Shown: piece by piece, positions 1-54,933 of the stretch | How the letters are laid out: each line of letters opens with the position of its first letter | Numbering within the stretch: position 1 is the stretch's first letter | From: Prorocentrum cordatum | Lineage: Eukaryota | Direction: 5' to 3' | DNA: 54,933 nucleotides | Assembly (NCBI GenBank): GCA_963575745.1 | Contig: CAUYUJ010000198.1 | Span: 62,001-116,933 of the forward strand | The notes under the pieces: model-generated | The model's input: only the letters and a program-made list of their open reading frames with translations | Databases searched by the model: none | Told to the model about the DNA's origin: nothing | Made by a program: the position numbers and the translations under genes

Positions 1-62
1 CCAAGGCCGCCCCGGGGCCGCACGGCCGCCCCCGGGGCCCCCGGAGCCGCCCCGGGGCCCCC

Positions 63-89
63 CGATCACGAACCCCAGGGTTGTGATCG
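63..89 (-). other. Stem-loop in the putative LINE 3' UTR
   Basis: CGATCAC-G-AACC...GGTT-GTGATCG forms an 11-12 bp stem with one bulge, about 70 nt downstream of the LINE ORF stop, followed by GC-rich short repeats (1-60). Confidence 0.5.
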
Positions 90-159
90 TGAGGCTCCCG
101 TGCGTTCCGGGGCCCCCAGGCGCGCGCAAATCTACCACCAGGGCCGCCTTGGGGCCACC

Positions 160-1365
160 TCAGAGGTCGTCGAGGGCCTCTGCAGAATGGGTGATCCTGA
201 ACGGCATATGGGGTCCTTCGACCCACGGGCGCCCGCCTTGCCTCCGTGGTCTGGCCGCGAGCCGCGCCGCTACGGTCACCCCCGTCAGGACGTCGGCGTC
301 CTGGGCGCAGCGCTGCGCAAGCGCTGCGGCTGGCGTGCCCTCCCAGGCTGCCCCTGCTGCGGCGTCCCGCGCTGCCTGCGCAGCGTTGCGGCACTGTGGG
401 AGGTGCTGGACGTCAAGCTCCACGCCGTCGCACCACGGACAGGCTGCCTCCGCCGCGCCGCCCCTGCTGGAGGTGAAGCGCTCTTGGAGGCGCCACTGCG
501 CCCAGGGCCGGATGGCGCGACAGGTCAGGCGGAACTCTGCCGCATCCGCCGCGACCCCTAGCCCTCTGTCCGGGTACCGGGTGCGCTCGGCGGCCACCCA
601 GAGATCTTCACGCCGCTGCAGCTGTGGGTCGACCTCCTCCACGAGGTAACGCCGGATGAGCCTCTTGCGCGCCTCCCGGCCGAGCGCCTCGGGGGGCGCA
701 GCGGCCGCCGCCTCCACCCACTCCCGGAACGGTCGCACGTTCAGGCCGCCGGCGTGGTGCTGCATGGCCGCTGTCCAGGTGGTCTGGGATTGTCCCGCAA
801 GGCGCAGCACGCGCGGCGGGAGGGCGGACTGGGGCATGGCCTGGACCCTGGCCCAGAGACCGAACGCTTGTCGCAGCGTGGTCGTGCTGAGTCTCCACGG
901 CGTCCCGATCTCGCGGAGGAGGCAGACCCGGGGGGCCGGTTGGGTCAAGTCCAGGAGCTCAGAGACCCATCGGTCGTAGATGGCGCCCAGGCGAGTCGCC
1001 CAGTCGCCGCGGATCACCAAGAGGGCGGCTCCGTGGCAGGCGCCCGGTTGCACGCGGGCCTGCAGTGCTGCGAGCGCCGCCGCCAGGGGGAGGCCGAGCA
1101 GCTCAATGCCCGCGAGGGTGCCGCGCCAGGCCCTCTGCGCCCGCTGCTCAACTTGCTTCAGCAGGCCAGTCATGGTCGCGTCAGGCTCTACGGGGATGCC
1201 CAAGGACGCGTGGAGGTCAACGAAGGCAATGTCATTGAGCGGCCGTCGGTCAGCGAGGCCCTGTGCCATGCACTCCGCCTGGTCCTTCCCCTTCCTCCGC
1301 CTCCTCCTCAGACACAGCATGAGGCCAAGTCGAGCAACTGACAGCAGGCTGAAAACGCGGCTCAA
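160..1365 (-). mobile_element. 5'-truncated non-LTR retrotransposon (LINE) ORF2 remnant: RT thumb region plus C-terminal CCHC-type zinc knuckle
   Basis: FVDLHASLGIPVEPDATMTGLLKQVEQRAQRAW resembles the LINE RT 'YKYLGV..D..L....HI..I..KA' block. LQARVQPGACHGAALL resembles 'LYKALIRP.LEYG..VW'. The C-terminus has CPWCDGVELDVQHLPQC (CxxC...HxxxC). No catalytic YADD core is present. First ATG is at 1320. Confidence 0.75.
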
Positions 1366-1375
1366 AACCGATCTG

Positions 1376-1525
<150 letters not shown>

Positions 1526-2129
1526 GCTCGGGATGCCTCTGGGCTGCCCGACCGAAGTGGCGGTCGGCACCAGGCCGCGCAGAGGCGGGAAGGGGTCTTC
1601 CTCGCTCCCGCCCTCGCCCAGGGACCTCCGCCCCCCCGCCGCCAGGGTGGAAACCTGCTCGAAAGTGAAGGGGCAGGTGCTGAGCCTAGCGCAGCTCACT
1701 GTGCACCCTGGCTGTGGGGAGGCGGACCCGGAACAGCGAAGGTGCCACACAACATAATATAAGGCTGACGTAGAATAGAGGACCCAAGCTTCGCTGTTTA
1801 GGGAAAGAGAACGACGGCCTCGCTCTCTAAACTGATTGGAAGCGCACGTGGCCTAAAGTAGCCCACTCCTTTGCGACAAAATGCCGCGGGTGCGTCCCAG
1901 GTGTGTGCAGCAGCTGCCCCGGGGCAGGGGGGAGATCCTCTTTCTCCTTGTCGATAAAACACGCGCAGCCCAAACGCGCAACGCACGCACTATAATACTC
2001 GACCCCTCCTCTCCCCCACCTCCCCCAGAAAAGACGGACAAGAAGCAGCGGAAGCTCCGAGGGATAGGGGTGGGGAAGAATAGATAGGATATGGGTAACG
2101 AGGGGGGGAGCGGGAGAGGGGGGCACTGC

Positions 2130-3406
2130 GCTGGGCTGAAGACCGCAGCGACGTTACGACAGGACGGTGTTGTAAATACTCATGCCTGCCAATTGCATCC
2201 CTCGCTCACTGCTCAGCCCCCTTATGCAGCACCCCCCTGGGACTGAAAGCATCTGCCTTGCAGAGGTAGCTCTCGAACCTGAAGGTTTTGAACAAACCTG
2301 GAGCTTCTTCAAGACGTCAGGCTTGTCGGAGGTGGTCACGTTGGAGATGGCCACGCCGCGGGCATCGAAATCCCTGTCTGTCCCGACGCGGCGAAGATGC
2401 GAGTTATGGTCGCCAGGCGTGTCCTTGTTGATGAGAGGTCAACCGTTGAGGTGTCATAGTCGTGCTCGTAGCAGTCGCTTGCAACGACACTCTTTGGGAA
2501 CTCTTGAACGTGTCATCGCCTATGTTGTGGTTCGTGTTCGGGTGCAGAACCACCGCCGGTTGAAAGCACTCCTTCGGAATACTGCCGAGCGCCTTTGCCC
2601 GATCCACTGACCGCGCGAAAACGGCAGCCAGGTCGAACTTCGCGGACTTGAAAGTTTCAAGCAGCTTCTTGTTCTTGGCACGCTTTGGGAATTCCGCAAA
2701 ATAGTGCTGAAAACTATATGGATTTTAACCCATAGTCGAGCCGGAATCTTTAGTGTCGAAACGGTTGCTATCACCAGCGGCTCCGCTCTCCTCGAAGGCG
2801 ACTGTCTTCTCTGCGGGAATGGCTGGCTCCAGAGTCTGGGCTCCCGCCTCCTGCTTGCCGAGGTCAGCGCCAATGTTCAAACTCGATCTCCGCCAGGCTC
2901 CACTTAAAACCACACTCTTGGGGCGGGTGTGAGATTATATCGGCACGGAGATCCAAAAAAGAGACTTGATGTCAATCAACTTCTCCGTCCAGGCTGTGGA
3001 TGGCCTGATCCTCGATGGTCTTGGAAGCGCTGAACTGATCATCTGTGCCAAGGTGGGCAGCTTCAGGGTGACTATCTTCTCCTGAATGGCTGTCGGAACT
3101 AACCTGACCCCTGTGGGCCTCAAATTCCCTTCCCAGTAACAGAGAATCTCGATAATCTCCTCGGCGATGTGATTCTCGCACCTCTTGCTGCACCTGCTCT
3201 ATGAAGGCCGCCACTGACGGGCCTGTGATATGCTGAACCAAATGGTACGCGCACTCGATGCGAAAGATCTTATTGTGGGTCTTACTTGGAAGGCGAAACA
3301 ACTTCGAAGCCATTGCAAGACCCTGGAAATGGCGGCCAGCAGCAGACGACATGTCCCTGAGGAGACATCCATGAAGGGAATCGAAGAGCTGAACTGGGCC
3401 CGACAT
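2130..3406 (-). pseudogene. Decayed SL-capped retrocopy of unknown function, possibly a retroelement ORF1
   Basis: ATG at 3406 lies 56 nt after the relict SL. The frame MSGPVQLFDSLHGCLLRDMSSAAGRHFQGLAMASKLF...AYHLVQHITGPSV is open to a stop at 2972. Protein-like text continues through stops and frameshifts (NPYSFQHYFAEFPKRAKNKKLLETFKSAKFDLAAVFARSVDRAK). The lower boundary is approximate. Confidence 0.5.
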
Positions 3407-3462
3407 GCGGAGCTCCGGTTGCTGCAAGCAGAAAAACACAGAGGCGACACCTCTTGCCGAGC

Positions 3463-3485
3463 CTTGAGCCAAAAATGGCTACGGA
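3463..3485 (-). other. Relict dinoflagellate spliced leader (DinoSL)
   Basis: The minus strand reads TCCGTAGCCATTTTTGGCTCAAG, the 22-nt DinoSL DCCGTAGCCATTTTGGCTCAAG with one extra T. Confidence 0.93.
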
Positions 3486-4834
3486 GCCGCCTCCTCCTCC
3501 TCCTCCTGTCCTCCCTCCCCGTCCTCCCTCCTCGTCCCGCACACCTGCGCCGAGAGTAGCAGACGGAGGTGGCGAGGGGACGACGCCTAGCAGGAGGGGG
3601 AGCCCAGCAGGAGGGGGACGAGGCCCGACCGCTGCCGGACAATACCTGGCCACCGCTGACGTCGAAGATGGAGACTTACAGGTGCGGCCAAATTCCACCA
3701 GCCCTCCGGGCATATTTGTTTGAAGGACTTGTTAGTCCAGACTCCTTGCTCTGTTTCGAGGCTTCGGGGAGGCACTCTCCCCCTCCCCCTCCCGCCTCCG
3801 CTGGGTCTGGACAGGGGGGCCCGCGTGCCAGAGCGTCCAAGATGGCCCAAGATGGACCCAAGAGGGCCCCAGGTAGCCCAATATTGCTTCCAAGATGGCT
3901 CAAGATATCCCAACATGTCCTCCAACGTGCCTCCATGATGCTACAATACTACCCCAAGACGGCTCCCCGAGGCCATGCAGCCGTCTCAATGAGACCCCTG
4001 GGAAAGTATGTGTAGCTTCGAGCCTGTTCGCTTCCTATTGGCCTCCGAGGCCTCAGGATAACCCAACGAACGCCCAAGATGGGCCCAGAAAAGGCCCAAG
4101 ACGGCCCCAAGAACGCCCACGGGCGCCCCAAGAGCTTCCCCAGAGGGCTCCAACAGACGACTGAATGTGTTCCAACAAGACGGTGTTACTCGGCGTTGCC
4201 CTTTTTTGCTCGATGATTTCGGAGATGGCCGCAAGAGGGCCGAAAAGGACCCCAATTGTTCCCAAAACGGCCCCACGACAGCTCTCCAGGCTCCAAGATG
4301 CCTCCAGGAGGCTCCAGGATGTCTCCACGTTGATCAGTTCAACCCTCTCTGTTTTACAATCAGCTTATTATCTCCCTTCTCCCGACAGCTCGCCCGGGCA
4401 TCGTTTCCGTACGGACTGCTGGGGATGTGCAAAAAACGTAGAGATTTCCCGAATGCGGGATTTCTGCACAACGAAGGCTCGATTCAGGCAACACTGTGTC
4501 CGACGTCCTGGGCGGGGGAGGGGAGGGAGGAGGGAGTCCGGGAGGGGAAGGAGGAAGGCAGGCGCAAGGACGGAACGGGCGGGGAGGAACGGGGCCGGGA
4601 GGGAGGGATGGTGAGAGGGAGGCACCCGTGCGCGTCCCGACTCGGTCCGACCCAGCCCGTCCCGCAGAGGTCCTGAGAGAGAAGTGGGTCTTTCTCCAAG
4701 GCGAGCGTGGTGGGGGCGGGAGGTCGGGGGCAAAGGATGCACGAAGAGAGCATCGAAGCGAGAGCCTCTCGATTGTACCTAGGCTTGCGGCGTCCCCTAA
4801 CCGAGCGTAGCCTGCGATGTCGCTGCGTGATGAT

Positions 4835-5342
4835 CGAACCGCTGTAGCTGATGACGTTCGCCTGCAACGGCATATCCCGCATCTCGGTGAGCAGCGAGAT
4901 GATTCGCTGACTGCGACCGCTCGTCTGCCTCGGCCGTGCTGATCTGGGCCTAGTCTGCGATACCGCTTCTGCGCAGCAAAACGCCGATCGGAAGGCTGCA
5001 GCTTGTTGCGTGCGGATCCAACTTCGTCTCCCGAATTCGCTGAGCAGCGACAAGCCTTGCTGCCATTGTTTTCCTTTCTCAGACGCGCAGGTCCCAGCGT
5101 CGAACAAAAAAACAGCGTCGAAGCTGATGGCACTGGACTAAAACTTCGCCTCCAACATCTCGCCGAGTGACACCAACGCCCGCTGCTACTTCAGTGGGGG
5201 CTTCGCGTCGCATGTTGTCCAACAATGTGTGTGAGAAGACTCCGCTGAGACCTCAAACCGTCTCTCAACTCGCCCAGCAACGACACCAGCTGCAACGCTT
5301 GCCTGCTTCCATCGCACGCGCAGATCCCAGCTTGGTAGTTGA
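4835..5342 (-). pseudogene. Degenerate PPR repeat fragments
   Basis: NYQAGICACDGSRQALQLVSLLGELRD; QRALVSLGEMLEAK; ASEKGKQWQQGLSLLSE; IISLLTEMRDMPLQANVISYSG, with stops and frameshifts. Confidence 0.75.
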
Positions 5343-6292
5343 GTAGGGGAATCCCAACAGGAAATCCACAACAAACAGATGGCTCACGCATGTTCGAGGC
5401 CGTCTTGGAGTGGCCTCTTCTTGCCCGTGCTGATTGTTGCTGCTGCTTGCTGCTTACCGCGTGCTGGAGCAGCTTGCTGCAGCTGGCTGCTCCTGCTGCT
5501 TGCTGCTGCCTACTCTCCTGCTCCGCTGGCCTTGCTGCTGCTGGCTCTGCCGCTACTTTTGCTGCTCTGGCTGGAGTGCCTCGTGATACGGGCGGAATCT
5601 CTCGGAGCCTCGCGGGTCGTCTTGGGTCCCCCATGGGGCCTGCACGCCCGGTTCGTTGGCGGCAACCTTCGGGCCGGAGATGCGCCGCCCTGGCGCTCTC
5701 TTGAAGCCCCTTCTTGCGTTGGGCCCTCGTCATAAGCTCTCGATCGCCCTCTTCAAGCCGTCTTGGGATTCCTAGGGGCCTCGCACGGCCCTTCTGGGAG
5801 GTTCAGGGGGGTTCAGCCAAGCCGTGGGACTATCACAGGGCTGCCTGGAGCCATCTCGGAGCCGCGTGAGGGGGGACCATCGTGGAGGGCAGCCAGGGGC
5901 CAGTTGGGACATCTAAGGAGCGCGTGGGGCTCTCGTGAAAGCTCTTGCGGGCGTCGTGGGCCACTCTGAAAGCCCATGGGGCCCTTCTGAGAGCTGCCTG
6001 GAGCGCAGAGCTGGAGAGTATGCAGGATGCCGATGGGAAGCCGCAGACTTTTGCCTCTTCAGGGTCCAAGGCAAGGCAATTGTGGGCGGTCTGGGGGCCC
6101 TCGTGGCGGTACAGCGAGGCGGCTTGGGGCGTCTGGGGCCATCAACCTGGCCTGTGAGGTGAACGGGGCCCTCGGCGGCTGACTGAAGGGCCTTTGGGCG
6201 GCCCTGTGGCGTGTCTGGGATTGCCCGGGCGACTTTTGGCCAGTTGGGCGAGCGCCCTTTCGTACGTGGTGGCACTGGCATTGTAAGTGAGA

Positions 6293-6321
6293 CTAGGGCT
6301 GGCATTTGGACCACATTGACG
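6293..6321 (-). mobile_element. Degenerate Helitron-like 3' terminus joined to a TCTC-PPR-like start
   Basis: ...GTCCAAATGCCAGCCCTAG|TCTC ACT TAC AAT GCC AGT; the hairpin is eroded. Confidence 0.45.
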
Positions 6322-6439
6322 GCAGGCCGCCTAATCTGACAGGAGTTCTCCTGGCAGCCACGAAAGCTTACTCGCATGCAAGGTTTATGATTGCTTGTCT
6401 GCCTGGCTTCTGGTCTGCCCTCCTGTTAACGACGTTGCT

Positions 6440-7590
6440 AGCCTGGTGGCCAGCCGTTTGCCGCTGCTTGTTGTTGCTTGCCGCTGCTTGCTGCTGGTTA
6501 CTCCGATTGTTGCTCATTGCCATCCTTGTCAAGTAGTTGCTGGTGCGTGCTGCCTCCTACTACCACTCGGTGCTGCTACTTGCTGCTAAATGATGCTGTT
6601 TGGTTGCTGATGCGTGCTGTTGCGCTGCTGCTGCTGCTGCTGCTTCTGCTGCTTCTGGGTGCTGCTATTCATGCTCGCCGCTGCCGCTTGCTGGTGCTTC
6701 TTGTTACTGCTTGGTGCTGATGCTTCTGCTTACTGCGTAAGACTTGCTGGTGAGCCATGGTGCTAGTGTATGCTAATGCTGCCTGCTGCATGCTGCTGCT
6801 TTGCTGGTGCTGTTAGCTGTTGTTTGCTGCTCATGTTGGTGCTTGCTAGTGCTGGGGTTTCTGGGGGACCTCTTGATGCTCTCTCGAGCGATCTTTGGAG
6901 CCTTGAGGGCAACGCGGACCATCTATCACTGATTAACCTCATGAGGCTCTCTGGAATGAGATTGTGATCAGCTTGGATTCCTGCAGCCCCAGGGAGAGAA
7001 ACTAGCAGAGATATCACGGGGCCAACCTCTGGGCCAAAGGAGGGCTATCTGGTGATGTAGGATGCCCTTGGCCGGCTCTTGTGTGGCCTCCGTGCCACCT
7101 GGGAATTCCTGTGCCTCGCGGGTCCCTTCTGGGAGGCCTGGGTGCTTTGTGGAAGGATCTCGGGGACACTCTAATGCCGCCTTGGAGTCGTCTTATAGAC
7201 TAGTCTTGGCCACTGCATAATGCTGCCTGGTGAGACGTGGCGCTTCTTGTGTTGCTGCTGCTTGGTGCTGGTTGATCCTGCGTGCCTGTCACTGCGTGCG
7301 TGCTGCTGCTCGCTTTCGCTGGTGCGTGCTCTTGCTGTTGCTTGCCGTTATTTGTTTGCTGCTGCTGCTGCTGCGTGTGACTGCAGGGTAATGCTGACTG
7401 CCAGTTCTGCTTTCTCTGTGCTGCTGCATGGTGCTGGAGCCTGCTGCCTGCTGGTGCTTGCTGATGCTGCGTGCTGCCGCTGTTGCTGTTTGCTCTGTGC
7501 TGCTGCCGATGTTCGCTGGTGCTGCTTGAAGGCTGCAGGGTGATGCTTCTCTCTCGCTGGACTTCTGCTGGCTGACGCAACCTGCTGCTC
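6440..7590. repeat. Degenerate (CTG/TGC)n low-complexity modules
   Basis: Tracts at 6440-6860 and 7220-7590; related tracts at 5430-5570, 12590-12770, 21575-21665, 35325-35550, 36055-36185 and 45370-45440. Confidence 0.85.
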
Positions 7591-8788
7591 GCGATCGGAT
7601 CGGGGGGCGGAGAGGAAAGAGCCAGTGTGAGGGGGGAGGGAGAGAGGGAACAGCGGGCGATAAGGGAGGAGCGACGGCCGGAGCGAGAGGGTCCACGAGG
7701 GCGGACAAAGAACCGAGGAGAGGGCGAGTTGCCGGGACGGACGAGGCCAGGAAGGAGGCATGCATGCAGCGAGGAGGAGCGGGAAGGGAGGAGCACAGAG
7801 CGAGGCGAGTGTGGCGACGAGCGGGGAACAGAGGACGGGGAGCGTGAAGTGCGGAGCAGGGCACGGAGAAGCAAGGAGGGAGGCTCGAGGCGCGACCCGC
7901 ACATAGCCTCGACGCGCGTGCGGTCCACACCTTTGTCCCTCTTGGGTTGCTCATGGGGCCCTCTCGAGGCCAACTTTGGGGCCTCTTCAGCTCCCCTGGG
8001 GGCCGCTCGAGGAGCGGCCGACGCACGAGTCTCCCGGAGGGCTCGGCGCGAGGGGGCCGAACACTCCGTCTCCTCTTGCGTCGCTCTCGAGGCCAACTTG
8101 GGGCCTCTGCGGAGCCTTGATCCCCTGGGGCTCTCCCGGGCCTCCTGAGGCCATCTGGGCGTGCCTCCCGGCTTTGGGGGCTCCGAGGCGGTCCGCAGAG
8201 GTGGGGGGTGACTTGAGCCATCTCGGGGCGGCATCGGGCCGTCTTTGGGATGTCTTGGGGCCATCTTGGAGGTCGGCTGGGCCTGGACTCATATTGGGCT
8301 ATCTTGGGGGCGTCTTGGGCCCTCCTGGGAGCTCTTGTGACCCCTGGGCCATCTTAGAAGCATCTGGGATACTTCTTGGAGCCACCTGGAGCTGAACAAC
8401 AAAACAGGAGTATCGAAGACACGTTCAACAAACTATACGCTTTCTTCGTCTTTCTGAGACGCTGCACCTGGACCTGGCTCTCAAGGTGGCGCATTTTGTC
8501 CGAACCACCCTCGCCACCTATGAGCAGCGAGCAATGATGACCCGCGCCTCCGCCTCTTATGGCCCCTGCGCGGGGCCATCTTGGAGGCTGTTGGGGCCAC
8601 CTCGGCGCCATCTGGTGGCGTCCTGTTGGGTCCAGGGAGCATCTCGGAGGCCTGGTTGGCGGTCGTGGGCGCTTTTGGGAGGACCGCTTGGGCCGCATAG
8701 GCCTCGCAGAGGGCTGCTTGGGGTGGTTTTGGGGCATCCCGGTGCCCGCCCTTCTGGCAAGCGGTATCGCCGGCATTATAGCAGAGAG

Positions 8789-8991
8789 GACGTTGGGCTC
8801 GAGTTTTGACTCGCTCATCTCGCTGATCAGCGCGAAACCCCAGTGCCATTGCTGCCCCGCTGCGCACGCTTCTATCCCTGAGCTGTAGCTGATGAAATCG
8901 GGCTCCGCCTCTCGCATCTCGTTGATCAGCACCACAGCCCGCTGCCACTGTTTGCCCTTCTCGCACGCGCTGATCCCAGCGTTGTAGCTGA
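8789..8991 (-). pseudogene. PPR fragment, about 2 motifs
   Basis: SYNAGISACEKGKQWQRAVVLINEMREAEPDFISYSSGIEACAAGQQWHWGFALISEMSESKLEPNV. Confidence 0.88.
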
Positions 8992-9020
8992 CTAGGGCTG
9001 ACCCGTGGACTCCTTCCACG
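8992..9020 (-). mobile_element. Helitron-like 3' terminus (hairpin + CTAG|T)
   Basis: CGTGGA-AGGAG-TCCACG GGTCAGCC CTAG|TCAGCTACAAC. Confidence 0.65.
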
Positions 9021-10179
9021 ATGTCTTTCTGGCGGAGATTTTGTCGAATACCTATACGCACTACGGCGGCCGGGGCGGTGGCAGCGAGACCGCACCTTCG
9101 TGTCCGAGCTCTTGAAGGGCTCCAGCAGCTTGGCCCTGGTGCACGGCTCGTTCGCCCCCCTCATATTGAGGGCAATTTTGAAGTCTTTCGGGGATGTGCG
9201 TCAAGGTGGAAGCCCATCTAGGGCGTCTCAGAAGCGCCCGGGAAAGGGCTCGGGAGGCCCCCGGGGAAAGCCACTGGGAGCGCCTGGGAGGCTCGGAAGG
9301 ATCTCCAGGGGGGGCCCAAGAGAGCTTCAAGAGGGTGTGACATTCAATCAGATCTTACAAGAAACCGCTGTTGGGTCTGACGTGCTCCGCTACGCTGGAG
9401 AGGCCGTTTTGTTGGAGTTCTGTGGGAAGCGAAGCTCTCTCGGGCGTGTCAGGAGCGCCGGTCCCCCTCTCTTGGATGCAGCCCCTACTGGCCTCTTGAA
9501 GGGCTGAGGGCCTCTCAGGTCCTCGCGCCTCCGCCTCCTCCTCCTCCTCCTCCTCCTCCTCCTCCTCCGCCTTCTTGCCTCGATGCTGCATGCCCTGGAT
9601 CTTGGACAGTCAATCGTAGACCCTCGGAGCATCGACAACGGCCGTTGGGGCCTGCGTTCTGCCTCTCACCTCTCGTCCGCCCCCCCTCGGGAATTCTGTA
9701 GCCACTTAGGGCCTCTTGGGGGCCGTGTGGGGGGCCTTTTGGGGCTTCTTTTCGGCTTCGAGGGGCCTCTTGGGGCCCTCTCGGGCTCTGGTCGGTGCCG
9801 TTTGGGCAATCTCGGAACCGTCTTGGACCGTCTTGAGCGCCTCTTGGGCCGTCTTGGGGCCGTCTTGGGGGCCCATTGGGCCATGTTCGGGCCATCTTGG
9901 GTCGTCTTGGGACGTCTTTGGGGCTGCCTTGGGTGCCTCTTGGGCCGCCTTGGGCGCCTCTTGGGCCCGTCTTGGGACCCTGATGAGGGCATCGCGGGAC
10001 GATCGTGGAGGGCTCTGTGGCCGTCGTGGACGCGTTGGAGCCGAAAAAACACGATAATGTCAAACATGTCAGTTTTCCGACGGGAACGGGGAGTAGGTTG
10101 TCGAGCGAGGCTGGTGGGGATACTTTTTTGATCTGACTCAATCGGACGGGCTCGCGCTGCGTCCCGCGTTAGAACTGCT

Positions 10180-10285
10180 ATGATGGTGGGCCGCAGCTTC
10201 GCCTCCCACATTTCGTGAAGCAGCCCTAGCGCCCGCTGCCACTGACCGCCCTTCTCGCACGAGCTGATCCCAGCATTGTAGGTGA
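10180..10285 (-). pseudogene. PPR fragment, 1 motif
   Basis: TYNAGISSCEKGGQWQRALGLLHEMWEAKLRPTI. Confidence 0.88.
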
Positions 10286-10314
10286 CTAGGGCTGACCCGT
10301 GGACTCCGTCCACG
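10286..10314 (-). mobile_element. Helitron-like 3' terminus (hairpin + CTAG|T)
   Basis: CGTGGAC-GGA-GTCCACG GGTCAGCC CTAG|TCACCTACAAT; perfect 7-bp stem. Confidence 0.7.
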
Positions 10315-11300
10315 ACATCTTTCTGGAATGGTTCTCGGAGGAACGGCGCAGATTGTACCGAAAATCTAAAAACACGGCGGCGGCTCGGGCGGCGGCAGCG
10401 AGACCGCGCCTTCGTGTCTGAGCTCTTGCAGCGCTCCAGCAGCTTGGCCCAGCGCACTGCTCGTTCACCCCCCTCCTATTGATGGCAGTTTCGAAGTCTT
10501 TCGGGGATGTGCGTCGAAGTCGAAGCCCATCTGAGGCGTCTCAGGAGTGGCCGGGGAAGGGCTCGGGAGGCCATCGGGGAAAACCACCGAAAGCGCCAGG
10601 GAGGCTCGCAAGGATCTACAGGGAGGGCCAACGAGAGCTTCAATATTCTGTAAAAAAATTAGAGAAACCGCTGCTGGGTCAGCCATCACCTCCGGGCACG
10701 CCTTGATGGTGCAATCCAGTCGCATCACCGCCAACGGGAGGGTTTGTTCGCCGTGTCCCATTCTGTTCGCCCAGAGGGTCTGTGGAGGCCTTCGGGCGAA
10801 CAGAACGGGACAGGGCAAGGAATGGGGAAGACTTGTCCGAATCTCCTGGGCCCCCCCAGGTGCTCGTCCGAAGAATGCGGAGATGTCCCTGGGTCATATC
10901 AATTGGCTGCTGTCCAAGGGGTCCGGTCTGGTTGGCCCGAAGAGTTTGCCAAGGTCCCTGGGGGAACAGAATGGCACAGCATATCGGGCAAAGGCGGGCG
11001 GTAGCTGGCCTGTCAGACCCGGCGTTCGTCTTCTGCCCAAGCGGCGCGGGGCCCACGGGCCCCAGCGTTGGCGGCCCGCTGGGTTTCCTTTTGTTCGCCC
11101 ACAGGGTTGAAGGAGGCCTCCAGGCGAACATAATGGGGCAGGACAATGAATGTGGGAGACTTGTCGCAAGCTCCCAGCCCCCCCAAGTGTTCGCCCGAAG
11201 GGTGTGGGGCCGCGTTGGCTCCCTCAAAGGGCCGTCGGCAATCGTCGATCCTACGACGACTCCCCAACAGAGAAACATCGAAGGCCCTCGGAGCGTCCAA

Positions 11301-12268
11301 CATTGTTCTTTTGTGCCTTCGATATGCCGGTCGCCTCTCGTCCGCTCCCCCCCTCCTGGAAGCAATTCTCATGCCACTTAGGGCTTCTCGGCCGTTTGGG
11401 GATCTCTTGGGGCGTTTTTGCCTGCGATATGCCTGTCGCCTCTCGTCCGATCCCCCGCTCCTGAAAGGAATTCTGAAGCCACTGATGGCTTCGTGGGGGC
11501 CGTTTCGGAGCCTCTTCGGCCTTCTTTTGGGCCTCCCGGGGGAGCTCTTAGGGCCCTCTCGGGCCGTCTTGGGTGCCTCTTGGGCCGTCTTGGGGCCGTC
11601 TGAGGCCCGCCTCGGCGCCTCTTGGGCTGTCTTGGGCCGTCTTGGGCCGCTCCTGGGGCCGTCTTGGGTGCCTCTTGGGCCGTCTGGGGCGCCTCCTGGG
11701 CCGTCCTGGGGCCGTCCTGGGGCTTCTTGGGGCCGTCTTGGGGCCCTCCTGGCCCGTCTTGGGGCTCTCTTGGGGTCCTCTTCGGCCGTGTTGGAACGGT
11801 CGGGGGGACTTCTTGGGCCGTCTTGGAGCGTCGGGAAGCCGAAAAGGCGAGGAGGCCGAAAACATCGGAAAACACGGTAGAAATCGACGATTTCTGTCGC
11901 TCGGGGCCCTCTTGGGAGGCCTCTTGGGAGGCCTCTTCGGGCGTCTTGGACGCCTCTTGGGCCGTCTGGGGAGAATCTCGGGCGTCTTGGGCCCATCTTT
12001 AAGCGTGTCAGGGCTCTCCGGGGCCGTCTTGGGGGCTTCTGGGGGCCCTCTCGACATGTCCTGGAGCCTGCCTGGGCGGCCCGGGGCGGCCCGGGGCCAG
12101 CCCGGGGCGGTTTTGAGACATTGGAGCCTGGGCCCTTCTGGCACGCACTGGGCCCTGCAATGTAGTAGAGACTAAGGCTGACCCGTGGATTCCGACCACG
12201 ACATCCTTCTGTAATGGTTTTAAGAGGAACGGCGGAGATTCTGCCGAAAACCCATCAGCACGGCGGCG
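11301..12268. repeat. ~970-bp dispersed duplication, copy 1 (copy 2 at 22138-23108)
   Basis: Colinear, highly similar sequence from CATTGTTCTT.TGTGCCTTCGATATGCCGG to CACGGCGGCG. Confidence 0.9.
12172..12200 (-). mobile_element. Helitron-like 3' terminus variant (TTAG) at a head-to-tail junction
   Basis: CGTGGTCGGAATCCACG GGTCAGCC TTAG|TCTC TAC TAC ATT GCA GGG CCC AGT GCG TGC CAG AAG GGC. Confidence 0.6.
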
Positions 12269-12334
12269 GCCAGGGCGACGGCAGCGAGACCGCGCCTTCG
12301 TGTCCGAGCTCTAGCAGCGCTCCAGCAGCATGGC

Positions 12335-12441
12335 CGTCGCGGGGCCGCCGTCGTCGCCGTCATCGTCGGCGTCGTTGCCGTCGCCGTCGCGAGGCCGCCG
12401 TCGTACCCGTCGTAGTCGGCGTCGTTGTCGTGGTGGTGGTT

Positions 12442-12479
<38 letters not shown>

Positions 12480-12488
12480 CGTCGTCGT
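12335..12488. repeat. (GTC)n/(GTCGTG)n simple repeat
   Basis: Directly visible. Confidence 0.9.
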
Positions 12489-14279
12489 TGGTTGTGGGCA
12501 CCGAAGGACTGACCCGTGGACTCCGTCCACGAAATCTGCACGAACTGGCATCTGATGGAGGGGGCCGACCTCGCACTCCGCGCATGCTACTGCGTGCTGC
12601 TGCTTGCTGTCGCTTTTGCGTACTATTGGTAGTGCTTGAGGCCGCTGCTGCTTGTTCTTGCTGCTTATGGCTGCAGATTGTTGCTGATGGCCAGTTCCCT
12701 TCTACCCGCTGTCTGCCGCTGCTTGCTGCTGCTGCTGCTGTGTGCCGCCGCTGCTGCTGCTGCCTGCTTCGTGCCCACGGAAGAGACCGATGCTGCCCCA
12801 AGGCGCTCGGAATGTCGCACGGTGGACTGTGCATGGGCATGGGGGCTCACTGTGGACGCGCAGGGAGCCACGTACTTTGGGGCGCCGTCTCCGCGCCCCT
12901 CTGAGATCAGACTGTGTTGGGAACTGTGCTCCCTGGAGGCCTCTAGTGTATCTCGCCTCACTTGGGCGGCAGCGGCGAAGGGCGCCCTGGAGCTGGGAGG
13001 CAATAGTAAAGGGAAGTAGCGTCCATGTGTCTGTCCATTGGTCGGCGATCTTTCGCTCGCGCCCGCACCCACGGAGGAGGGCAAGGCTCCCTATTCGGCC
13101 ACTGATGGTGGGCGCTTCCTTCTCCTTGGGAACCGTTTGGGGGCCTCTCGTGGTTTCTTCTCAGCCTTCTAGGGCTTTTTGGGGGCCCCTTTGGACTGTC
13201 CTGCGGCCTCCTGGGGGCCTCTTGGGGCCCTCTTGGGTACCCCTTGGGCTGTCTTGAGGCCGTCTGAGGCCGTCTTGGATGCCTCTGGGGCCGGCTTGGG
13301 ACCGTCTTGGGACCGTCTTGAGCCGTCTTTGGCCGCTCTTGGGGCTGCCTTTGGTGAATCTTGCGCCGTCGTGGACGCCTCAGGAGCGGTCCTGGGGCCG
13401 TCTTGGGCCGTCCTAGGGCCGTCTTGGGCCGTCTTGGGGCCCTCATGGGGCGCTCCTGAAGCGTCCTGGGGCGGTCTTGGGGGCGTGAATTGTTCTCTTG
13501 GACGCTTTGAAGACGAAAAGCGTGGGAATTGCGAAAATTTGCTCCCGCTAAGGATTGGGGCGATTTTTGCTAGTGCGGGCACTCTCGGGGCTTTTCTTGG
13601 AGCCCACTTGGAGCGTTTTGGGAGCCTCTTGGGCCATCTGGTGGCTATCTTGGGCGTCTGCGAGCGCTTTTGGGTGTGGGGCCGCTCTTGGGGGGCCCCG
13701 GGGTCGTCTCGGGGCCGTCTGGGGGCCCTCTGTTGGGCCCCCAGGTCGCCAGCGCGCCTCCAGGGTAGCTCCACAATGACCGCCCGCCGGCCTAGAGTCG
13801 GCGGGAACGATTCTGGGCCACTGCGCCGCCGGCCCAGAATCGGCGGGACCGATTCAGGGCCACCGCGCCGCCGGCCCAGAATCCCGCCCGACGCGCCCTG
13901 GACGGCAGCGCGCGCTTCTGGGGTCGGCCGAGGCGGTTCTGGGCCACCAGACGAGCGAAACACGCCATGGCCCCAAGAGGCCGCGGAGAGGGCTCCAGAC
14001 CAACAAAAAGGCTAGGAATTTCGGGCCACATCCGGCAGGGAGCGCCAAACAAGCATCAGAGCCCCATGGTGCGCTGGGAGCCGTTTTGGGACCGTTTGTT
14101 GCCGTCTTAGACTATCTTTGGCTGCTGTTGATGCTGCCTTCGGTGCTTCGTGGGCCTTGATCTTGGGGCCTCTGGGGGTCGCTTAGGAGCCTCTCAGCGC
14201 TTCTTTTCGGTCTCATGGAAACCTCCTGGGATCCTCTTGGGCTGTCTCGGGTGCCTCTTGGGCCGTGTGGTGGCGATCC

Positions 14280-15890
14280 GGGACCGAATGGGGGCTGCCT
14301 GGGGCCGTCTTGGGCGTCTCTGGAGCAGTCTGGGCACCGCGGATGGGTCGTCTAGGGCCGTCCTGGGCCGCTCTTGAGGCTGTCTTGGGTACCTTGTGGG
14401 CCGCCAGGGGCGCCTCAGGAGCCGTCCTGGGGCCATCTTAGGCCTGTGCACGGCTGTCTTGGACGCTATGAAGCGGGCAAGGGCAAGCCCAGGAACTGCC
14501 AAAATGTATGGTTTTCTCAAGGGATGGGGCGATTTTTCGGCGTTCGGGCTCTCTTGGGGCTCGTCGTGGAGCCCACGTGGAGTGTTTTGGAAGCCTCTTG
14601 GGCCGTCAAAAGGCTGTCTGAAGCGTCGTCGGGGCCGTCTGGGGGTTGCCTGGGGCCGCCTTGGGCGTCTCTGGAGCAGTCTGGGCACCGTCTGGGGGTC
14701 GTCTTGGGCCGTCCTGGGCTGCCCTAGAGGCTGTCTTGGGTACCCTGTGGGCCGCCAGGGGCGCCTCATGAATTGTCCTGGGGCCATCTTGGGACCCTGT
14801 ACTGCCGTCTTGGACGCTATGAAGCGGGCAAGCCCAGGAACTGCCAAAATGTACGTTTTTCCATGGGAATTGGGGGATGTTTCTGTGTTCGGGCTCTCTT
14901 GGGGCTCGTCGTGGAGCCCACTTGGAGCGTTTTGGAAGCCTCTTGAGCCGTCTGAAGGCCGTCTGAGGCGTTGTAGGGGCTGTCTGGGGGTTGCCAGGGA
15001 CTGACTTGGGCGTCTCTGGAGCAGTCTGGGCTGGGCACCGTCTGGGGGTCGTCTTGGGCCAGGGGCGCCTCAGGAGCCGTCCTGGGGCCATCTTGGGCCC
15101 CTGCACGGCCGCCTTGGACGCTATGAAGAGGGCACCCAGGAACTGCCACAATGTCTGTTTTCCCTTAACGGAATGCGGGGATTTTTCGGTGTTCGGGCTC
15201 TCTTGGGGCTCGTCTTGGAGCCCACGTGGAGCGTTTTGGAAGCCTCTTGGGCCGTCTGAAGGCCGTCTGAGGCGTTGTCGAGGGGTTGCCTGGGGCCGCC
15301 TTGGGCGTCTCTGGGGCAGTCTGGGCACCGTCTGGGGGTCGTCTTGGGCCAGGGGCGCCTCAGGAGCCGTCCTGGGGCCATCTTGGGCAACTGCACGGCC
15401 GTCTTGGACGCTATGAAGCGGGCAAGGGCAAGCCCAGGAACTGCCAAAATGCACGTTTTCTACAAGGAATGGGAAGATTTTTCGGCGTTCGGGCTCTCTT
15501 GGGGCTCGTCGTGGAGCCCACGTGGAGCGTTTTGGAAGCCTCTTGGGCCGTCTGAAAGCTGTCTGAAGCGTTGTCGGGGCCGTCTAGGGGTTGCCTGGGG
15601 CCGCCTTGGGCGTCTCTGGAGCAGTCTGGGCACCGTCTGGGGGTCGTCTTGGGCCGTCCTGGGCTGCTCTAGAGGATGTCTTGGGTACCCTGTGGGCCGC
15701 CAGGGGCGCCTCATGAATTGTCCTGGAGCTATCTTGGGACCCTGCACGGCCGTCTTGGACACTATGAAGAGGGCAAGCCCGGGAACTGCCAGCATGTACG
15801 TTTTTTCCTAAGGGAATGGGAGGATTTTTCTGTGTTCGGGCTCTCTTGGGGCTCGTCGTGGAGCCCACTTGCAGCGTTTTGGAAGCCTCT
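14280..15890. repeat. Tandem array of about 5 units of 290-351 bp
   Basis: Anchor GGAC(G/A)CTATGAAG at 14461, 14812, 15116, 15406 and 15757. Confidence 0.9.
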
Positions 15891-16071
15891 TGGACCTTCT
15901 TCGGCCGTCTGGGGGCCCTCCCTCTTGGGGGCCTCCTGGTGCGTCTCGGAACGCTCGTGGGCCATCCTGGAAGCGCGCCGAGGCCTGCTGGGGCTCGCAA
16001 GGGCCGCCGGAGGGAGCCGGTCCGCTGCCACCGATCGGCACCCCCGCGAGCGCTGGTCCGTCCATCTTGGG

Positions 16072-16101
16072 CTAGGGCTGACCCGCGGCCTTCCCGCCGC
16101 A
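16072..16101 (-). mobile_element. Helitron-like 3' terminus, GC-stem subfamily
   Basis: GCGGC-GGGAAG-GCCGC GGGTCAGCC CTAG, followed by the PPR-like QDGRTSARGGADRWQRTGSL. Confidence 0.55.
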
Positions 16102-17372
16102 GAATCTGCCTGCCATGGTGTGGACTCCGCACTGGGGCCGCTCAGGCGCCCGGTGCACGGGAGGATCAACGATAGGACGCTGGAGTAAGTGTCCATTTGG
16201 TTTACTTGGGGAGAAACTGTCCATTTGGTTTACTTGGGCTGTGCGTTAGGAGCCTTCTCGGGGTGCCTGGACACGCTTTGGGCCTTCTTCAGGGCATGCT
16301 CGGGACATCTCTGTGGCTCCTATCAGCTTTGGGGCCATTTGGGGCGCCCTCCTCGTCCTCCCCTGGATCCTTCATCCCGTCGATCTTTCGGTGTGTCTGG
16401 ACCCTCTTGGGGCCTCCTTCGGGTCATGCTCGGGACATCTCGGTGGCTTTTATCGGCTTTTGGGGCCATTTTGGGCGTCCTTGTCCTGCTCCTCCCCGCG
16501 ATCCTTTACCCCGTCGATCTTCGATCGTCAATCGTCGACGCTCCCCAAGAGACAAGCATCCAAGGCCTCTTGGGGGCCGTGTGGGGGCCTCTTTTCGTCC
16601 TCCTGGGGGTCTCTCGGGGCCATCTTGGGCCGCCTGGAGTGCCTCTTGGGCCATCTTGGGCCATGTGGAGCCGTCTGGGGCGCCTCTCGGGCCATCTTGG
16701 TGCCGTCTAGGGGCCACCTTTAGAAGCAATGTTGAGGCTACATGCCTCTTGGGGGCCGTTTGGGTGCTTCTTTTCGGCCTCCTGAAAATCACTTGGGCCC
16801 CTGTTGGGCCGTCTTGGGTGCCTTTTGGGCCGTCTTGGGGCCATCTGGGGGCGTCTTGGGCGCCTCTGGGGCCGTCTTGGGGCCGTCTTCGGTCATTATT
16901 GGCTGCTCTTGGGGCTGCCTTGGGTGCGTCTTGGGCGCCTCTGGAGCCGCCCCGGGGCCGTGTGGGGCAATTTTGGGCCCCCCTGCGGGGCTCAAGGCGC
17001 ATCTTGAGGCGAGCTGGGGGGCCTGTATAGCCGCCTTGGACGCTGTGAGGACGAAAAAAACGGAACATTATGAAAATGCGCGTTTCCCAAAGGGAATGGG
17101 ACAATTTTGGCTTCTTGGGTCCCTCCTGGAGGCCCTCCTGGGCCGTCTTGGGAGCCTTCTGGCCTGCCTTGGGGGCCTGTGGCTGTCTCGAAGCTCCCAG
17201 GGGTGCTCTGAGACCGTCTTGGCGCCTCCTCGAGCCTCTCGGAGTTGTCCCGAGGCTGTCTGAAGCCGTTCTTGGGGCAGATGGACCCCCCACTGAGCCG
17301 TTTTGGGGTCGGAACCAACGGTCAAGATAGAGACCCTTCTCGCACGCAAAGGTCGCTGCATTGGAGAAGAGA

Positions 17373-17401
17373 GTAGGGCTGACCCGCGGCCTCAGGCCGC
17401 A
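17373..17401 (-). mobile_element. Helitron-like 3' terminus, GC-stem subfamily (CTAC variant)
   Basis: GCGGCC-TGA-GGCCGC GGGTCAGCC CTAC|TCTC TTC TCC AAT GCA GCG ACC TTT GCG TGC GAG AAG GGT. Confidence 0.6.
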
Positions 17402-19780
17402 GAATGTGCCTGCCACGGTGTGGGCTCCGCACTGGGGCCGCTCAGGCGCCCGGCGCACGGGAGGATCGACGATAGGACGCTGGAGTAACTGTCCGTTTGG
17501 TTTACTTGGGAAGTACCTGTCCATTTGGTTTACTTGGGTTGTGCGTTAGGAGCCTTCTTGGGGTGCCTGGACACTCTTTGGGCCTTCTTCGGGGCATGCT
17601 CGGGACATCTCTGTGGCTCCTATCGGCTTTTGGGCCATTTGGGATGCCCTCCTCGTCCTCCCCTGGATCCTTCATCCCGTCGATCTTCGTCAGGAGCCGT
17701 CTCCGTTTGTCTGGACCCTCTTGGGGCCTCCTTCGGGTCATGCTCGGGACATCTCTGTGGCTTCTATGGCCTTTGGGGGCTATTTTGGGCGTCCTCCTCC
17801 TGCTCTTCCCCTCGATCCTTCATCCCGTGTCTATCTTCGATCGTCAGTCGTCGCCGCTCCCCAAGAGACAAGTATCCAAGGCCTCTTGGGGGCCGTGCGG
17901 GGGCTTCTTTTCGTCCTCCTGGGGGTCTCTCGGGGCCCTCTTGGGCCGTCTTGGGTGCCTCTTGGCCCGTCTGGGGCCTTCCTTGGGCGCCTCTGGGGCG
18001 CCTCTAGGGCGGCCTTGAGACCGTCTTCGGGCTGTCTTGGGGCGCTCTTGGAGCTGTCCTGGATGCTTCTGGGGCCGTCATGGGCGACTCAAGAGCCGTC
18101 CTGGGGACGTCATGGGTCGTCTTGGGGCCTTGAAGTCCTCGGCCCGCCCGGCGGGGCCTGATGCCCTAGCACCAGTGTTTGTTTTCGTCGCGGACAGGCT
18201 TCCCATGGTGCCCTGTGATGCGGTGCACTGCCGTCTGGAGACTTTGAGCACTTCGGATTTCGCGCGTTGCGCGCGCGAAATCAGCACTGCGTGGAAAGAG
18301 GCTGCACTGCGTATGCGCGTCTGCCCTGCGAGGCACTCCAGTGTCCTGCGGCCAGAGCCGGGATGCCGCTGCAGAAAGACGGGCGGCGCAGAGGACGTGA
18401 AGGGCCGCGGGGGAACCATCGAGAGAAAGGGCTCGTCAGACAAGCTCCGAGACGGCAACGCCGTGTGACTGAATTCCCAGTTGCGCGGCGCGTCTTCTAT
18501 TTGCGCGCGAGGGTGCACGTCCTCGCCGAGGTCGCGCGGCGTGGCGGGCTCAGACACTGAGCCCCCCATCGGCCAGCCCCTCGCGCGAGCCGCGGGAACT
18601 CCGCCGATCACACGGCGTCACCTTCCCGCCGCAAATCTGCTCGCTCGGCGCAGTTCTCGGGGCGAGCGCACGTCGTGCTCGGGCACTGCGACCGGGCGCG
18701 CCGAGGTGGCCGCGCGCCTCTCGCGATCTTGAGACGGCGACAGCACTGCAGCTCGCGCGTGGGAGCGCTCGCCTCACAGGGGCGCCAGCTCGAGCGGTGC
18801 CTCGAGGAGCAGACGCAACCCTCAAAAGCTGGCCTGTGTTTGCTTCGACGTCTAAATGCGTGTCCTGGCGAGTCCACAGGGGCGCCGACGCCAGTGCTCG
18901 GCGCGCTTGCGAAGCTGGCGGACTCCAGCGCGGGCGCCTTCAGGAAGCTGGCTGCTCTCCAGAAATGCCCACACTGCCCCCCCACCACCCGAGACGCGTT
19001 GAGCGTGGACCTGCGCTGCGCGCCAGATGCTGATGCGATGGCTTTTCGCCCATGGGTTCCCCGCTCGCAGTGCCCAAACACATGGACTTGACAGCGGGGT
19101 GGGTCCGAGAAAGATGGCGTTGCGGAGCATGCTCGTGCGGCGGCCATTTTGGCGGGATGAGATGGTTCGCGCGTTGATCGAGCTGTTTGCATGCATTCTT
19201 GAAAACCCGCGCATGCATGGGCTGATTCTTGCCGGGGCCTCTAGGATACAGTGGCCCGGTATACACATATAGAACGCACATCCATGCGCAAAATCTTGCT
19301 CGGATGTCTACAGACGGAAATCCACCGATGTCCTGGCGCGTCTCGGGCGACGCGATCACGGAGAGATTCCACTGGACTGGGCCGTGCATCTGTTTGTCCG
19401 AGGGTGGGGGGGGGGGCCAGGGGGAAGGCGCCCTCGATCCCGATGTCCTTCGGGGCCTTTCGGTAGGTCCTCTCTCTGCTTTCCGAAATGAGGAAGGGTA
19501 GCTTGGCGCGCGGCAGGGGGCTGGTCGGCTGCGTCGCGGGCTCGCAGCTGCCGAGAGAGAACATGCATTAGGCGCAGCGCGCTTCGAGCACCCCAATGCC
19601 GCGGACACTAGATCACATCATGATCCACTAGGTGCGCATATTGTAAGCGCGTTGGGCAGCTTGGCTTTGAAGTACTGTAATGTTTAGGCTAGTCTCGCAT
19701 GCTGTCTGCAACGCGTACTACTCGCGCTGCGTGTAATCGTAGCTTGTGTCTGGAATCTGCGTGGAAAGATGCTGCCCTCC

Positions 19781-20932
19781 TCAGCGCAGTATGCAACCTT
19801 CAGTAGAGGCGTGTTCGCGCAGGTCTTGCCGCTCTGGCAATAAGTGCCTGGCGCAGCTCAAACATGCATACTTGTCGGATGTTTGGCGGGCTGAGATTTC
19901 CACTCGACCAGAATTGTTCGAGCCTCTGCTGTGCGCGTACACGTGCCTCGAAGTGAAAAACGCTTGCGCGGTTGTCATGCATTGAAAACGTAGCGGCCGA
20001 CAAATCTGCGTCCCCAGGTTGTGGAAGTCAAATCGTGAACCTTTCCCTGCCCCAAAAAACCAGCCGCAATTCTCGACCTCGCCGATGTCATGGATCTGAT
20101 CTTGTACGTGTCGTTGTGTAAGGAGGAGCTTGCTCTTGCCGTGTGCCATGATCACTGTGAAATCAGCTATGGCTGCGTAGAGTCGTCCTCGCATCTAGCC
20201 GTTGTACCGAAGAAAAAACTGAAGGCCCCCCCTCGCTCACATGACCGTTGGCGCGGCATTTGGGACATTCTCGAAGCCTTGTCGTTTGTCCTTTCCGCGC
20301 ATGCCCATATCCAGTTTGCGTAGGAGGTCGGGAAACATGGCGTGCCAATGCTATGTAACCTCTGCTGGGCGATGTGGTACCCAGGAAACGGGTTATATAA
20401 CAAAACTCCGCGGCGCAATTTTCTCAAATCTGATATCAGGGTCGACCTCGGTGATTTCCCGGTGCACAGGAAAGTCGCTTAAACGTGCTCGCGGTACCGG
20501 AATACTTCCCGCAACTACAGCACATTGTTGCAGCGTCTTCTTGTCGTACTTTGGCCAATCTGCCAAGTCGGGGTATGCATCGAGAATGTTGCGTAAAGGA
20601 GCGCGTGGTCCTTGTGCCTGGCATGCTTTGCGATGCACGCTCGGAAGATTCGCTGGACGAAGAAGGCCATGCGCTCAGAGCATCCTTCACCATAAAATAT
20701 TGCCATATGCAGGGTAAGCTGTGCTGCTCGTAGGAGAACTCGAATTCATGATTTCCATCTGTGCTATGTAGGTGTCAAGCTGCTTGCAGGGGACCGATCG
20801 ACCAGGTAACCAAACATTGGAGATCGCTGGGAGATTGACACGCGGAAAGCCATGTCCCATGGCAACAGAAGGCGTCGTACGTTGCACCAACATAATGACC
20901 ACTGCTACGGTCGCAGACCGAAGCGCCAACAT
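19781..20932 (-). pseudogene. Decayed unidentified coding sequence within a lower-GC, non-repetitive island
   Basis: Track ORFs 20687-20932, 20393-20638 and 19781-20194 share one frame and are separated only by isolated stops. The text is protein-like (RNILDAYPDLADWPKYDKK...HAMFPDLLRKLDMG...DIGEVENCGWFFGAGKG), but I do not recognise the family. Confidence 0.4.
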
Positions 20933-21829
20933 TTGCTCTCATGGGAGATCTGGATCATGCTTTCGTCGACGTCCTGGCCGGGTATGGTCTCAAGACATAC
21001 AGGTGTACTCGTTCGAACACATATTTCTCACAGGCGTGCTCGTGGAAATCTGGTACTCTGGAGACGTCAGGGTCTGGGTAGACTGCCACTGATCGGAGAA
21101 TGAAGCTGTCCAAATATTCAGAGTGCTGAGAGAGAAGACAATGAAACTGCAACAATAATGAAGACATGTATGGCCTAGCGGGGATCACACCGTGAAGACC
21201 TGACGGTGGTCCTCAATGTGGGATCTTTGTTTTTACTTATCTACCAAGTGAATTCTGCTGGTCAAAGCAATTCTTTATATGGGCCTTGGGATTCCACTCG
21301 GACGCATTTCGCCCTCGGCGCTCGCACAGCTGAGCCAGAACAGCGACAGACGTTGATTAGGCAACGTACTCCGTAGCTGTCATCCAAAACTAATATGGCA
21401 GCTGAGGCGATCATACATAGACCTGGGGCTGATGCCACGAGCATTGTGAATACACTTATGAACGATACGCCATGTAAGGTACTGCTGACTGAAAGGGATA
21501 TTGCATCGGCAATGGAAGGTGTGGGGATAAGGTAAGGCGAGTACAGATCTTCGAAGACGACGACAAGTGTTGGTACTGCTGCTGCTGCAGCTGCTTGCTG
21601 CTGCTGCTTGATGCGGCAGGGCGTCAACTCTTGCTGCTCCTGCTGGTTGGCGCAACCTGCTGCTCGTGAGAGGATCGAGGAACGAGGAGCCAGGATCGAG
21701 AAGGGAAGAAAAGAGTGCGTGGGGCCGCGTGAGGCTCCCCGAGGACCCCACAGAGCCGTCTGGGAAGCGCTGGAGGCGTTTCTCATGCTCTTCGGACAGT
21801 CGGAGGGCTCATTCATTGTAGAACAGGTG

Positions 21830-22037
21830 CTGTTGGGCTCAAGCTTCGCCTCCCACATCTCATGGAGCAGCGCCAGCGACCACTGCCAGTGCATGACCTT
21901 CTCGCACGCGCTTATCCCGGCACTGCAACTGATGACGTTGAGTTCCAGCTTAACCTTCCGCATCTCACTGAGCAGCGCCAGCGCACGCTGCCACTGCCCA
22001 CCCTTCTCGCACGCGCTGATGCCGGCGTTGTAGCTGA
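21830..22037 (-). pseudogene. PPR fragment, 2 motifs
   Basis: SYNAGISACEKGGQWQRALALLSEMRKVKLELNVISCSAGISACEKVMHWQWSLALLHEMWEAKLEPN. Confidence 0.9.
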
Positions 22038-22066
22038 CTAGGGCAGACCTGTGGACTCCGTCCACG
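22038..22066 (-). mobile_element. Helitron-like 3' terminus (hairpin + CTAG|T)
   Basis: CGTGGAC-GGA-GTCCACA GGTCTGCC CTAG|TCAGCTACAAC. Confidence 0.68.
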
Positions 22067-22137
22067 ACATCAGCTCGACGTGGCGAGGGGTGTCTGGGCA
22101 AGCGCGGGGGGGTGCGGCTGCAGGGCCGAAAGGCAAT

Positions 22138-23108
22138 CATTGTTCTTGTGTGCCTTCGATATGCCGGTCGCCTCTCGTCCGCTCCCCCCCTCCTGGAAGC
22201 AATTCTGAGGCCACTTAGGGCTTCGTGGGGGCCGTTTGGGGATCTCTTGGGGCGTTTTTGCCTGCGATATGCCTGTCGCCTCTCGTCCGCTCCCCCGCTC
22301 CTGGAGGGAATTCTGAAGCCACTGAAGGCTTCGTGGGGGCCGTTTCGGAGCCTCTTCGGCCTTCTTTTGGGCCTCCCGGGGGGGCTCTTAGGGCCCTCTC
22401 GGGCCGTCTTGGGTGCCTCTTGGGCCGTCTTGGGGCCGTCTGAGGCCCGCCTCGGCGCCTCTTGGGCTGTCTTGGGCCGTCTTGGGCCGCTCCTGGGGCC
22501 GTCTTGGGTGCCTCTTGGGCCGTCTTGGGCGCCTCCTGGGCCGTCCTGGGGCCGTCCTGGGGCGTCTTGGGACCGTCTTGGGGCCCTCCTGGCCCGTCTT
22601 GGGGCTCTCTTGGGGTCCTCTTCGGCCGTCTTGGAGCGGTCGGGGGGACTTCTTGGGCCGTCTTGGAGCGTCGGGAAGCCGAAGAGGCGAGGAGGCCGAA
22701 AACATCGAAAAACACAATAGAAATCGACGATTTCTGTCGCTCGGGGCCCTCTTGGGAGGCCTCTTGGGAGACCTCTTCGGGCGTCTTGGACGCCTCTTGG
22801 GCCGTCTGGGGCGAATCTCGGGCGTCTTGGGCCCATCTTTAAGCGTGCCGGGGCTCTCCGGGGCCGTCTTGGGGGCTTCTGGGGGCCCTCTCGACATGTC
22901 CTGGAGCCTGCCTGGGCGGCCCGGGGCGGCCCGGGGCCAGCCCGGGGCGGTTTCGGTGCATTGGGGCCTGCGCCGTTCTGGCACGCACTGGGCCCTGCAA
23001 TGTAGTAGAGACTAGGGCTGACCCGTGGACTCCGTCCACGACATCTTTCTGGAATGGTTCTCGAAGGAACGGCGCAGATTGTACCGAAAATCTACAAACA
23101 CGGCGGCG
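22138..23108. repeat. ~970-bp dispersed duplication, copy 2
   Basis: Matches 11301-12268. Confidence 0.9.
23012..23040 (-). mobile_element. Helitron-like 3' terminus at a head-to-tail CTAG|TC junction
   Basis: CGTGGAC-GGA-GTCCACG GGTCAGCC CTAG|TCTC TAC TAC ATT GCA GGG. Confidence 0.7.
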
Positions 23109-24539
23109 TCTTGGGCCCATCTTGGGGCGTCCCGGAGCCCTCTGGGGCCGTCTTGGGGGCCTCTTGGCGCGTCTTGGGCCTATCTTGGGGCGTCCCGGGG
23201 CCCTCTGGGGCCGTCTTGGGGGGCCGTCTTGGGCTGTCTTGGGGCGTCTTGGGACCGTCTGGGGGCCCTCTTGGCCCGTCTTGAGGCCCTCTTGCGGGCC
23301 TCGTCGGTGGTCTTGGAGCGGTCTTGGGGACCTCTTGGGCCGTCTTGGAGCGCAGGGACGGCGAAAAGGGGAGAATGCGAAAAACATCGAAAAGCACAAT
23401 GGAAATCGACGATTTCTCCCGCTCGGGGCCCTGCTGGGAAGCCTCTTGGGAGGCCTCTTGGGGCATTTTGGCCGCCTCTGGGGCCGTCTTGGCCCAAGCT
23501 TCGGCGTCTTGGGCCCATCTTGGGGCGTCCCGGAGCCTTCTGGGGCCGTCTTGGGGGCCTCTTGAGGCCCTCTTGGCGCGTCTTGGGCCCATCTTGGGGC
23601 GTCCCGGGGCCCTCTGGGGCCGTCTTGGGGGCCTCTGGGGGCCCTCTTGGCGTGTCTTGGGCCTGCTACGCCATTTGACCAGAATCGCCCTTCTCGCACG
23701 CGCGGGGCCCTGCATTGTAGTAGACGTTGTGGGGGGCAGTGCTTGTACGGTGCGCCTGCGACACAGAAGGAAACAGTTCTTCTGCTCGCATCACTCATCG
23801 AGTGTGGACGAACGGCGATGACGTCGGCCGCATCCTGGGAGAAAAATTGCGGGGGAAGCAGAGGAAGTCTTCGCCGTGGTCGTGGCCTGGAGGGCCGTCG
23901 TTGTCCAGCAGAGGGCTCGGAGGTCTTGGGATCCCACGGGCTCGGAAAGCCTCGGCAGCCACGGCGCCAGGAACGCAGGTGACTGGACCACCGGCGGAGG
24001 CCCGAGAGGACGCCAGCAGGAGACCAGGACCACTTGCAGGGGCGGCACCAGTGGACTCAGGACGGCCTCGAGTGGTGACCACAGGACTCGAAGGTGGCGC
24101 CGAGATGCTCTCAGGATGGCTCCAAGATGACCTCCGCGTGACCCGAACACGGCGGTCGTTGGGGTCCCCAAGCATGTTCCCGAGCCAGATGCCACGGTGT
24201 ATGAGTTCCCTAGGGACCGCCCACTGGGTCCGAGATGCCGCGAGTGTTGCTTGGGGGGACCAACGCGTGTCCGGGAGCGAGACGCCCCAGCATTCTGCGC
24301 CGCGGGGATGTGAGGATCCTGTCCAAGAGCTCCCGGGCCGGTCTCGGAGCCTGTTAGGTTTCTGCTCGGGTTCGTCTGAGTCTAGTGAGGTCCTTTGAAA
24401 AAAGGCTTCAAGATGCGTGACGCCCAGGGAGAGGAGCCTTGAACATAGATGGCCCAGATGGCCTCGCGGCCTCCTGGCAAGGTTTTGAAATACCGCTCTC
24501 GGCCAGTTGGCTCGTGCAGCTGTCTGGGTCCTCCCGGAG

Positions 24540-26890
24540 CTGCGGCGGGCCCTCAAGGAGAACTCAGGCGTTCCCCCTGGGGGTTCCGAGAGGCCCTCAC
24601 AAAAGCAAATGGCGTCACTCCACATGCTTTTGGGCCTTGGGATCCACCTGAAGCCGTCTTGAAGGCCCCTCGGGGGCGTCTTGGGACTCGCTTGGGCCTA
24701 CCCTGGGGCTTCAGGCGGCACTCGGGCAGCGCCTGGGAGCGCTCCGCGAAGACCCCAAGTGGGCCCGGAGGTACTCCAAAAGCAAGCGGAGTGACGCCAC
24801 TTGCTTTTGGGCCATCTTGGAGTCATTTGGGAGTTCTCTTGGGGGGCTCCTTGAAGCCTGTCGGGGTACTCTCGGAACTACCCCCGTGCTTCAAGCAGAA
24901 ATCAGGCGCGCTCCTGGGAGGCTCCAAAAGGGCCCCAGGTGCACCCCGAGAGGGCCAAAAGGAAATGGCGTCACTCCACTTGCTTTTGGGCTCTCTTGGG
25001 ATCCACCTGAAGCCGTCTTCGAAGCCTCCGTGATGTCTCGTAGAGCTCGCTCCTGCCTACCCTGCGGCTTCAGGCGGGACGGAAGCGGCCTCCGGGAGCG
25101 CTCGGAGAGCGCCCCAAGTGGGCCTGGAGAGAATCCACAAGCAAGTGGCGTCACTCGACTTGCTTGTGGGCCATCTTGGAAGGTTTTTGGAGACCCCTGG
25201 GAGTCTCCCTTTCAAGCCTCTCGGGGCCCTCTCGGAGCTACCCTGGGGCTCCAGGCAGAAGTCAGGCGAGCTCCCGGGAGGGTCCAACAAAGCCCCAAGT
25301 GCACCCCAAGAGGGTCCAGAAGAGAGTGGCATCACTCCACTTGCTTTGGGGCTCTCTCGGAATGCACTTCAAGCCACCTTCGAAGCCTCCTTGTGGTCTC
25401 GTGGGGCCCGCTTCTGCCTACCCTGCGGCTTCAGGCGGGACGGAAGCGGCCTCCGGGAGCGCTCGGAGAGCGCCCCAAGTGCTCCAAGTAGGCCCGGAGA
25501 GAGTCCACAAGCAAGTGGCGTCACTCCACTTGCTTTTGGGTTCTCTTGGAATCCGCTCGAAGCCGCTCCGAAAGCCCTTCTGGTGCCTCTTGGGGCCTGC
25601 TTGGGCCTACACTGGGGCTTCAGGCGGGACTTCGGCGGCGTCTCCAAAAGCAAGTGGAGTGACGCCACTTGCTTCTGGGCACTCTTGGAGTCCTTTTCGA
25701 GTTCTCTGGGTCTCCCCTTGAAGCCTCTCGGGGCCCTCTCGGAGCTACCACCCTGGGGCTCCAGGCAGAAGTCAGGCGGGGTCCTGGGAGGCTCCAGCAG
25801 GGCCCCAGGTGCACCCCAAGAGGGCCTGAAGGAAAGTGGCGTCACTCCACTTGCTTTTGGGCTCTCTTGGGATCCACCTGAAGCCATCTTCGAAGCCTCC
25901 TTGTGGTCTCGTGGGGCCCGCTCCTGCCTTCACGCGGCTTCAGACGGGACTCAGCCGGCCTCCGGGAGCGCTCGGAGAGCGCCCCAAGTGGACTGGCCCT
26001 CGAGGGAATCTGCGAAGCACCCTGCCTTCCTCTAAGAAGCCCTCCCCCCCTCCCCCTGCCCCCCGTCGGCGCGCCGACGAACCGTGGCCATCGTCAACTC
26101 GAGAACGGCCCCCGCGAATTGGCGACGACTGGCATGGACCGCGACCAAGACCGGCGTCGACGAGACCCCGCGACGGCAGGGTGGGGGAAGAGGGGGGAGG
26201 GGGGGGAGTGGAGGGACGTGGAGGAGGGCGGGGCGAGGGCAAGGAGAAAAGGGGGGGTGGGTGGCCCTGGACGTCGGTCCCCCTCCCCGAGCAGCCTGGC
26301 GAGCGCCGCCTCGATCTCTGATTTGCCTGGGCATCGGGCGCTTCGGAAAGAAATGAACCGCCAGAAATGAGCCGCTCCTGCCTGCCCCGCGGCTGCAGGC
26401 GGGACGGAGGCGGCCTCCGGGAGCGCTCAGAGAGCGCCCCAAGTGCTCCAAGTGGGCCCGGAGAGAGTCCACAAGCAAGTGGCGTCACTGCACTTGCTTT
26501 TGGGCTCTCTTGGAATCCGCTCGAAGCTGGTCAGAAAGCCCTCCTGGGGCCTCTTGGGGCCTTGGGCCTACCCTTGGGCTTCATGCAGGACTTCGGCGGC
26601 GCCTGGGAGCGCTCCGAGAAGGCCCCAAATGGGCCCAGAGAGGATCCACAAGCAAGTAGAGTGACGCCAGTCCTTTGAGTCCTTTTGGAGTTCATTTGGA
26701 GCTCTCCGGGGGGTCCTTTTGGAGCTCTCCATGGGTCTCCCCTTGAAGCCTCTCGGGGCCCTCTCGGAGCTACCCTGGGGCTCCAGGGAGAAGTCAGGCA
26801 GGCTGAGAGGCTCCAACAGGGCCACAAGTGCTCCCCAAGAGGGCTCAAAGAGGAAATGGCGTCACTCCACTTGCTTTTGGGCTCTCTCGG
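24540..26890. repeat. ~180-bp satellite (11 units) carrying a ~35-bp palindrome, interrupted at ~25990-26365
   Basis: CCAAAAGCAAGTGG-(7 nt)-CCACTTGCTTTTGG-like motif at about 24600, 24776, 24955, 25135, 25316, 25505, 25644, 25826, 26469, 26646 and 26846. Confidence 0.9.
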
Positions 26891-27104
26891 AATGGGCGCC
26901 TCTTGGGCTGTCTGGGGGCCATGTTCGGCAGTCTTGCGCCGTCTCCTGCGCCATCGGGGCTTCTCCGAAGGCGACCGAGGCGGCTCCGAGGGCCCGCCCG
27001 GAGCTGCCCGGGCCCTGGGGGTACTCTGGCCGGCCCGGAGGGGACCGGCTCGCTGCCACCGCTCGCCGTTTTCGTGCGCGCTGTTCACGGTTTTGTAGGA
27101 GAGA

Positions 27105-27419
27105 AAATCGTCGGGCTCCAGCTTCGCCTCCAGCGACTCACGGAGCAACCCCAGCGCCTGCTGCCACTGCTCTCCCTTCTCGCACGCGCTGATCCCCGCG
27201 CTGTAGCTGAAGCAATCGGGATCCAGCTTCGCCTCCGACATTTCGCTGAGCAGCGCCAGCGCCCGCTGCCACTGCTTGCCTTTCTCGCACGCGCTGATCC
27301 CTGCGCTGTAGCTGATGCCATCGGGATCAAGCCTCGCCCCCCGCATCTCGCGAAGCAGCCCCAGCGCCCGTTGCCACTGCCCGCCCTTCTCGCACGCGCT
27401 GATCCCAGCGTTGTAGCTG
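27105..27419 (-). pseudogene. PPR fragment, 3 intact motifs
   Basis: SYNAGISACEKGGQWQRALGLLREMRGARLDPDGI SYSAGISACEKGKQWQRALALLSEMSEAKLDPDCF SYSAGISACEKGEQWQQALGLLRESLEAKLEPDD (35-aa period). Confidence 0.92.
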
Positions 27420-27448
27420 CCAGTGTGCACCCGTGGATGAAATCCGCG
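27420..27448 (-). mobile_element. Divergent Helitron-like 3' terminus
   Basis: CGCGGAT-TTC-ATCCACG GGTGCACA CTG, then GCAGCTACAAC; same spacing and PPR position as the other copies. Confidence 0.45.
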
Positions 27449-30400
27449 GCGTGCTGAACCCAGGAGTCGAACGCCGAGGGTGAACAGCTCGTCGAAGCTG
27501 AACAGCTCGGGCGTCCCTGGGGCCGTGCCGGGACTGTATCGGGCCCTCCTGCGAGCCTGCCTGGGGCGTCTGGAAGGTCTCGTGCGGTTTCTGAGCGCCC
27601 CTGGGGCGTGCTGTGAGGCTGCAATCAGAAGGTCCCCCCTGTCACCCCTGAGGTTGCATTCGCTGCAGGACTTACTGCAGGCTCTAGGAGCCGGGTCCGG
27701 CGGGGGGGCCTGCTCCATCTCGGAGTGGTCCAGGGAGGGATTTCGTGGACAGAGGGCTCTGCTCGGCCGCAGGGGCGGAGCGAGATGCTGGTCCCCGCAG
27801 TGCCTGCAAGTCCACCCCCCCTGTCGCCCCTAGTCGGGCAGTCGGACGTTAAAAAGAGGGGGAGCGACCGAAGTGGCTGCAGGTCCGGAGGGCCGTCCCC
27901 AGAGCGGCCAGAGCCTCGATGAGGGAAGGAGGAAAAGATCAGAGGAGAAGGTCCCCCCTGTCACCCCTGATCGGCCGCAGGGGGGGGATCCATCGGGCGC
28001 CGCTGACGCCACTGGTCTGGCCTCGGCGAGGTCCCAGCGGGGGCCGCCGGGGGCGGCCGCACAGCTTCGACATCCCAGTTGGTTTTGTCCAGGAGCTCTG
28101 CGGGGCCGTCCTGGAACGCTCGTGGAGCCTCCGCGGGGCCCCATTGGGGGCGACGCCGCCGGCGCAGCCTCGGCGAGGCCTCCTCGGAGCCCGCGGCCCT
28201 GGCCAGACAAATTTGACATCCCTGTCGGGTGTGTCGTGGGGCGCTCGAGGGGCTTCGAACCGCGGGGCCCTCCTGCCCCGGTCTGGGGACCCCATGGGGT
28301 CCTGGGGGGCTGTTATGCCGGTCTTTGTGCCCATTCTCTCCGTGCTCATTTCGAGCGTCCCGAGTTGAAGGTCGAGGGTTGTGATGTTCCAGCCTACTTT
28401 CGCCTAGACCGCCATAAAGAATTTCGAGCACCAGGGCAGTACCGAAACTGGAAGGCCTTCACGTGTCGGGCCCTGGGTCGGCTGCAGGGGGCCGAGGCCG
28501 TGCGGGAGCCCGCTCTGGGACCGTCCAGGGGCTGGCTCGGGGGGCCCGTGCAGCTCTGTTGGGCCCGTCTTGGGGCTCTCGTGGGGCGTCTGCCGTCCAA
28601 AAGGCTGTTGTAGAGGCATCTCGGGCAAGACCGAGACCATTTCGGAGCTCCCAGGAGCCGTGTGGAGCTGCTCCAGGCCGTCTGGAGCGTCTCCGGGCCC
28701 GAAATTGAGAGAACCTGGAAAACCGTCAAGACATTACGAAAATGCATACTTTTTTTGGCCAATCGGGCCGTCATGGGGGTGCTCTGCGGTCGTCTTGGAG
28801 GTCTCTTTCTGGTCCTGGGGCCCTCTGGGAAGTCTCGGGGGTAGCTTGGGCCTTGGTGGGACTCCAGCAGCTTGGCCCCAGCGCACGGCTCGTTCGCCCC
28901 AGTCTCACTGGGGGTAGTTTCGCAGTCTCTCGGGGATGTGCGTCAAAGTCGGAGCCAATCTGAGGCGTCTCTAGCGACCAGGGAAGGGCTCGGGAGGCCC
29001 TCGGGGAAAGCCACCGGGAGCGCCGGGGAGGCTCGCAAGGATCTCTCGGGAGGGCCCAAGAGAGCTTCAAGAGGGCATGATATCTGATAAACAACATTTT
29101 AACAACAACAGGGGGCATGCTATCTGTTGGGTCGGACGTGCTGTCTTGTTAGATTGCTGTTACATTGGAGTCCCTCTGGGGCGCCTCCTGGGCTCCTGAT
29201 TGGGCGGCCGAGAGGCTTGCAGAACGGATCCGGGAGCCCACCCCTTCTGTCGGGGGCAGTTTTGAAGTCTCTCGGGGATGTGCGCCAAAGTCGGAGCCAA
29301 TCTGAGGCGTCTCAGGAGCGCCCAAGAAAGGCTGAGTAGGCCCTCGGGGAAAGCCGCCGGGAGCGCCGGGGAGGCTCGCAGGGAGCCCCAGAGAGGACCC
29401 AATAATGCTTCAAGAGGGTGTGCAATTTTGAAGGGGCCCCAGGACACACAAGTAAATACACACAAATAAAAATGTTCCCCATATTTTCCCATATGTTCTG
29501 GGTTTCTGTCTTCCCCCCCACTTCCCATATTTTCCCATATTTTCTGGGGAATCGAGGATTAATTGTGTCTGTGTGTTTTTTCCTCTCCTGAAATTTGAAA
29601 AGATCTTACCAGAAATCGCTGTTGGGTCGGACGTGCTCCGCTTCGCTGGGGAGGCCGTTCTGCTGGAGTGCTGTGGACGGCGAAGCTCTCTCTTGGGCGT
29701 GTCCGGAGCGCCGGGCGGGGCCCCTCTTCGGGGCAGTTTTGACGCCTCCTTCGGCCTCTTGAGGGGTTGGGGGCCTGACAGGTCCTCTGCTGGGCCTCTT
29801 CGATTGAACACGGGTGTTGGGGCCTGCGTTCTGCCTCGCACCTCTCGTCCGCCCCCCTTCTGTTGGGAGGAACTCCGTTGCCACCGATGGCCTCTTGGGG
29901 GCCGTGTGGGGGCCTCTTGGGGCTTCTGTTCGGCTTCGAGGGGGCCAATTGGGGCCCTCTTGGGCTCTCGTCGGAGCCGTTTGGGCCGTCTCGGAACCGT
30001 CCTGGGCCGTCTTGAGCGCTTCTTGGACCGTCTAGGGGCCGTCGTGGACCGTCTTGGGCGGCTCTTGGGGCTGTCTTGGGTGCCTTCGGGGCCGTCTTGG
30101 GGCCGTGGTGGGCCGTCTTGGGCGCCTATGGGGTCGTCTTCTGGCCGTCTTGTGCCGTCAAGGGCCGTCTTTTGGACCGTCTTGGGTGCCTCTGGGGCTG
30201 TCTTGGGCGCCTCTTGGGCCGTCGTTTTGGGGCCCTGATGGGGGCATCTGGTGCCGATCTTGGAGGGCCCTGTGGCCGTCGTGGACGCGTCGGAGACGAA
30301 AAGCACGAGAATGCCAAAAATGTAAGTTTTCCGATTGGAGTGGAGCGATTTTTTGCGGCCGCACCGGTCTCGTGAGTGGGTCGGAGCGCCCCTGGGGCTG

Positions 30401-30864
30401 TCGGGGTGGCCTCCGGAGCGGCTCGGAGCCGTCTTGGGGTCGTCGGGGCGCCGTCTTGAGCGGATGCGGGACGTCTTGAGGCCGTCGTGGCGGCCTCTGG
30501 AGCGTCTCGGAGCCGTCGTGAGGCCGTCGGGGCGCCTTCTTCAGCGGCTCGGAGGCGCCGGAGAACACTCTGTCCAGAAACTCTTCTGTTCGGACGTTTT
30601 GGGTGCGGCCCCAAAAGGCCGGCGTAGGCGCTTCTTGGGCCGTCTTGGGCCGCTCCTGGGGTGCCTCTTGGGCCGTCTTCGTCGCGGAGCCATCCTGGGC
30701 CGTCGTGTCACCGTCTCTGGGCACTCTTGGAGCGTCTCGGGGCTCTCTTGGAGGCTTCCTGGGCCGCGTTGGGACGACCTCGCAGGGTCTTGGAGCCGCG
30801 TTGGGCCGCTCTAGGGCTCAGATGGCAAGAGCCCGGGAATCCTTCAAAAAGCAATGGAATCTAT

Positions 30865-31000
30865 GCATGTTTATTTCTATGTATATATGTATATACATAT
30901 ATATGTATTTACATATATGTGTATATATATATACATATATATGTATTTCTATATGTACATGTATATATATATATGTATATGTATATATATGTATATATAT
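30865..31000. repeat. (TA)n/(TATG)n AT-rich microsatellite
   Basis: Directly visible. Confidence 0.95.
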
Positions 31001-32157
31001 TGGGCCGTCTCGGGCCTTGACGGGAAGTTTCCTCGGCCGTCTTGGGAGGCTCGTCTCCTGTCGTCGGGCACTTTTGGGCCGCCCTGGGGCTCACTGGAAG
31101 TCCGCTCGGGCCGTCGGGGCGCTCACGTGGGCGGCTCTGAGCCGTCCTGGGGGCCGTCCCGGGCCCTCTGGCCTCCGTGGGGATGCCCTCCGACGCGGTC
31201 GTGGGGCGCCCTGCGGGGCCGCCCGGGAGCTCGCGGGGCCCCGCCGAAGGGCTCCACTGACGTTCGAATCTTTTCCTTCCGGCACGCGCTTCTGCCCGCC
31301 ATGTGTAGGGGAGACCAGGGCCCCACGTCGTCTAACCTGTTGGGCCGTCCCTGAGCTCTCTGTGAGCCCTCTTGTGCGGCTCCCTGGGGCCCGTCTGGGG
31401 GGCTCCTGGGGGCTCTCTCGCGCCGTCTCGGGTCTCTCTTGGGCTATTTTGGGCTCCTCACAGAGCCGTCTTGGAGCACTCTTGAACCGTCTTGGGGCCT
31501 TTGCCAGAACCTCTAGAGTCTTGGAACATTCGCGGGGGGCCCAGGAGCCGTCTTGGGCCGCTCAGAGCTCGAAATTGCGAGAACCCCAAAATCAGGCAAC
31601 AACCATAAAATCATAAATGGTTTTTGGCCACCGCGAGCCGTCTGGACGGCCTCCTGGGCCGTCTGGGCTTCGTAATGTGCGCCAATTATCGTCCTCGTCC
31701 CTCCGAGAGCCCAGGAAGATGTCTTTCCCTCGCTCCCGGAGCTGTCGTGGAGCACTCTTCGGCAGCGTCGAGGCTCTCATCGGGGCCTTGTGGGCAGTCT
31801 TGGTGCGTCTCGGGTGGGTCCTGAAGCTTGGCTGGGCTGTCTTTGCGCGAAATCCCGAAAACCCGAAGAACTCGGACAAACATACGCAAAATCAATAATT
31901 TCGGCCGCCTCGGGCAGGGGCATTCTGGTGGCCTCTGGGGCGGCCTTCGGGCGATCTTGGCGTTTCGGAGCGCTCGCCGGCCGCCTCGGAGGCATCTAGG
32001 ACTAGCATGGGGATCGCGGACAGAATTTAACAAAGCACCTTCGTGTTAACTGTCGTCCGCACCTCGCCGAGGCTCGGCGGCTGCCCCGCAGCGTTTTTGG
32101 AGCCTTTTGGTTCCCAGGCCCTTTTCGCACGCACGCATGCCTGCAATGTAGGTGCGA

Positions 32158-32186
32158 CTAGGGCTGACCCGTGGACTACGTCCAAG
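32158..32186 (-). mobile_element. Helitron-like 3' terminus at a head-to-tail junction
   Basis: TGGAC-GTA-GTCCA CGGGTCAGCC CTAG|TCGC ACC TAC ATT GCA GGC ATG CGT GCG TGC GAA AAG GGC. Confidence 0.62.
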
Positions 32187-33484
32187 AAATCTGCACGAAC
32201 GTTGCCGAAGTGAGATGTTTCCCACTCCCCAAAGCCCTCCCCCGGGAGCCTGGCCCGGTCGATTTGGAGGGGGGGGGGAGAGGTCCCCCGGGAGGTGGGT
32301 GAACGCGCGTGGGGGGGGCAGAAGGCCCCAAAACAGGTCAAAAGGCATGGGGTCGTCCCCGAGGGCCACGAATCGCTGAAAGATCGATCCAAAACGCCCA
32401 TGCTGGCCTCCCGAAAGCCCAAGAAGCCCTCAAGACGCCCCAAGAAGCCCCCAAGAGGCGCCCCAAGAGGGCCTCCTGAAGCAAACATCGTCCCAGTCCC
32501 ATCGGAAAACGTGCGCGTTTTTAGCATAGACGGCCCAAGAGGCCGTGAAGATCGCCCCAAGACGGGCCAAGAGGCCCCCAAGAGTGCTCCAAGACGACCC
32601 AAGAGGGCCCCAAGACGGCCCAAGAACCCCCCTAAGACGGCCCAGGAGGGTCCCAAAACAACCCCAAGAGGGGGCCCAGTGTGGGAACCCGAACAAACAT
32701 TTCGAGTCATCCACCCGAAGACGCCTCCGGGTTGCCCCAAGGAGCTCCCAACAGGCCCCCAGGGAGCCCCAAGATGGCCGCAACAAGCCCCCACGAGGAC
32801 CCCAGGAGGCCTCCAGGAGGCCCCCAAGAGGTTCAAACAACTGCCTCCAAGACGCCCCCGAGACGCCTCCCACGAGACCCCATCAGCCATCCGAGTGGCC
32901 TCAGACTCGCAACCCAAGCACGGTGGCGGGATGCCGAAAGCCATTCGATAATCATTCGTCGGGTGTTTTGACATATGCCCTCTATCTGTATGCGTGGGTT
33001 CTCGACCGTTTCCCCACGCGTGCCCGTTACCCTGTGAACTACCCAACCCATGTGCATCAAGTGGCAAAAGGAGCTGGCCCAAACTTGCCAGGACAGTGAC
33101 AGTGCAGGCGCCGTTATATGTTGTGCAAGCTACATGGGATGCGCTCACGTGCCACGATTCACAAGACAACAACGGAAGGACAAGGAGCGAGGGCCCAGGC
33201 TTGAGGAGGACACGCGGGAACGACGGGCATGAGAAGGACGCTTTGGGGGCCGAACCGTCAGCGCGGCAGCAGCAGAGGGAAGGTGGCAGGGGGCAGAGGA
33301 CCACGACGATAGGGACGGGAGGAGACCGAAGAGTATTGCTTTTGTCGGTGGTACGCCAAAGAGTCAGCGCTGCCTGCGCCATGTCGCCGCGGCGCTCGAA
33401 CACATTATTCAACCTGCTGATAGTGAGTGCAATAACCACGCAGGCGCCGCCGCGGCAGCACGTGCCAGACCTCCTCCCCCAGTT

Positions 33485-33592
33485 CCTCCTCCTCCTCCTC
33501 CTCCTCCTCTTCCTCTTCCACCTCGTCTTCCCCTTCCTCCTCTTCCGCCTTCTCCTCCTCCTCCTCCTCCTCCTCCTCCTCCATTCCTCCTC
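33485..33592. repeat. (CCT)n simple repeat; similar tracts at 9527-9570 and 40890-40940
   Basis: Directly visible. Confidence 0.93.
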
Positions 33593-33644
33593 TGCCGCAC
33601 GTGGACCCCTCAAAACGGCGAGTTTCATCTGAGTCTGAATAGGG

Positions 33645-34885
33645 CGTCACTCCGCTGGGCCCCCCAGCAGCGCTCGACAATGGCGACAGCTTCGCACATC
33701 GCAGCCCCACAAGGATTGCGAGGTCTCCTGGTGATCTGGGTAAGATGTCACTTCGCTGGACCCCCCAGCAGCCGTCGAAAGTGGCGACAGCTTCGCAGAT
33801 CATATCCCCCCAGGGATGGCGAGGTCTCATGGTGGTCTGGGTAAGCTGAGCAAAATGCGCGCGGGGTAAGAAGACAGCGAGGTGGTTGTGTGTTTGGCCA
33901 GCTTGGCATCTTGCTCTGTGTCGGCGCCCCCTTTTCCTCCGCGCCTGTCCGCACATTGTCTGTCCTGGCGGCTGTGCGTTCGGGGGGGGGGGGGTGTGGG
34001 GTGGCGCCGGCTGCGGCGACACACCTCGCCTGGGGACCGCCGTGCTTGGGGGATCCGTGGTCAGCGCCAGGTCGGGATGTGAGGTAGGCGTGGTGGCAGT
34101 GGCCCGTGGACATCGTGCACGCCGCTCGCGGACCAAATCCCCATGAACCTCGCGCCATACGTGCAGCGCGTGGGGAGGCGGACCACTCACCCATCCCACC
34201 ATCACAGGGGGATGCGAAGCCCCTGTGAGTGGGACGTGGTGGGTAAGAGGGGCCATCATAGGCACCTCGCACTCAATTCGAGACCATCCGAAAGGCTCGT
34301 TTTGGGAAGAAGGTCATCACAGGCCTTCAACCTCAACATCTTCTTGAACACGGTTCGGGGCCGGATTCGCGATTCGCATCATGGCGGTCCTCGAGGTGGG
34401 CAACATAGCCGCCTCACCATGGCCAATCAGTTCATGTTTTTGTTATTGGCTTCATTACATGTGTTGCATGCTCTCCCCCAGCAGCTGTCGAAAGTGGCGA
34501 CAGCTTCGCACATCGCAGCCCTACAGGGATGGCAAGGTCTCCTGGTGGTCTGTGTAAGAAGTCACTCCGCTGGACCCCCCAGCAGCCCTGGAAAGTGGCG
34601 ACAGCTTCGCACATCGCAGCCTCAAAGGGATGGCGAGGTCTCCTGGTGGTCTGGGTAAGACGTCACTCCGATGGACAACCCAGCAGCGAAAGTGGCGACA
34701 GCTTCGCAGATCGCAGCTCCCCCCCCCAGGGATGGCGAGGTCTCCAGGGGGGCTGGGTAAGACGTCACTCCGCTGCACCCCCCAGCAGCCCTCGAAAGTG
34801 GCGACAGCTTCGCACATCGCAGCCCCACAGGGATAGCAATGCCGCCTGGTGGTCTGGGGAAGACGTCACTCCGCTGGACCCCTCA
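33645..34885. repeat. ~103-bp tandem repeat (2 + ~4 units) split by a ~620-bp insert at about 33850-34470
   Basis: Unit GTCACTCCGCTGGACCCCCCAGCAGCC.TCGAAAGTGGCGACAGCTTCGCACATCGCAGCCCC...GGCGAGGTCTCCTGGTGGTCTGGGTAAGAC. Confidence 0.88.
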
Positions 34886-36251
34886 GCGAAGGCTTTCCAA
34901 ACCGATTCGGGGAACACATGGTCCGATAGCTTGGCAGGTCTGGCCTTTACGTTCGGCCACATAGGCGCTTCCCAAAAAGGCAGGGGGCGGCGGTGATTCG
35001 CCGTAGGCGCCCTCGATAATCCATCGTCGGGTGTTTTGACAGATGCCCTCCGTCTGTACACGCGGGTTCTCGCCCCATTCCTCATGCGTGCACGGCGAAT
35101 ACTGAGGATGTCAGCCCAAGAGGCCCCGAAAAGGCCCCCATGAAGCCCCAACAGAGCTCCAAGAAGCTTTCAAAAAGCGCACAAGAGGCCCTCAGGAGCA
35201 ACACGCAACAACCGCCAATTCCCCAAGGGGTCGGCGGTGTGGCGTGAGCCCAAGAATCTGCACGAACGCTGCCGAACGGCCGACATATGATGACATGGGG
35301 CTCGAATGTCGTATTCCGCGCATGCAACTGCGTGCTGCTGCTTGCTGCCGCTGCTGTGTGCTGCTGGTAATGCTTACCGCTGCTGCGTGCTGCTGCATGC
35401 TGCTGTGTACTGCTGCTTGTAGCTGCAGGGTACTGCTGATGGCCTGTTCTAGTTTGTGTGCGGTTGCCCGCTAACTGCTGTTGCTGTGCGCTCCCGCTGC
35501 TGCTGCCCGCTTCGCGCTGCTGCCTTTCGCTGCTGCTGCTTGATGCTGCAGGGTGATGCCTATGATTACTTCAGCGTTCTGGGGCAGACTGCTGACGGGA
35601 GAGGATCGGAGAGCGAGGAGTCAGGTCGAGAACGTCAAGGAGGTCGAGGGGGAGAAGCGATGGGCGATCAGCGAAGAGCGAGGAGCGAGAAGGGATGAGC
35701 GAGGGCAGAGGGGCGATGGGCGAGGAGCGTCGAGGTTCGAAGAGGTTTGCCGTCCTTTTGCAACTCTGGGGACTACTCTCGCTCGCCATCGCTTGGACGT
35801 CCATTCCCTGTGCACGTTTCGATTTCGTGCGTATTTTTTCGCAACGTGAACAAACATGCTCCTCGATGGTCCTTGCCGGTAAAAAATGCCCACGTCCGAG
35901 CGATGCCAAGCTCGGGCTCCGGGACCGTCAAACGTTGACCAAGGGGGAGAGGCCCAATCAGGACAGACCCCCCCCCCAGGGTCTGGGGACCCGTTCCTCG
36001 GGGATTTCATCGATTTCGAGGGTGCGTTGGGTAGGAGGCTGGAGGAGTCAATTGCTGCTTCGTGTTTGTTCAGGCTGCTTGCTGCTAGTGCTGCTTGCTG
36101 GCTGGCTGGCTGGCTGGCTGGATTAATTGCTGCTGGTTTGCTTGCCTGCTGACTTGCTGCTTGCTGCTGCTGGTTCCTGCAGCTGCTTCCTTCCGAAAGC
36201 TGTGACGGGGTCTCCTGGGCTGAATCTATGCCTTTGAGGGTGGCTGGTCCC

Positions 36252-36350
36252 AGGAGGAGGAGGAGGAGGAGGAGGAGGAGGAGGAGGAGGAGGAGGAGGG
36301 CGGGCAGGAAAAGGAGGAGGAGGAGGAGGAGGAGGAGGAGGAGGAGGAGC

Positions 36351-36423
<73 letters not shown>

Positions 36424-36424
36424 A

Positions 36425-36495
<71 letters not shown>

Positions 36496-36564
36496 AATGA
36501 TGATGATGATGATGATGATGATGAGGAGGAGGAGGAGGAGGAGGAGGAGGAGGAGGAGGAGGAG
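36252..36564. repeat. Compound microsatellite (GGA)n-(GAT)n-(GGA)n
   Basis: Directly visible. Confidence 0.97.
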
Positions 36565-37833
36565 CTGCCTTGGAGCCCGGCTGGGCCTTCGGGGGTAAAC
36601 ATGCTGCGAGAGGGGGCGTCTTGGGCCGCCCTGGGGCGATCTGGGGCCGCCCTGGGGGAGTTTTCGGGCCACGGCTGGAAAGTAAGACGCGCGCGTGCGC
36701 CATATTTTCAGCGATGTTCCATCGTGGCTGTGGGAGGGAACAAAGAACCCCCAGAGCTTTCTAAGGGGTCTGCCATGAGACGTCTCTCAGAAACGGTTCT
36801 GGGGGTGTCTTGAGGTCTCTCGGGGACCTCCTGGGGCCTTCTTTTGGCCTCTTGGGGACCTCCTGGGGCTTCTGGGGGGCCTCTTGGGGGCCTGCTGGCG
36901 GTCTCGGGGGTCATTTTGGGACAGAGGGCGCGGAATGTCAGGTCGAGTTCCCCTTCTTGGGGCCCTTTTGGGCTGTCATGGGGGTCGCTTGGGCGGTTTG
37001 GAAGCCTTCTTGGGTCGTCTGGGGAACCCTCCTGAGGGCATGTGAAGCCATGTTCGGGCGATCTTGGAGGCCTATTGGGCCGTCTTTGAGCGTCGGGAGC
37101 CCGAAAAAGCGAGAACGCTAGAAGCATTGAACAACATGGTAAACAGTAATTTGTTTTGCCTCCTGGAGGTCCTCATGAAGCCCTCTTTGGCCGTCTTAGC
37201 GGCCTCTTGGGCCGTCTTGGGGGTCGCTTGGGCGACTTTTGAGCCCTCTTGGGCCGTCTGGGGGCCCTCTTGAGGGCCTGTTGGGCTGTGTTGGGGCGAT
37301 CTTGGGGGCCTCTTGGGCATTCTTGGAGCGTCGGAATCCCGAGAAGGCGAGAATGCTAACACCATTGAACAACCTTAGGAATCCTAGCGCGTTTTGCCTC
37401 TTCGAGGTTCTCTTGGAGCCCTCTTGGGGCGTCGTAGGGGCCCCTTTGGCCGTCTTGGGGGCTGCTTGAGCGGTCTTGGAGCCCTCTTGGGCCGTCCAAG
37501 GGGTCCTCTTGGGGACCTGTCGGGCCGTATCGGGACGATCTTGGGGGCCTCTTGGGACTTCTTGGAGCGCTGGAAGCCGGAAAAAGCAAGAGCGCCCAAA
37601 TCACTGAAACAATGAAGGCAACTCAATGATGTTGGCCTCTCGGGGCCCTCTTGAGGGGCCTCTTGGAGCCCTCTTGGGCCGTCTTGCGGCCCTGTTGGGC
37701 CGTGTGAAGGCCGTGTTGGCGACCTCGCGGGTCGTCTGGAGGCGTCTCGGGCCATCTTGGACCGTCTCGGAGCCCGCCAGGGCCAGCCGGGGGCGATTCT
37801 CGCACGCGCCGATGCCGACCATATGGAGTAGAA

Positions 37834-37937
37834 GTCGTCGGGCTCGAGCTTTGACTCCCACATCTCACGGAGCAACCCCAGCGCCCGCTGCCACTGCTCT
37901 CCCTTCTCGCACGCGCTGATCCCTGCGTTGTAGCTAA
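37834..37937 (-). pseudogene. PPR fragment, 1 motif
   Basis: SYNAGISACEKGEQWQRALGLLREMWESKLEPDD. Confidence 0.9.
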
Positions 37938-37966
37938 CTAGGGCGAACCCGTGGACTTCGTCCACG
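37938..37966 (-). mobile_element. Helitron-like 3' terminus (hairpin + CTAG|T)
   Basis: CGTGGAC-GAA-GTCCACG GGTTCGCC CTAG|TTAGCTACAAC. Confidence 0.7.
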
Positions 37967-39033
37967 ACCAGCAAGTCCCCCTGGCGCGCCTCCACGTTGG
38001 GTCCCCGCCCAGGAAGAAGTCACCCCGAAGCCTTCGGTGACTTTTTCAGGCCGCCTTTCCGAAGTTGGATGGCGGGCGTTTCCTCCTCTTCGTCCGCCTT
38101 CCGCTCCACGTCCGCCTGGACAGCAATCGAAGCGTCACAGACGGCTATGGTGGGTCTGCGGTGTGCCTGTCGCCGCTTGCCTGCTCCCCCTGGTTTGAAC
38201 AATGTTGAAAGTACCTGGGGCCTAGAAAAAAGTCACCGCTCGCTCTTGGGAGCTGTGCCTGGGAGAGCTCTACGCTGCGGCTCGCTCTTGGGAGCCTTGG
38301 TGAGAAGAGCCTTGTACTTTACCGATCGCGTTTTTAATGGGCGTCTCTGGGCCTGCTTGGTGGTCCTTGTGGGTGTCTTTTTCGAGCCATTCTGATGCTT
38401 TTTGGGGCTGCTCTGGGAGCGTTTTGGGACGTCTCGGGGCCATTTTGGGCCGTCACGGGGCGTCCGTGAGGCCTTGGACCGTCTTGGAGCTCTCGTGGGG
38501 CTGCCTGAGGCTGCCTTGAGGGCCTCTTAAAGCCCCTCGGAGCTCTCTTCAGGCCGTCTTGGGGTTCTGTGAGGCCGCTTCAGGGCTCTCTGGCGTCGTC
38601 TTGGAGCTCTTGTGGGCCGTCTTGGAGCCCTCTTAGGGGCCGCTGGCGTCTTCTTGGGGCGATTTGGGAGGCCTCTTGGCGTGTCCTGGGCCGCTGAGGA
38701 GCACACAAGGCGGGCATGCTGAAAATATACGTTTTCCTATAAGAATTTGACGATTTGTGCCTCTTTGGCGTGCGCTCGGGGCCCTCTTGGGGCGTCTTTG
38801 CGGCCTCTTGGATCGTCGTGGAGCCCCCCCGGAAGGCTTCGGGCCCTCGTGGGCCGTCTCGGGACCCACTGAGGCCGTCTTGAAGCGCTCTTAGAAAGTC
38901 TGAGAACCCCTCTGGAGCGCCTCTGGGACCGGCCTGAGCGATTCGGCCCCGTGGTGGCGCCGTAAAGGGGCGACTTTGTCCACTTGAGGCCCTGGGCTTC
39001 TCGCACGCGCTTCCACCGGCCATGTAGGAGAGA

Positions 39034-39060
39034 CTAGTTTGCTCGGGCTAGCAGTCGAGC
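39034..39060 (-). mobile_element. Helitron-like 3' terminus with an unrelated hairpin sequence
   Basis: GCTCG-ACTGCTAGCC-CGAGC AAA CTAG|TCTC TCC TAC ATG GCC GGT GGA AGC GCG TGC GAG AAG. Confidence 0.5.
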
Positions 39061-39589
39061 GCGCAACAGAGAATAGTGACAACTGGCGGTCGCATAGACT
39101 CCAGGAATCTGCACTGATCGCGCTGGTCCCATACGACTCGGGGCACAGACTGCGGAGAATCGAAATTAATCCTTTGGCGCTCTCGGGGCAAGCTTGTGTC
39201 CTGCTCGTGGTCTGAGTGTGGCCCTCTTGAGCTTTCTTGGGGCCCTGGTGGGCCTTCTTGGTGCTACCTGGGCGTTTCTTAAAGTTTCAGAGTGGCAATG
39301 TTTGGGGCGTGAGGGCAGGTTGGGGAGCTCTTGGGAGGCCATGATGGGGCGGTCTCGGGCCATCGTGGAGACAGCTCTGGGCTGGCTTGGAGGCCAGACA
39401 ATGGAGTCCCAGGACATCTTGGGAGCGTATGAAGCCCTCTTGAAGCCTCTTGGAGCCTCCCTGGCGCTGTCACAAACATGGGGACCCCATCTGAAAACAC
39501 TCTTGCGAGCGAAGACTAATATAGCTAGATGCACTGAGCACAACGTCTTCGCCAGCATGGATCGCAGACAGTGAAGTAGTCCACTGTAC

Positions 39590-39985
39590 ATGTGTATTGT
39601 CTGTGGTGTAATATGTGTGGTGTAAACTATGCGATGCAAGCTATGTGTTGCTAGCTACGTGGTGTGAGACATGCGGTGAACGCTGTGGTGAAGCTAGGGC
39701 TTGCTGTGTGTGTATGTGTATAATATTATGTGTCGCCAGCCCTAGGGTGCAGGCTGCGAGGTGCAAGCCATGTGGTGTGTGCTAGATGGTGTAAGATATG
39801 CGGTGCCATACGTGTAGTGCAAGCTCTGTGGTGTAAGCTGTGGCGGCATGAGCTATGCGGTGTAAGATATGCTGCGGAAGCTTTGTGGCGAAAGCTATGT
39901 GGTGCAAACCAGGTGTTGCAATCCAGGCGGTGCAAGTTTTGTCGTGCAAGCTACAGGGTGCAAGCTATGCAGTGCAAGCTAGGTA
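39590..39985. repeat. Degenerate ~15-bp minisatellite (GTGGTGCAAGCTAT-like); related inverted tract at 48250-48500
   Basis: Recurrent TGCAAGCT/GTAAGCT/GCTATG units. Confidence 0.75.
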
Positions 39986-41999
39986 GTGGCTACGTGATGC
40001 AACCCATACACATGTATGTGCATATGTGCATATACGCATGTATATACATATATAACATATGCACTATAAGTACATACATACATATAGGATTTCTAGAAAA
40101 ACGCACGCGCTTCGCGCGCTCACGTTCTAGCCAGGCAGCCAGGCCGGAGATGCTAACTCTTGAAAGGGTTGTCGTTGGGCGATATTGGACATTTCTAAAG
40201 CCGTCCGAAGGATGTGCCAAACAGGTGGCAGGTCCCACGACCTCAGGCCAAGAACGCTCCAAGACGGCCCAAGATTGCTTCAAGATGGCACGACCGGTTC
40301 GCAAGACTTCCCAAGAGCGCTTCAAGACAGCCCAATGTCGCCTCAAGACGGCCCAGAAGATCTCAAAGGGGGCCCTCGAGAGGGCCTCCAGAAAGAATTG
40401 TTCACACATCCTTTTTGGAGAACGTGCGTTTGTAGCATGCCTACTCGCCTTTTGTCTCCAAGAAGGCCGCGAGGCAGTAAGAACATCCGACGATGGGCCA
40501 GGAGGCTCCCAAGCGCGATAAGCCCCTAAGAGGCCCCTAGGAATCCCCAAGAAGGCCCAAAACGCCTCCAAAGGAGCCCCCCAAGAGGCCTGCAGAGGCC
40601 CCAAGATACTCCCAAGCGGCCCCCAAGAGGCCCCCAAGAAGCCTCCACGAAATCCCAAGGTGCCGCAAGAAATGTCCAAGAAGCTCTGGGTCCCAGGACA
40701 CTTCCAAGAGGTCCGAAGAGGCTCCAAGAGGCCCCCCCAAAGGCCACCAAGAGGCCCCAAGGAGGCTCAAAATGCGTCCTGGAGACTCCCGAGAGGCCTC
40801 CCAAGAGACCCATCGAAGACTCCTAAAGAAGCCTCTTATCCAAGACCCTGTTTGGCCCCAGGGACGCCCCAATAACCCATCGAGAGGCTTCCTCCTCCTC
40901 CTCCTCCTCCTCCTCCTCCTCCTCCTCCTCCTCCTCTTCTTACATCTATTACTCCTCATCGTCTCCCTCTCCTCATCATCCTCTCCTCCTTCTCATTTCT
41001 CTTCTCCTCCGCCCGCCAAGTGACGGAACCAACTACCGCCGCCATACAATTTCCCAATCGCCACGAACACACAAAACAGGAGTACAATACTGGCGGACAG
41101 AATGAACGAAGCGATTGAATAATCGTCAGACGCGGCACGACTGCAGGAAAGTCCCGGCGGCGCGCGGACGCTTCAGTGCGGATCGGTGACTCGGGCGGAC
41201 GCGGTGTCACGGTGACGTCGACAACGGCAGAAGCGATGATGGCAGTAGCAATGACGGTTACGATGATGGCGATGAAGACGTCAAGGCCAATGTCGGCGCC
41301 GATGTTGGTCACGCCGGTGACGCTGATGAAGTTCATGTGCCGCTGATGAAAGTCTTAACAAGACTTCGACATGACGTGCGGCCGCCGCGCGCGAGTGGCC
41401 CGCATGGTATTATGTGGCAGGTAGGGTGCCCCCCCAGCAAGCGTGCCAGGGCGTCCGGATGATTTCGACACGCGCACGCGAGAGGCCCGCGCGTGATTAT
41501 TTGACGAAGATGCCTAACAACCGATCGTTGCCCAAGTGCTCGAAAGAGCGCGCGCGCAGATGGTTGAAATATGAGGATGAAGCACAGTTCTGTTTTAACA
41601 TGTGGTCGGTAACCTCGACTTTGAAATCCGTCCGAAACCTAAGGTTTTGGATAAATAGCGACATGCGCGCGATCACGCGCGCGTGGACTTTGTCCAATTG
41701 GTTTGCAAGTGCTTCTTTTAAAACGTTGTTCTGATTACACCAGAGGAAAATCAGATCAATGAATTTATGCTTTTGTTTCGCAGGTGCTTCGATCGGCCTT
41801 CATCCCGTCCTAGTCTAGTTCGAATGTACGTTATAGTTCAGTCTACTTATTTTATGTTCCTCTCTCTCTCTTTTCTCTGTTTCGTTTTCTCTCTCCTTCT
41901 CTTTCCCTCTCTCTCTCTTTCTGTCTCCCGTGGTGTCCTGTGGCGGGGGGGGGGGCTTCCGTGCTATGCTATATGCTATATAATATGTTGTGTCATGCC

Positions 42000-42690
42000 A
42001 GCGATAGTGACATCGCTAGTGCTATCGATAGTGAGGTCCACTGAGTGAGATCGAAAGTGACATCGAGCGTAAGATAGATACTTAGTGAGATCGATATTGA
42101 TGTTGGCAGTGATGTCAATTGAATGAGTTCGATTGCGAGATCGACAATGGGATCGATAGCGAGATCGATAGTGAGACCGATAGTGACATCGATAGGATGA
42201 GATCGATAGTGAGATCGGTCGTGAGCATGGATCGTGTGCTCGATAGTGACATCGATAGTGAGATCGATTGGGTGGCATGGCCAGTGAGATCGATCAAGAG
42301 GTCGGCTGTGGTATCGAAATGGCGATCAATCGTGATTTCCATCGTGAGATCGATTGAGTGACATGGATAGTGAGATCGATGGTGAAATCAAGAGTGGCAT
42401 CGATAAATCGATGGTGAGGTCCATCGTGAGATCGGTAGTGCGATCGATAGTGAGATCGATAGTGATACCAACAATGATACCGATCGTGAGACCGATCGTG
42501 AGAACAATCGTGAGATCGATCGTGAGACCGATAGTGAGATCGACAGTGAGATCGACTGTGAGATCGATAGGGGTACCACTAATGATATCGATCGCGAGAT
42601 CGATCGAGTGACATGAACTGTGCGAGCGATAGTGAGCTTGATAGTGATATCGAATAAATGAGATGGATGGTGAGACCAATCGTGAGATCG
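42000..42690. repeat. Degenerate 12-bp GATC-rich minisatellite (GATCGATAGTGA)n
   Basis: Recurrent GTGAGATCGATA; translates as IVRS repeats. Confidence 0.9.
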
Positions 42691-44408
42691 ACCAGGAACC
42701 TGGAACCCCGGAAACAGAAACTTGAACCCTGGGAACCCCGCCGCCAACCGAAATCGGCTCGGAAGCAGCAACTGGGAACCGGGGACCCCGGTACCAAGAA
42801 CCCGGGAATCCGGCCGCCCACCGAAATCGGCCGGGCAATCCTCTCAATCTCCGCTAGGACCCCTTCAGTGCAAGCACTGAATTTTGGGAATAAACGACCG
42901 CGCGCGCACAATACCATTTGACAGGGATGAGGGGTGGGGCGATACGGGGCCTGACTCCCTGGGATGGTATAAGTTCTTACGTGGAGCGAACGATGAGGCA
43001 TAACCATGCGTCAATTGCAATGTCCCAGGGGGCGAAGATAACCCAGGGGGTACTAGTAGAAGCGAAAATCTATGTGATACAATCTATGTTGTGCAGTTTA
43101 CGCGGCGACGGCGTGGCAGGACGGCGACGGCGACGACATAGCCGCCAGACCGCCAGACACGCCCAGACGACGGGAGGCGACGAGGTGGCCACGGGGCGGG
43201 GATGGCGACGACAGAGCCGCCGGACCGCCAGAACGCCCACGCCGTTCGAATAAGAGTGAGGACCCCGTTAGGGCAAGCACTGTTGAGGAATGTATGCATG
43301 TATGGATACATACGCAGCCATCACCACCGCCTCCCGAGGTCCAAGAAAATCGGTAACTCAGGCGGTGGATATGTTTATCCACGTCCGAACTGCAACGAAC
43401 TTCGCGGCAATCCGAAAGGCCAGGTGTGTGTTGCAAAAATCAACACGATAGGCCACCGAAGCCCCTTTGCAACACATTGTATTGTTACCCGTTGCAAGTC
43501 ATCCCCCCTGAACCCCCCCAGGACTCCCGCCAAGGTGCCGACTCACCTCCGTTCACCGCTTCGCACAACGAAAACACACCGAAACCAACGGAACATAAGT
43601 GAGTTCGGCCTCTTGAGCTTGCCAGGGGTCCAAGAGGGCCCCAAGACGGCTCAAAATGGCTTCTGGAGAGTCTCCTGGAGCTTTCGTGGGCTGTCTCGAG
43701 CGTCTCGCGTCTGAAGCTCGGTGGCACCGCCAGAAGCCCCTGGAGGCCCGTCCTGGGGGTGGCTCGGGCCTGTCGCGCGCCGCCCAGACAGCTGTGTTTT
43801 GGGCCTTCCCGCGCCATCTCAGGCGGCCCGAAGGCGCGCCAGGGCCCCGTGACACACATTTGTGGTCGCGGGGGCGCGGCCCCCGGCCCCCCAAGGCACG
43901 GTGAGCCGTCATGTGCACTCACACGCATACGTCGTGCCAATCTTTCAATATATGGTGAAATCTGTGTGTGGTGCAGGCTCTGTGGTGCAAGCAAGGTGTT
44001 GCGATGTGCGGTGCAAGTGTTCATGCAGCCCAGAAGGTGCAAGCGGTGCGACCTCCCACAGGGGCGCCCTCGGGCGGACACCAGGCGAAACCCTGGCAGA
44101 CATACACCCTGCGAAATGCTTAAGAAATCATGGGTTAAGAAATTCATAGTCTCAGAACTTGAATAAAAACCCAGAACTTCTATCAAAATCTTGGGATTTA
44201 CATTCAAAAGTTAAGAATAATCGAGACTCTGGCCGAAACTTTAGGTTTTCTTAAGCATCGCCTAAGGTGTACCCACGGCAGGGTGCGCCCCCGATGTGCC
44301 CACGGGCGGGCACGGGCGGGCACCAGGCGAAACACTGGCGGACCCACACGGCGCACGGCGCACCCACCAGACTCCAACGACCAGCCACCAACCATTCACC
44401 AAGTTCAA

Positions 44409-44606
44409 GGGAGCGTAAGACCCGGGTACGGGGGACTCGGAAATCCCCGACGAGGTCGTCAAAAAAATGACGAGGCCGAGCCTGCATTTTGACGAGGCCT
44501 CCCGCTGCAGACATCCCACGAAACTCCTCCTCGTCAAAATCCGAGGCGCGGTCGTCAAAAAACGATGGCGAACTCGAGTCCCGGCAAACCCGGGTCTTAC
44601 GCTCCC
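44409..44606. mobile_element. MITE-like foldback element (198 bp)
   Basis: Perfect 19-bp terminal inverted repeat GGGAGCGTAAGACCCGGGT / ACCCGGGTCTTACGCTCCC, plus inner GGGACTCG/CGAGTCCC and TTTTGACGAGG/CCTCGTCAAAA pairs. No clear TSD. Confidence 0.5.
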
Positions 44607-45134
44607 CCAGGGGGACCACCCAGCGAGCGGGACGCCCACGAGGCGTCCAGGACTGGCCACCAAGCGGGCAGCAGGCGGAACCTCGGCGGTCGAGTTCGAT
44701 CCCTTGGGTAACTCAAGTGATGAGGACCTCCAAAGGCAAGCATTACGTGGGGAACACACAAACAAAACATTGCCACAACAACGTGGGTCTAAAACATTCG
44801 CCCTTTCGCCAGAGGCCCAACGCCCCAAGTAGCTTTCAAGATTTGGGGCTTCCTGGAGGACCTCCGGGGCTCCTCTTGGGGCCCTGTGGGACTTTCTATG
44901 GAGGCCAGCTTGAAACCCCTTCGGCGACTTGGGGCACTCTTGGAAGCCTGCTGGGCCATCTTGGAGCCCCTTCGCGGAGCACTTGGACCGTCCGAAGGCG
45001 CTCCTACGGGTCTCTCTGGGGTCTCGTGGGGGATCCCAGGCGCTTCTGCGACCGGCTGTGGACCCCTCGGAGCTGGAGGTACCCGTCGTCAGTCGTCAAC
45101 CCCGCGAGCGCTTCAGCTGGTATTTTGGAGGAGA

Positions 45135-45240
45135 TGCCGTCGGGCTCCAGCTTCGCCTCCAACATTTCGCGAAGCAGCCCCAGCGCCCGCTGCCACTGCT
45201 CGCCCTTTCCGCACGCGCTAATCCCGGCGTTGTAGCTGAT
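45135..45240 (-). pseudogene. PPR fragment, 1 motif
   Basis: ISYNAGISACGKGEQWQRALGLLREMLEAKLEPDG. Confidence 0.9.
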
Positions 45241-45242
45241 GG

Positions 45243-45272
45243 CTAGGGCTGACCCGTGGCCTACCAGCCACG
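45243..45272 (-). mobile_element. Helitron-like 3' terminus
   Basis: CGTGGC-TGGTAG-GCCACG GGTCAGCC CTAG|CCATCAGCTACAAC. Confidence 0.6.
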
Positions 45273-45929
45273 AAACGAGTCCGAGATGGCACATTGGACC
45301 AGGGCACAGGTTTTGCCAAAAGGCTTTCGTGATAGCGTTGGGCCCGAACTTCACCTCTTCTTTTGATGCCTGCAGCTGCAGGCTGCTGCTGCCTGCGGCA
45401 AGTTGCTGTTGCTGCCCACTTTTGCTGTGCTGCCGATGCTCGCCATTGCTCGGACGTCCATTCCCCGTACATGTTTCGATGTTGCTCGTGTGTGTTTTGT
45501 GCCAAGATGCCCTGAGAGGCTCCTCGATGGTCTTCGCCGAAAAGAAATGCACACGTCCGAACGATGCCAAGTTGTTCGCTGCTGCTGCTTGAAGCTGCAG
45601 GGTGCCGTTTCTAGGTGCCCCTCTTAGATGGCGCAGCCGCCTGCAGCTCGTGGAATGTAGCGACGAGCGGAGGCAAGGAACGAGGAGGCAGGGTCGAGGC
45701 AGGGCTCGAGCTATGCAGTCCTTTTCGTTTTCGTTGTGGTTTCGTTTTGTCTTCGTTTTCCTTCGTTCTGTCTGCGTCCGACCTTGGCAACGCAACACTT
45801 TCAAAACGAAGACGGTTGATGATATTGCCCAAACACCGTTTAGCTCGAGCCCTGGGTCGAGGGGGGAGGGTGGGGACCGTGAGGAGCGATGAGCGAGAAG
45901 CACGGAGCGAGAAGGGAGGAACACCAGCC

Positions 45930-45930
<1 letters not shown>

Positions 45931-45965
<35 letters not shown>
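45931..45965. repeat. (GA)n microsatellite
   Basis: Directly visible. Confidence 0.93.
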
Positions 45966-45968
<3 letters not shown>

Positions 45969-46989
45969 AACAAAACAACGCAGAACGAAAACATTGTGTT
46001 GGGGCGGGTGCCTTTCCGGGCCCGCGGGCCACTAGCGGTCGCTGCGCCCGCCTCGTGTGGCGGGGTGTGCCGCTTGTGCGAGCATGGGTGGGGAGACTGC
46101 CTTCCCCCCTGGCGCGGTCTGCAAGGACCTCGACGGGAAGCTAGAGACAGGAGGTGGCGAGAAAGGGCGAAGCTCGCCCCTGCTGCGACGGCTGCGCACA
46201 CGCTCTGGCGTGCGTGCTACGGCGACCAGACCGTGGCGGCGCCACCTTGGGGCATCCGCTCTTGCGCGCGTGCTGGGGTGGCACGATCCGTCTCAACTAA
46301 CACCATGCGATCCACTCTGGCGCGTCTGCCGCGCGCGCATTTTGAATTCCTTCCAAAACCTTCGTCGCCGATGCGAAGACGCCGTCATCGTCGTCGGCGT
46401 GATCAGCATCGGCGCCGTCACTGGCTGCCCCGTCGTCGCTGTCAACATCGCCGCCAGCATCGCTACTATCATCATTGTGTCCACCCTTGTCGACATTTCC
46501 ATGATACCGCGCCCGCCCAAGTCGCCGAGCCGTCGGCTCGCACTGAAGTGCCTGCTGGGATGTGCCGAACGGTCAGCGCTACCGCGTTCGCGTCGGTCGC
46601 GCTGAACTAGCTGGCCGCTGCGCGCGCGAACATGCGCAGGCTAGCGCGACCGCAGAGATGCACCAGCCAACACCAAGCACGCATCGCAATCGCTCACGCA
46701 TGGGTTTTGCAAACCGAGTTGCGGGTGGGTGGGTGGGATGTTTGCGCGAGCAATGGAGTTGTCAACTTCAAACTCGGCAAATGAATTCTCCTTAAAAGAG
46801 AATAGACTCTATCCCACCTCGGACGAATCGGCCCTCCCTGGGATAATATGATTTCATATCTATTCTGCACACTCGTCCATCCTAAACATGAAATCGTACC
46901 ATCCCAGGCAGGCCGGGTTCCCCCCCCTGAGGTTCCCTTGTAAAAAAACATTATGCGGTGACATTTTATGTTCTGACATAACACTTTTT

Positions 46990-47437
46990 CGCGAATCCCT
47001 TGCAACAAGTGGGACGAAGTGCGCACGCGCGCGTCGTCGCGCGCGCATGCCGAAATCCTTCAAAAGCCTTCGGTGCCGGAAAGATTTCGCAATCGAGTTT
47101 CCAAAAAACGTGCAAAAACACCGGGTTTCGCAACACTGATTTGCTAAGAAAGCTTCCGTGCGAGCTCTTGCGAAATCTTAAGAAAACCATGAGTTTTTCA
47201 AGATTTTCACAAAATGCTATCAAACGGGCTTCGCGCGCGCGCACGTCGAAATCTGTCGAACGCCCTTGCGCGTGTGCCGTCGCGAGAATCCTCGGCACAA
47301 AACGGGACGAAGTGCAGACGCGCGCGTCGTCGCGGGCGTATGCCGAAAACATTCAAAACCCATCGGTTTCGGAAGGATTTCAAAATCGTGCGTCCAAGAA
47401 AACATACAACAACCCAAGGTTTCGCAACACGGATTTT
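46990..47437. repeat. Diverged ~150-bp direct repeats (46990-47142 and 47281-47437)
   Basis: Both copies carry GGGACGAAGTGC..ACGCGCGCGTCGTCGCG...GGTTTCGCAACAC.GATTT. Confidence 0.75.
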
Positions 47438-47464
47438 CAATAAAAGCGTGCGCGCGCGCTCTTG

Positions 47465-47496
47465 CGTCGTCGTCGTCGTCGTCGTCGCCGTCCTCC

Positions 47497-47534
<38 letters not shown>

Positions 47535-48122
47535 CGTCGTCGTCTTCTGTCTTTCCTCGTCGTCGTCGTCGTCGTCTTGGCGTCGTCGTCGCTTCCGTCG
47601 TTGTTGTCGCCGTGGTCGTCCTTCCTCCCTCGTCGTCTTCGTCGGCGTCTCGTCGTTGTCCCTCCTATTTCGTCGCCGTCGTCGTCGTCGTCGTCGTGGT
47701 CTTTACTCCTCCCTCGTCGTTATCCTCCTCCCTCGACGTCGTCGTCGTCCGTCGTCGGCGTCTCGTCGTCGTCCCTCCTATTTCGTCGCCGTCGTCGTCG
47801 TCTTCGTCGTCGTTGTCGTCGTCATCGTCTTCCCTCCTCCCTCGTCGTTGTCGTCGTCGACGTCGCCGTCCTTCCTCCTTCTTCGTCGTTCGCGTCGTCG
47901 CCGTCTTCCCTCCTCCATCGTCGTTGTCGTCGTTGTCGCCGTCGTTGTTTTTTCTCCTCGTCGTCACGTCGTCGTCTCCGTTGGCGACGTCGTCGTCGTC
48001 TTCGTCGTCGTCGTCGGCGTCGGCGTCGTCGTCGTCTTCGTCGACGTCGGCGGTGTCGTCGTAGTCGGTGTCTGCGGCGCCGTCGTCTTCGTTGTCGCTG
48101 TCGCTGTCGTCGTCGGTGTCGT
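47465..48122. repeat. Long degenerate (GTC)n simple repeat
   Basis: Directly visible. Confidence 0.95.
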
Positions 48123-48516
48123 GGCCAAGTGCCATGTGGTACCTACCGTCACGGTCTTGTCTTAAGAAGTCTTGCGGCCAAGTTGCGGGTGGGAGGGTGG
48201 GATGTTTGCACGAGCAGTAGAGAGGACAGCTTCAAGACGGTCAAAGTGCATTGCACAACGTAGATTGTACCACATTGACTGCACAACGTTTGCTGCAACG
48301 CATCGATTGTACAACACTGGTTGGATATCACAATCTGTGCATCATATATACCATGTATGTTGCACAACACATGTTTGGCAGCGGCGCTTGCCCAACCTAC
48401 ATTCAACAACACAGACTGCACCACATCTATAGCATAGATTGCACCGCGCAGGTTGCACCACGTACATTGCACCACATAGAACACACAACGTAGATTGCAT
48501 GATATATATATATATA

Positions 48517-48637
48517 TGCTCTGAACACTCTCGCTTGCCAACGCAGATGGATTTTCCAGAGAGGTAGCAGGCTGCCAAGGGTGGACGACACTGGTGCTTG
48601 CTGCGAACGGAACTTATAACAGAGCGCGCTCGCTCCC
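48517..48637 (-). repeat. Terminal repeat B2
   Basis: 121 bp, one mismatch to 48787-48907. Confidence 0.95.
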
Positions 48638-48695
48638 CAGCTTTGACGACACATATAATGAAACAAAGGAAAGCAGGAGGAGGGGAGGGTGGTGG

Positions 48696-48786
48696 TGCAC
48701 TTGAGCCCGATGTCCATGGATGCACATCGGTTTATCGAGGCGGCCGCGCTACAACCTAGAGCACTAACGTTCGAAAAACTGAACCC
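48696..48786 (-). repeat. Internal repeat A2
   Basis: 48696-48748 matches 54881-54933 with one mismatch; the extension to 48786 is inferred. Confidence 0.85.
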
Positions 48787-48907
48787 TGCTCTGAACACTT
48801 TCGCTTGCCAACGCAGATGGATTTTCCAGAGAGGTAGCAGGCTGCCAAGGGTGGACGACACTGGTGCTTGCTGCGAACGGAACTTATAACAGAGCGCGCT
48901 CGCTCCC
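48787..48907 (-). repeat. Internal repeat B1
   Basis: Matches B2. Confidence 0.95.
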
Positions 48908-48947
48908 ATCTTCCCGAATCAATTCTGGCCAAGCCGCATGAGCTTGC

Positions 48948-49780
48948 TCACAAAGTCAAAGACGCGAGATGAATGAGCTGGATTCGGTCGGCAGCCTGCA
49001 CAAGCAACGAAGCGGCACCCAGGGCGAAGGAGTCAGGGTACTCTTCTGCCCGGGCTGTAAGGTTCTTGGGGTCCCCGGGTCCGCGGCCCTGGAGGGCCAC
49101 GCGAGGCCGGGGCGTGCGACTGCGCATCCCTTGGACCCCAGAACACCGTTTGCAAAGTGCTTTAGGCGGAGCCCCTACATTCCACCCCGCGACTTTAGTG
49201 GGCTTCTTCCAGGCACGATTATGTTGGCACATGTGTGTCACAAACTCTTTACAACTGTCTAGGCGCGTGAGGTCTAGAAGGGCGGGACACTGCCAGAGGA
49301 GACTAGACTGGGGGTTCTCCATTGCCACTGGGATCCCTGCCTTCAAGCACGCCCGAATCACACATACTGAAAAGAGAGCTGTTGCATTGCCGAACTGTAC
49401 TTTGACTGCGTTTTTGTCAGAGAGGTCGGGCCGACCATATATATGCTGAGGCGTGCGGTATGTGTTTCGGCTGGCAACGCTCCACGTCGAACACGGGGGG
49501 GCGAGCCGCGCGGCCCGCGCGACACGACTCCCGATCCAACCTCGAATTACTTTAAGAGCTGCGTCGGATGACAGATCAAAAGCAGGGTCAGCCTTGACAT
49601 CGAGACGGAGGGCCGGCAGTCCGCTCAACCTCTCCAGCCATTTTCCGACACGGCCTGTCCCCGCAAAAAGATCCAGAAAAGTCTGTGCCCTCCGAGGCTG
49701 GCGGCCTAGCGCCTGGTCTAACGCGGCCCTGAGCCTGCGTCTGACCGACGCGGCCGACAGCTGGAGGGCAGAGGCAAGAG
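48948..49780 (-). CDS. Retrotransposon-encoded C5 cytosine DNA methyltransferase domain (start uncertain)
   Basis: Motif I FLDLFAGTGRVG, motif IV LAPPCSTWS (catalytic PC), motif VI AMENP, then HMCQH...KKPT and AEEYP; the frame is open to the stop at 48948. Confidence 0.85.
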
Positions 49781-51150
49781 TGTCTCCTGAGCGCCAGAGC
49801 TGGCCGGCGGCCAACGCCGCGGCCTTTTTGCCCCTGGAGGCGCGGCCACGGCCTTGCGCTTGCTGATCAGCGCCTCGAAGTTGGCATCCACGTAGTCTCC
49901 GTACTGCTTCGTGTCGGCCGCCAGCTGGTCTAACTCGCGGAGATACCTCGTGTGCTTTTTGTACCGTCGTGTTGACGACTCCTGAGCATGCCTCAGCCTC
50001 TCCTGGATGGTCTTCATGTCTCGATTCTGGTGGAGAGCGTCGGCGCTGGCGGCTCCGTGGCGCACCTGGTAGGGGTTCAAGTCCGGGAGGCCAGCCAACT
50101 GCGCCACCTTGCGGAACAGCACTCGGAATTGCGCGGCTGAGAAGGACCAACAAGGCTGACTCGGGCCCCGGCCGGCGTACCCAGCGCTTGCTGCAGAGCG
50201 GCCCCATCGCCGTCACCCCCCGTCGCTGTCCAAGCAGGCAAGAAATATAAAAAGAGAGAAATAAAAAAAAGGAAAAAAAAAGAAGTGCCCTCGTCCTCCA
50301 CTGTCCGGTCTTCTCCTGGTCTGCTCTCTCCTCGGGTACAGGAATCAGCGCCTTGTGAAGACACCGCCGTGGACCGCTGGTGCGGGATTGAGCGAAGAGC
50401 CGGCCATGGAGATCAAGTCGCTGGGGAGCCCGACTGTAGGTTTGCGCACCACTGCCACCTCCAGGGCCCATCGCCAGCTCTGCAATTCACCCAAATACCG
50501 CGCAGCGCCCACCTAGCCCCCAGCCCTGGCCGCGGCAGGGGCCGCCGCGACCTGGCCGGGGGGGCCCGCTTGCGGAAGCCTCTCAAGGCTGCGCGGGCCC
50601 TGGGCAGCGCCTCCACGGACTGGTACAGCCCGTGCACGTCGTAGTACTTGACGGCTACTATCAGCTTTTCTCCTTGATCGTGATTGTAGCCCTCGAAGAA
50701 GAGCGAGTCCATGTGGGCGGACAGGGCCTGGTCCATCTCCTCTGGCGTCTCCAACTTGAGGTCCTGCTCCTCGGCCCACCTCTCGAACTCGCTCAGGATG
50801 ACCCGGTAGTAGGCCACCGTCTGCGGCTGTGCCCGCGATGCCTGCATGTAACCCAGGCCCGCGGCCGCCGCCTCCTGAGCTGCCTCTCTCTGCGTCTGCC
50901 TCAGCGTCGCTCGTCGGCTCCTCCTCGCCTGAGCTGCTTGAAAAGCTGCTCCACGCCGCCACGGCAGCTCCACTTGGTGGCGACTCGGCTGGCTCGACCC
51001 GCCGACCGAAGGCCGCAGCAGGCTCGTCCAGCCAGGTGTCCCCGAGGCCGCAGAGGCCGGCCGCCTCTGCCCCGCCTGGCTGGCGGAGGAGGTGGTTGTC
51101 GATCTCCCCCTCGAGCGCCAGGTCGAGGCGGGCGGCGGCCGCGTGAGCAT
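49718..51150 (-). pseudogene. Tyrosine recombinase ORF, frameshifted in 50120-50520
   Basis: N-terminal TVAYYRVILSEFERWA...MDQALSAHMDSLFFEGY...LPRARAALRGF; central EKTG; C-terminal PYQVRHGAAS...ERLRHAQESSTRRYKK (RH box and catalytic Tyr). Confidence 0.85.
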
Positions 51151-53276
51151 CAAGGTACCATGCCGATCGTGGATCTGACCGTGGGTCCCGCGGCTCGGGC
51201 CGAGATGGCCAAGCTCTCGACGGTCGGTCTGCTGGGTTAATCTCTGACGCTATCCATCTGAAACAACAGTGAACGTTGGCAAACAAACTGAGTGCACGAA
51301 CCTCTTGGCACGTACGATTGACTGTTGAAGTAGATCCCCGGCCCTTGCTGAGGGCCAACACCATGGACATGTTATCACAAAGGAACAAGTGACGAGCTCC
51401 CTGGGATGCCCGGGAACGTAGACGATGCCGAAGCCCCAGTACAACCCCTCGCCCCTCAGTACGCAGGATGTTCTCATGACGAAGCCAACGACCTTTTGCG
51501 CACAGGCGCCAGCTGCTGTCGTCGCCCATCTGGCTGGGCGTGATATGGTCGAAAGTGACTCCTGCCTGGCGAGACATTGGACGCTTTGGTCCCTGCTCCT
51601 GCGGCAGGCCGAGCGTCTGGGCGCGAGCAGCGATGGTATCTGAGACACACCACCGCCACTTCTCGGCCTGGCCCGCCGCGGCCCTCACGCTCTCCAGGTC
51701 CCAGTCGGTCTCCATCACGCCGTACCCGCCGAAGTCGTGGCGGCTGGCCCCCGAGGCGTCGGACGCGGTCACGACCGCGCTGTAGGGCCGCTTGGCGTCC
51801 ACGAACGCGAAGCAGACCAAGGCCGCGGCCCGCCGCAGCTCGGCCTCCACGCAGGGCCAGAGCCTCCACCTCCTGGAGCCTGCCAGGGCGATGTACCTGT
51901 AGGTCTGCGCGAACACACTCAGCAGTTCACGCCGCAGGATCGCTGGCCAAGGAGATGCCGAAGCTCGTCTCCCGAGGCCCACCCGCGGGAGGCCGTGTGC
52001 AGGAGAGCCAACCTCAACTTCCACGTCCGTGACCGAGAAAGCCGTATCTTGCCAGAGGCGACCTCGAAGCTCAGGCCTGCGAAGGTGGTGTCCGAGCCAG
52101 CCGCCTCCACGCCCTTGCACTTCAGGCCCAGCGCCTCCAGCTTCGCGGCGACCCGCTCGCAGTCGGAGGTCACCAGGTCAGCCCCCAGCCCCACCACAGC
52201 GACTCCGTCCACGTAGACGGCCACACGGTTGCGGTCCGTCACTGACGGGGCTGCACGGCGGTCCTGGATGAAATCGGAGAGGGCGAAGCCAGCAGCCTGA
52301 ACACCAGCCATCACCATGCATTGGCAAAAGTAGAGACTCCACGTCCACCCCATGGGAAGCACCTCTAGGCAAGGTGACGCCCACGTCTCGATCCCTGGCG
52401 GCAGCTGATCTGAGAGGTCAGGCCTCAGCTTCAGCAGGGTGGGAAGGTGGACAGCTCTCAAAACGAACATCTCCTGCGCCCCCCGCGGCAAGCCGATCCT
52501 GTAGAACGCGTTGTCCACGTCGGCCTGGGCGAGGTGCAGCTCCTGGTCCATGGGGACCTCCAACGCCGACCAAGCCCCCGCCGTCGGGAGCACTGTGTGC
52601 GCTGGAGCTTCAAACAAGTCATTGACACGCCGAGGGTCAATAATTAAACGCTGCATACCATTCGATTTGTGCACAAAGAACGCGCCCACGGTCTCCCCCC
52701 GCTGCTGCTTCAGGGAGACCACGCCGGCGTCCAACAGGTCACCGACAAACTGGGCGTAGGTAGATCGGGAACGGAACTTGCCGTCGTAGTGGGGCTTGGG
52801 CGCCTGGCTGCCGCCCTCGGGCTGTCGCTTCAACAGCTGCCTCCATCCTACCTATTGCTGCAAAGCTTCTCCCTCCAGGATGCGGCTCCCATCGACGAGG
52901 GCGCCCCCCTTCGGCAGAGAGACCAGGGACCGGTCGTAGGACGCGATGTGCTCCGGCTCGAAGACGTAGCCGTGCCCAGGTCCGCACAGCTCTCGATGGG
53001 CTGCCGCGGCGGTGCAAGCTGGCGGTGGCCCGGCGTCCTCCACCACGCGCCTGACGTGCTCCAACCCGCACTCCTGCGCGAGCGAAGACTTGCCATTGGC
53101 AGCGACCCGTGGCCGTACAGCTCATTAATTGAAACCAGAACTTCCTGCATCCAGGCGTGGAGGTGCTCCTTCTTGCGGAGTCGGCCCCTCGCAGCTCGGC
53201 TGCAGGCGCCCACAGGGGGCGCGGGCGGCGGGCCCGCAGGGATAGCCACTGGAAGCAGCTCCCGCGGGACCGCCAT
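50513..53276 (-). pseudogene. pol: DIRS-type reverse transcriptase + RNase H, disrupted
   Basis: GAFFVHKSNGMQRLIIDPRRVN, ADVDNAFY, LPMGWTWS, VYVDG; RNase H ASDAS, TEG, LCDN, WIASEINPADRPSR. Frameshifts near 53080 and 51950 and an in-frame TAG at 52852. The tail overlaps the YR ORF. Confidence 0.9.
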
Positions 53277-53290
53277 GGGAGCGCCGTAGG

Positions 53291-54649
53291 CTACTTGGCC
53301 CCCCGGCCGCCACCGCGGCCGCGTCCTCCGCCGGCGCCTCCGTCGCCAGCAGGTGCAGTCTCACCGACCTTGTCCATCAGCCTGCGGATCTCGGCGGCCT
53401 GGGCGTTCACCTTCTGCTGCAGCCCCTGGGCCGCTGCGGATGAGCTCCCACCCGCACCCCCTCCGCCGGGGGCACGGCTTGCCTGCCTCTCCTCCTTCAA
53501 CTTCCTGCGCTCCTTCATCACGGCGGCCTCCTTGTGGAGCTGCTCGGTGATGTGGTCCGAGAGGTCCGGGCTCACCATCACCAGGCCGCGCGTGAGGCCG
53601 GCCCCCATGTACAGGAACTCATCCTCCGCGAACTCGTCCCCGCCGTGCTTCCCCAGGATCTTGTCACGATACCGCATCTCCGCGAGCTGCGCCCTCCTCA
53701 AGAGCAGCTCGAAACTCGCTAGCTCGGTGATGTTGAGCTGGTCGTACACCACGGCGAGCTCTATCATTCTCATCGCCAGCTCGTGGTCCTGACAACCGAT
53801 GTCCTGACCACCAACCCCCGCTTCATGTCTCCATTTCGTGTGCCGCGCGCGGGGGTGGGTGTCTTGCTCAGCAATGAACTCGAGACACCACCGGGCGGTC
53901 CTGGGGCCAAGGATTGGCCACGCCGCCCAGCTTGTCTCAGTCATCTCTCTCACACTATCTTTGAATGGGCGCCATCTCTCTCCACTCGGGCTCTGGACGA
54001 TGCTGAGCACGCGGGCATCCGAGTCCAGGTCGTCCTCGACGCCTGAGCTCCTCCGCAGCAGCAGCACCTCTGAGCCCTTCACGGCGAGGGCGCCGACGTC
54101 GCAGACAGCGGACTCATCAACGTTCAGGCTACCCAGCAGCGTCTTGCGGGGGGTGCCGCCCGTGCTCCAGACGACCTGCCAGCCGTCGGGCGTCGGGGAC
54201 GGCAGCGTCCGCGATCCGACCTCAATCAGATTCGCCACCGCTCCACCCCCAGCTGCCACTACTGCCAGCCGCGGCTCCAGCCACTGGTCGCCGATGCACA
54301 GCTTGATCATCTTGGCGAACTCCAGCGGCGTGGCGCTCCAGTCCGTGCCATACACGCGCGTGCGGTTGGTGAACCGGGTGCCGAGGAGCGTCGCCCGATC
54401 TGGTCGGCCCTCGTCGTCGCACAGGATCAACCCGCTGAGCGGGCCCACGTCCAGGCAGTGAGGGTAGGCGTCGCCGTCTGGGGTCCCGCACCACCATATC
54501 TTCCCTGCTGTTATCTGATCGGGAGTCGCTTGAACTTCCATGATAGCCTGCAGCTCGGCGGCGGTGGCGGGAGCGATGGCGACGCGGGCCTGCCAGCCCT
54601 GCCCATCCCCCCACTGCACGAGCAGCCTCCTGCCGGCTTCCACAGCCAT
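53291..54649 (-). CDS. Gag-like ORF1 of the YR retrotransposon
   Basis: Long open frame immediately upstream of pol, with DARVLSI, WPILGPRTARWCLEFI, YDQLNITELASFELLLRRAQLAE and a KERRKLKEER coiled tail. ATG at 54649. Confidence 0.82.
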   Translation of the reverse strand: MAVEAGRRLLVQWGDGQGWQARVAIAPATAAELQAIMEVQATPDQITAGKIWWCGTPDGDAYPHCLDVGPLSGLILCDDEGRPDRATLLGTRFTNRTRVYGTDWSATPLEFAKMIKLCIGDQWLEPRLAVVAAGGGAVANLIEVGSRTLPSPTPDGWQVVWSTGGTPRKTLLGSLNVDESAVCDVGALAVKGSEVLLLRRSSGVEDDLDSDARVLSIVQSPSGERWRPFKDSVREMTETSWAAWPILGPRTARWCLEFIAEQDTHPRARHTKWRHEAGVGGQDIGCQDHELAMRMIELAVVYDQLNITELASFELLLRRAQLAEMRYRDKILGKHGGDEFAEDEFLYMGAGLTRGLVMVSPDLSDHITEQLHKEAAVMKERRKLKEERQASRAPGGGGAGGSSSAAAQGLQQKVNAQAAEIRRLMDKVGETAPAGDGGAGGGRGRGGGRGAK

Positions 54650-54880
54650 GGGGACACCCACAGCACAATGCACTCGCCAGGAGGAAGCCGAGGATGAACG
54701 AGGTGCTCGCCAGGCCCCGCGTCCCGCCGAAGAGATCCAGCACAGCTACGCACTCGCCCGTGCTCGCAACCACGGGCGCCAACACACTTCTGATCGTCTG
54801 AGAGGCTGTCCAGCCTCGGGAGAGAATGTTCCAAGAATTGGAAAGAAGGGCAAGCTGCATGCGGACTGGCCGCAAATTAA

Positions 54881-54933
54881 TGCACTTGAGCCCGATGTCC
54901 ATGGATGCACATCGGTTTATCGAGGCGGCTGCG
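54881..54933 (-). repeat. Terminal repeat A1, truncated by the window end
   Basis: Matches 48696-48748. Confidence 0.9.

What the first reader, a model, noticed from the sequence alone, without database searches (positions are those of the whole stretch)
5343..45272. Candidate new system: PPR-targeting Helitron-like elements stacked in one orientation
Seen: about 14 copies of a ~29-nt motif, all on the minus strand (tetramer starts at 5343, 6293, 8992, 10286, 12172, 16072, 17373, 22038, 23012, ~27420, 32158, 37938, 39034, 45243). The consensus is CGTGGAC-GGA-GTCCACG-GGTCAGCC-CTAG, mostly followed by T, and every copy is followed by PPR or PPR-like sequence at the (I)SYNAG position. Known: Helitrons end in CTRR with a 16-20 nt hairpin about 10-12 nt from the end, begin with TC, and insert between A and T without a TSD. 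Here the 17-nt hairpin lies 12 nt from the end, and CTAG|TC AGC TAC is what insertion into the Ile codon A^TC AGC TAC AAC would give. Inference: a family of non-autonomous rolling-circle elements prefers, or co-mobilises with, PPR coding repeats. That could help explain large PPR-fragment expansions in such genomes. I am not aware of a description of this. No Rep/helicase is encoded in the window.
Basis: partly seen in the sequence, partly recalled or inferred. Interest (0 to 1): 0.88.

Follow-up and report, generated by a model that had tools for sequence, protein, structure and literature searches.

The report
Conserved hairpin ends before PPR repeats
In a dinoflagellate PPR repeat array, each long stretch of intervening DNA ends in the same 30-base hairpin-plus-CTAG signal just before the next PPR repeat; this looks more like a multiplied intron or spacer module than a rolling-circle transposon.

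Summary
A hairpin-N8-CTAG motif recurs only on the minus strand: 10 tail matches on minus, 0 on plus; the hairpin pattern gives 10 hits against 0.19 expected. Of the 14 listed sites, 11 carry a clear motif, 1 is partial and 2 are doubtful. One unlisted copy sits at 12503-12531. All 14 listed sites are followed, in register, by a PPR repeat or a decayed PPR start.

The window is a dinoflagellate; the closest named proteins are Prorocentrum cordatum PPR models (66-76% identity). The locus alternates intact PPR blocks (1-3 repeats) with 0.95-6.1 kb intervening units. Each typical unit starts with a decayed first third of a PPR repeat and ends in the motif.

The Helitron reading fits only the 3' end. 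The supposed 5' "TC" terminus is the start of that PPR-homologous piece. The base to the left is A in only 2 of 6 cases. There are no terminal inverted repeats, and no Rep/helicase in the window.

P. cordatum gene models start exons inside the motif tail ("PLV|SY" in 7 cases, "CEK|VSY" in 2), and its introns average 4.7 kb. My best reading (about 0.5) is an intron/spacer module multiplied by homology-driven duplication among PPR repeats. A Helitron-like element (about 0.15) or another intron-forming transposon (about 0.2) is not excluded. No RNA data or whole genome was available.

The parts
8992..9026 (-). Motif copy (hairpin 9004-9020, then GGGTCAGCC, then CTAG at 8992-8995), followed by 2 PPR repeats (8991-8788)
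10286..10320 (-). Motif copy with a perfect hairpin at 10298-10314, followed by 1 PPR repeat (10285-10181)
12172..12206 (-). Motif copy ending in TTAG, followed by the 38-nt 'TCTCT' decayed PPR start
12503..12537 (-). Unlisted motif copy with a perfect hairpin at 12515-12531. It has no CTAG and is followed by an (ACG)n run, not by PPR.
16072..16106 (-). Motif copy with a compensated stem (GCGGC/GCCGC), followed by a very decayed PPR start in register
17373..17407 (-). Motif copy with a compensated stem (GCGGCC/GGCCGC), ending in CTAC. Its upstream 620-640 nt are 89% identical to the 16072 copy, and the similarity stops at the terminus.
22038..22072 (-). Motif copy followed by 2 PPR repeats (22037-21828)
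23012..23046 (-). Motif copy followed by the 38-nt decayed PPR start. It lies in a 975-nt duplicate (22134-23108) that is 95% identical to 11298-12268.
27420..27454 (-). Degenerate motif copy (tail ends CTGG), followed by 3 PPR repeats (27418-27105)
32158..32192 (-). Motif copy followed by the 38-nt decayed PPR start
37938..37972 (-). Motif copy followed by 1 PPR repeat (37935-37831)
45243..45278 (-). Motif copy whose hairpin is 1 nt longer, followed by 1 PPR repeat (45237-45133)
6293..6320 (-). Partial motif (3' arm and tail only), followed by a decayed PPR start
5343..5375 (-). Doubtful motif ending in CTAC, followed by a run of decayed PPR repeats (5339-4857) that contains an in-frame stop
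39034..39066 (-). Doubtful motif (only the CTAG and weak similarity), followed by a decayed PPR start
10286..12171 (-). Example of one intervening unit: a 38-nt decayed PPR start, then 10-11-nt CCAAGACGGCC-type repeats, then a high-copy piece (10299-11236), then the motif

Best explanation
The window holds a Prorocentrum-type dinoflagellate PPR gene-fragment array on the minus strand. Intact PPR blocks of 1-3 repeats are separated by 0.95-6.1 kb intervening units. A typical unit is one module made of three parts: (1) the first 36-38 nt of a PPR repeat, in a decayed 'TCTCT' variant; (2) repeat-filled spacer; (3) a conserved block of about 30-35 nt, consisting of a 7-bp hairpin, GGGTCAGCC and CTAG.

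I read the module as an intron or spacer with its flanking half repeat. The motif is its 3' splice region, offering the acceptors TCAG| and CTAG|. A G|GC or G|GT site at the end of the half repeat is the likely donor.

The module multiplied by homology-driven processes among PPR repeats: tandem or segmental duplication, unequal crossing-over, or gene conversion. Its two PPR-homologous flanks served as the arms. This explains three things: why every copy sits at the same codon phase in front of a PPR start, why all copies point one way, and why the repeat just before each spacer is cut off at the same point.

Shown: the anatomy, the shared 2-nt insertion, the PPR register, the high copy number and the dinoflagellate origin. 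Inferred: that the units are spliced, which sites are used, and that the spread was by recombination rather than by a transposase. Much of this particular locus looks decayed (frameshifts and a stop codon).
For: Origin. The best named relatives of a 2-repeat block are P. cordatum PPR models at 66-76% identity. P. cordatum has 59.7% genomic G+C, introns averaging 4,709 bp, donors GC 51.4% / GT 24.7% / GA 23.8%, and exons of about 240 bp (passages of PMC10666404). The window is about 53-67% G+C, and its 13 units average 2,988 bp.

Layout. nhmmer with a PPR profile finds 10 full repeats (E 1e-22 to 1e-30) and partial repeats covering only profile positions about 2-39, all on the minus strand. Each intact block is followed by such a partial repeat.

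Shared history. Five partial repeats are 38 nt to the G|G[CT] site, against 36 nt in 4 of 4 intact repeats. This 2-nt insertion is shared, so the partial repeats are copies of one another.

Duplication. All 64 self-matches of at least 200 nt are direct. They include 11298-12268 matching 22134-23108 at 95%.

Acceptor use. In 66 P. cordatum models, 7 PPR starts are preceded by xPL[VL] (CC-CTA-GTC read as exon, which implies the acceptor TCAG|). Two are preceded by ISACEK|V (half repeat joined to a new repeat, which implies G|G..CTAG|). Neither PLV nor ISACEK|V stood among the examples printed for the 150 other listed proteins (printed examples only). One PL-type hit (P0037) occurred under the looser pattern.

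Independent copy. Contig L002 shows CTAG|TCACCTACAGC followed by 3 PPR repeats. Its similarity to the window copies starts at the hairpin in 8 of 10 motif-spanning alignments.

Structure. The hairpin is kept through compensating changes.
Against: - No RNA evidence: no RNA run holds the stretch.
- AG is followed by T or C here, not by G as in 79.7% of P. cordatum acceptors.
- Splicing at G|GC after the 38-nt variant would shift the frame.
- Constraint on the repeats is weak. pN/pS is 0.46 over 66 pairs of 12 repeats (one mis-registered repeat was dropped), and third codon positions are only slightly more variable. The repeats below 5343 carry a stop codon. The locus may therefore be non-functional.
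- Most copy pairs share only about 30 nt upstream of CTAG. The 16072/17373 pair loses similarity exactly at the terminus. Interiors are high-copy elsewhere, at depths of about 50-500 against about 3. All three are also what a transposon family with conserved ends would show.
- The P. cordatum models are predictions. Their frame-hopping (74 + 23 out-of-frame PPR stretches in 66 models) shows that the predictors struggled with these loci.
Confidence: 0.5

Rival explanations
1. Non-autonomous Helitron-like rolling-circle elements. Each unit is an element running from 5' TC to hairpin-CTAG 3'. It inserts at A^TC in front of a PPR start, or lies head to tail with another element.
For: - The 3' end fits. 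A 17-nt hairpin lies 12 nt from the end, CTAG ends 10 of 14 sites, and T follows at 11 of 14.
- The stem is kept by compensating changes.
- Different units share little beyond their ends (for L002).
- The 3' boundary is sharp in the 16072/17373 pair.
- Head-to-tail junctions reading CTAG|TC, CTAC|TC or TTAG|TC occur at 6 places.
- Units begin with TC in 11 of 13 cases.
- Interiors are high-copy, and unitigs of other runs stop at 10284 and 10299, at the terminus.
- Helitron-derived introners are in print, as about 1% of classified introner families (PMC12130899, passages).
Against: - The 5' 'terminus' is 36-38 nt of PPR-homologous sequence in PPR register.
- The left flank is A in only 2 of the 6 units that follow a PPR block (T in 3, C in 1).
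- Helitrons, as I recall, have no target preference beyond AT, yet 14 of 15 window copies and L002 sit at one PPR position.
- Neighbouring units are not concatemer-like copies.
- No Rep/helicase in 60 ORFs.
- The word 'Helitron' does not occur in the main text of the P. cordatum genome paper or of the 2024 dinoflagellate genomics review.
Confidence: 0.15
2. Another intron-generating transposon (introner) or homology-guided mobile module. Its 3' end carries the AG acceptor, and it spreads among PPR repeats by a mechanism other than rolling-circle replication.
For: - Introners are abundant in dinoflagellates, and P. cordatum introns are reported as enriched in them.
- Ends are conserved while interiors vary.
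- Copy number is high.
- Position and phase are fixed, as has been argued for introner insertion-site requirements (abstract and first part of the preprint).
Against: - None of the 13 units shows 5'/3' terminal complementarity above shuffled controls.
- No target-site duplication beyond a possible TC.
- The Symbiodinium pattern (a 4-nt GHNN repeat that serves as donor, with an inverted repeat ending at the 3' splice site) does not fit, because the exon after the AG starts with TC.
- No transposase or RT in the window.
Confidence: 0.2
3. The motif is coding. It reads in frame as ..DVVDGVHGSALV before SYNAG.
For: It is in frame and open in most copies.
Against: - The 17373 copy has an in-frame stop in the loop.
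- The 45243 copy has a 1-nt length change in the hairpin.
- Changes are compensatory in the stem rather than codon-like.
- No protein in two large libraries matches the 64-aa translation.
- In DNA of 62% G+C, long open frames are common.
Confidence: 0.03

Closest known systems
Dinoflagellate spliceosomal introns in tandemly duplicated gene arrays (P. cordatum type: long introns, G|G[C/T/A] donors, AG acceptors)
   Same: Unit lengths of 1-6 kb. The units end in AG. A G|GC or G|GT site sits at the end of the half repeat. The array runs in one direction. P. cordatum PPR models start exons within the motif tail.
   Different: AG is followed by T or C, not G. About 30 nt of structured 3' end is conserved across otherwise unrelated interiors. 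The 38-nt half repeat breaks the frame. No transcript evidence was obtained here.
Helitrons, and Helitron-derived introners (PMC12130899)
   Same: A subterminal hairpin 12 nt from a CTAG end, T after the end, TC at the start, no inverted terminal repeats, no clear target-site duplication, and variable interiors.
   Different: The 5' end is PPR-derived. The left flank is mostly not A. The position within one repeat family is fixed. No RepHel is known for it.
Introner elements of dinoflagellates (Amoebophrya, Polarella, Symbiodinium; PMC7789003, bioRxiv 10.1101/2020.10.14.339549)
   Same: Multi-copy intervening sequences with conserved ends in a dinoflagellate, with hairpin-forming sequence near a splice site.
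   Different: Those elements pair their 5' end with their 3' end and have 3-8-nt direct repeats. Here the hairpin is local to the 3' end, and no 5'/3' pairing exceeds chance.
PPR repeat proteins of dinoflagellates (Pfam PF13041, PF01535)
   Same: 35-residue repeats of the SYNAGISACEKGGQWQRAL.LL.EM type, with Pfam hits on 6 of 60 ORFs.
   Different: Blocks of only 1-3 repeats, interrupted at a fixed phase. The repeats are accompanied by truncated and frameshifted copies and show weak constraint.

Membership tests
Helitron (non-autonomous) | 3' terminus CTRR | tested here: met
   CTAG ends 10 of the 14 listed sites. The others end in CTAC (2), TTAG (1) and CTGG (1). The defining features listed for this family are recalled or taken from the finding text.
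Helitron (non-autonomous) | Hairpin of 16-20 nt about 10-12 nt from the 3' end | tested here: met
   A 7-bp stem with a 3-nt loop ends 12 nt from the end. It folds in 6 of 6 copies, and 3 of 7 pairs show compensating changes.
Helitron (non-autonomous) | An own 5' terminus beginning with TC | tested here: inconclusive
   TC starts 11 of 13 units. However, it opens 36-38 nt of PPR-homologous sequence in PPR register, so it cannot be told apart from a PPR start.
Helitron (non-autonomous) | Insertion between host A and T, without target-site duplication | tested here: not met
   The left flank is A in 2 of the 6 units that follow a PPR block (T in 3, C in 1). The right flank is T at 11 of 14 sites. 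Uninterrupted PPR-PPR junctions read A|TC at 3 of 4 in the window and at both in L002.
Helitron (non-autonomous) | A RepHel (HUH-Y2 + helicase) partner sharing the termini | not testable with these tools
   No whole genome is held. None was found in the window: Pfam on 60 ORFs gave only PPR and one sub-threshold ZrgA hit.
Dinoflagellate spliceosomal intron | Ends in AG, usually followed by G | tested here: inconclusive
   Two AGs are present (TCAG| and CTAG|). The next base is C or T, which puts these in the minority class in P. cordatum, where 79.7% of acceptors are AGG.
Dinoflagellate spliceosomal intron | Donor G|G[T/C/A] | tested here: inconclusive
   G|GC or G|GT sits at the end of the half repeat in 7 of the 10 partial repeats scanned. 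An eighth, at 23720, was read. The same site exists in 4 of 4 intact repeats scanned. No such donor lies at the exact 5' edge of the units.
Dinoflagellate spliceosomal intron | Removed from mRNA with the reading frame kept | not testable with these tools
   No RNA holder was listed. With the 38-nt half repeat the frame would shift.
Introner element (inverted-repeat type, as defined in PMC7789003 and PMC10666404) | Inverted repeats of 8-20 nt between the two intron ends, plus direct repeats of 3-5 nt | tested here: not met
   The best 5'/3' complementarity in each of the 13 units is matched by 23 to 200 of 200 shuffles.
PPR repeat (Pfam PF13041 / PF01535) | 35-residue helical repeat matching the profile | tested here: met
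   PPR_2 E-values reach 1.3e-12. There are 10 full DNA-level repeats.

The most novel reading that the evidence does not exclude
The half-repeat + spacer + hairpin-CTAG module is a mobile, intron-forming element that homes specifically to the start of PPR repeats. It would do so either as a Helitron-like element with a PPR-derived 5' end or by using its PPR-homologous flanks as recombination arms. On this reading it drives the large, frame-hopping expansion of PPR fragments seen in Prorocentrum genomes.
Probability: 0.25. Interest if true: 0.75.

Novelty: new variant of a known kind. Interest (0 to 1): 0.4.

Why it matters
Dinoflagellate genomes are huge, rich in introns and full of duplicated gene fragments, and how their introns and repeat families spread is an open question. 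This locus shows a module with a conserved, structured 3' end that always lands at one codon phase of one repeat family. The related P. cordatum annotation is full of PPR models that hop between reading frames.

If the module is spliced, the motif is a candidate structured 3' splice element. If it is mobile, it would be a repeat-family-specific intron generator. Either way, annotation pipelines should treat these PPR models with caution. If it is only a duplicated, decaying array, the finding is ordinary.

Tried and rejected
- Whole-genome search of the window's own assembly: none is held.
- Sequencing runs: no RNA holder was listed, and the best DNA holders held 0.05-0.12 of the sampled words. 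Laying four runs gave depths and contig ends but no usable joints; the joints listed lie in simple repeats.
- Scan of viral contigs for the 19-mer: 0 hits.
- Scan of metagenome contigs: 2 hits. L001 is a bacterial chance match. L002 is real.
- Earlier findings of this scan: nothing, in 3 look-ups.
- Rfam: nothing at gathering scores over the whole window. Only four far sub-threshold miRNA-like hits, on an internal palindrome at 10746-10823 and at 11774-11811.
- Protein libraries searched with the 62-64-aa translation of the unit's 3' end, as a way to sample more copies without bias towards PPR: 0 hits in both.
- Idea that the motif derives from the 3' third of a PPR repeat: not supported. The mean alignment score is 2.7, against 3.35 for shuffles.
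- Idea that the spacer just after the half repeat is a decayed remainder of the repeat: nhmmer finds no such extension except at 27098-27049, which covers profile positions 3-52.
- Terminal inverted repeats: none above chance.
- Resemblance to the dinoflagellate spliced leader: I compared this from memory only and saw no convincing match. It was not tested with a tool.
- The literature search for Emiliania intron repeats was a wrong lead. The organism turned out to be a dinoflagellate.
- I read none of the supplements of the P. cordatum genome paper. Its supplementary note and tables on introners may bear on this finding.
- The search for Helitron + dinoflagellate + Prorocentrum listed no relevant title among the 12 shown.

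Full report
**1. The observation**

The hairpin pattern CGTGGACNNNGTCCACG, allowing up to 2 mismatches, occurs 10 times in the window. A hundred dinucleotide-preserving shuffles give a mean of 0.19 and a maximum of 2. The pattern is palindromic, so I took the strand from the tail. GGGTCAGCCCTAG with up to 2 substitutions occurs 10 times on the minus strand and never on the plus strand.

I printed all 14 listed sites and aligned them together with the extra hits.
- Eleven sites have a clear hairpin plus tail: 8992, 10286, 12172, 16072, 17373, 22038, 23012, 27420, 32158, 37938 and 45243.
- Site 6293 keeps only the 3' arm and tail.
- Sites 5343 and 39034 are doubtful.
It has no CTAG and runs into an (ACG)n tract rather than into PPR.
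- Two further hairpin-like hits (34105 and 41682) lack the tail.

The hairpin is the minimum-energy or centroid fold in 6 of 6 copies folded as DNA, with z-scores from -1.4 to -2.7. Over all 18 aligned rows, 80.2% of 126 cells pair. Shuffles give 74.6%, and 2 of 500 reach the observed value. Slid partners give 29-42%. Three of 7 pairs change on both sides, for example GTGGAC/GTCCAC becoming GCGGCC/GGCCGC. This support is modest but real.

**2. What follows the motif**

PPR repeats of the type SYNAGISACEKGGQWQRALGLLREM lie on the minus strand. A DNA profile built from ten intact repeats finds those ten again as full repeats (E from 1e-22 to 1e-30). It also finds a set of partial repeats that cover only profile positions about 2-39, all on the minus strand.

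Intact blocks follow the motif at 8992 (2 repeats), 10286 (1), 22038 (2), 27420 (3), 37938 (1) and 45243 (1). The other listed sites are followed by a decayed PPR start. At 16072 the PPR is barely recognisable but in register: TSARGGADRWQRT against ISACEKGGQWQRA, which I read.

**3. The organism**

No genome is held for the window. A search with a 2-repeat block gave 504 PPR proteins with E-values of 0.001 or better. The highest identities (66-76%) were all to Prorocentrum cordatum models. Other dinoflagellates (Polarella, Symbiodinium, Effrenium) lay mostly at 45-60%.

From passages of PMC10666404, P. cordatum has:
- 59.7% genomic G+C;
- introns averaging 4,709 bp;
- exons of about 240 bp;
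- donors GC 51.4%, GT 24.7% and GA 23.8%;
- AGG acceptors in 79.7% of cases.

The window is about 53-67% G+C. Run X1 holds unique parts of the window without any difference at depth 2.5-3, so it contains the same organism at low depth.

**4. Anatomy of the locus**

Each intact block is followed directly by a partial repeat, then by spacer, then by the motif, and then by the next PPR start. I therefore divided the region into 13 intervening units of 950-6,101 bp, with a mean of 2,988 bp. Two units often lie head to tail between blocks.

Five partial repeats measure 38 nt from TC to the G|G[CT] site, against 36 nt in 4 of 4 intact repeats. One measures 37 nt. A further one also scanned as 37 nt, but my script started one base inside it. 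The shared 2-nt insertion shows that the partial repeats are copies of one another and did not decay independently.

The spacers are filled with strand-asymmetric repeats of 10-11 nt of the CCAAGACGGCC type, of which the largest family has 210 copies. They also hold other tandem repeats. All 64 self-matches of at least 200 nt are in direct orientation.

Upstream of CTAG, most pairs of copies share only about 30 nt. The exceptions are:
- 10286 and 8992, which share from -357 to +90;
- 10286 and 12172, which share from -163;
- 16072 and 17373, which share 620-640 nt at 89%, ending exactly at the terminus.

The 5' edge of that last match fades into the 10-11-nt repeats.

**5. Copy number and outside copies**

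In run X1, pieces at 10387-10562 and 10861-11054 lie at depths 495 and 416, against about 3 for unique sequence. Bins over other unit interiors lie at about 50-10,000, while the bins from 18314 to 21483 lie near 0. Contigs of other runs stop at 10284 and 10299, which is at the terminus.

A metagenome scan with the 19-mer gave one bacterial chance match (L001) and one true copy (L002). L002 reads CTAG|TCACCTACAGC followed by three PPR repeats. Its similarity to the window starts at the first base of the hairpin in 8 of 10 motif-spanning alignments. Upstream it shares only simple repeats.

**6. Testing the Helitron reading**

The 3' end fits well: the hairpin lies 12 nt from a CTAG end, and T follows at 11 of 14 sites. 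The rest does not fit.
- TC does start 11 of 13 units, but it opens 36-38 nt of PPR-homologous sequence in PPR register. It is therefore not an independent terminus.
- The base to the left is A in only 2 of the 6 units that follow a PPR block.
- Neighbouring units are not copies of each other, so they are not rolling-circle concatemers.
- Pfam on the 60 longest ORFs finds only PPR and one sub-threshold ZrgA hit. There is no Rep, helicase, transposase or RT.
- Removing the units does restore a perfect 35-residue period. But that follows automatically from blocks that begin at a repeat start and are followed by another repeat start, so it is not evidence for insertion.

Inverted-repeat introners are also excluded. 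None of the 13 units has 5'/3' complementarity above shuffles.

**7. Evidence for an intron-like role**

Among 66 P. cordatum models of this family:
- 7 in-frame PPR starts are preceded by xPL[VL]. That is CC-CTA-GTC, the motif tail read as exon, which implies the acceptor TCAG|.
- 2 are preceded by ISACEK|V. That is a half repeat joined to a new repeat, which implies a G|G.. donor and the CTAG| acceptor.
- Neither PLV nor ISACEK|V stood among the examples printed for the 150 other proteins (printed examples only). One PL-type hit, in a Polarella protein, appeared under the looser pattern.

The same models contain 74 + 23 stretches that are PPR repeats translated out of frame, against 0 in the other 150 proteins. 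This is what a 38-nt half repeat would cause. It also shows that these are troubled predictions, not proof of splicing.

In the window, a G|GC or G|GT site ends 7 of the 10 partial repeats scanned, but it also exists in all 4 intact repeats scanned. An eighth, at 23720, I read.

Constraint on the repeats is weak. pN/pS is 0.46 over 66 pairs of 12 repeats, after I dropped one mis-registered repeat. The repeats below 5343 carry frameshifts and a stop codon.

**8. Best reading and its rivals**

I favour a module of half repeat, spacer and hairpin-AG end that multiplied by homology-driven duplication or gene conversion. A donor with a PPR(1-38) arm on the left and a PPR arm on the right, recombining with two adjacent repeats, would replace positions 39-105 of the first repeat by the spacer. 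That is exactly the layout seen, and it would carry the 2-nt insertion along. This mechanism is inferred, not shown.

A transposon family with conserved ends remains possible. The points in its favour are the shared ends with unrelated interiors, the sharp 3' boundary and the high copy number. Helitron-derived introners have been described (PMC12130899, passages). If the Helitron reading were right, this would be a new variant of a known kind rather than something without precedent.

**9. What remains open**

I had no RNA data and no whole genome. I could not see P. cordatum genomic DNA or the supplements of its genome paper. The decisive tests are a genome-wide census of flanks, transcript junctions, a search for RepHel, and presence/absence polymorphism between strains.

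Noticed in passing
Proteins P0008, P0012, P0025, P0031, P0074, P0107 and others: P. cordatum PPR gene models alternate in-frame repeats with repeats translated out of frame (LQRWDQRVREGRAVAAG....GSARARR..). There are 74 + 23 such stretches in 66 models and 0 in 150 other listed proteins. This points to systematic mis-annotation or to a decayed family.
   Followed up: partly
window 8200-31000 (minus-strand sense), also 3847-4155, 32387-32906 and 40237-40359: Degenerate tandem repeats of 10-11 nt (period 21), of the CCAAGACGGCC type, fill the spacers. The largest family has 210 copies. In a few stretches (for example 32387-32906) they lie in the opposite orientation.
   Followed up: no
window 4857-5342, minus strand: A run of about four decayed PPR repeats without intervening units. 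It has frameshifts and an in-frame TAG (..EAKF*SSAISFDA..), so it looks like a pseudogene.
   Followed up: partly
window 23684-23735, minus strand: A partial PPR start (profile positions 3-39) inside a spacer. It is preceded by a remnant of a PPR end (..CCACAACGTC) rather than by the hairpin motif, so the long unit 27105-23012 is composite.
   Followed up: partly
window 10750-10816 (also 10958-10978, 11089-11105, 11188-11201): 28-nt inverted arms and related short sub-repeats inside the piece that is high-copy in other runs. They give far sub-threshold miRNA-like Rfam hits.
   Followed up: no
window 14279-15911, 24600-26000, 33560-34890, 36209-36594 and 42108-42614: Further tandem arrays with periods of about 300-350, 180, 101, 9 and 12 nt.
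   Followed up: no
window 1343-1530, 45895-45996, 47460-48115, 9520-9609, 33456-33614 and 40856-40987: Long (GA)n, (CGT/GTC)n and (CCT)n microsatellite-like tracts.
   Followed up: no
L002 1100-1259: After three PPR repeats, the metagenome contig has a short non-PPR piece (..GCAATGCGCAGGTAACGATCAA) and then a new PPR start (TCAGCTACAATG..). This is a much shorter interruption at the same phase and has no hairpin.
   Followed up: no

Follow-up and report, generated by a model that had tools for sequence, protein, structure and literature searches.

The stretch analyzed here (the window; 54,933 nt of Prorocentrum cordatum contig CAUYUJ010000198.1) carries six islands of pentatricopeptide repeat (PPR) motifs together with members of a repeated element, and all features described lie on its minus strand. 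A nhmmer DNA profile found ten intact PPR motifs of 105 nt each (E 2.5e-30 to 9.4e-23), and Pfam PPR_2/PPR matches cover the island ORFs at all six islands, with PPR_2 reaching the Pfam cutoff (30 bits) in two ORFs (48.1 and 30.1 bits) and remaining below it in four further ORFs (18.8-28.8 bits). The islands, which represent the target of the element, thus consist of 35-residue repeats that match the Pfam PPR models and belong to the pentatricopeptide repeats. Ten elements of 713-6101 nt could be delimited at both ends. The features are as follows:

6293..8787, minus strand: element H12, 2495 nt, Helitron-like; 5' start TCTCTGCTAT; 3' end ..CCAGCCCTAG, subterminal region divergent
8788..8991, minus strand: PPR island A, 2 motifs (nhmmer E 6.6e-27 and 9.4e-23; Pfam PPR_2), flanked by the H11 3' end and the H12 5' start
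8992..10180, minus strand: element H11, 1189 nt; decayed 5' start TAGCAGTTCT; 3' hairpin and CTAG
10181..10285, minus strand: PPR island B, 1 motif (nhmmer E 2.2e-27)
10286..12171, minus strand: element H10, 1886 nt; 5' start TCTCTACTAC, then a PPR-like stretch; interior GC-rich satellite (10-11/21-nt); 3' hairpin and CTAG
12172..12502, minus strand: 5'-truncated element, 3' part only, ending in TTAG, stacked on H10; a degenerate terminus lies beside it at 12503-12521
16072..17372, minus strand: element H8, 1301 nt; compensatory hairpin variant GCGGC..GCCGC; 3' flank is decayed PPR
17373..21827, minus strand: element H7, 4455 nt; ends in CTAC; 5' start after island C
21828..22037, minus strand: PPR island C, 2 motifs (nhmmer E 1.2e-28 and 4.9e-28)
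22038..23011, minus strand: element H6, 974 nt; its 5' 874 nt 95% identical to H10
23012..23724, minus strand: element H5a, 713 nt; 5' start TCTACTACAAT, 30 of 36 PPR-like; stacked on H6; upstream flank neither PPR nor terminus
27048..27104, minus strand: TCTCTCCTAC..., the 5' start following island D; PPR likeness extends over about 55 nt, in frame (+3)
27106..27420, minus strand: PPR island D, 3 motifs, internal boundaries unoccupied; decayed terminus just upstream (about 27421-27445)
27421..32157, minus strand: composite stretch opening with the 5' start TCGCACCTAC at 32157, with a further start near 31312, and closing in a decayed terminus before island D
32158..37832, minus strand: element H3, 5675 nt
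37833..37937, minus strand: PPR island E, 1 motif (nhmmer E 2.5e-30)
37938..39033, minus strand: element H2, 1096 nt
39034..45134, minus strand: element H1, 6101 nt; 3' end ..GCAAACTAG, with a hairpin of another kind
45135..45239, minus strand: PPR island F, 1 motif, separated from the upstream CTAG by 3 extra nt (CCA)
45243..45335, minus strand: possible 93-nt mini-element with hairpin and CTAG, preceded by a weak PPR-end-like stretch (nhmmer E 5.9 only)

In all six islands the intact PPR sequence passes into a diverged, PPR-like stretch at the identical motif boundary, as the original prediction of a switch at one fixed codon had proposed. The two extra nucleotides that were said to accompany this switch in most cases were found in five of the six islands (A, B, C, E and F), where 7 nt precede the TAC codon instead of the 5 nt of the PPR motif, while island D (near 27104), already described as in frame, has 8 nt at this position (+3). 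The apparent insertion of two nucleotides involves no frameshift event but is the 7-nt element start TCTCnnC in place of the PPR's 5-nt TCAGC before the shared TAC, in line with the consensus of the element 5' starts, TCTCnnCTAC. In a fixed-register comparison with the PPR consensus, 12 of the 13 examined starts showed 19-30 identities at 36 positions, compared to a mean of 9.7 (sd 2.7, maximum 24) in a background of 105,038 36-mers; the start at 21830, following island C, had 12 of 36 identities, which is not significant without gaps. Moreover, the nhmmer matches of the PPR profile at the 5' starts set in at profile positions 2-5 and are confined to the minus strand. Judged by this likeness, nucleotides ~8-45 of the left end originate from a PPR motif start. 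The earlier description of the 5' end as TC followed by PPR-derived sequence therefore holds for the PPR-like first ~45 nt, but the TC is present in only 11 of the 13 starts, those at islands B and C beginning with TA and CC, respectively. Similarly, a sharp 5' boundary that follows either CTAG or the end of a PPR motif was evident in 12 of the 13 starts, but the expected A in front of it was found in only three of the six PPR-flanked cases (the others having C, T and T); the six stacked starts are preceded by G or C. Two further 5' starts, at 23724 and about 31312, had not been noted before. A tree of the mimic and intact PPR motifs (36 columns, start at 21830 left out) neither supported nor rejected a separate mimic clade (AU p 0.275).

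The opposite end of the element is defined by a 19-nt terminus, which gave 11 matches at up to 3 mismatches, all on one strand, compared to 0.03 expected. CTAG closes 10 of the 12 3' ends, the other two reading TTAG and CTAC, and the following base is T in 10 of the 12. A hairpin with a 7-bp stem ends 12 nt before the element end; its positions pair in 90.9% of 77 cells, compared to 29-44% when the partner is slid, and compensatory changes occur at two pairs (5 cells), a score reached by 2 of 500 shuffles. Weaker, different hairpins are present at the ends 6293 and 39034. PPR likeness was not found at the right end, since the last 45 nt score 12-17 of 45 against a background mean of 12.3 (sd 3.2), and a fraction of 0.10-0.59 of the background 45-mers score at least as high as the element right ends. 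Mean pairwise identity (36 pairs) was 0.56 for the first 20 nt and 0.73 for the last 20 nt (0.88 in a subset of seven elements without H12 and H1). The weaker conservation of the 5' end is odd, as work on Helraiser calls this end essential.

The elements thus show the features of Helitron1, namely a 5' TC, a 3' CTRR and a short hairpin 10-15 nt from the 3' end without terminal inverted repeats. Such repeats, the mark of Helitron2/Helentron, are absent from all ten delimited elements, inverted words shared by the first 30 and the last 80 nt reaching 4-5 nt at most. In the same ten elements neither a target duplication (shared flank words ≤5 nt) nor poly(A) was found. Among the 129 window ORFs of at least 170 aa no RepHel or PIF1 domain was detected, nor was an RT domain found among the window ORFs examined or inside the elements. 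Because no RepHel gene is present in the window, the copies located there are regarded as non-autonomous; at the same time, its absence counts against the Helitron reading. Two other classifications were not supported: the GY..AG boundaries of introners or spliceosomal introns are represented by the 3' AG only, the 5' boundary being TC, TA or CC, and a non-LTR retroelement or SINE does not agree with the lack of an A run, a duplication and an RT domain.

Insertions occupy the boundary between two 35-residue repeats (N/TCAGCTAC), with a 2-nt TC ambiguity in the position of the joint, and the copies are always co-oriented with the PPR reading strand. The 12 3' ends are adjacent to an intact PPR start in five cases, to the start of another element in six and to decayed PPR in one, while none of the 35 AT dinucleotides within the islands is occupied. 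No 3' end abutting unrelated DNA was seen among the 12, which can mean either extreme specificity or no free transposition at all. As had been predicted, a TCTC/TCGC start directly follows the terminus at all six positions named (6292, 12171, 17372, 23011, 32157 and 39033). That an insertion recreates a target-like site at its own 5' junction, also part of the original prediction, follows from the PPR likeness of the first ~45 nt and fits the head-to-tail CTAG/TC stacks. However, across a stack junction the regions 11298-12268 and 22134-23108 share 95% identity, indicating that some copies are related by duplication and that the junctions in the window, which represents one locus, are not all independent events.

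Similar junctions were found in other data. In X17 (25 records) and X20 (17 records), contigs diverge from the window precisely at 8991/8992 and then run on as PPR array without interruption. The metagenome contig L002 contains satellite, hairpin and CTAG/TCACCTAC and, after these, three or more uninterrupted motifs. Empty sites seen were paralogous only, with no orthologous one among them. The body of H10 exists in multiple copies in run X1, where each variant site is represented by 21-46 contigs. Furthermore, 12 of 30 database proteins, several of them from Prorocentrum cordatum, carry the junction pattern ..VHG[SP]ALV/[SV]Y[NS].GIS, and all eight junction proteins that extend past their island quit the PPR frame right after the boundary; because the junction itself served as the search seed, these matches demonstrate recurrence rather than specificity.

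In summary, the repeated element is probably a family of non-autonomous canonical (Helitron1-type) rolling-circle transposons inserted site-specifically at the PPR boundary, an anatomy that the original prediction did not recognize. The fixed-site placement and the PPR-copied front end hint at an unusually site-specific Helitron. In the proposed scenario, a RepHel enzyme encoded elsewhere in the genome would integrate the copies site-specifically, with single-stranded DNA at the PPR boundary resembling the element's own left-end junction and thereby determining the choice of site. Each insertion would regenerate a target-like site at its 5' side, into which other copies could insert immediately 5' of the resident copy to form the CTAG/TC stacks. 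The original prediction had allowed for homology as a guide to the target. It is conceivable, but at present a rather tentative suggestion, that the target is chosen at the nucleic acid level, the PPR-copied left end of a single-stranded or circular intermediate aligning with or replacing the PPR boundary and the transposase cutting genomic sites that resemble the RTS-LTS joint. Ectopic recombination or protein recognition of the site may also lead to a fixed placement. If targeting were indeed guided by likeness, the element would represent a eukaryotic HUH transposon with strand and sequence specificity, and exchanging its left end could in principle direct it to a different target.

Alternatively, the elements might be Helitrons whose fixed position does not reflect targeted transposition. 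In this case, one or several old insertions at a PPR boundary would have reached other boundaries and arrays when the flanking 105-nt PPR repeats underwent ectopic gene conversion or unequal crossing-over with each other. The insertions are flanked on both sides by PPR motifs that are ~80% alike in DNA, a 975-nt stretch across a stack junction is duplicated with 95% identity, and PPR context surrounds every copy seen. Nevertheless, we consider this explanation unlikely, since several unrelated subterminal 3' classes exist and yet the last ~35 nt are well kept with a compensatory hairpin, suggesting selection on a transposition signal. In addition, the CTAG/TCTC stacks join at exact ends that have only TC in common, whereas homologous exchange would keep TCAGC, and the elements differ in content and in length, from 713 to 6101 nt.

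An improbable explanation without any transposon is that a diverged PPR motif was split mid-way by foreign DNA or satellite and amplified with the array, the mimic representing the front half and the terminus the rear half. Such an origin would account for a 5' stretch that is PPR-like and in motif register, for a terminus that runs in frame into the next motif (..DVVDGVHGSALV/SYNAGIS) and for the PPR context of all copies. However, only the first half is PPR-like (19-30 of 36), the last 45 nt being at the background level for a PPR tail (12-17 of 45), and the hairpin is kept by compensatory changes although the encoded residues change. Moreover, TC...CTAG/T combined with a hairpin 12 nt before the terminus constitutes the specific Helitron signature.

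It is even more doubtful that the elements are introner-like introns of a PPR gene with the CTAG end as the 3' splice site and the islands as exons. AG is indeed found at the element ends, the ten island motifs are all open and mutually in frame, and precedents exist in Helitron-derived introners (PMC12130899) and in a maize study in which a CTAG end served as 3' splice site (PMC10095026). However, exact removal would need a non-canonical donor, because the 5' boundary has TC, TA or CC in place of G followed by T, C or A, and two contigs (10264-10450 and 10277-10643) cross from island B into the element without a break, although the respective runs, guessed to be RNA, may contain DNA. A spliced joint was not seen in these contigs, the only material searched. 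A site-specific non-LTR retroelement or SINE co-transcribed with its target can almost be dismissed, since the fixed target position and orientation and the target-derived 5' end, which are also known from target-specific LINEs, occur here without a poly(A) or A-rich tail, target duplication or RT ORF inside the elements and with ends that match Helitrons.

For canonical Helitrons, the preferred identification, the properties described are a 5' TC, a 3' CTAG, a subterminal hairpin and A/T insertion without duplication (PMC5148889, PMC2267711, PMC4778049, PMC11417382). The window elements share with canonical Helitrons (Helitron1/HLE1), such as maize HelA2 and Hel1-4 and bat Helibat and Helraiser, the 5' TC, the 3' CTAG with a short hairpin 10-15 nt from the end, the T in the 3' flank, the lack of duplications and inverted repeats, termini as the only part common between subfamilies, and an interior of captured or satellite DNA. 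Two starts, at 12171 and 23011, have the sequence TCTCTACTAC, identical to the first 10 nt of maize HelA2 as printed in Table 3 of PMC10095026, which also lists ..CTAG/T 3' ends; this 10-nt identity could partly be a consequence of TC combined with the PPR-like TCnnCTAC. In contrast to canonical Helitrons, the window elements have an A in the 5' flank in only three of six PPR-flanked cases, a left end with ~35-40 nt from the target repeat, and 5' ends that are less conserved than the 3' ends. Their targets are GC-rich, with one fixed sequence and strand, while Helraiser is described to favor AT dinucleotides in AT-rich DNA. Our literature search found no case of a Helitron targeting a repeat in protein-coding arrays.

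Head-to-tail CTAG to TC arrangements with G/T junctions are known for Helitrons in the maize r1 region and in Myotis, and in maize were explained as consecutive insertion beside a resident Helitron (PMC2267711). In comparison, 6 of 12 3' ends within 40 kb are stacked here, and the remainder adjoin a left-end-like PPR site, so that stacking looks like a consequence of site preference and not a rarity. Bacterial HUH single-strand transposons such as IS608/IS200-IS605 and IS91 are similar in one respect, as a single nuclease cleaves the element end as well as the target site, whose tetranucleotide matches or pairs with element-end sequence; however, these transposons belong to another enzyme family, have other ends and use targets of 4-5 nt compared to the ~40-nt likeness found here. 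Like Dada DNA transposons in small RNA genes and R2-type LINEs in rDNA, which insert at one position of a multicopy repeat and thereby limit harm to the host (PMC3706591), the window elements occupy one position of a multicopy repeat, although their transposition chemistry differs and they target a repeat located in arrays that are, or formerly were, protein-coding.

The window is rich in GC (~0.51-0.74 per kb), and its part between ~6 and 45 kb is made up of repeats on the minus strand together with 10-11/21-nt satellites of high GC content. PPR repeats were the sole Pfam recognition among the 129 ORFs of at least 170 aa in the window, besides one sub-threshold ZrgA match that falls on a His/Asp-rich repeat. 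A DNA profile search for the 105-nt motif located ten intact copies, which lie on the minus strand and form six islands. The nearest database proteins to the PPR parts are mostly annotated in Prorocentrum cordatum, so the sequence probably comes from this dinoflagellate or a relative. Downstream of the element start at 6292, at 4874-5342 on the minus strand, nhmmer also detects decayed older PPR motifs (E 1.5e-12 to 0.0028), and the invaded array therefore reaches past the coordinates of the finding.

PPR islands, element bodies and repeats in the window
8788-8991, minus strand, PPR island A
10181-10285, minus strand, PPR island B
21828-22037, minus strand, PPR island C
27106-27420, minus strand, PPR island D
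37833-37937, minus strand, PPR island E
45135-45239, minus strand, PPR island F
6293-8787, minus strand, delimited element H12
10286-12171, minus strand, delimited element H10
39034-45134, minus strand, delimited element H1
9700-10000, 11500-11830, 13180-13490, 22340-22670, satellite, unit GGGCCGTCTTG on the plus strand
23100-23660, 30000-30220, 37180-37600, satellite, unit GGGCCGTCTTG on the plus strand
32390-32900, satellite in the opposite orientation, in the element ending at 32158
14279-15911, 24600-25551, 33646-34887, 42124-42691, 36252-36564, tandem arrays inside long elements

In the minus-strand reading a conserved terminus (..GTGGACGGAGTCCACGGGTCAGCCCTAG) stands before every PPR island, with only a decayed remnant before D and three extra nt between terminus and motif start at F; its 19-mer was matched 11 times compared with 0.03 expected. 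All islands stop at one motif boundary and are followed by TCTCnnC TAY AAT GC.., with 7 nt ahead of the TAC codon in the element start versus 5 nt in PPR. The original observation that PPR passes at one boundary into a shifted PPR-like start holds for 6/6 islands, with an offset of +2 in five and +3 in D, and the same type of start was indeed found directly behind the terminus at six places. The consensus of the starts is TCTCnnCTAC..GCGTGCGAGAAGGG, and the PPR boundary forming the 3' flank of element ends reads N|TCAGCTAC on the PPR sense strand. In a fixed register, 12/13 starts agree with the PPR consensus at 19-30 of 36 positions, relative to a background maximum of 24/36 among 105,038 36-mers, which marks the earlier observation as real and non-random; the start after island C (21830) fails this ungapped test. 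Two additional starts were located at 23724 and ~31312.

The interpretation first placed on this pattern was partly right but missed the Helitron identity of the elements, which renders TC, CTAG and stacking, previously regarded as odd, ordinary. Their anatomy agrees point by point with the canonical Helitron, defined by a 5' TC, a 3' CTRR, a hairpin 10-15 nt from the end and A|T insertion (PMC5148889, PMC2267711, PMC4778049, PMC11417382). TC was present at the 5' end of 11/13 starts and CTAG at 10/12 3' ends, the next base being T in 10/12. The hairpin has a 7-bp stem and a loop of 3-4 nt and finishes 12 nt before the 3' end. When 12 ends (11 of the window and one of a metagenome contig, L002) were aligned, the stem was paired in 90.9% of 77 cells compared with 29-44% with the partner slid, two stem pairs carried compensatory changes (T-A to C-G and A-T to C-G), and the hairpin score was attained by 2/500 shuffles. 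Ten delimited elements (713-6101 nt) were without target duplication, terminal inverted repeats or poly(A), and the 3' regions upstream of the last ~35 nt fell into several unrelated classes; Helitron subfamilies usually have only their termini in common. No RepHel was detected by Pfam in the 129 ORFs, so the element copies in the window are non-autonomous. Element bodies are filled by the GC-rich satellite, which is inverted in the element ending at 32158 and therefore not a fixed part of the element, and the tandem arrays inside long elements have periods of ~300-350, 361, 101, 12 and 3/9 nt. Elsewhere in the window (48951-54745, minus strand), four long co-linear ORFs of 512, 554, 310 and 484 aa were without a Pfam match at an E threshold of 0.001. 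Inspection by eye points to a polymerase-like motif of the YVDG type and a tail resembling a tyrosine recombinase, suggestive of a DIRS-like retroelement.

Only the left end of the elements derives from the target. At the right end, the final 45 nt agree with the PPR tail at only 12-17/45 positions, no better than background, and a PPR origin of the 3' terminus was ruled out on these grounds. The base flanking the 5' end is whichever base PPR carries at that position (A, T or C), which places the invariant portion of the site on the 3' side of the cut. Over 36 pairs, the first 20 nt had a mean identity of 0.56, compared with 0.73 in the last 20 nt (0.88 in a subset of seven elements leaving out H12 and H1); the lower conservation of the left end might be due to old, dead copies or to sequence exchange with PPR. 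Between the starts at 12171 and 23011 there are differences at 3/36 positions, and between their downstream PPR motifs, B and C1, at 5/36. The left end thus seems to move together with the element, although these two copies are possibly duplicates; copying afresh from the local target at each insertion was accordingly unsupported. In a tree of 12 PPR-like starts and 13 intact ones (start 21830 excluded for its indels), built on 36 alignment columns, the element starts formed a clade in 0% of bootstrap trees, and the AU test did not reject such a clade (p 0.275).

Among 12 clear 3' ends, five adjoin an intact PPR start, six another element's start and one decayed PPR, the last in near register with an equally high score in 5/500 shuffles. 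Element orientation equals the PPR reading strand in all 12, and none of 35 further AT dinucleotides inside the islands is occupied. Gene conversion between PPR repeats could have spread one old insertion to many boundaries; however, it accounts neither for exact end-to-end stacks with only TC in common nor for the conservation of the hairpin where the 3' regions are otherwise unrelated. Introns are unlikely given that the 5' boundary has no GY donor and that contigs of runs guessed to be RNA, which may be DNA, pass unspliced from island B into the element. The background-level right end contradicts the view that an element is a diverged PPR motif split in two, and the elements lack retroelement features.

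A metagenome scan with the 19-nt terminus yielded two loci, one of which, L001, was rejected as a bacterial contig with a chance match. The other, L002, comprises satellite, hairpin, CTAG|TCACCTAC and then at least three uninterrupted motifs. It also carries, at 648-672 and ~130 nt before the true 3' end, a truncated second copy of the hairpin's first arm (..GACGTGGACGGAGTCCA) fused to satellite. In the run data, which are contigs (best share of words 0.22), contigs of two runs (25 and 17 records) diverge from the window precisely at 8991/8992, where they go on into the end of a preceding PPR motif; these are paralogous unoccupied boundaries. The H10 body occurs in multiple copies in run X1, where each variant site is represented by 21-46 contigs. 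Contigs of X17 and X20, the runs guessed to be RNA, cover the H10 3' region at 10264-10643 and cross into island B; if truly RNA, the H10 end would be transcribed together with PPR.

With the junction as query, ..VHG[SP]ALV was followed immediately by [SV]Y[NS].GIS in 12/30 proteins, and one further protein, P0004, has a differing end (..HRYTLV|TYNAGIS). Eight of these proteins run past an island of 1, 1, 1, 2, 2, 2, 2 or 5 motifs; all eight depart from the PPR frame directly after the boundary, and in 6/8 the next residues, read back from protein and not DNA, fit a PPR-like start with a frame offset of two bases. The junction was itself part of the query, and the hits therefore demonstrate recurrence, not specificity. 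The element 3' region alone (residues 1-63) gave 14 candidates, none significant. Many annotated Prorocentrum cordatum PPR proteins (P0001-P0003, P0007, P0008, P0021-P0023, P0026) contain whole PPR motifs in two wrong frames (..SATTLGSARARRAGSGSG.., ..LQRWDQRVREGRAVAAG..), which suggests that PPR arrays with frameshifts or in a pseudogenised state are common in its gene models. In P0011 and P0012 a variant junction (..TLHGSALV|G[CF]SGEIS[MI]C..) leads into a (GA)n tract, translated as RERERE; the window has similar tracts at 1375-1476 and 45935-45975.

For Helraiser it is established that transposition starts with a nick at the left end, after which one strand is peeled off as far as the hairpin-CTAG signal and integrated. 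By analogy, a RepHel encoded elsewhere would act in the same way here, reading the element's own ends as single-stranded DNA. The constancy of site and strand suggests that this enzyme accepts the PPR boundary as a lookalike of the left junction; guidance of target choice by homology is a hypothesis. After insertion the 5' junction would again be N|TC plus PPR-like sequence, and therefore the next copy could land there, building stacks. We conjecture that the left end arose when a PPR boundary or degenerate motif that lay upstream of a resident 3' end came to serve as a new 5' end; the motif after island D, in frame and PPR-like for ~55 nt, is an example of such a degenerate motif.

Dinoflagellates have very large PPR families and repeat-rich genomes. 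If confirmed, this would be a rare sequence-specific Helitron, held to a single position and a single strand within a multicopy coding repeat and carrying a left end derived from that repeat, and a natural system for target choice by a Y2 HUH transposase, bearing on how such elements shape dinoflagellate PPR families and genomes; if the pattern stems from recombination within PPR arrays, it would be tidy but ordinary Helitron decay. Helitrons are near-random AT-site integrators and gene shufflers, and site-specific, co-oriented placement in PPR repeats with a target-derived left end is not ordinary for them. In open-access papers and bioRxiv we found neither Helitrons tied to PPR repeats or Prorocentrum nor a Helitron family with such a placement and a left end taken from its target repeat. 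CTAG|TC head-to-tail joints are known in maize and bat, those of maize being attributed to insertion beside a resident Helitron (PMC2267711). No 5' consensus was obtained from PMC3288121. The maize junctions in PMC10095026 (Table 3) read a|TCTCTACTAC...CCTAG|t for HelA2 and a|TCTATACTAC...CTAG|t for Hel1-4, and the starts at 12171 and 23011 are the same as the HelA2 5' end printed there.
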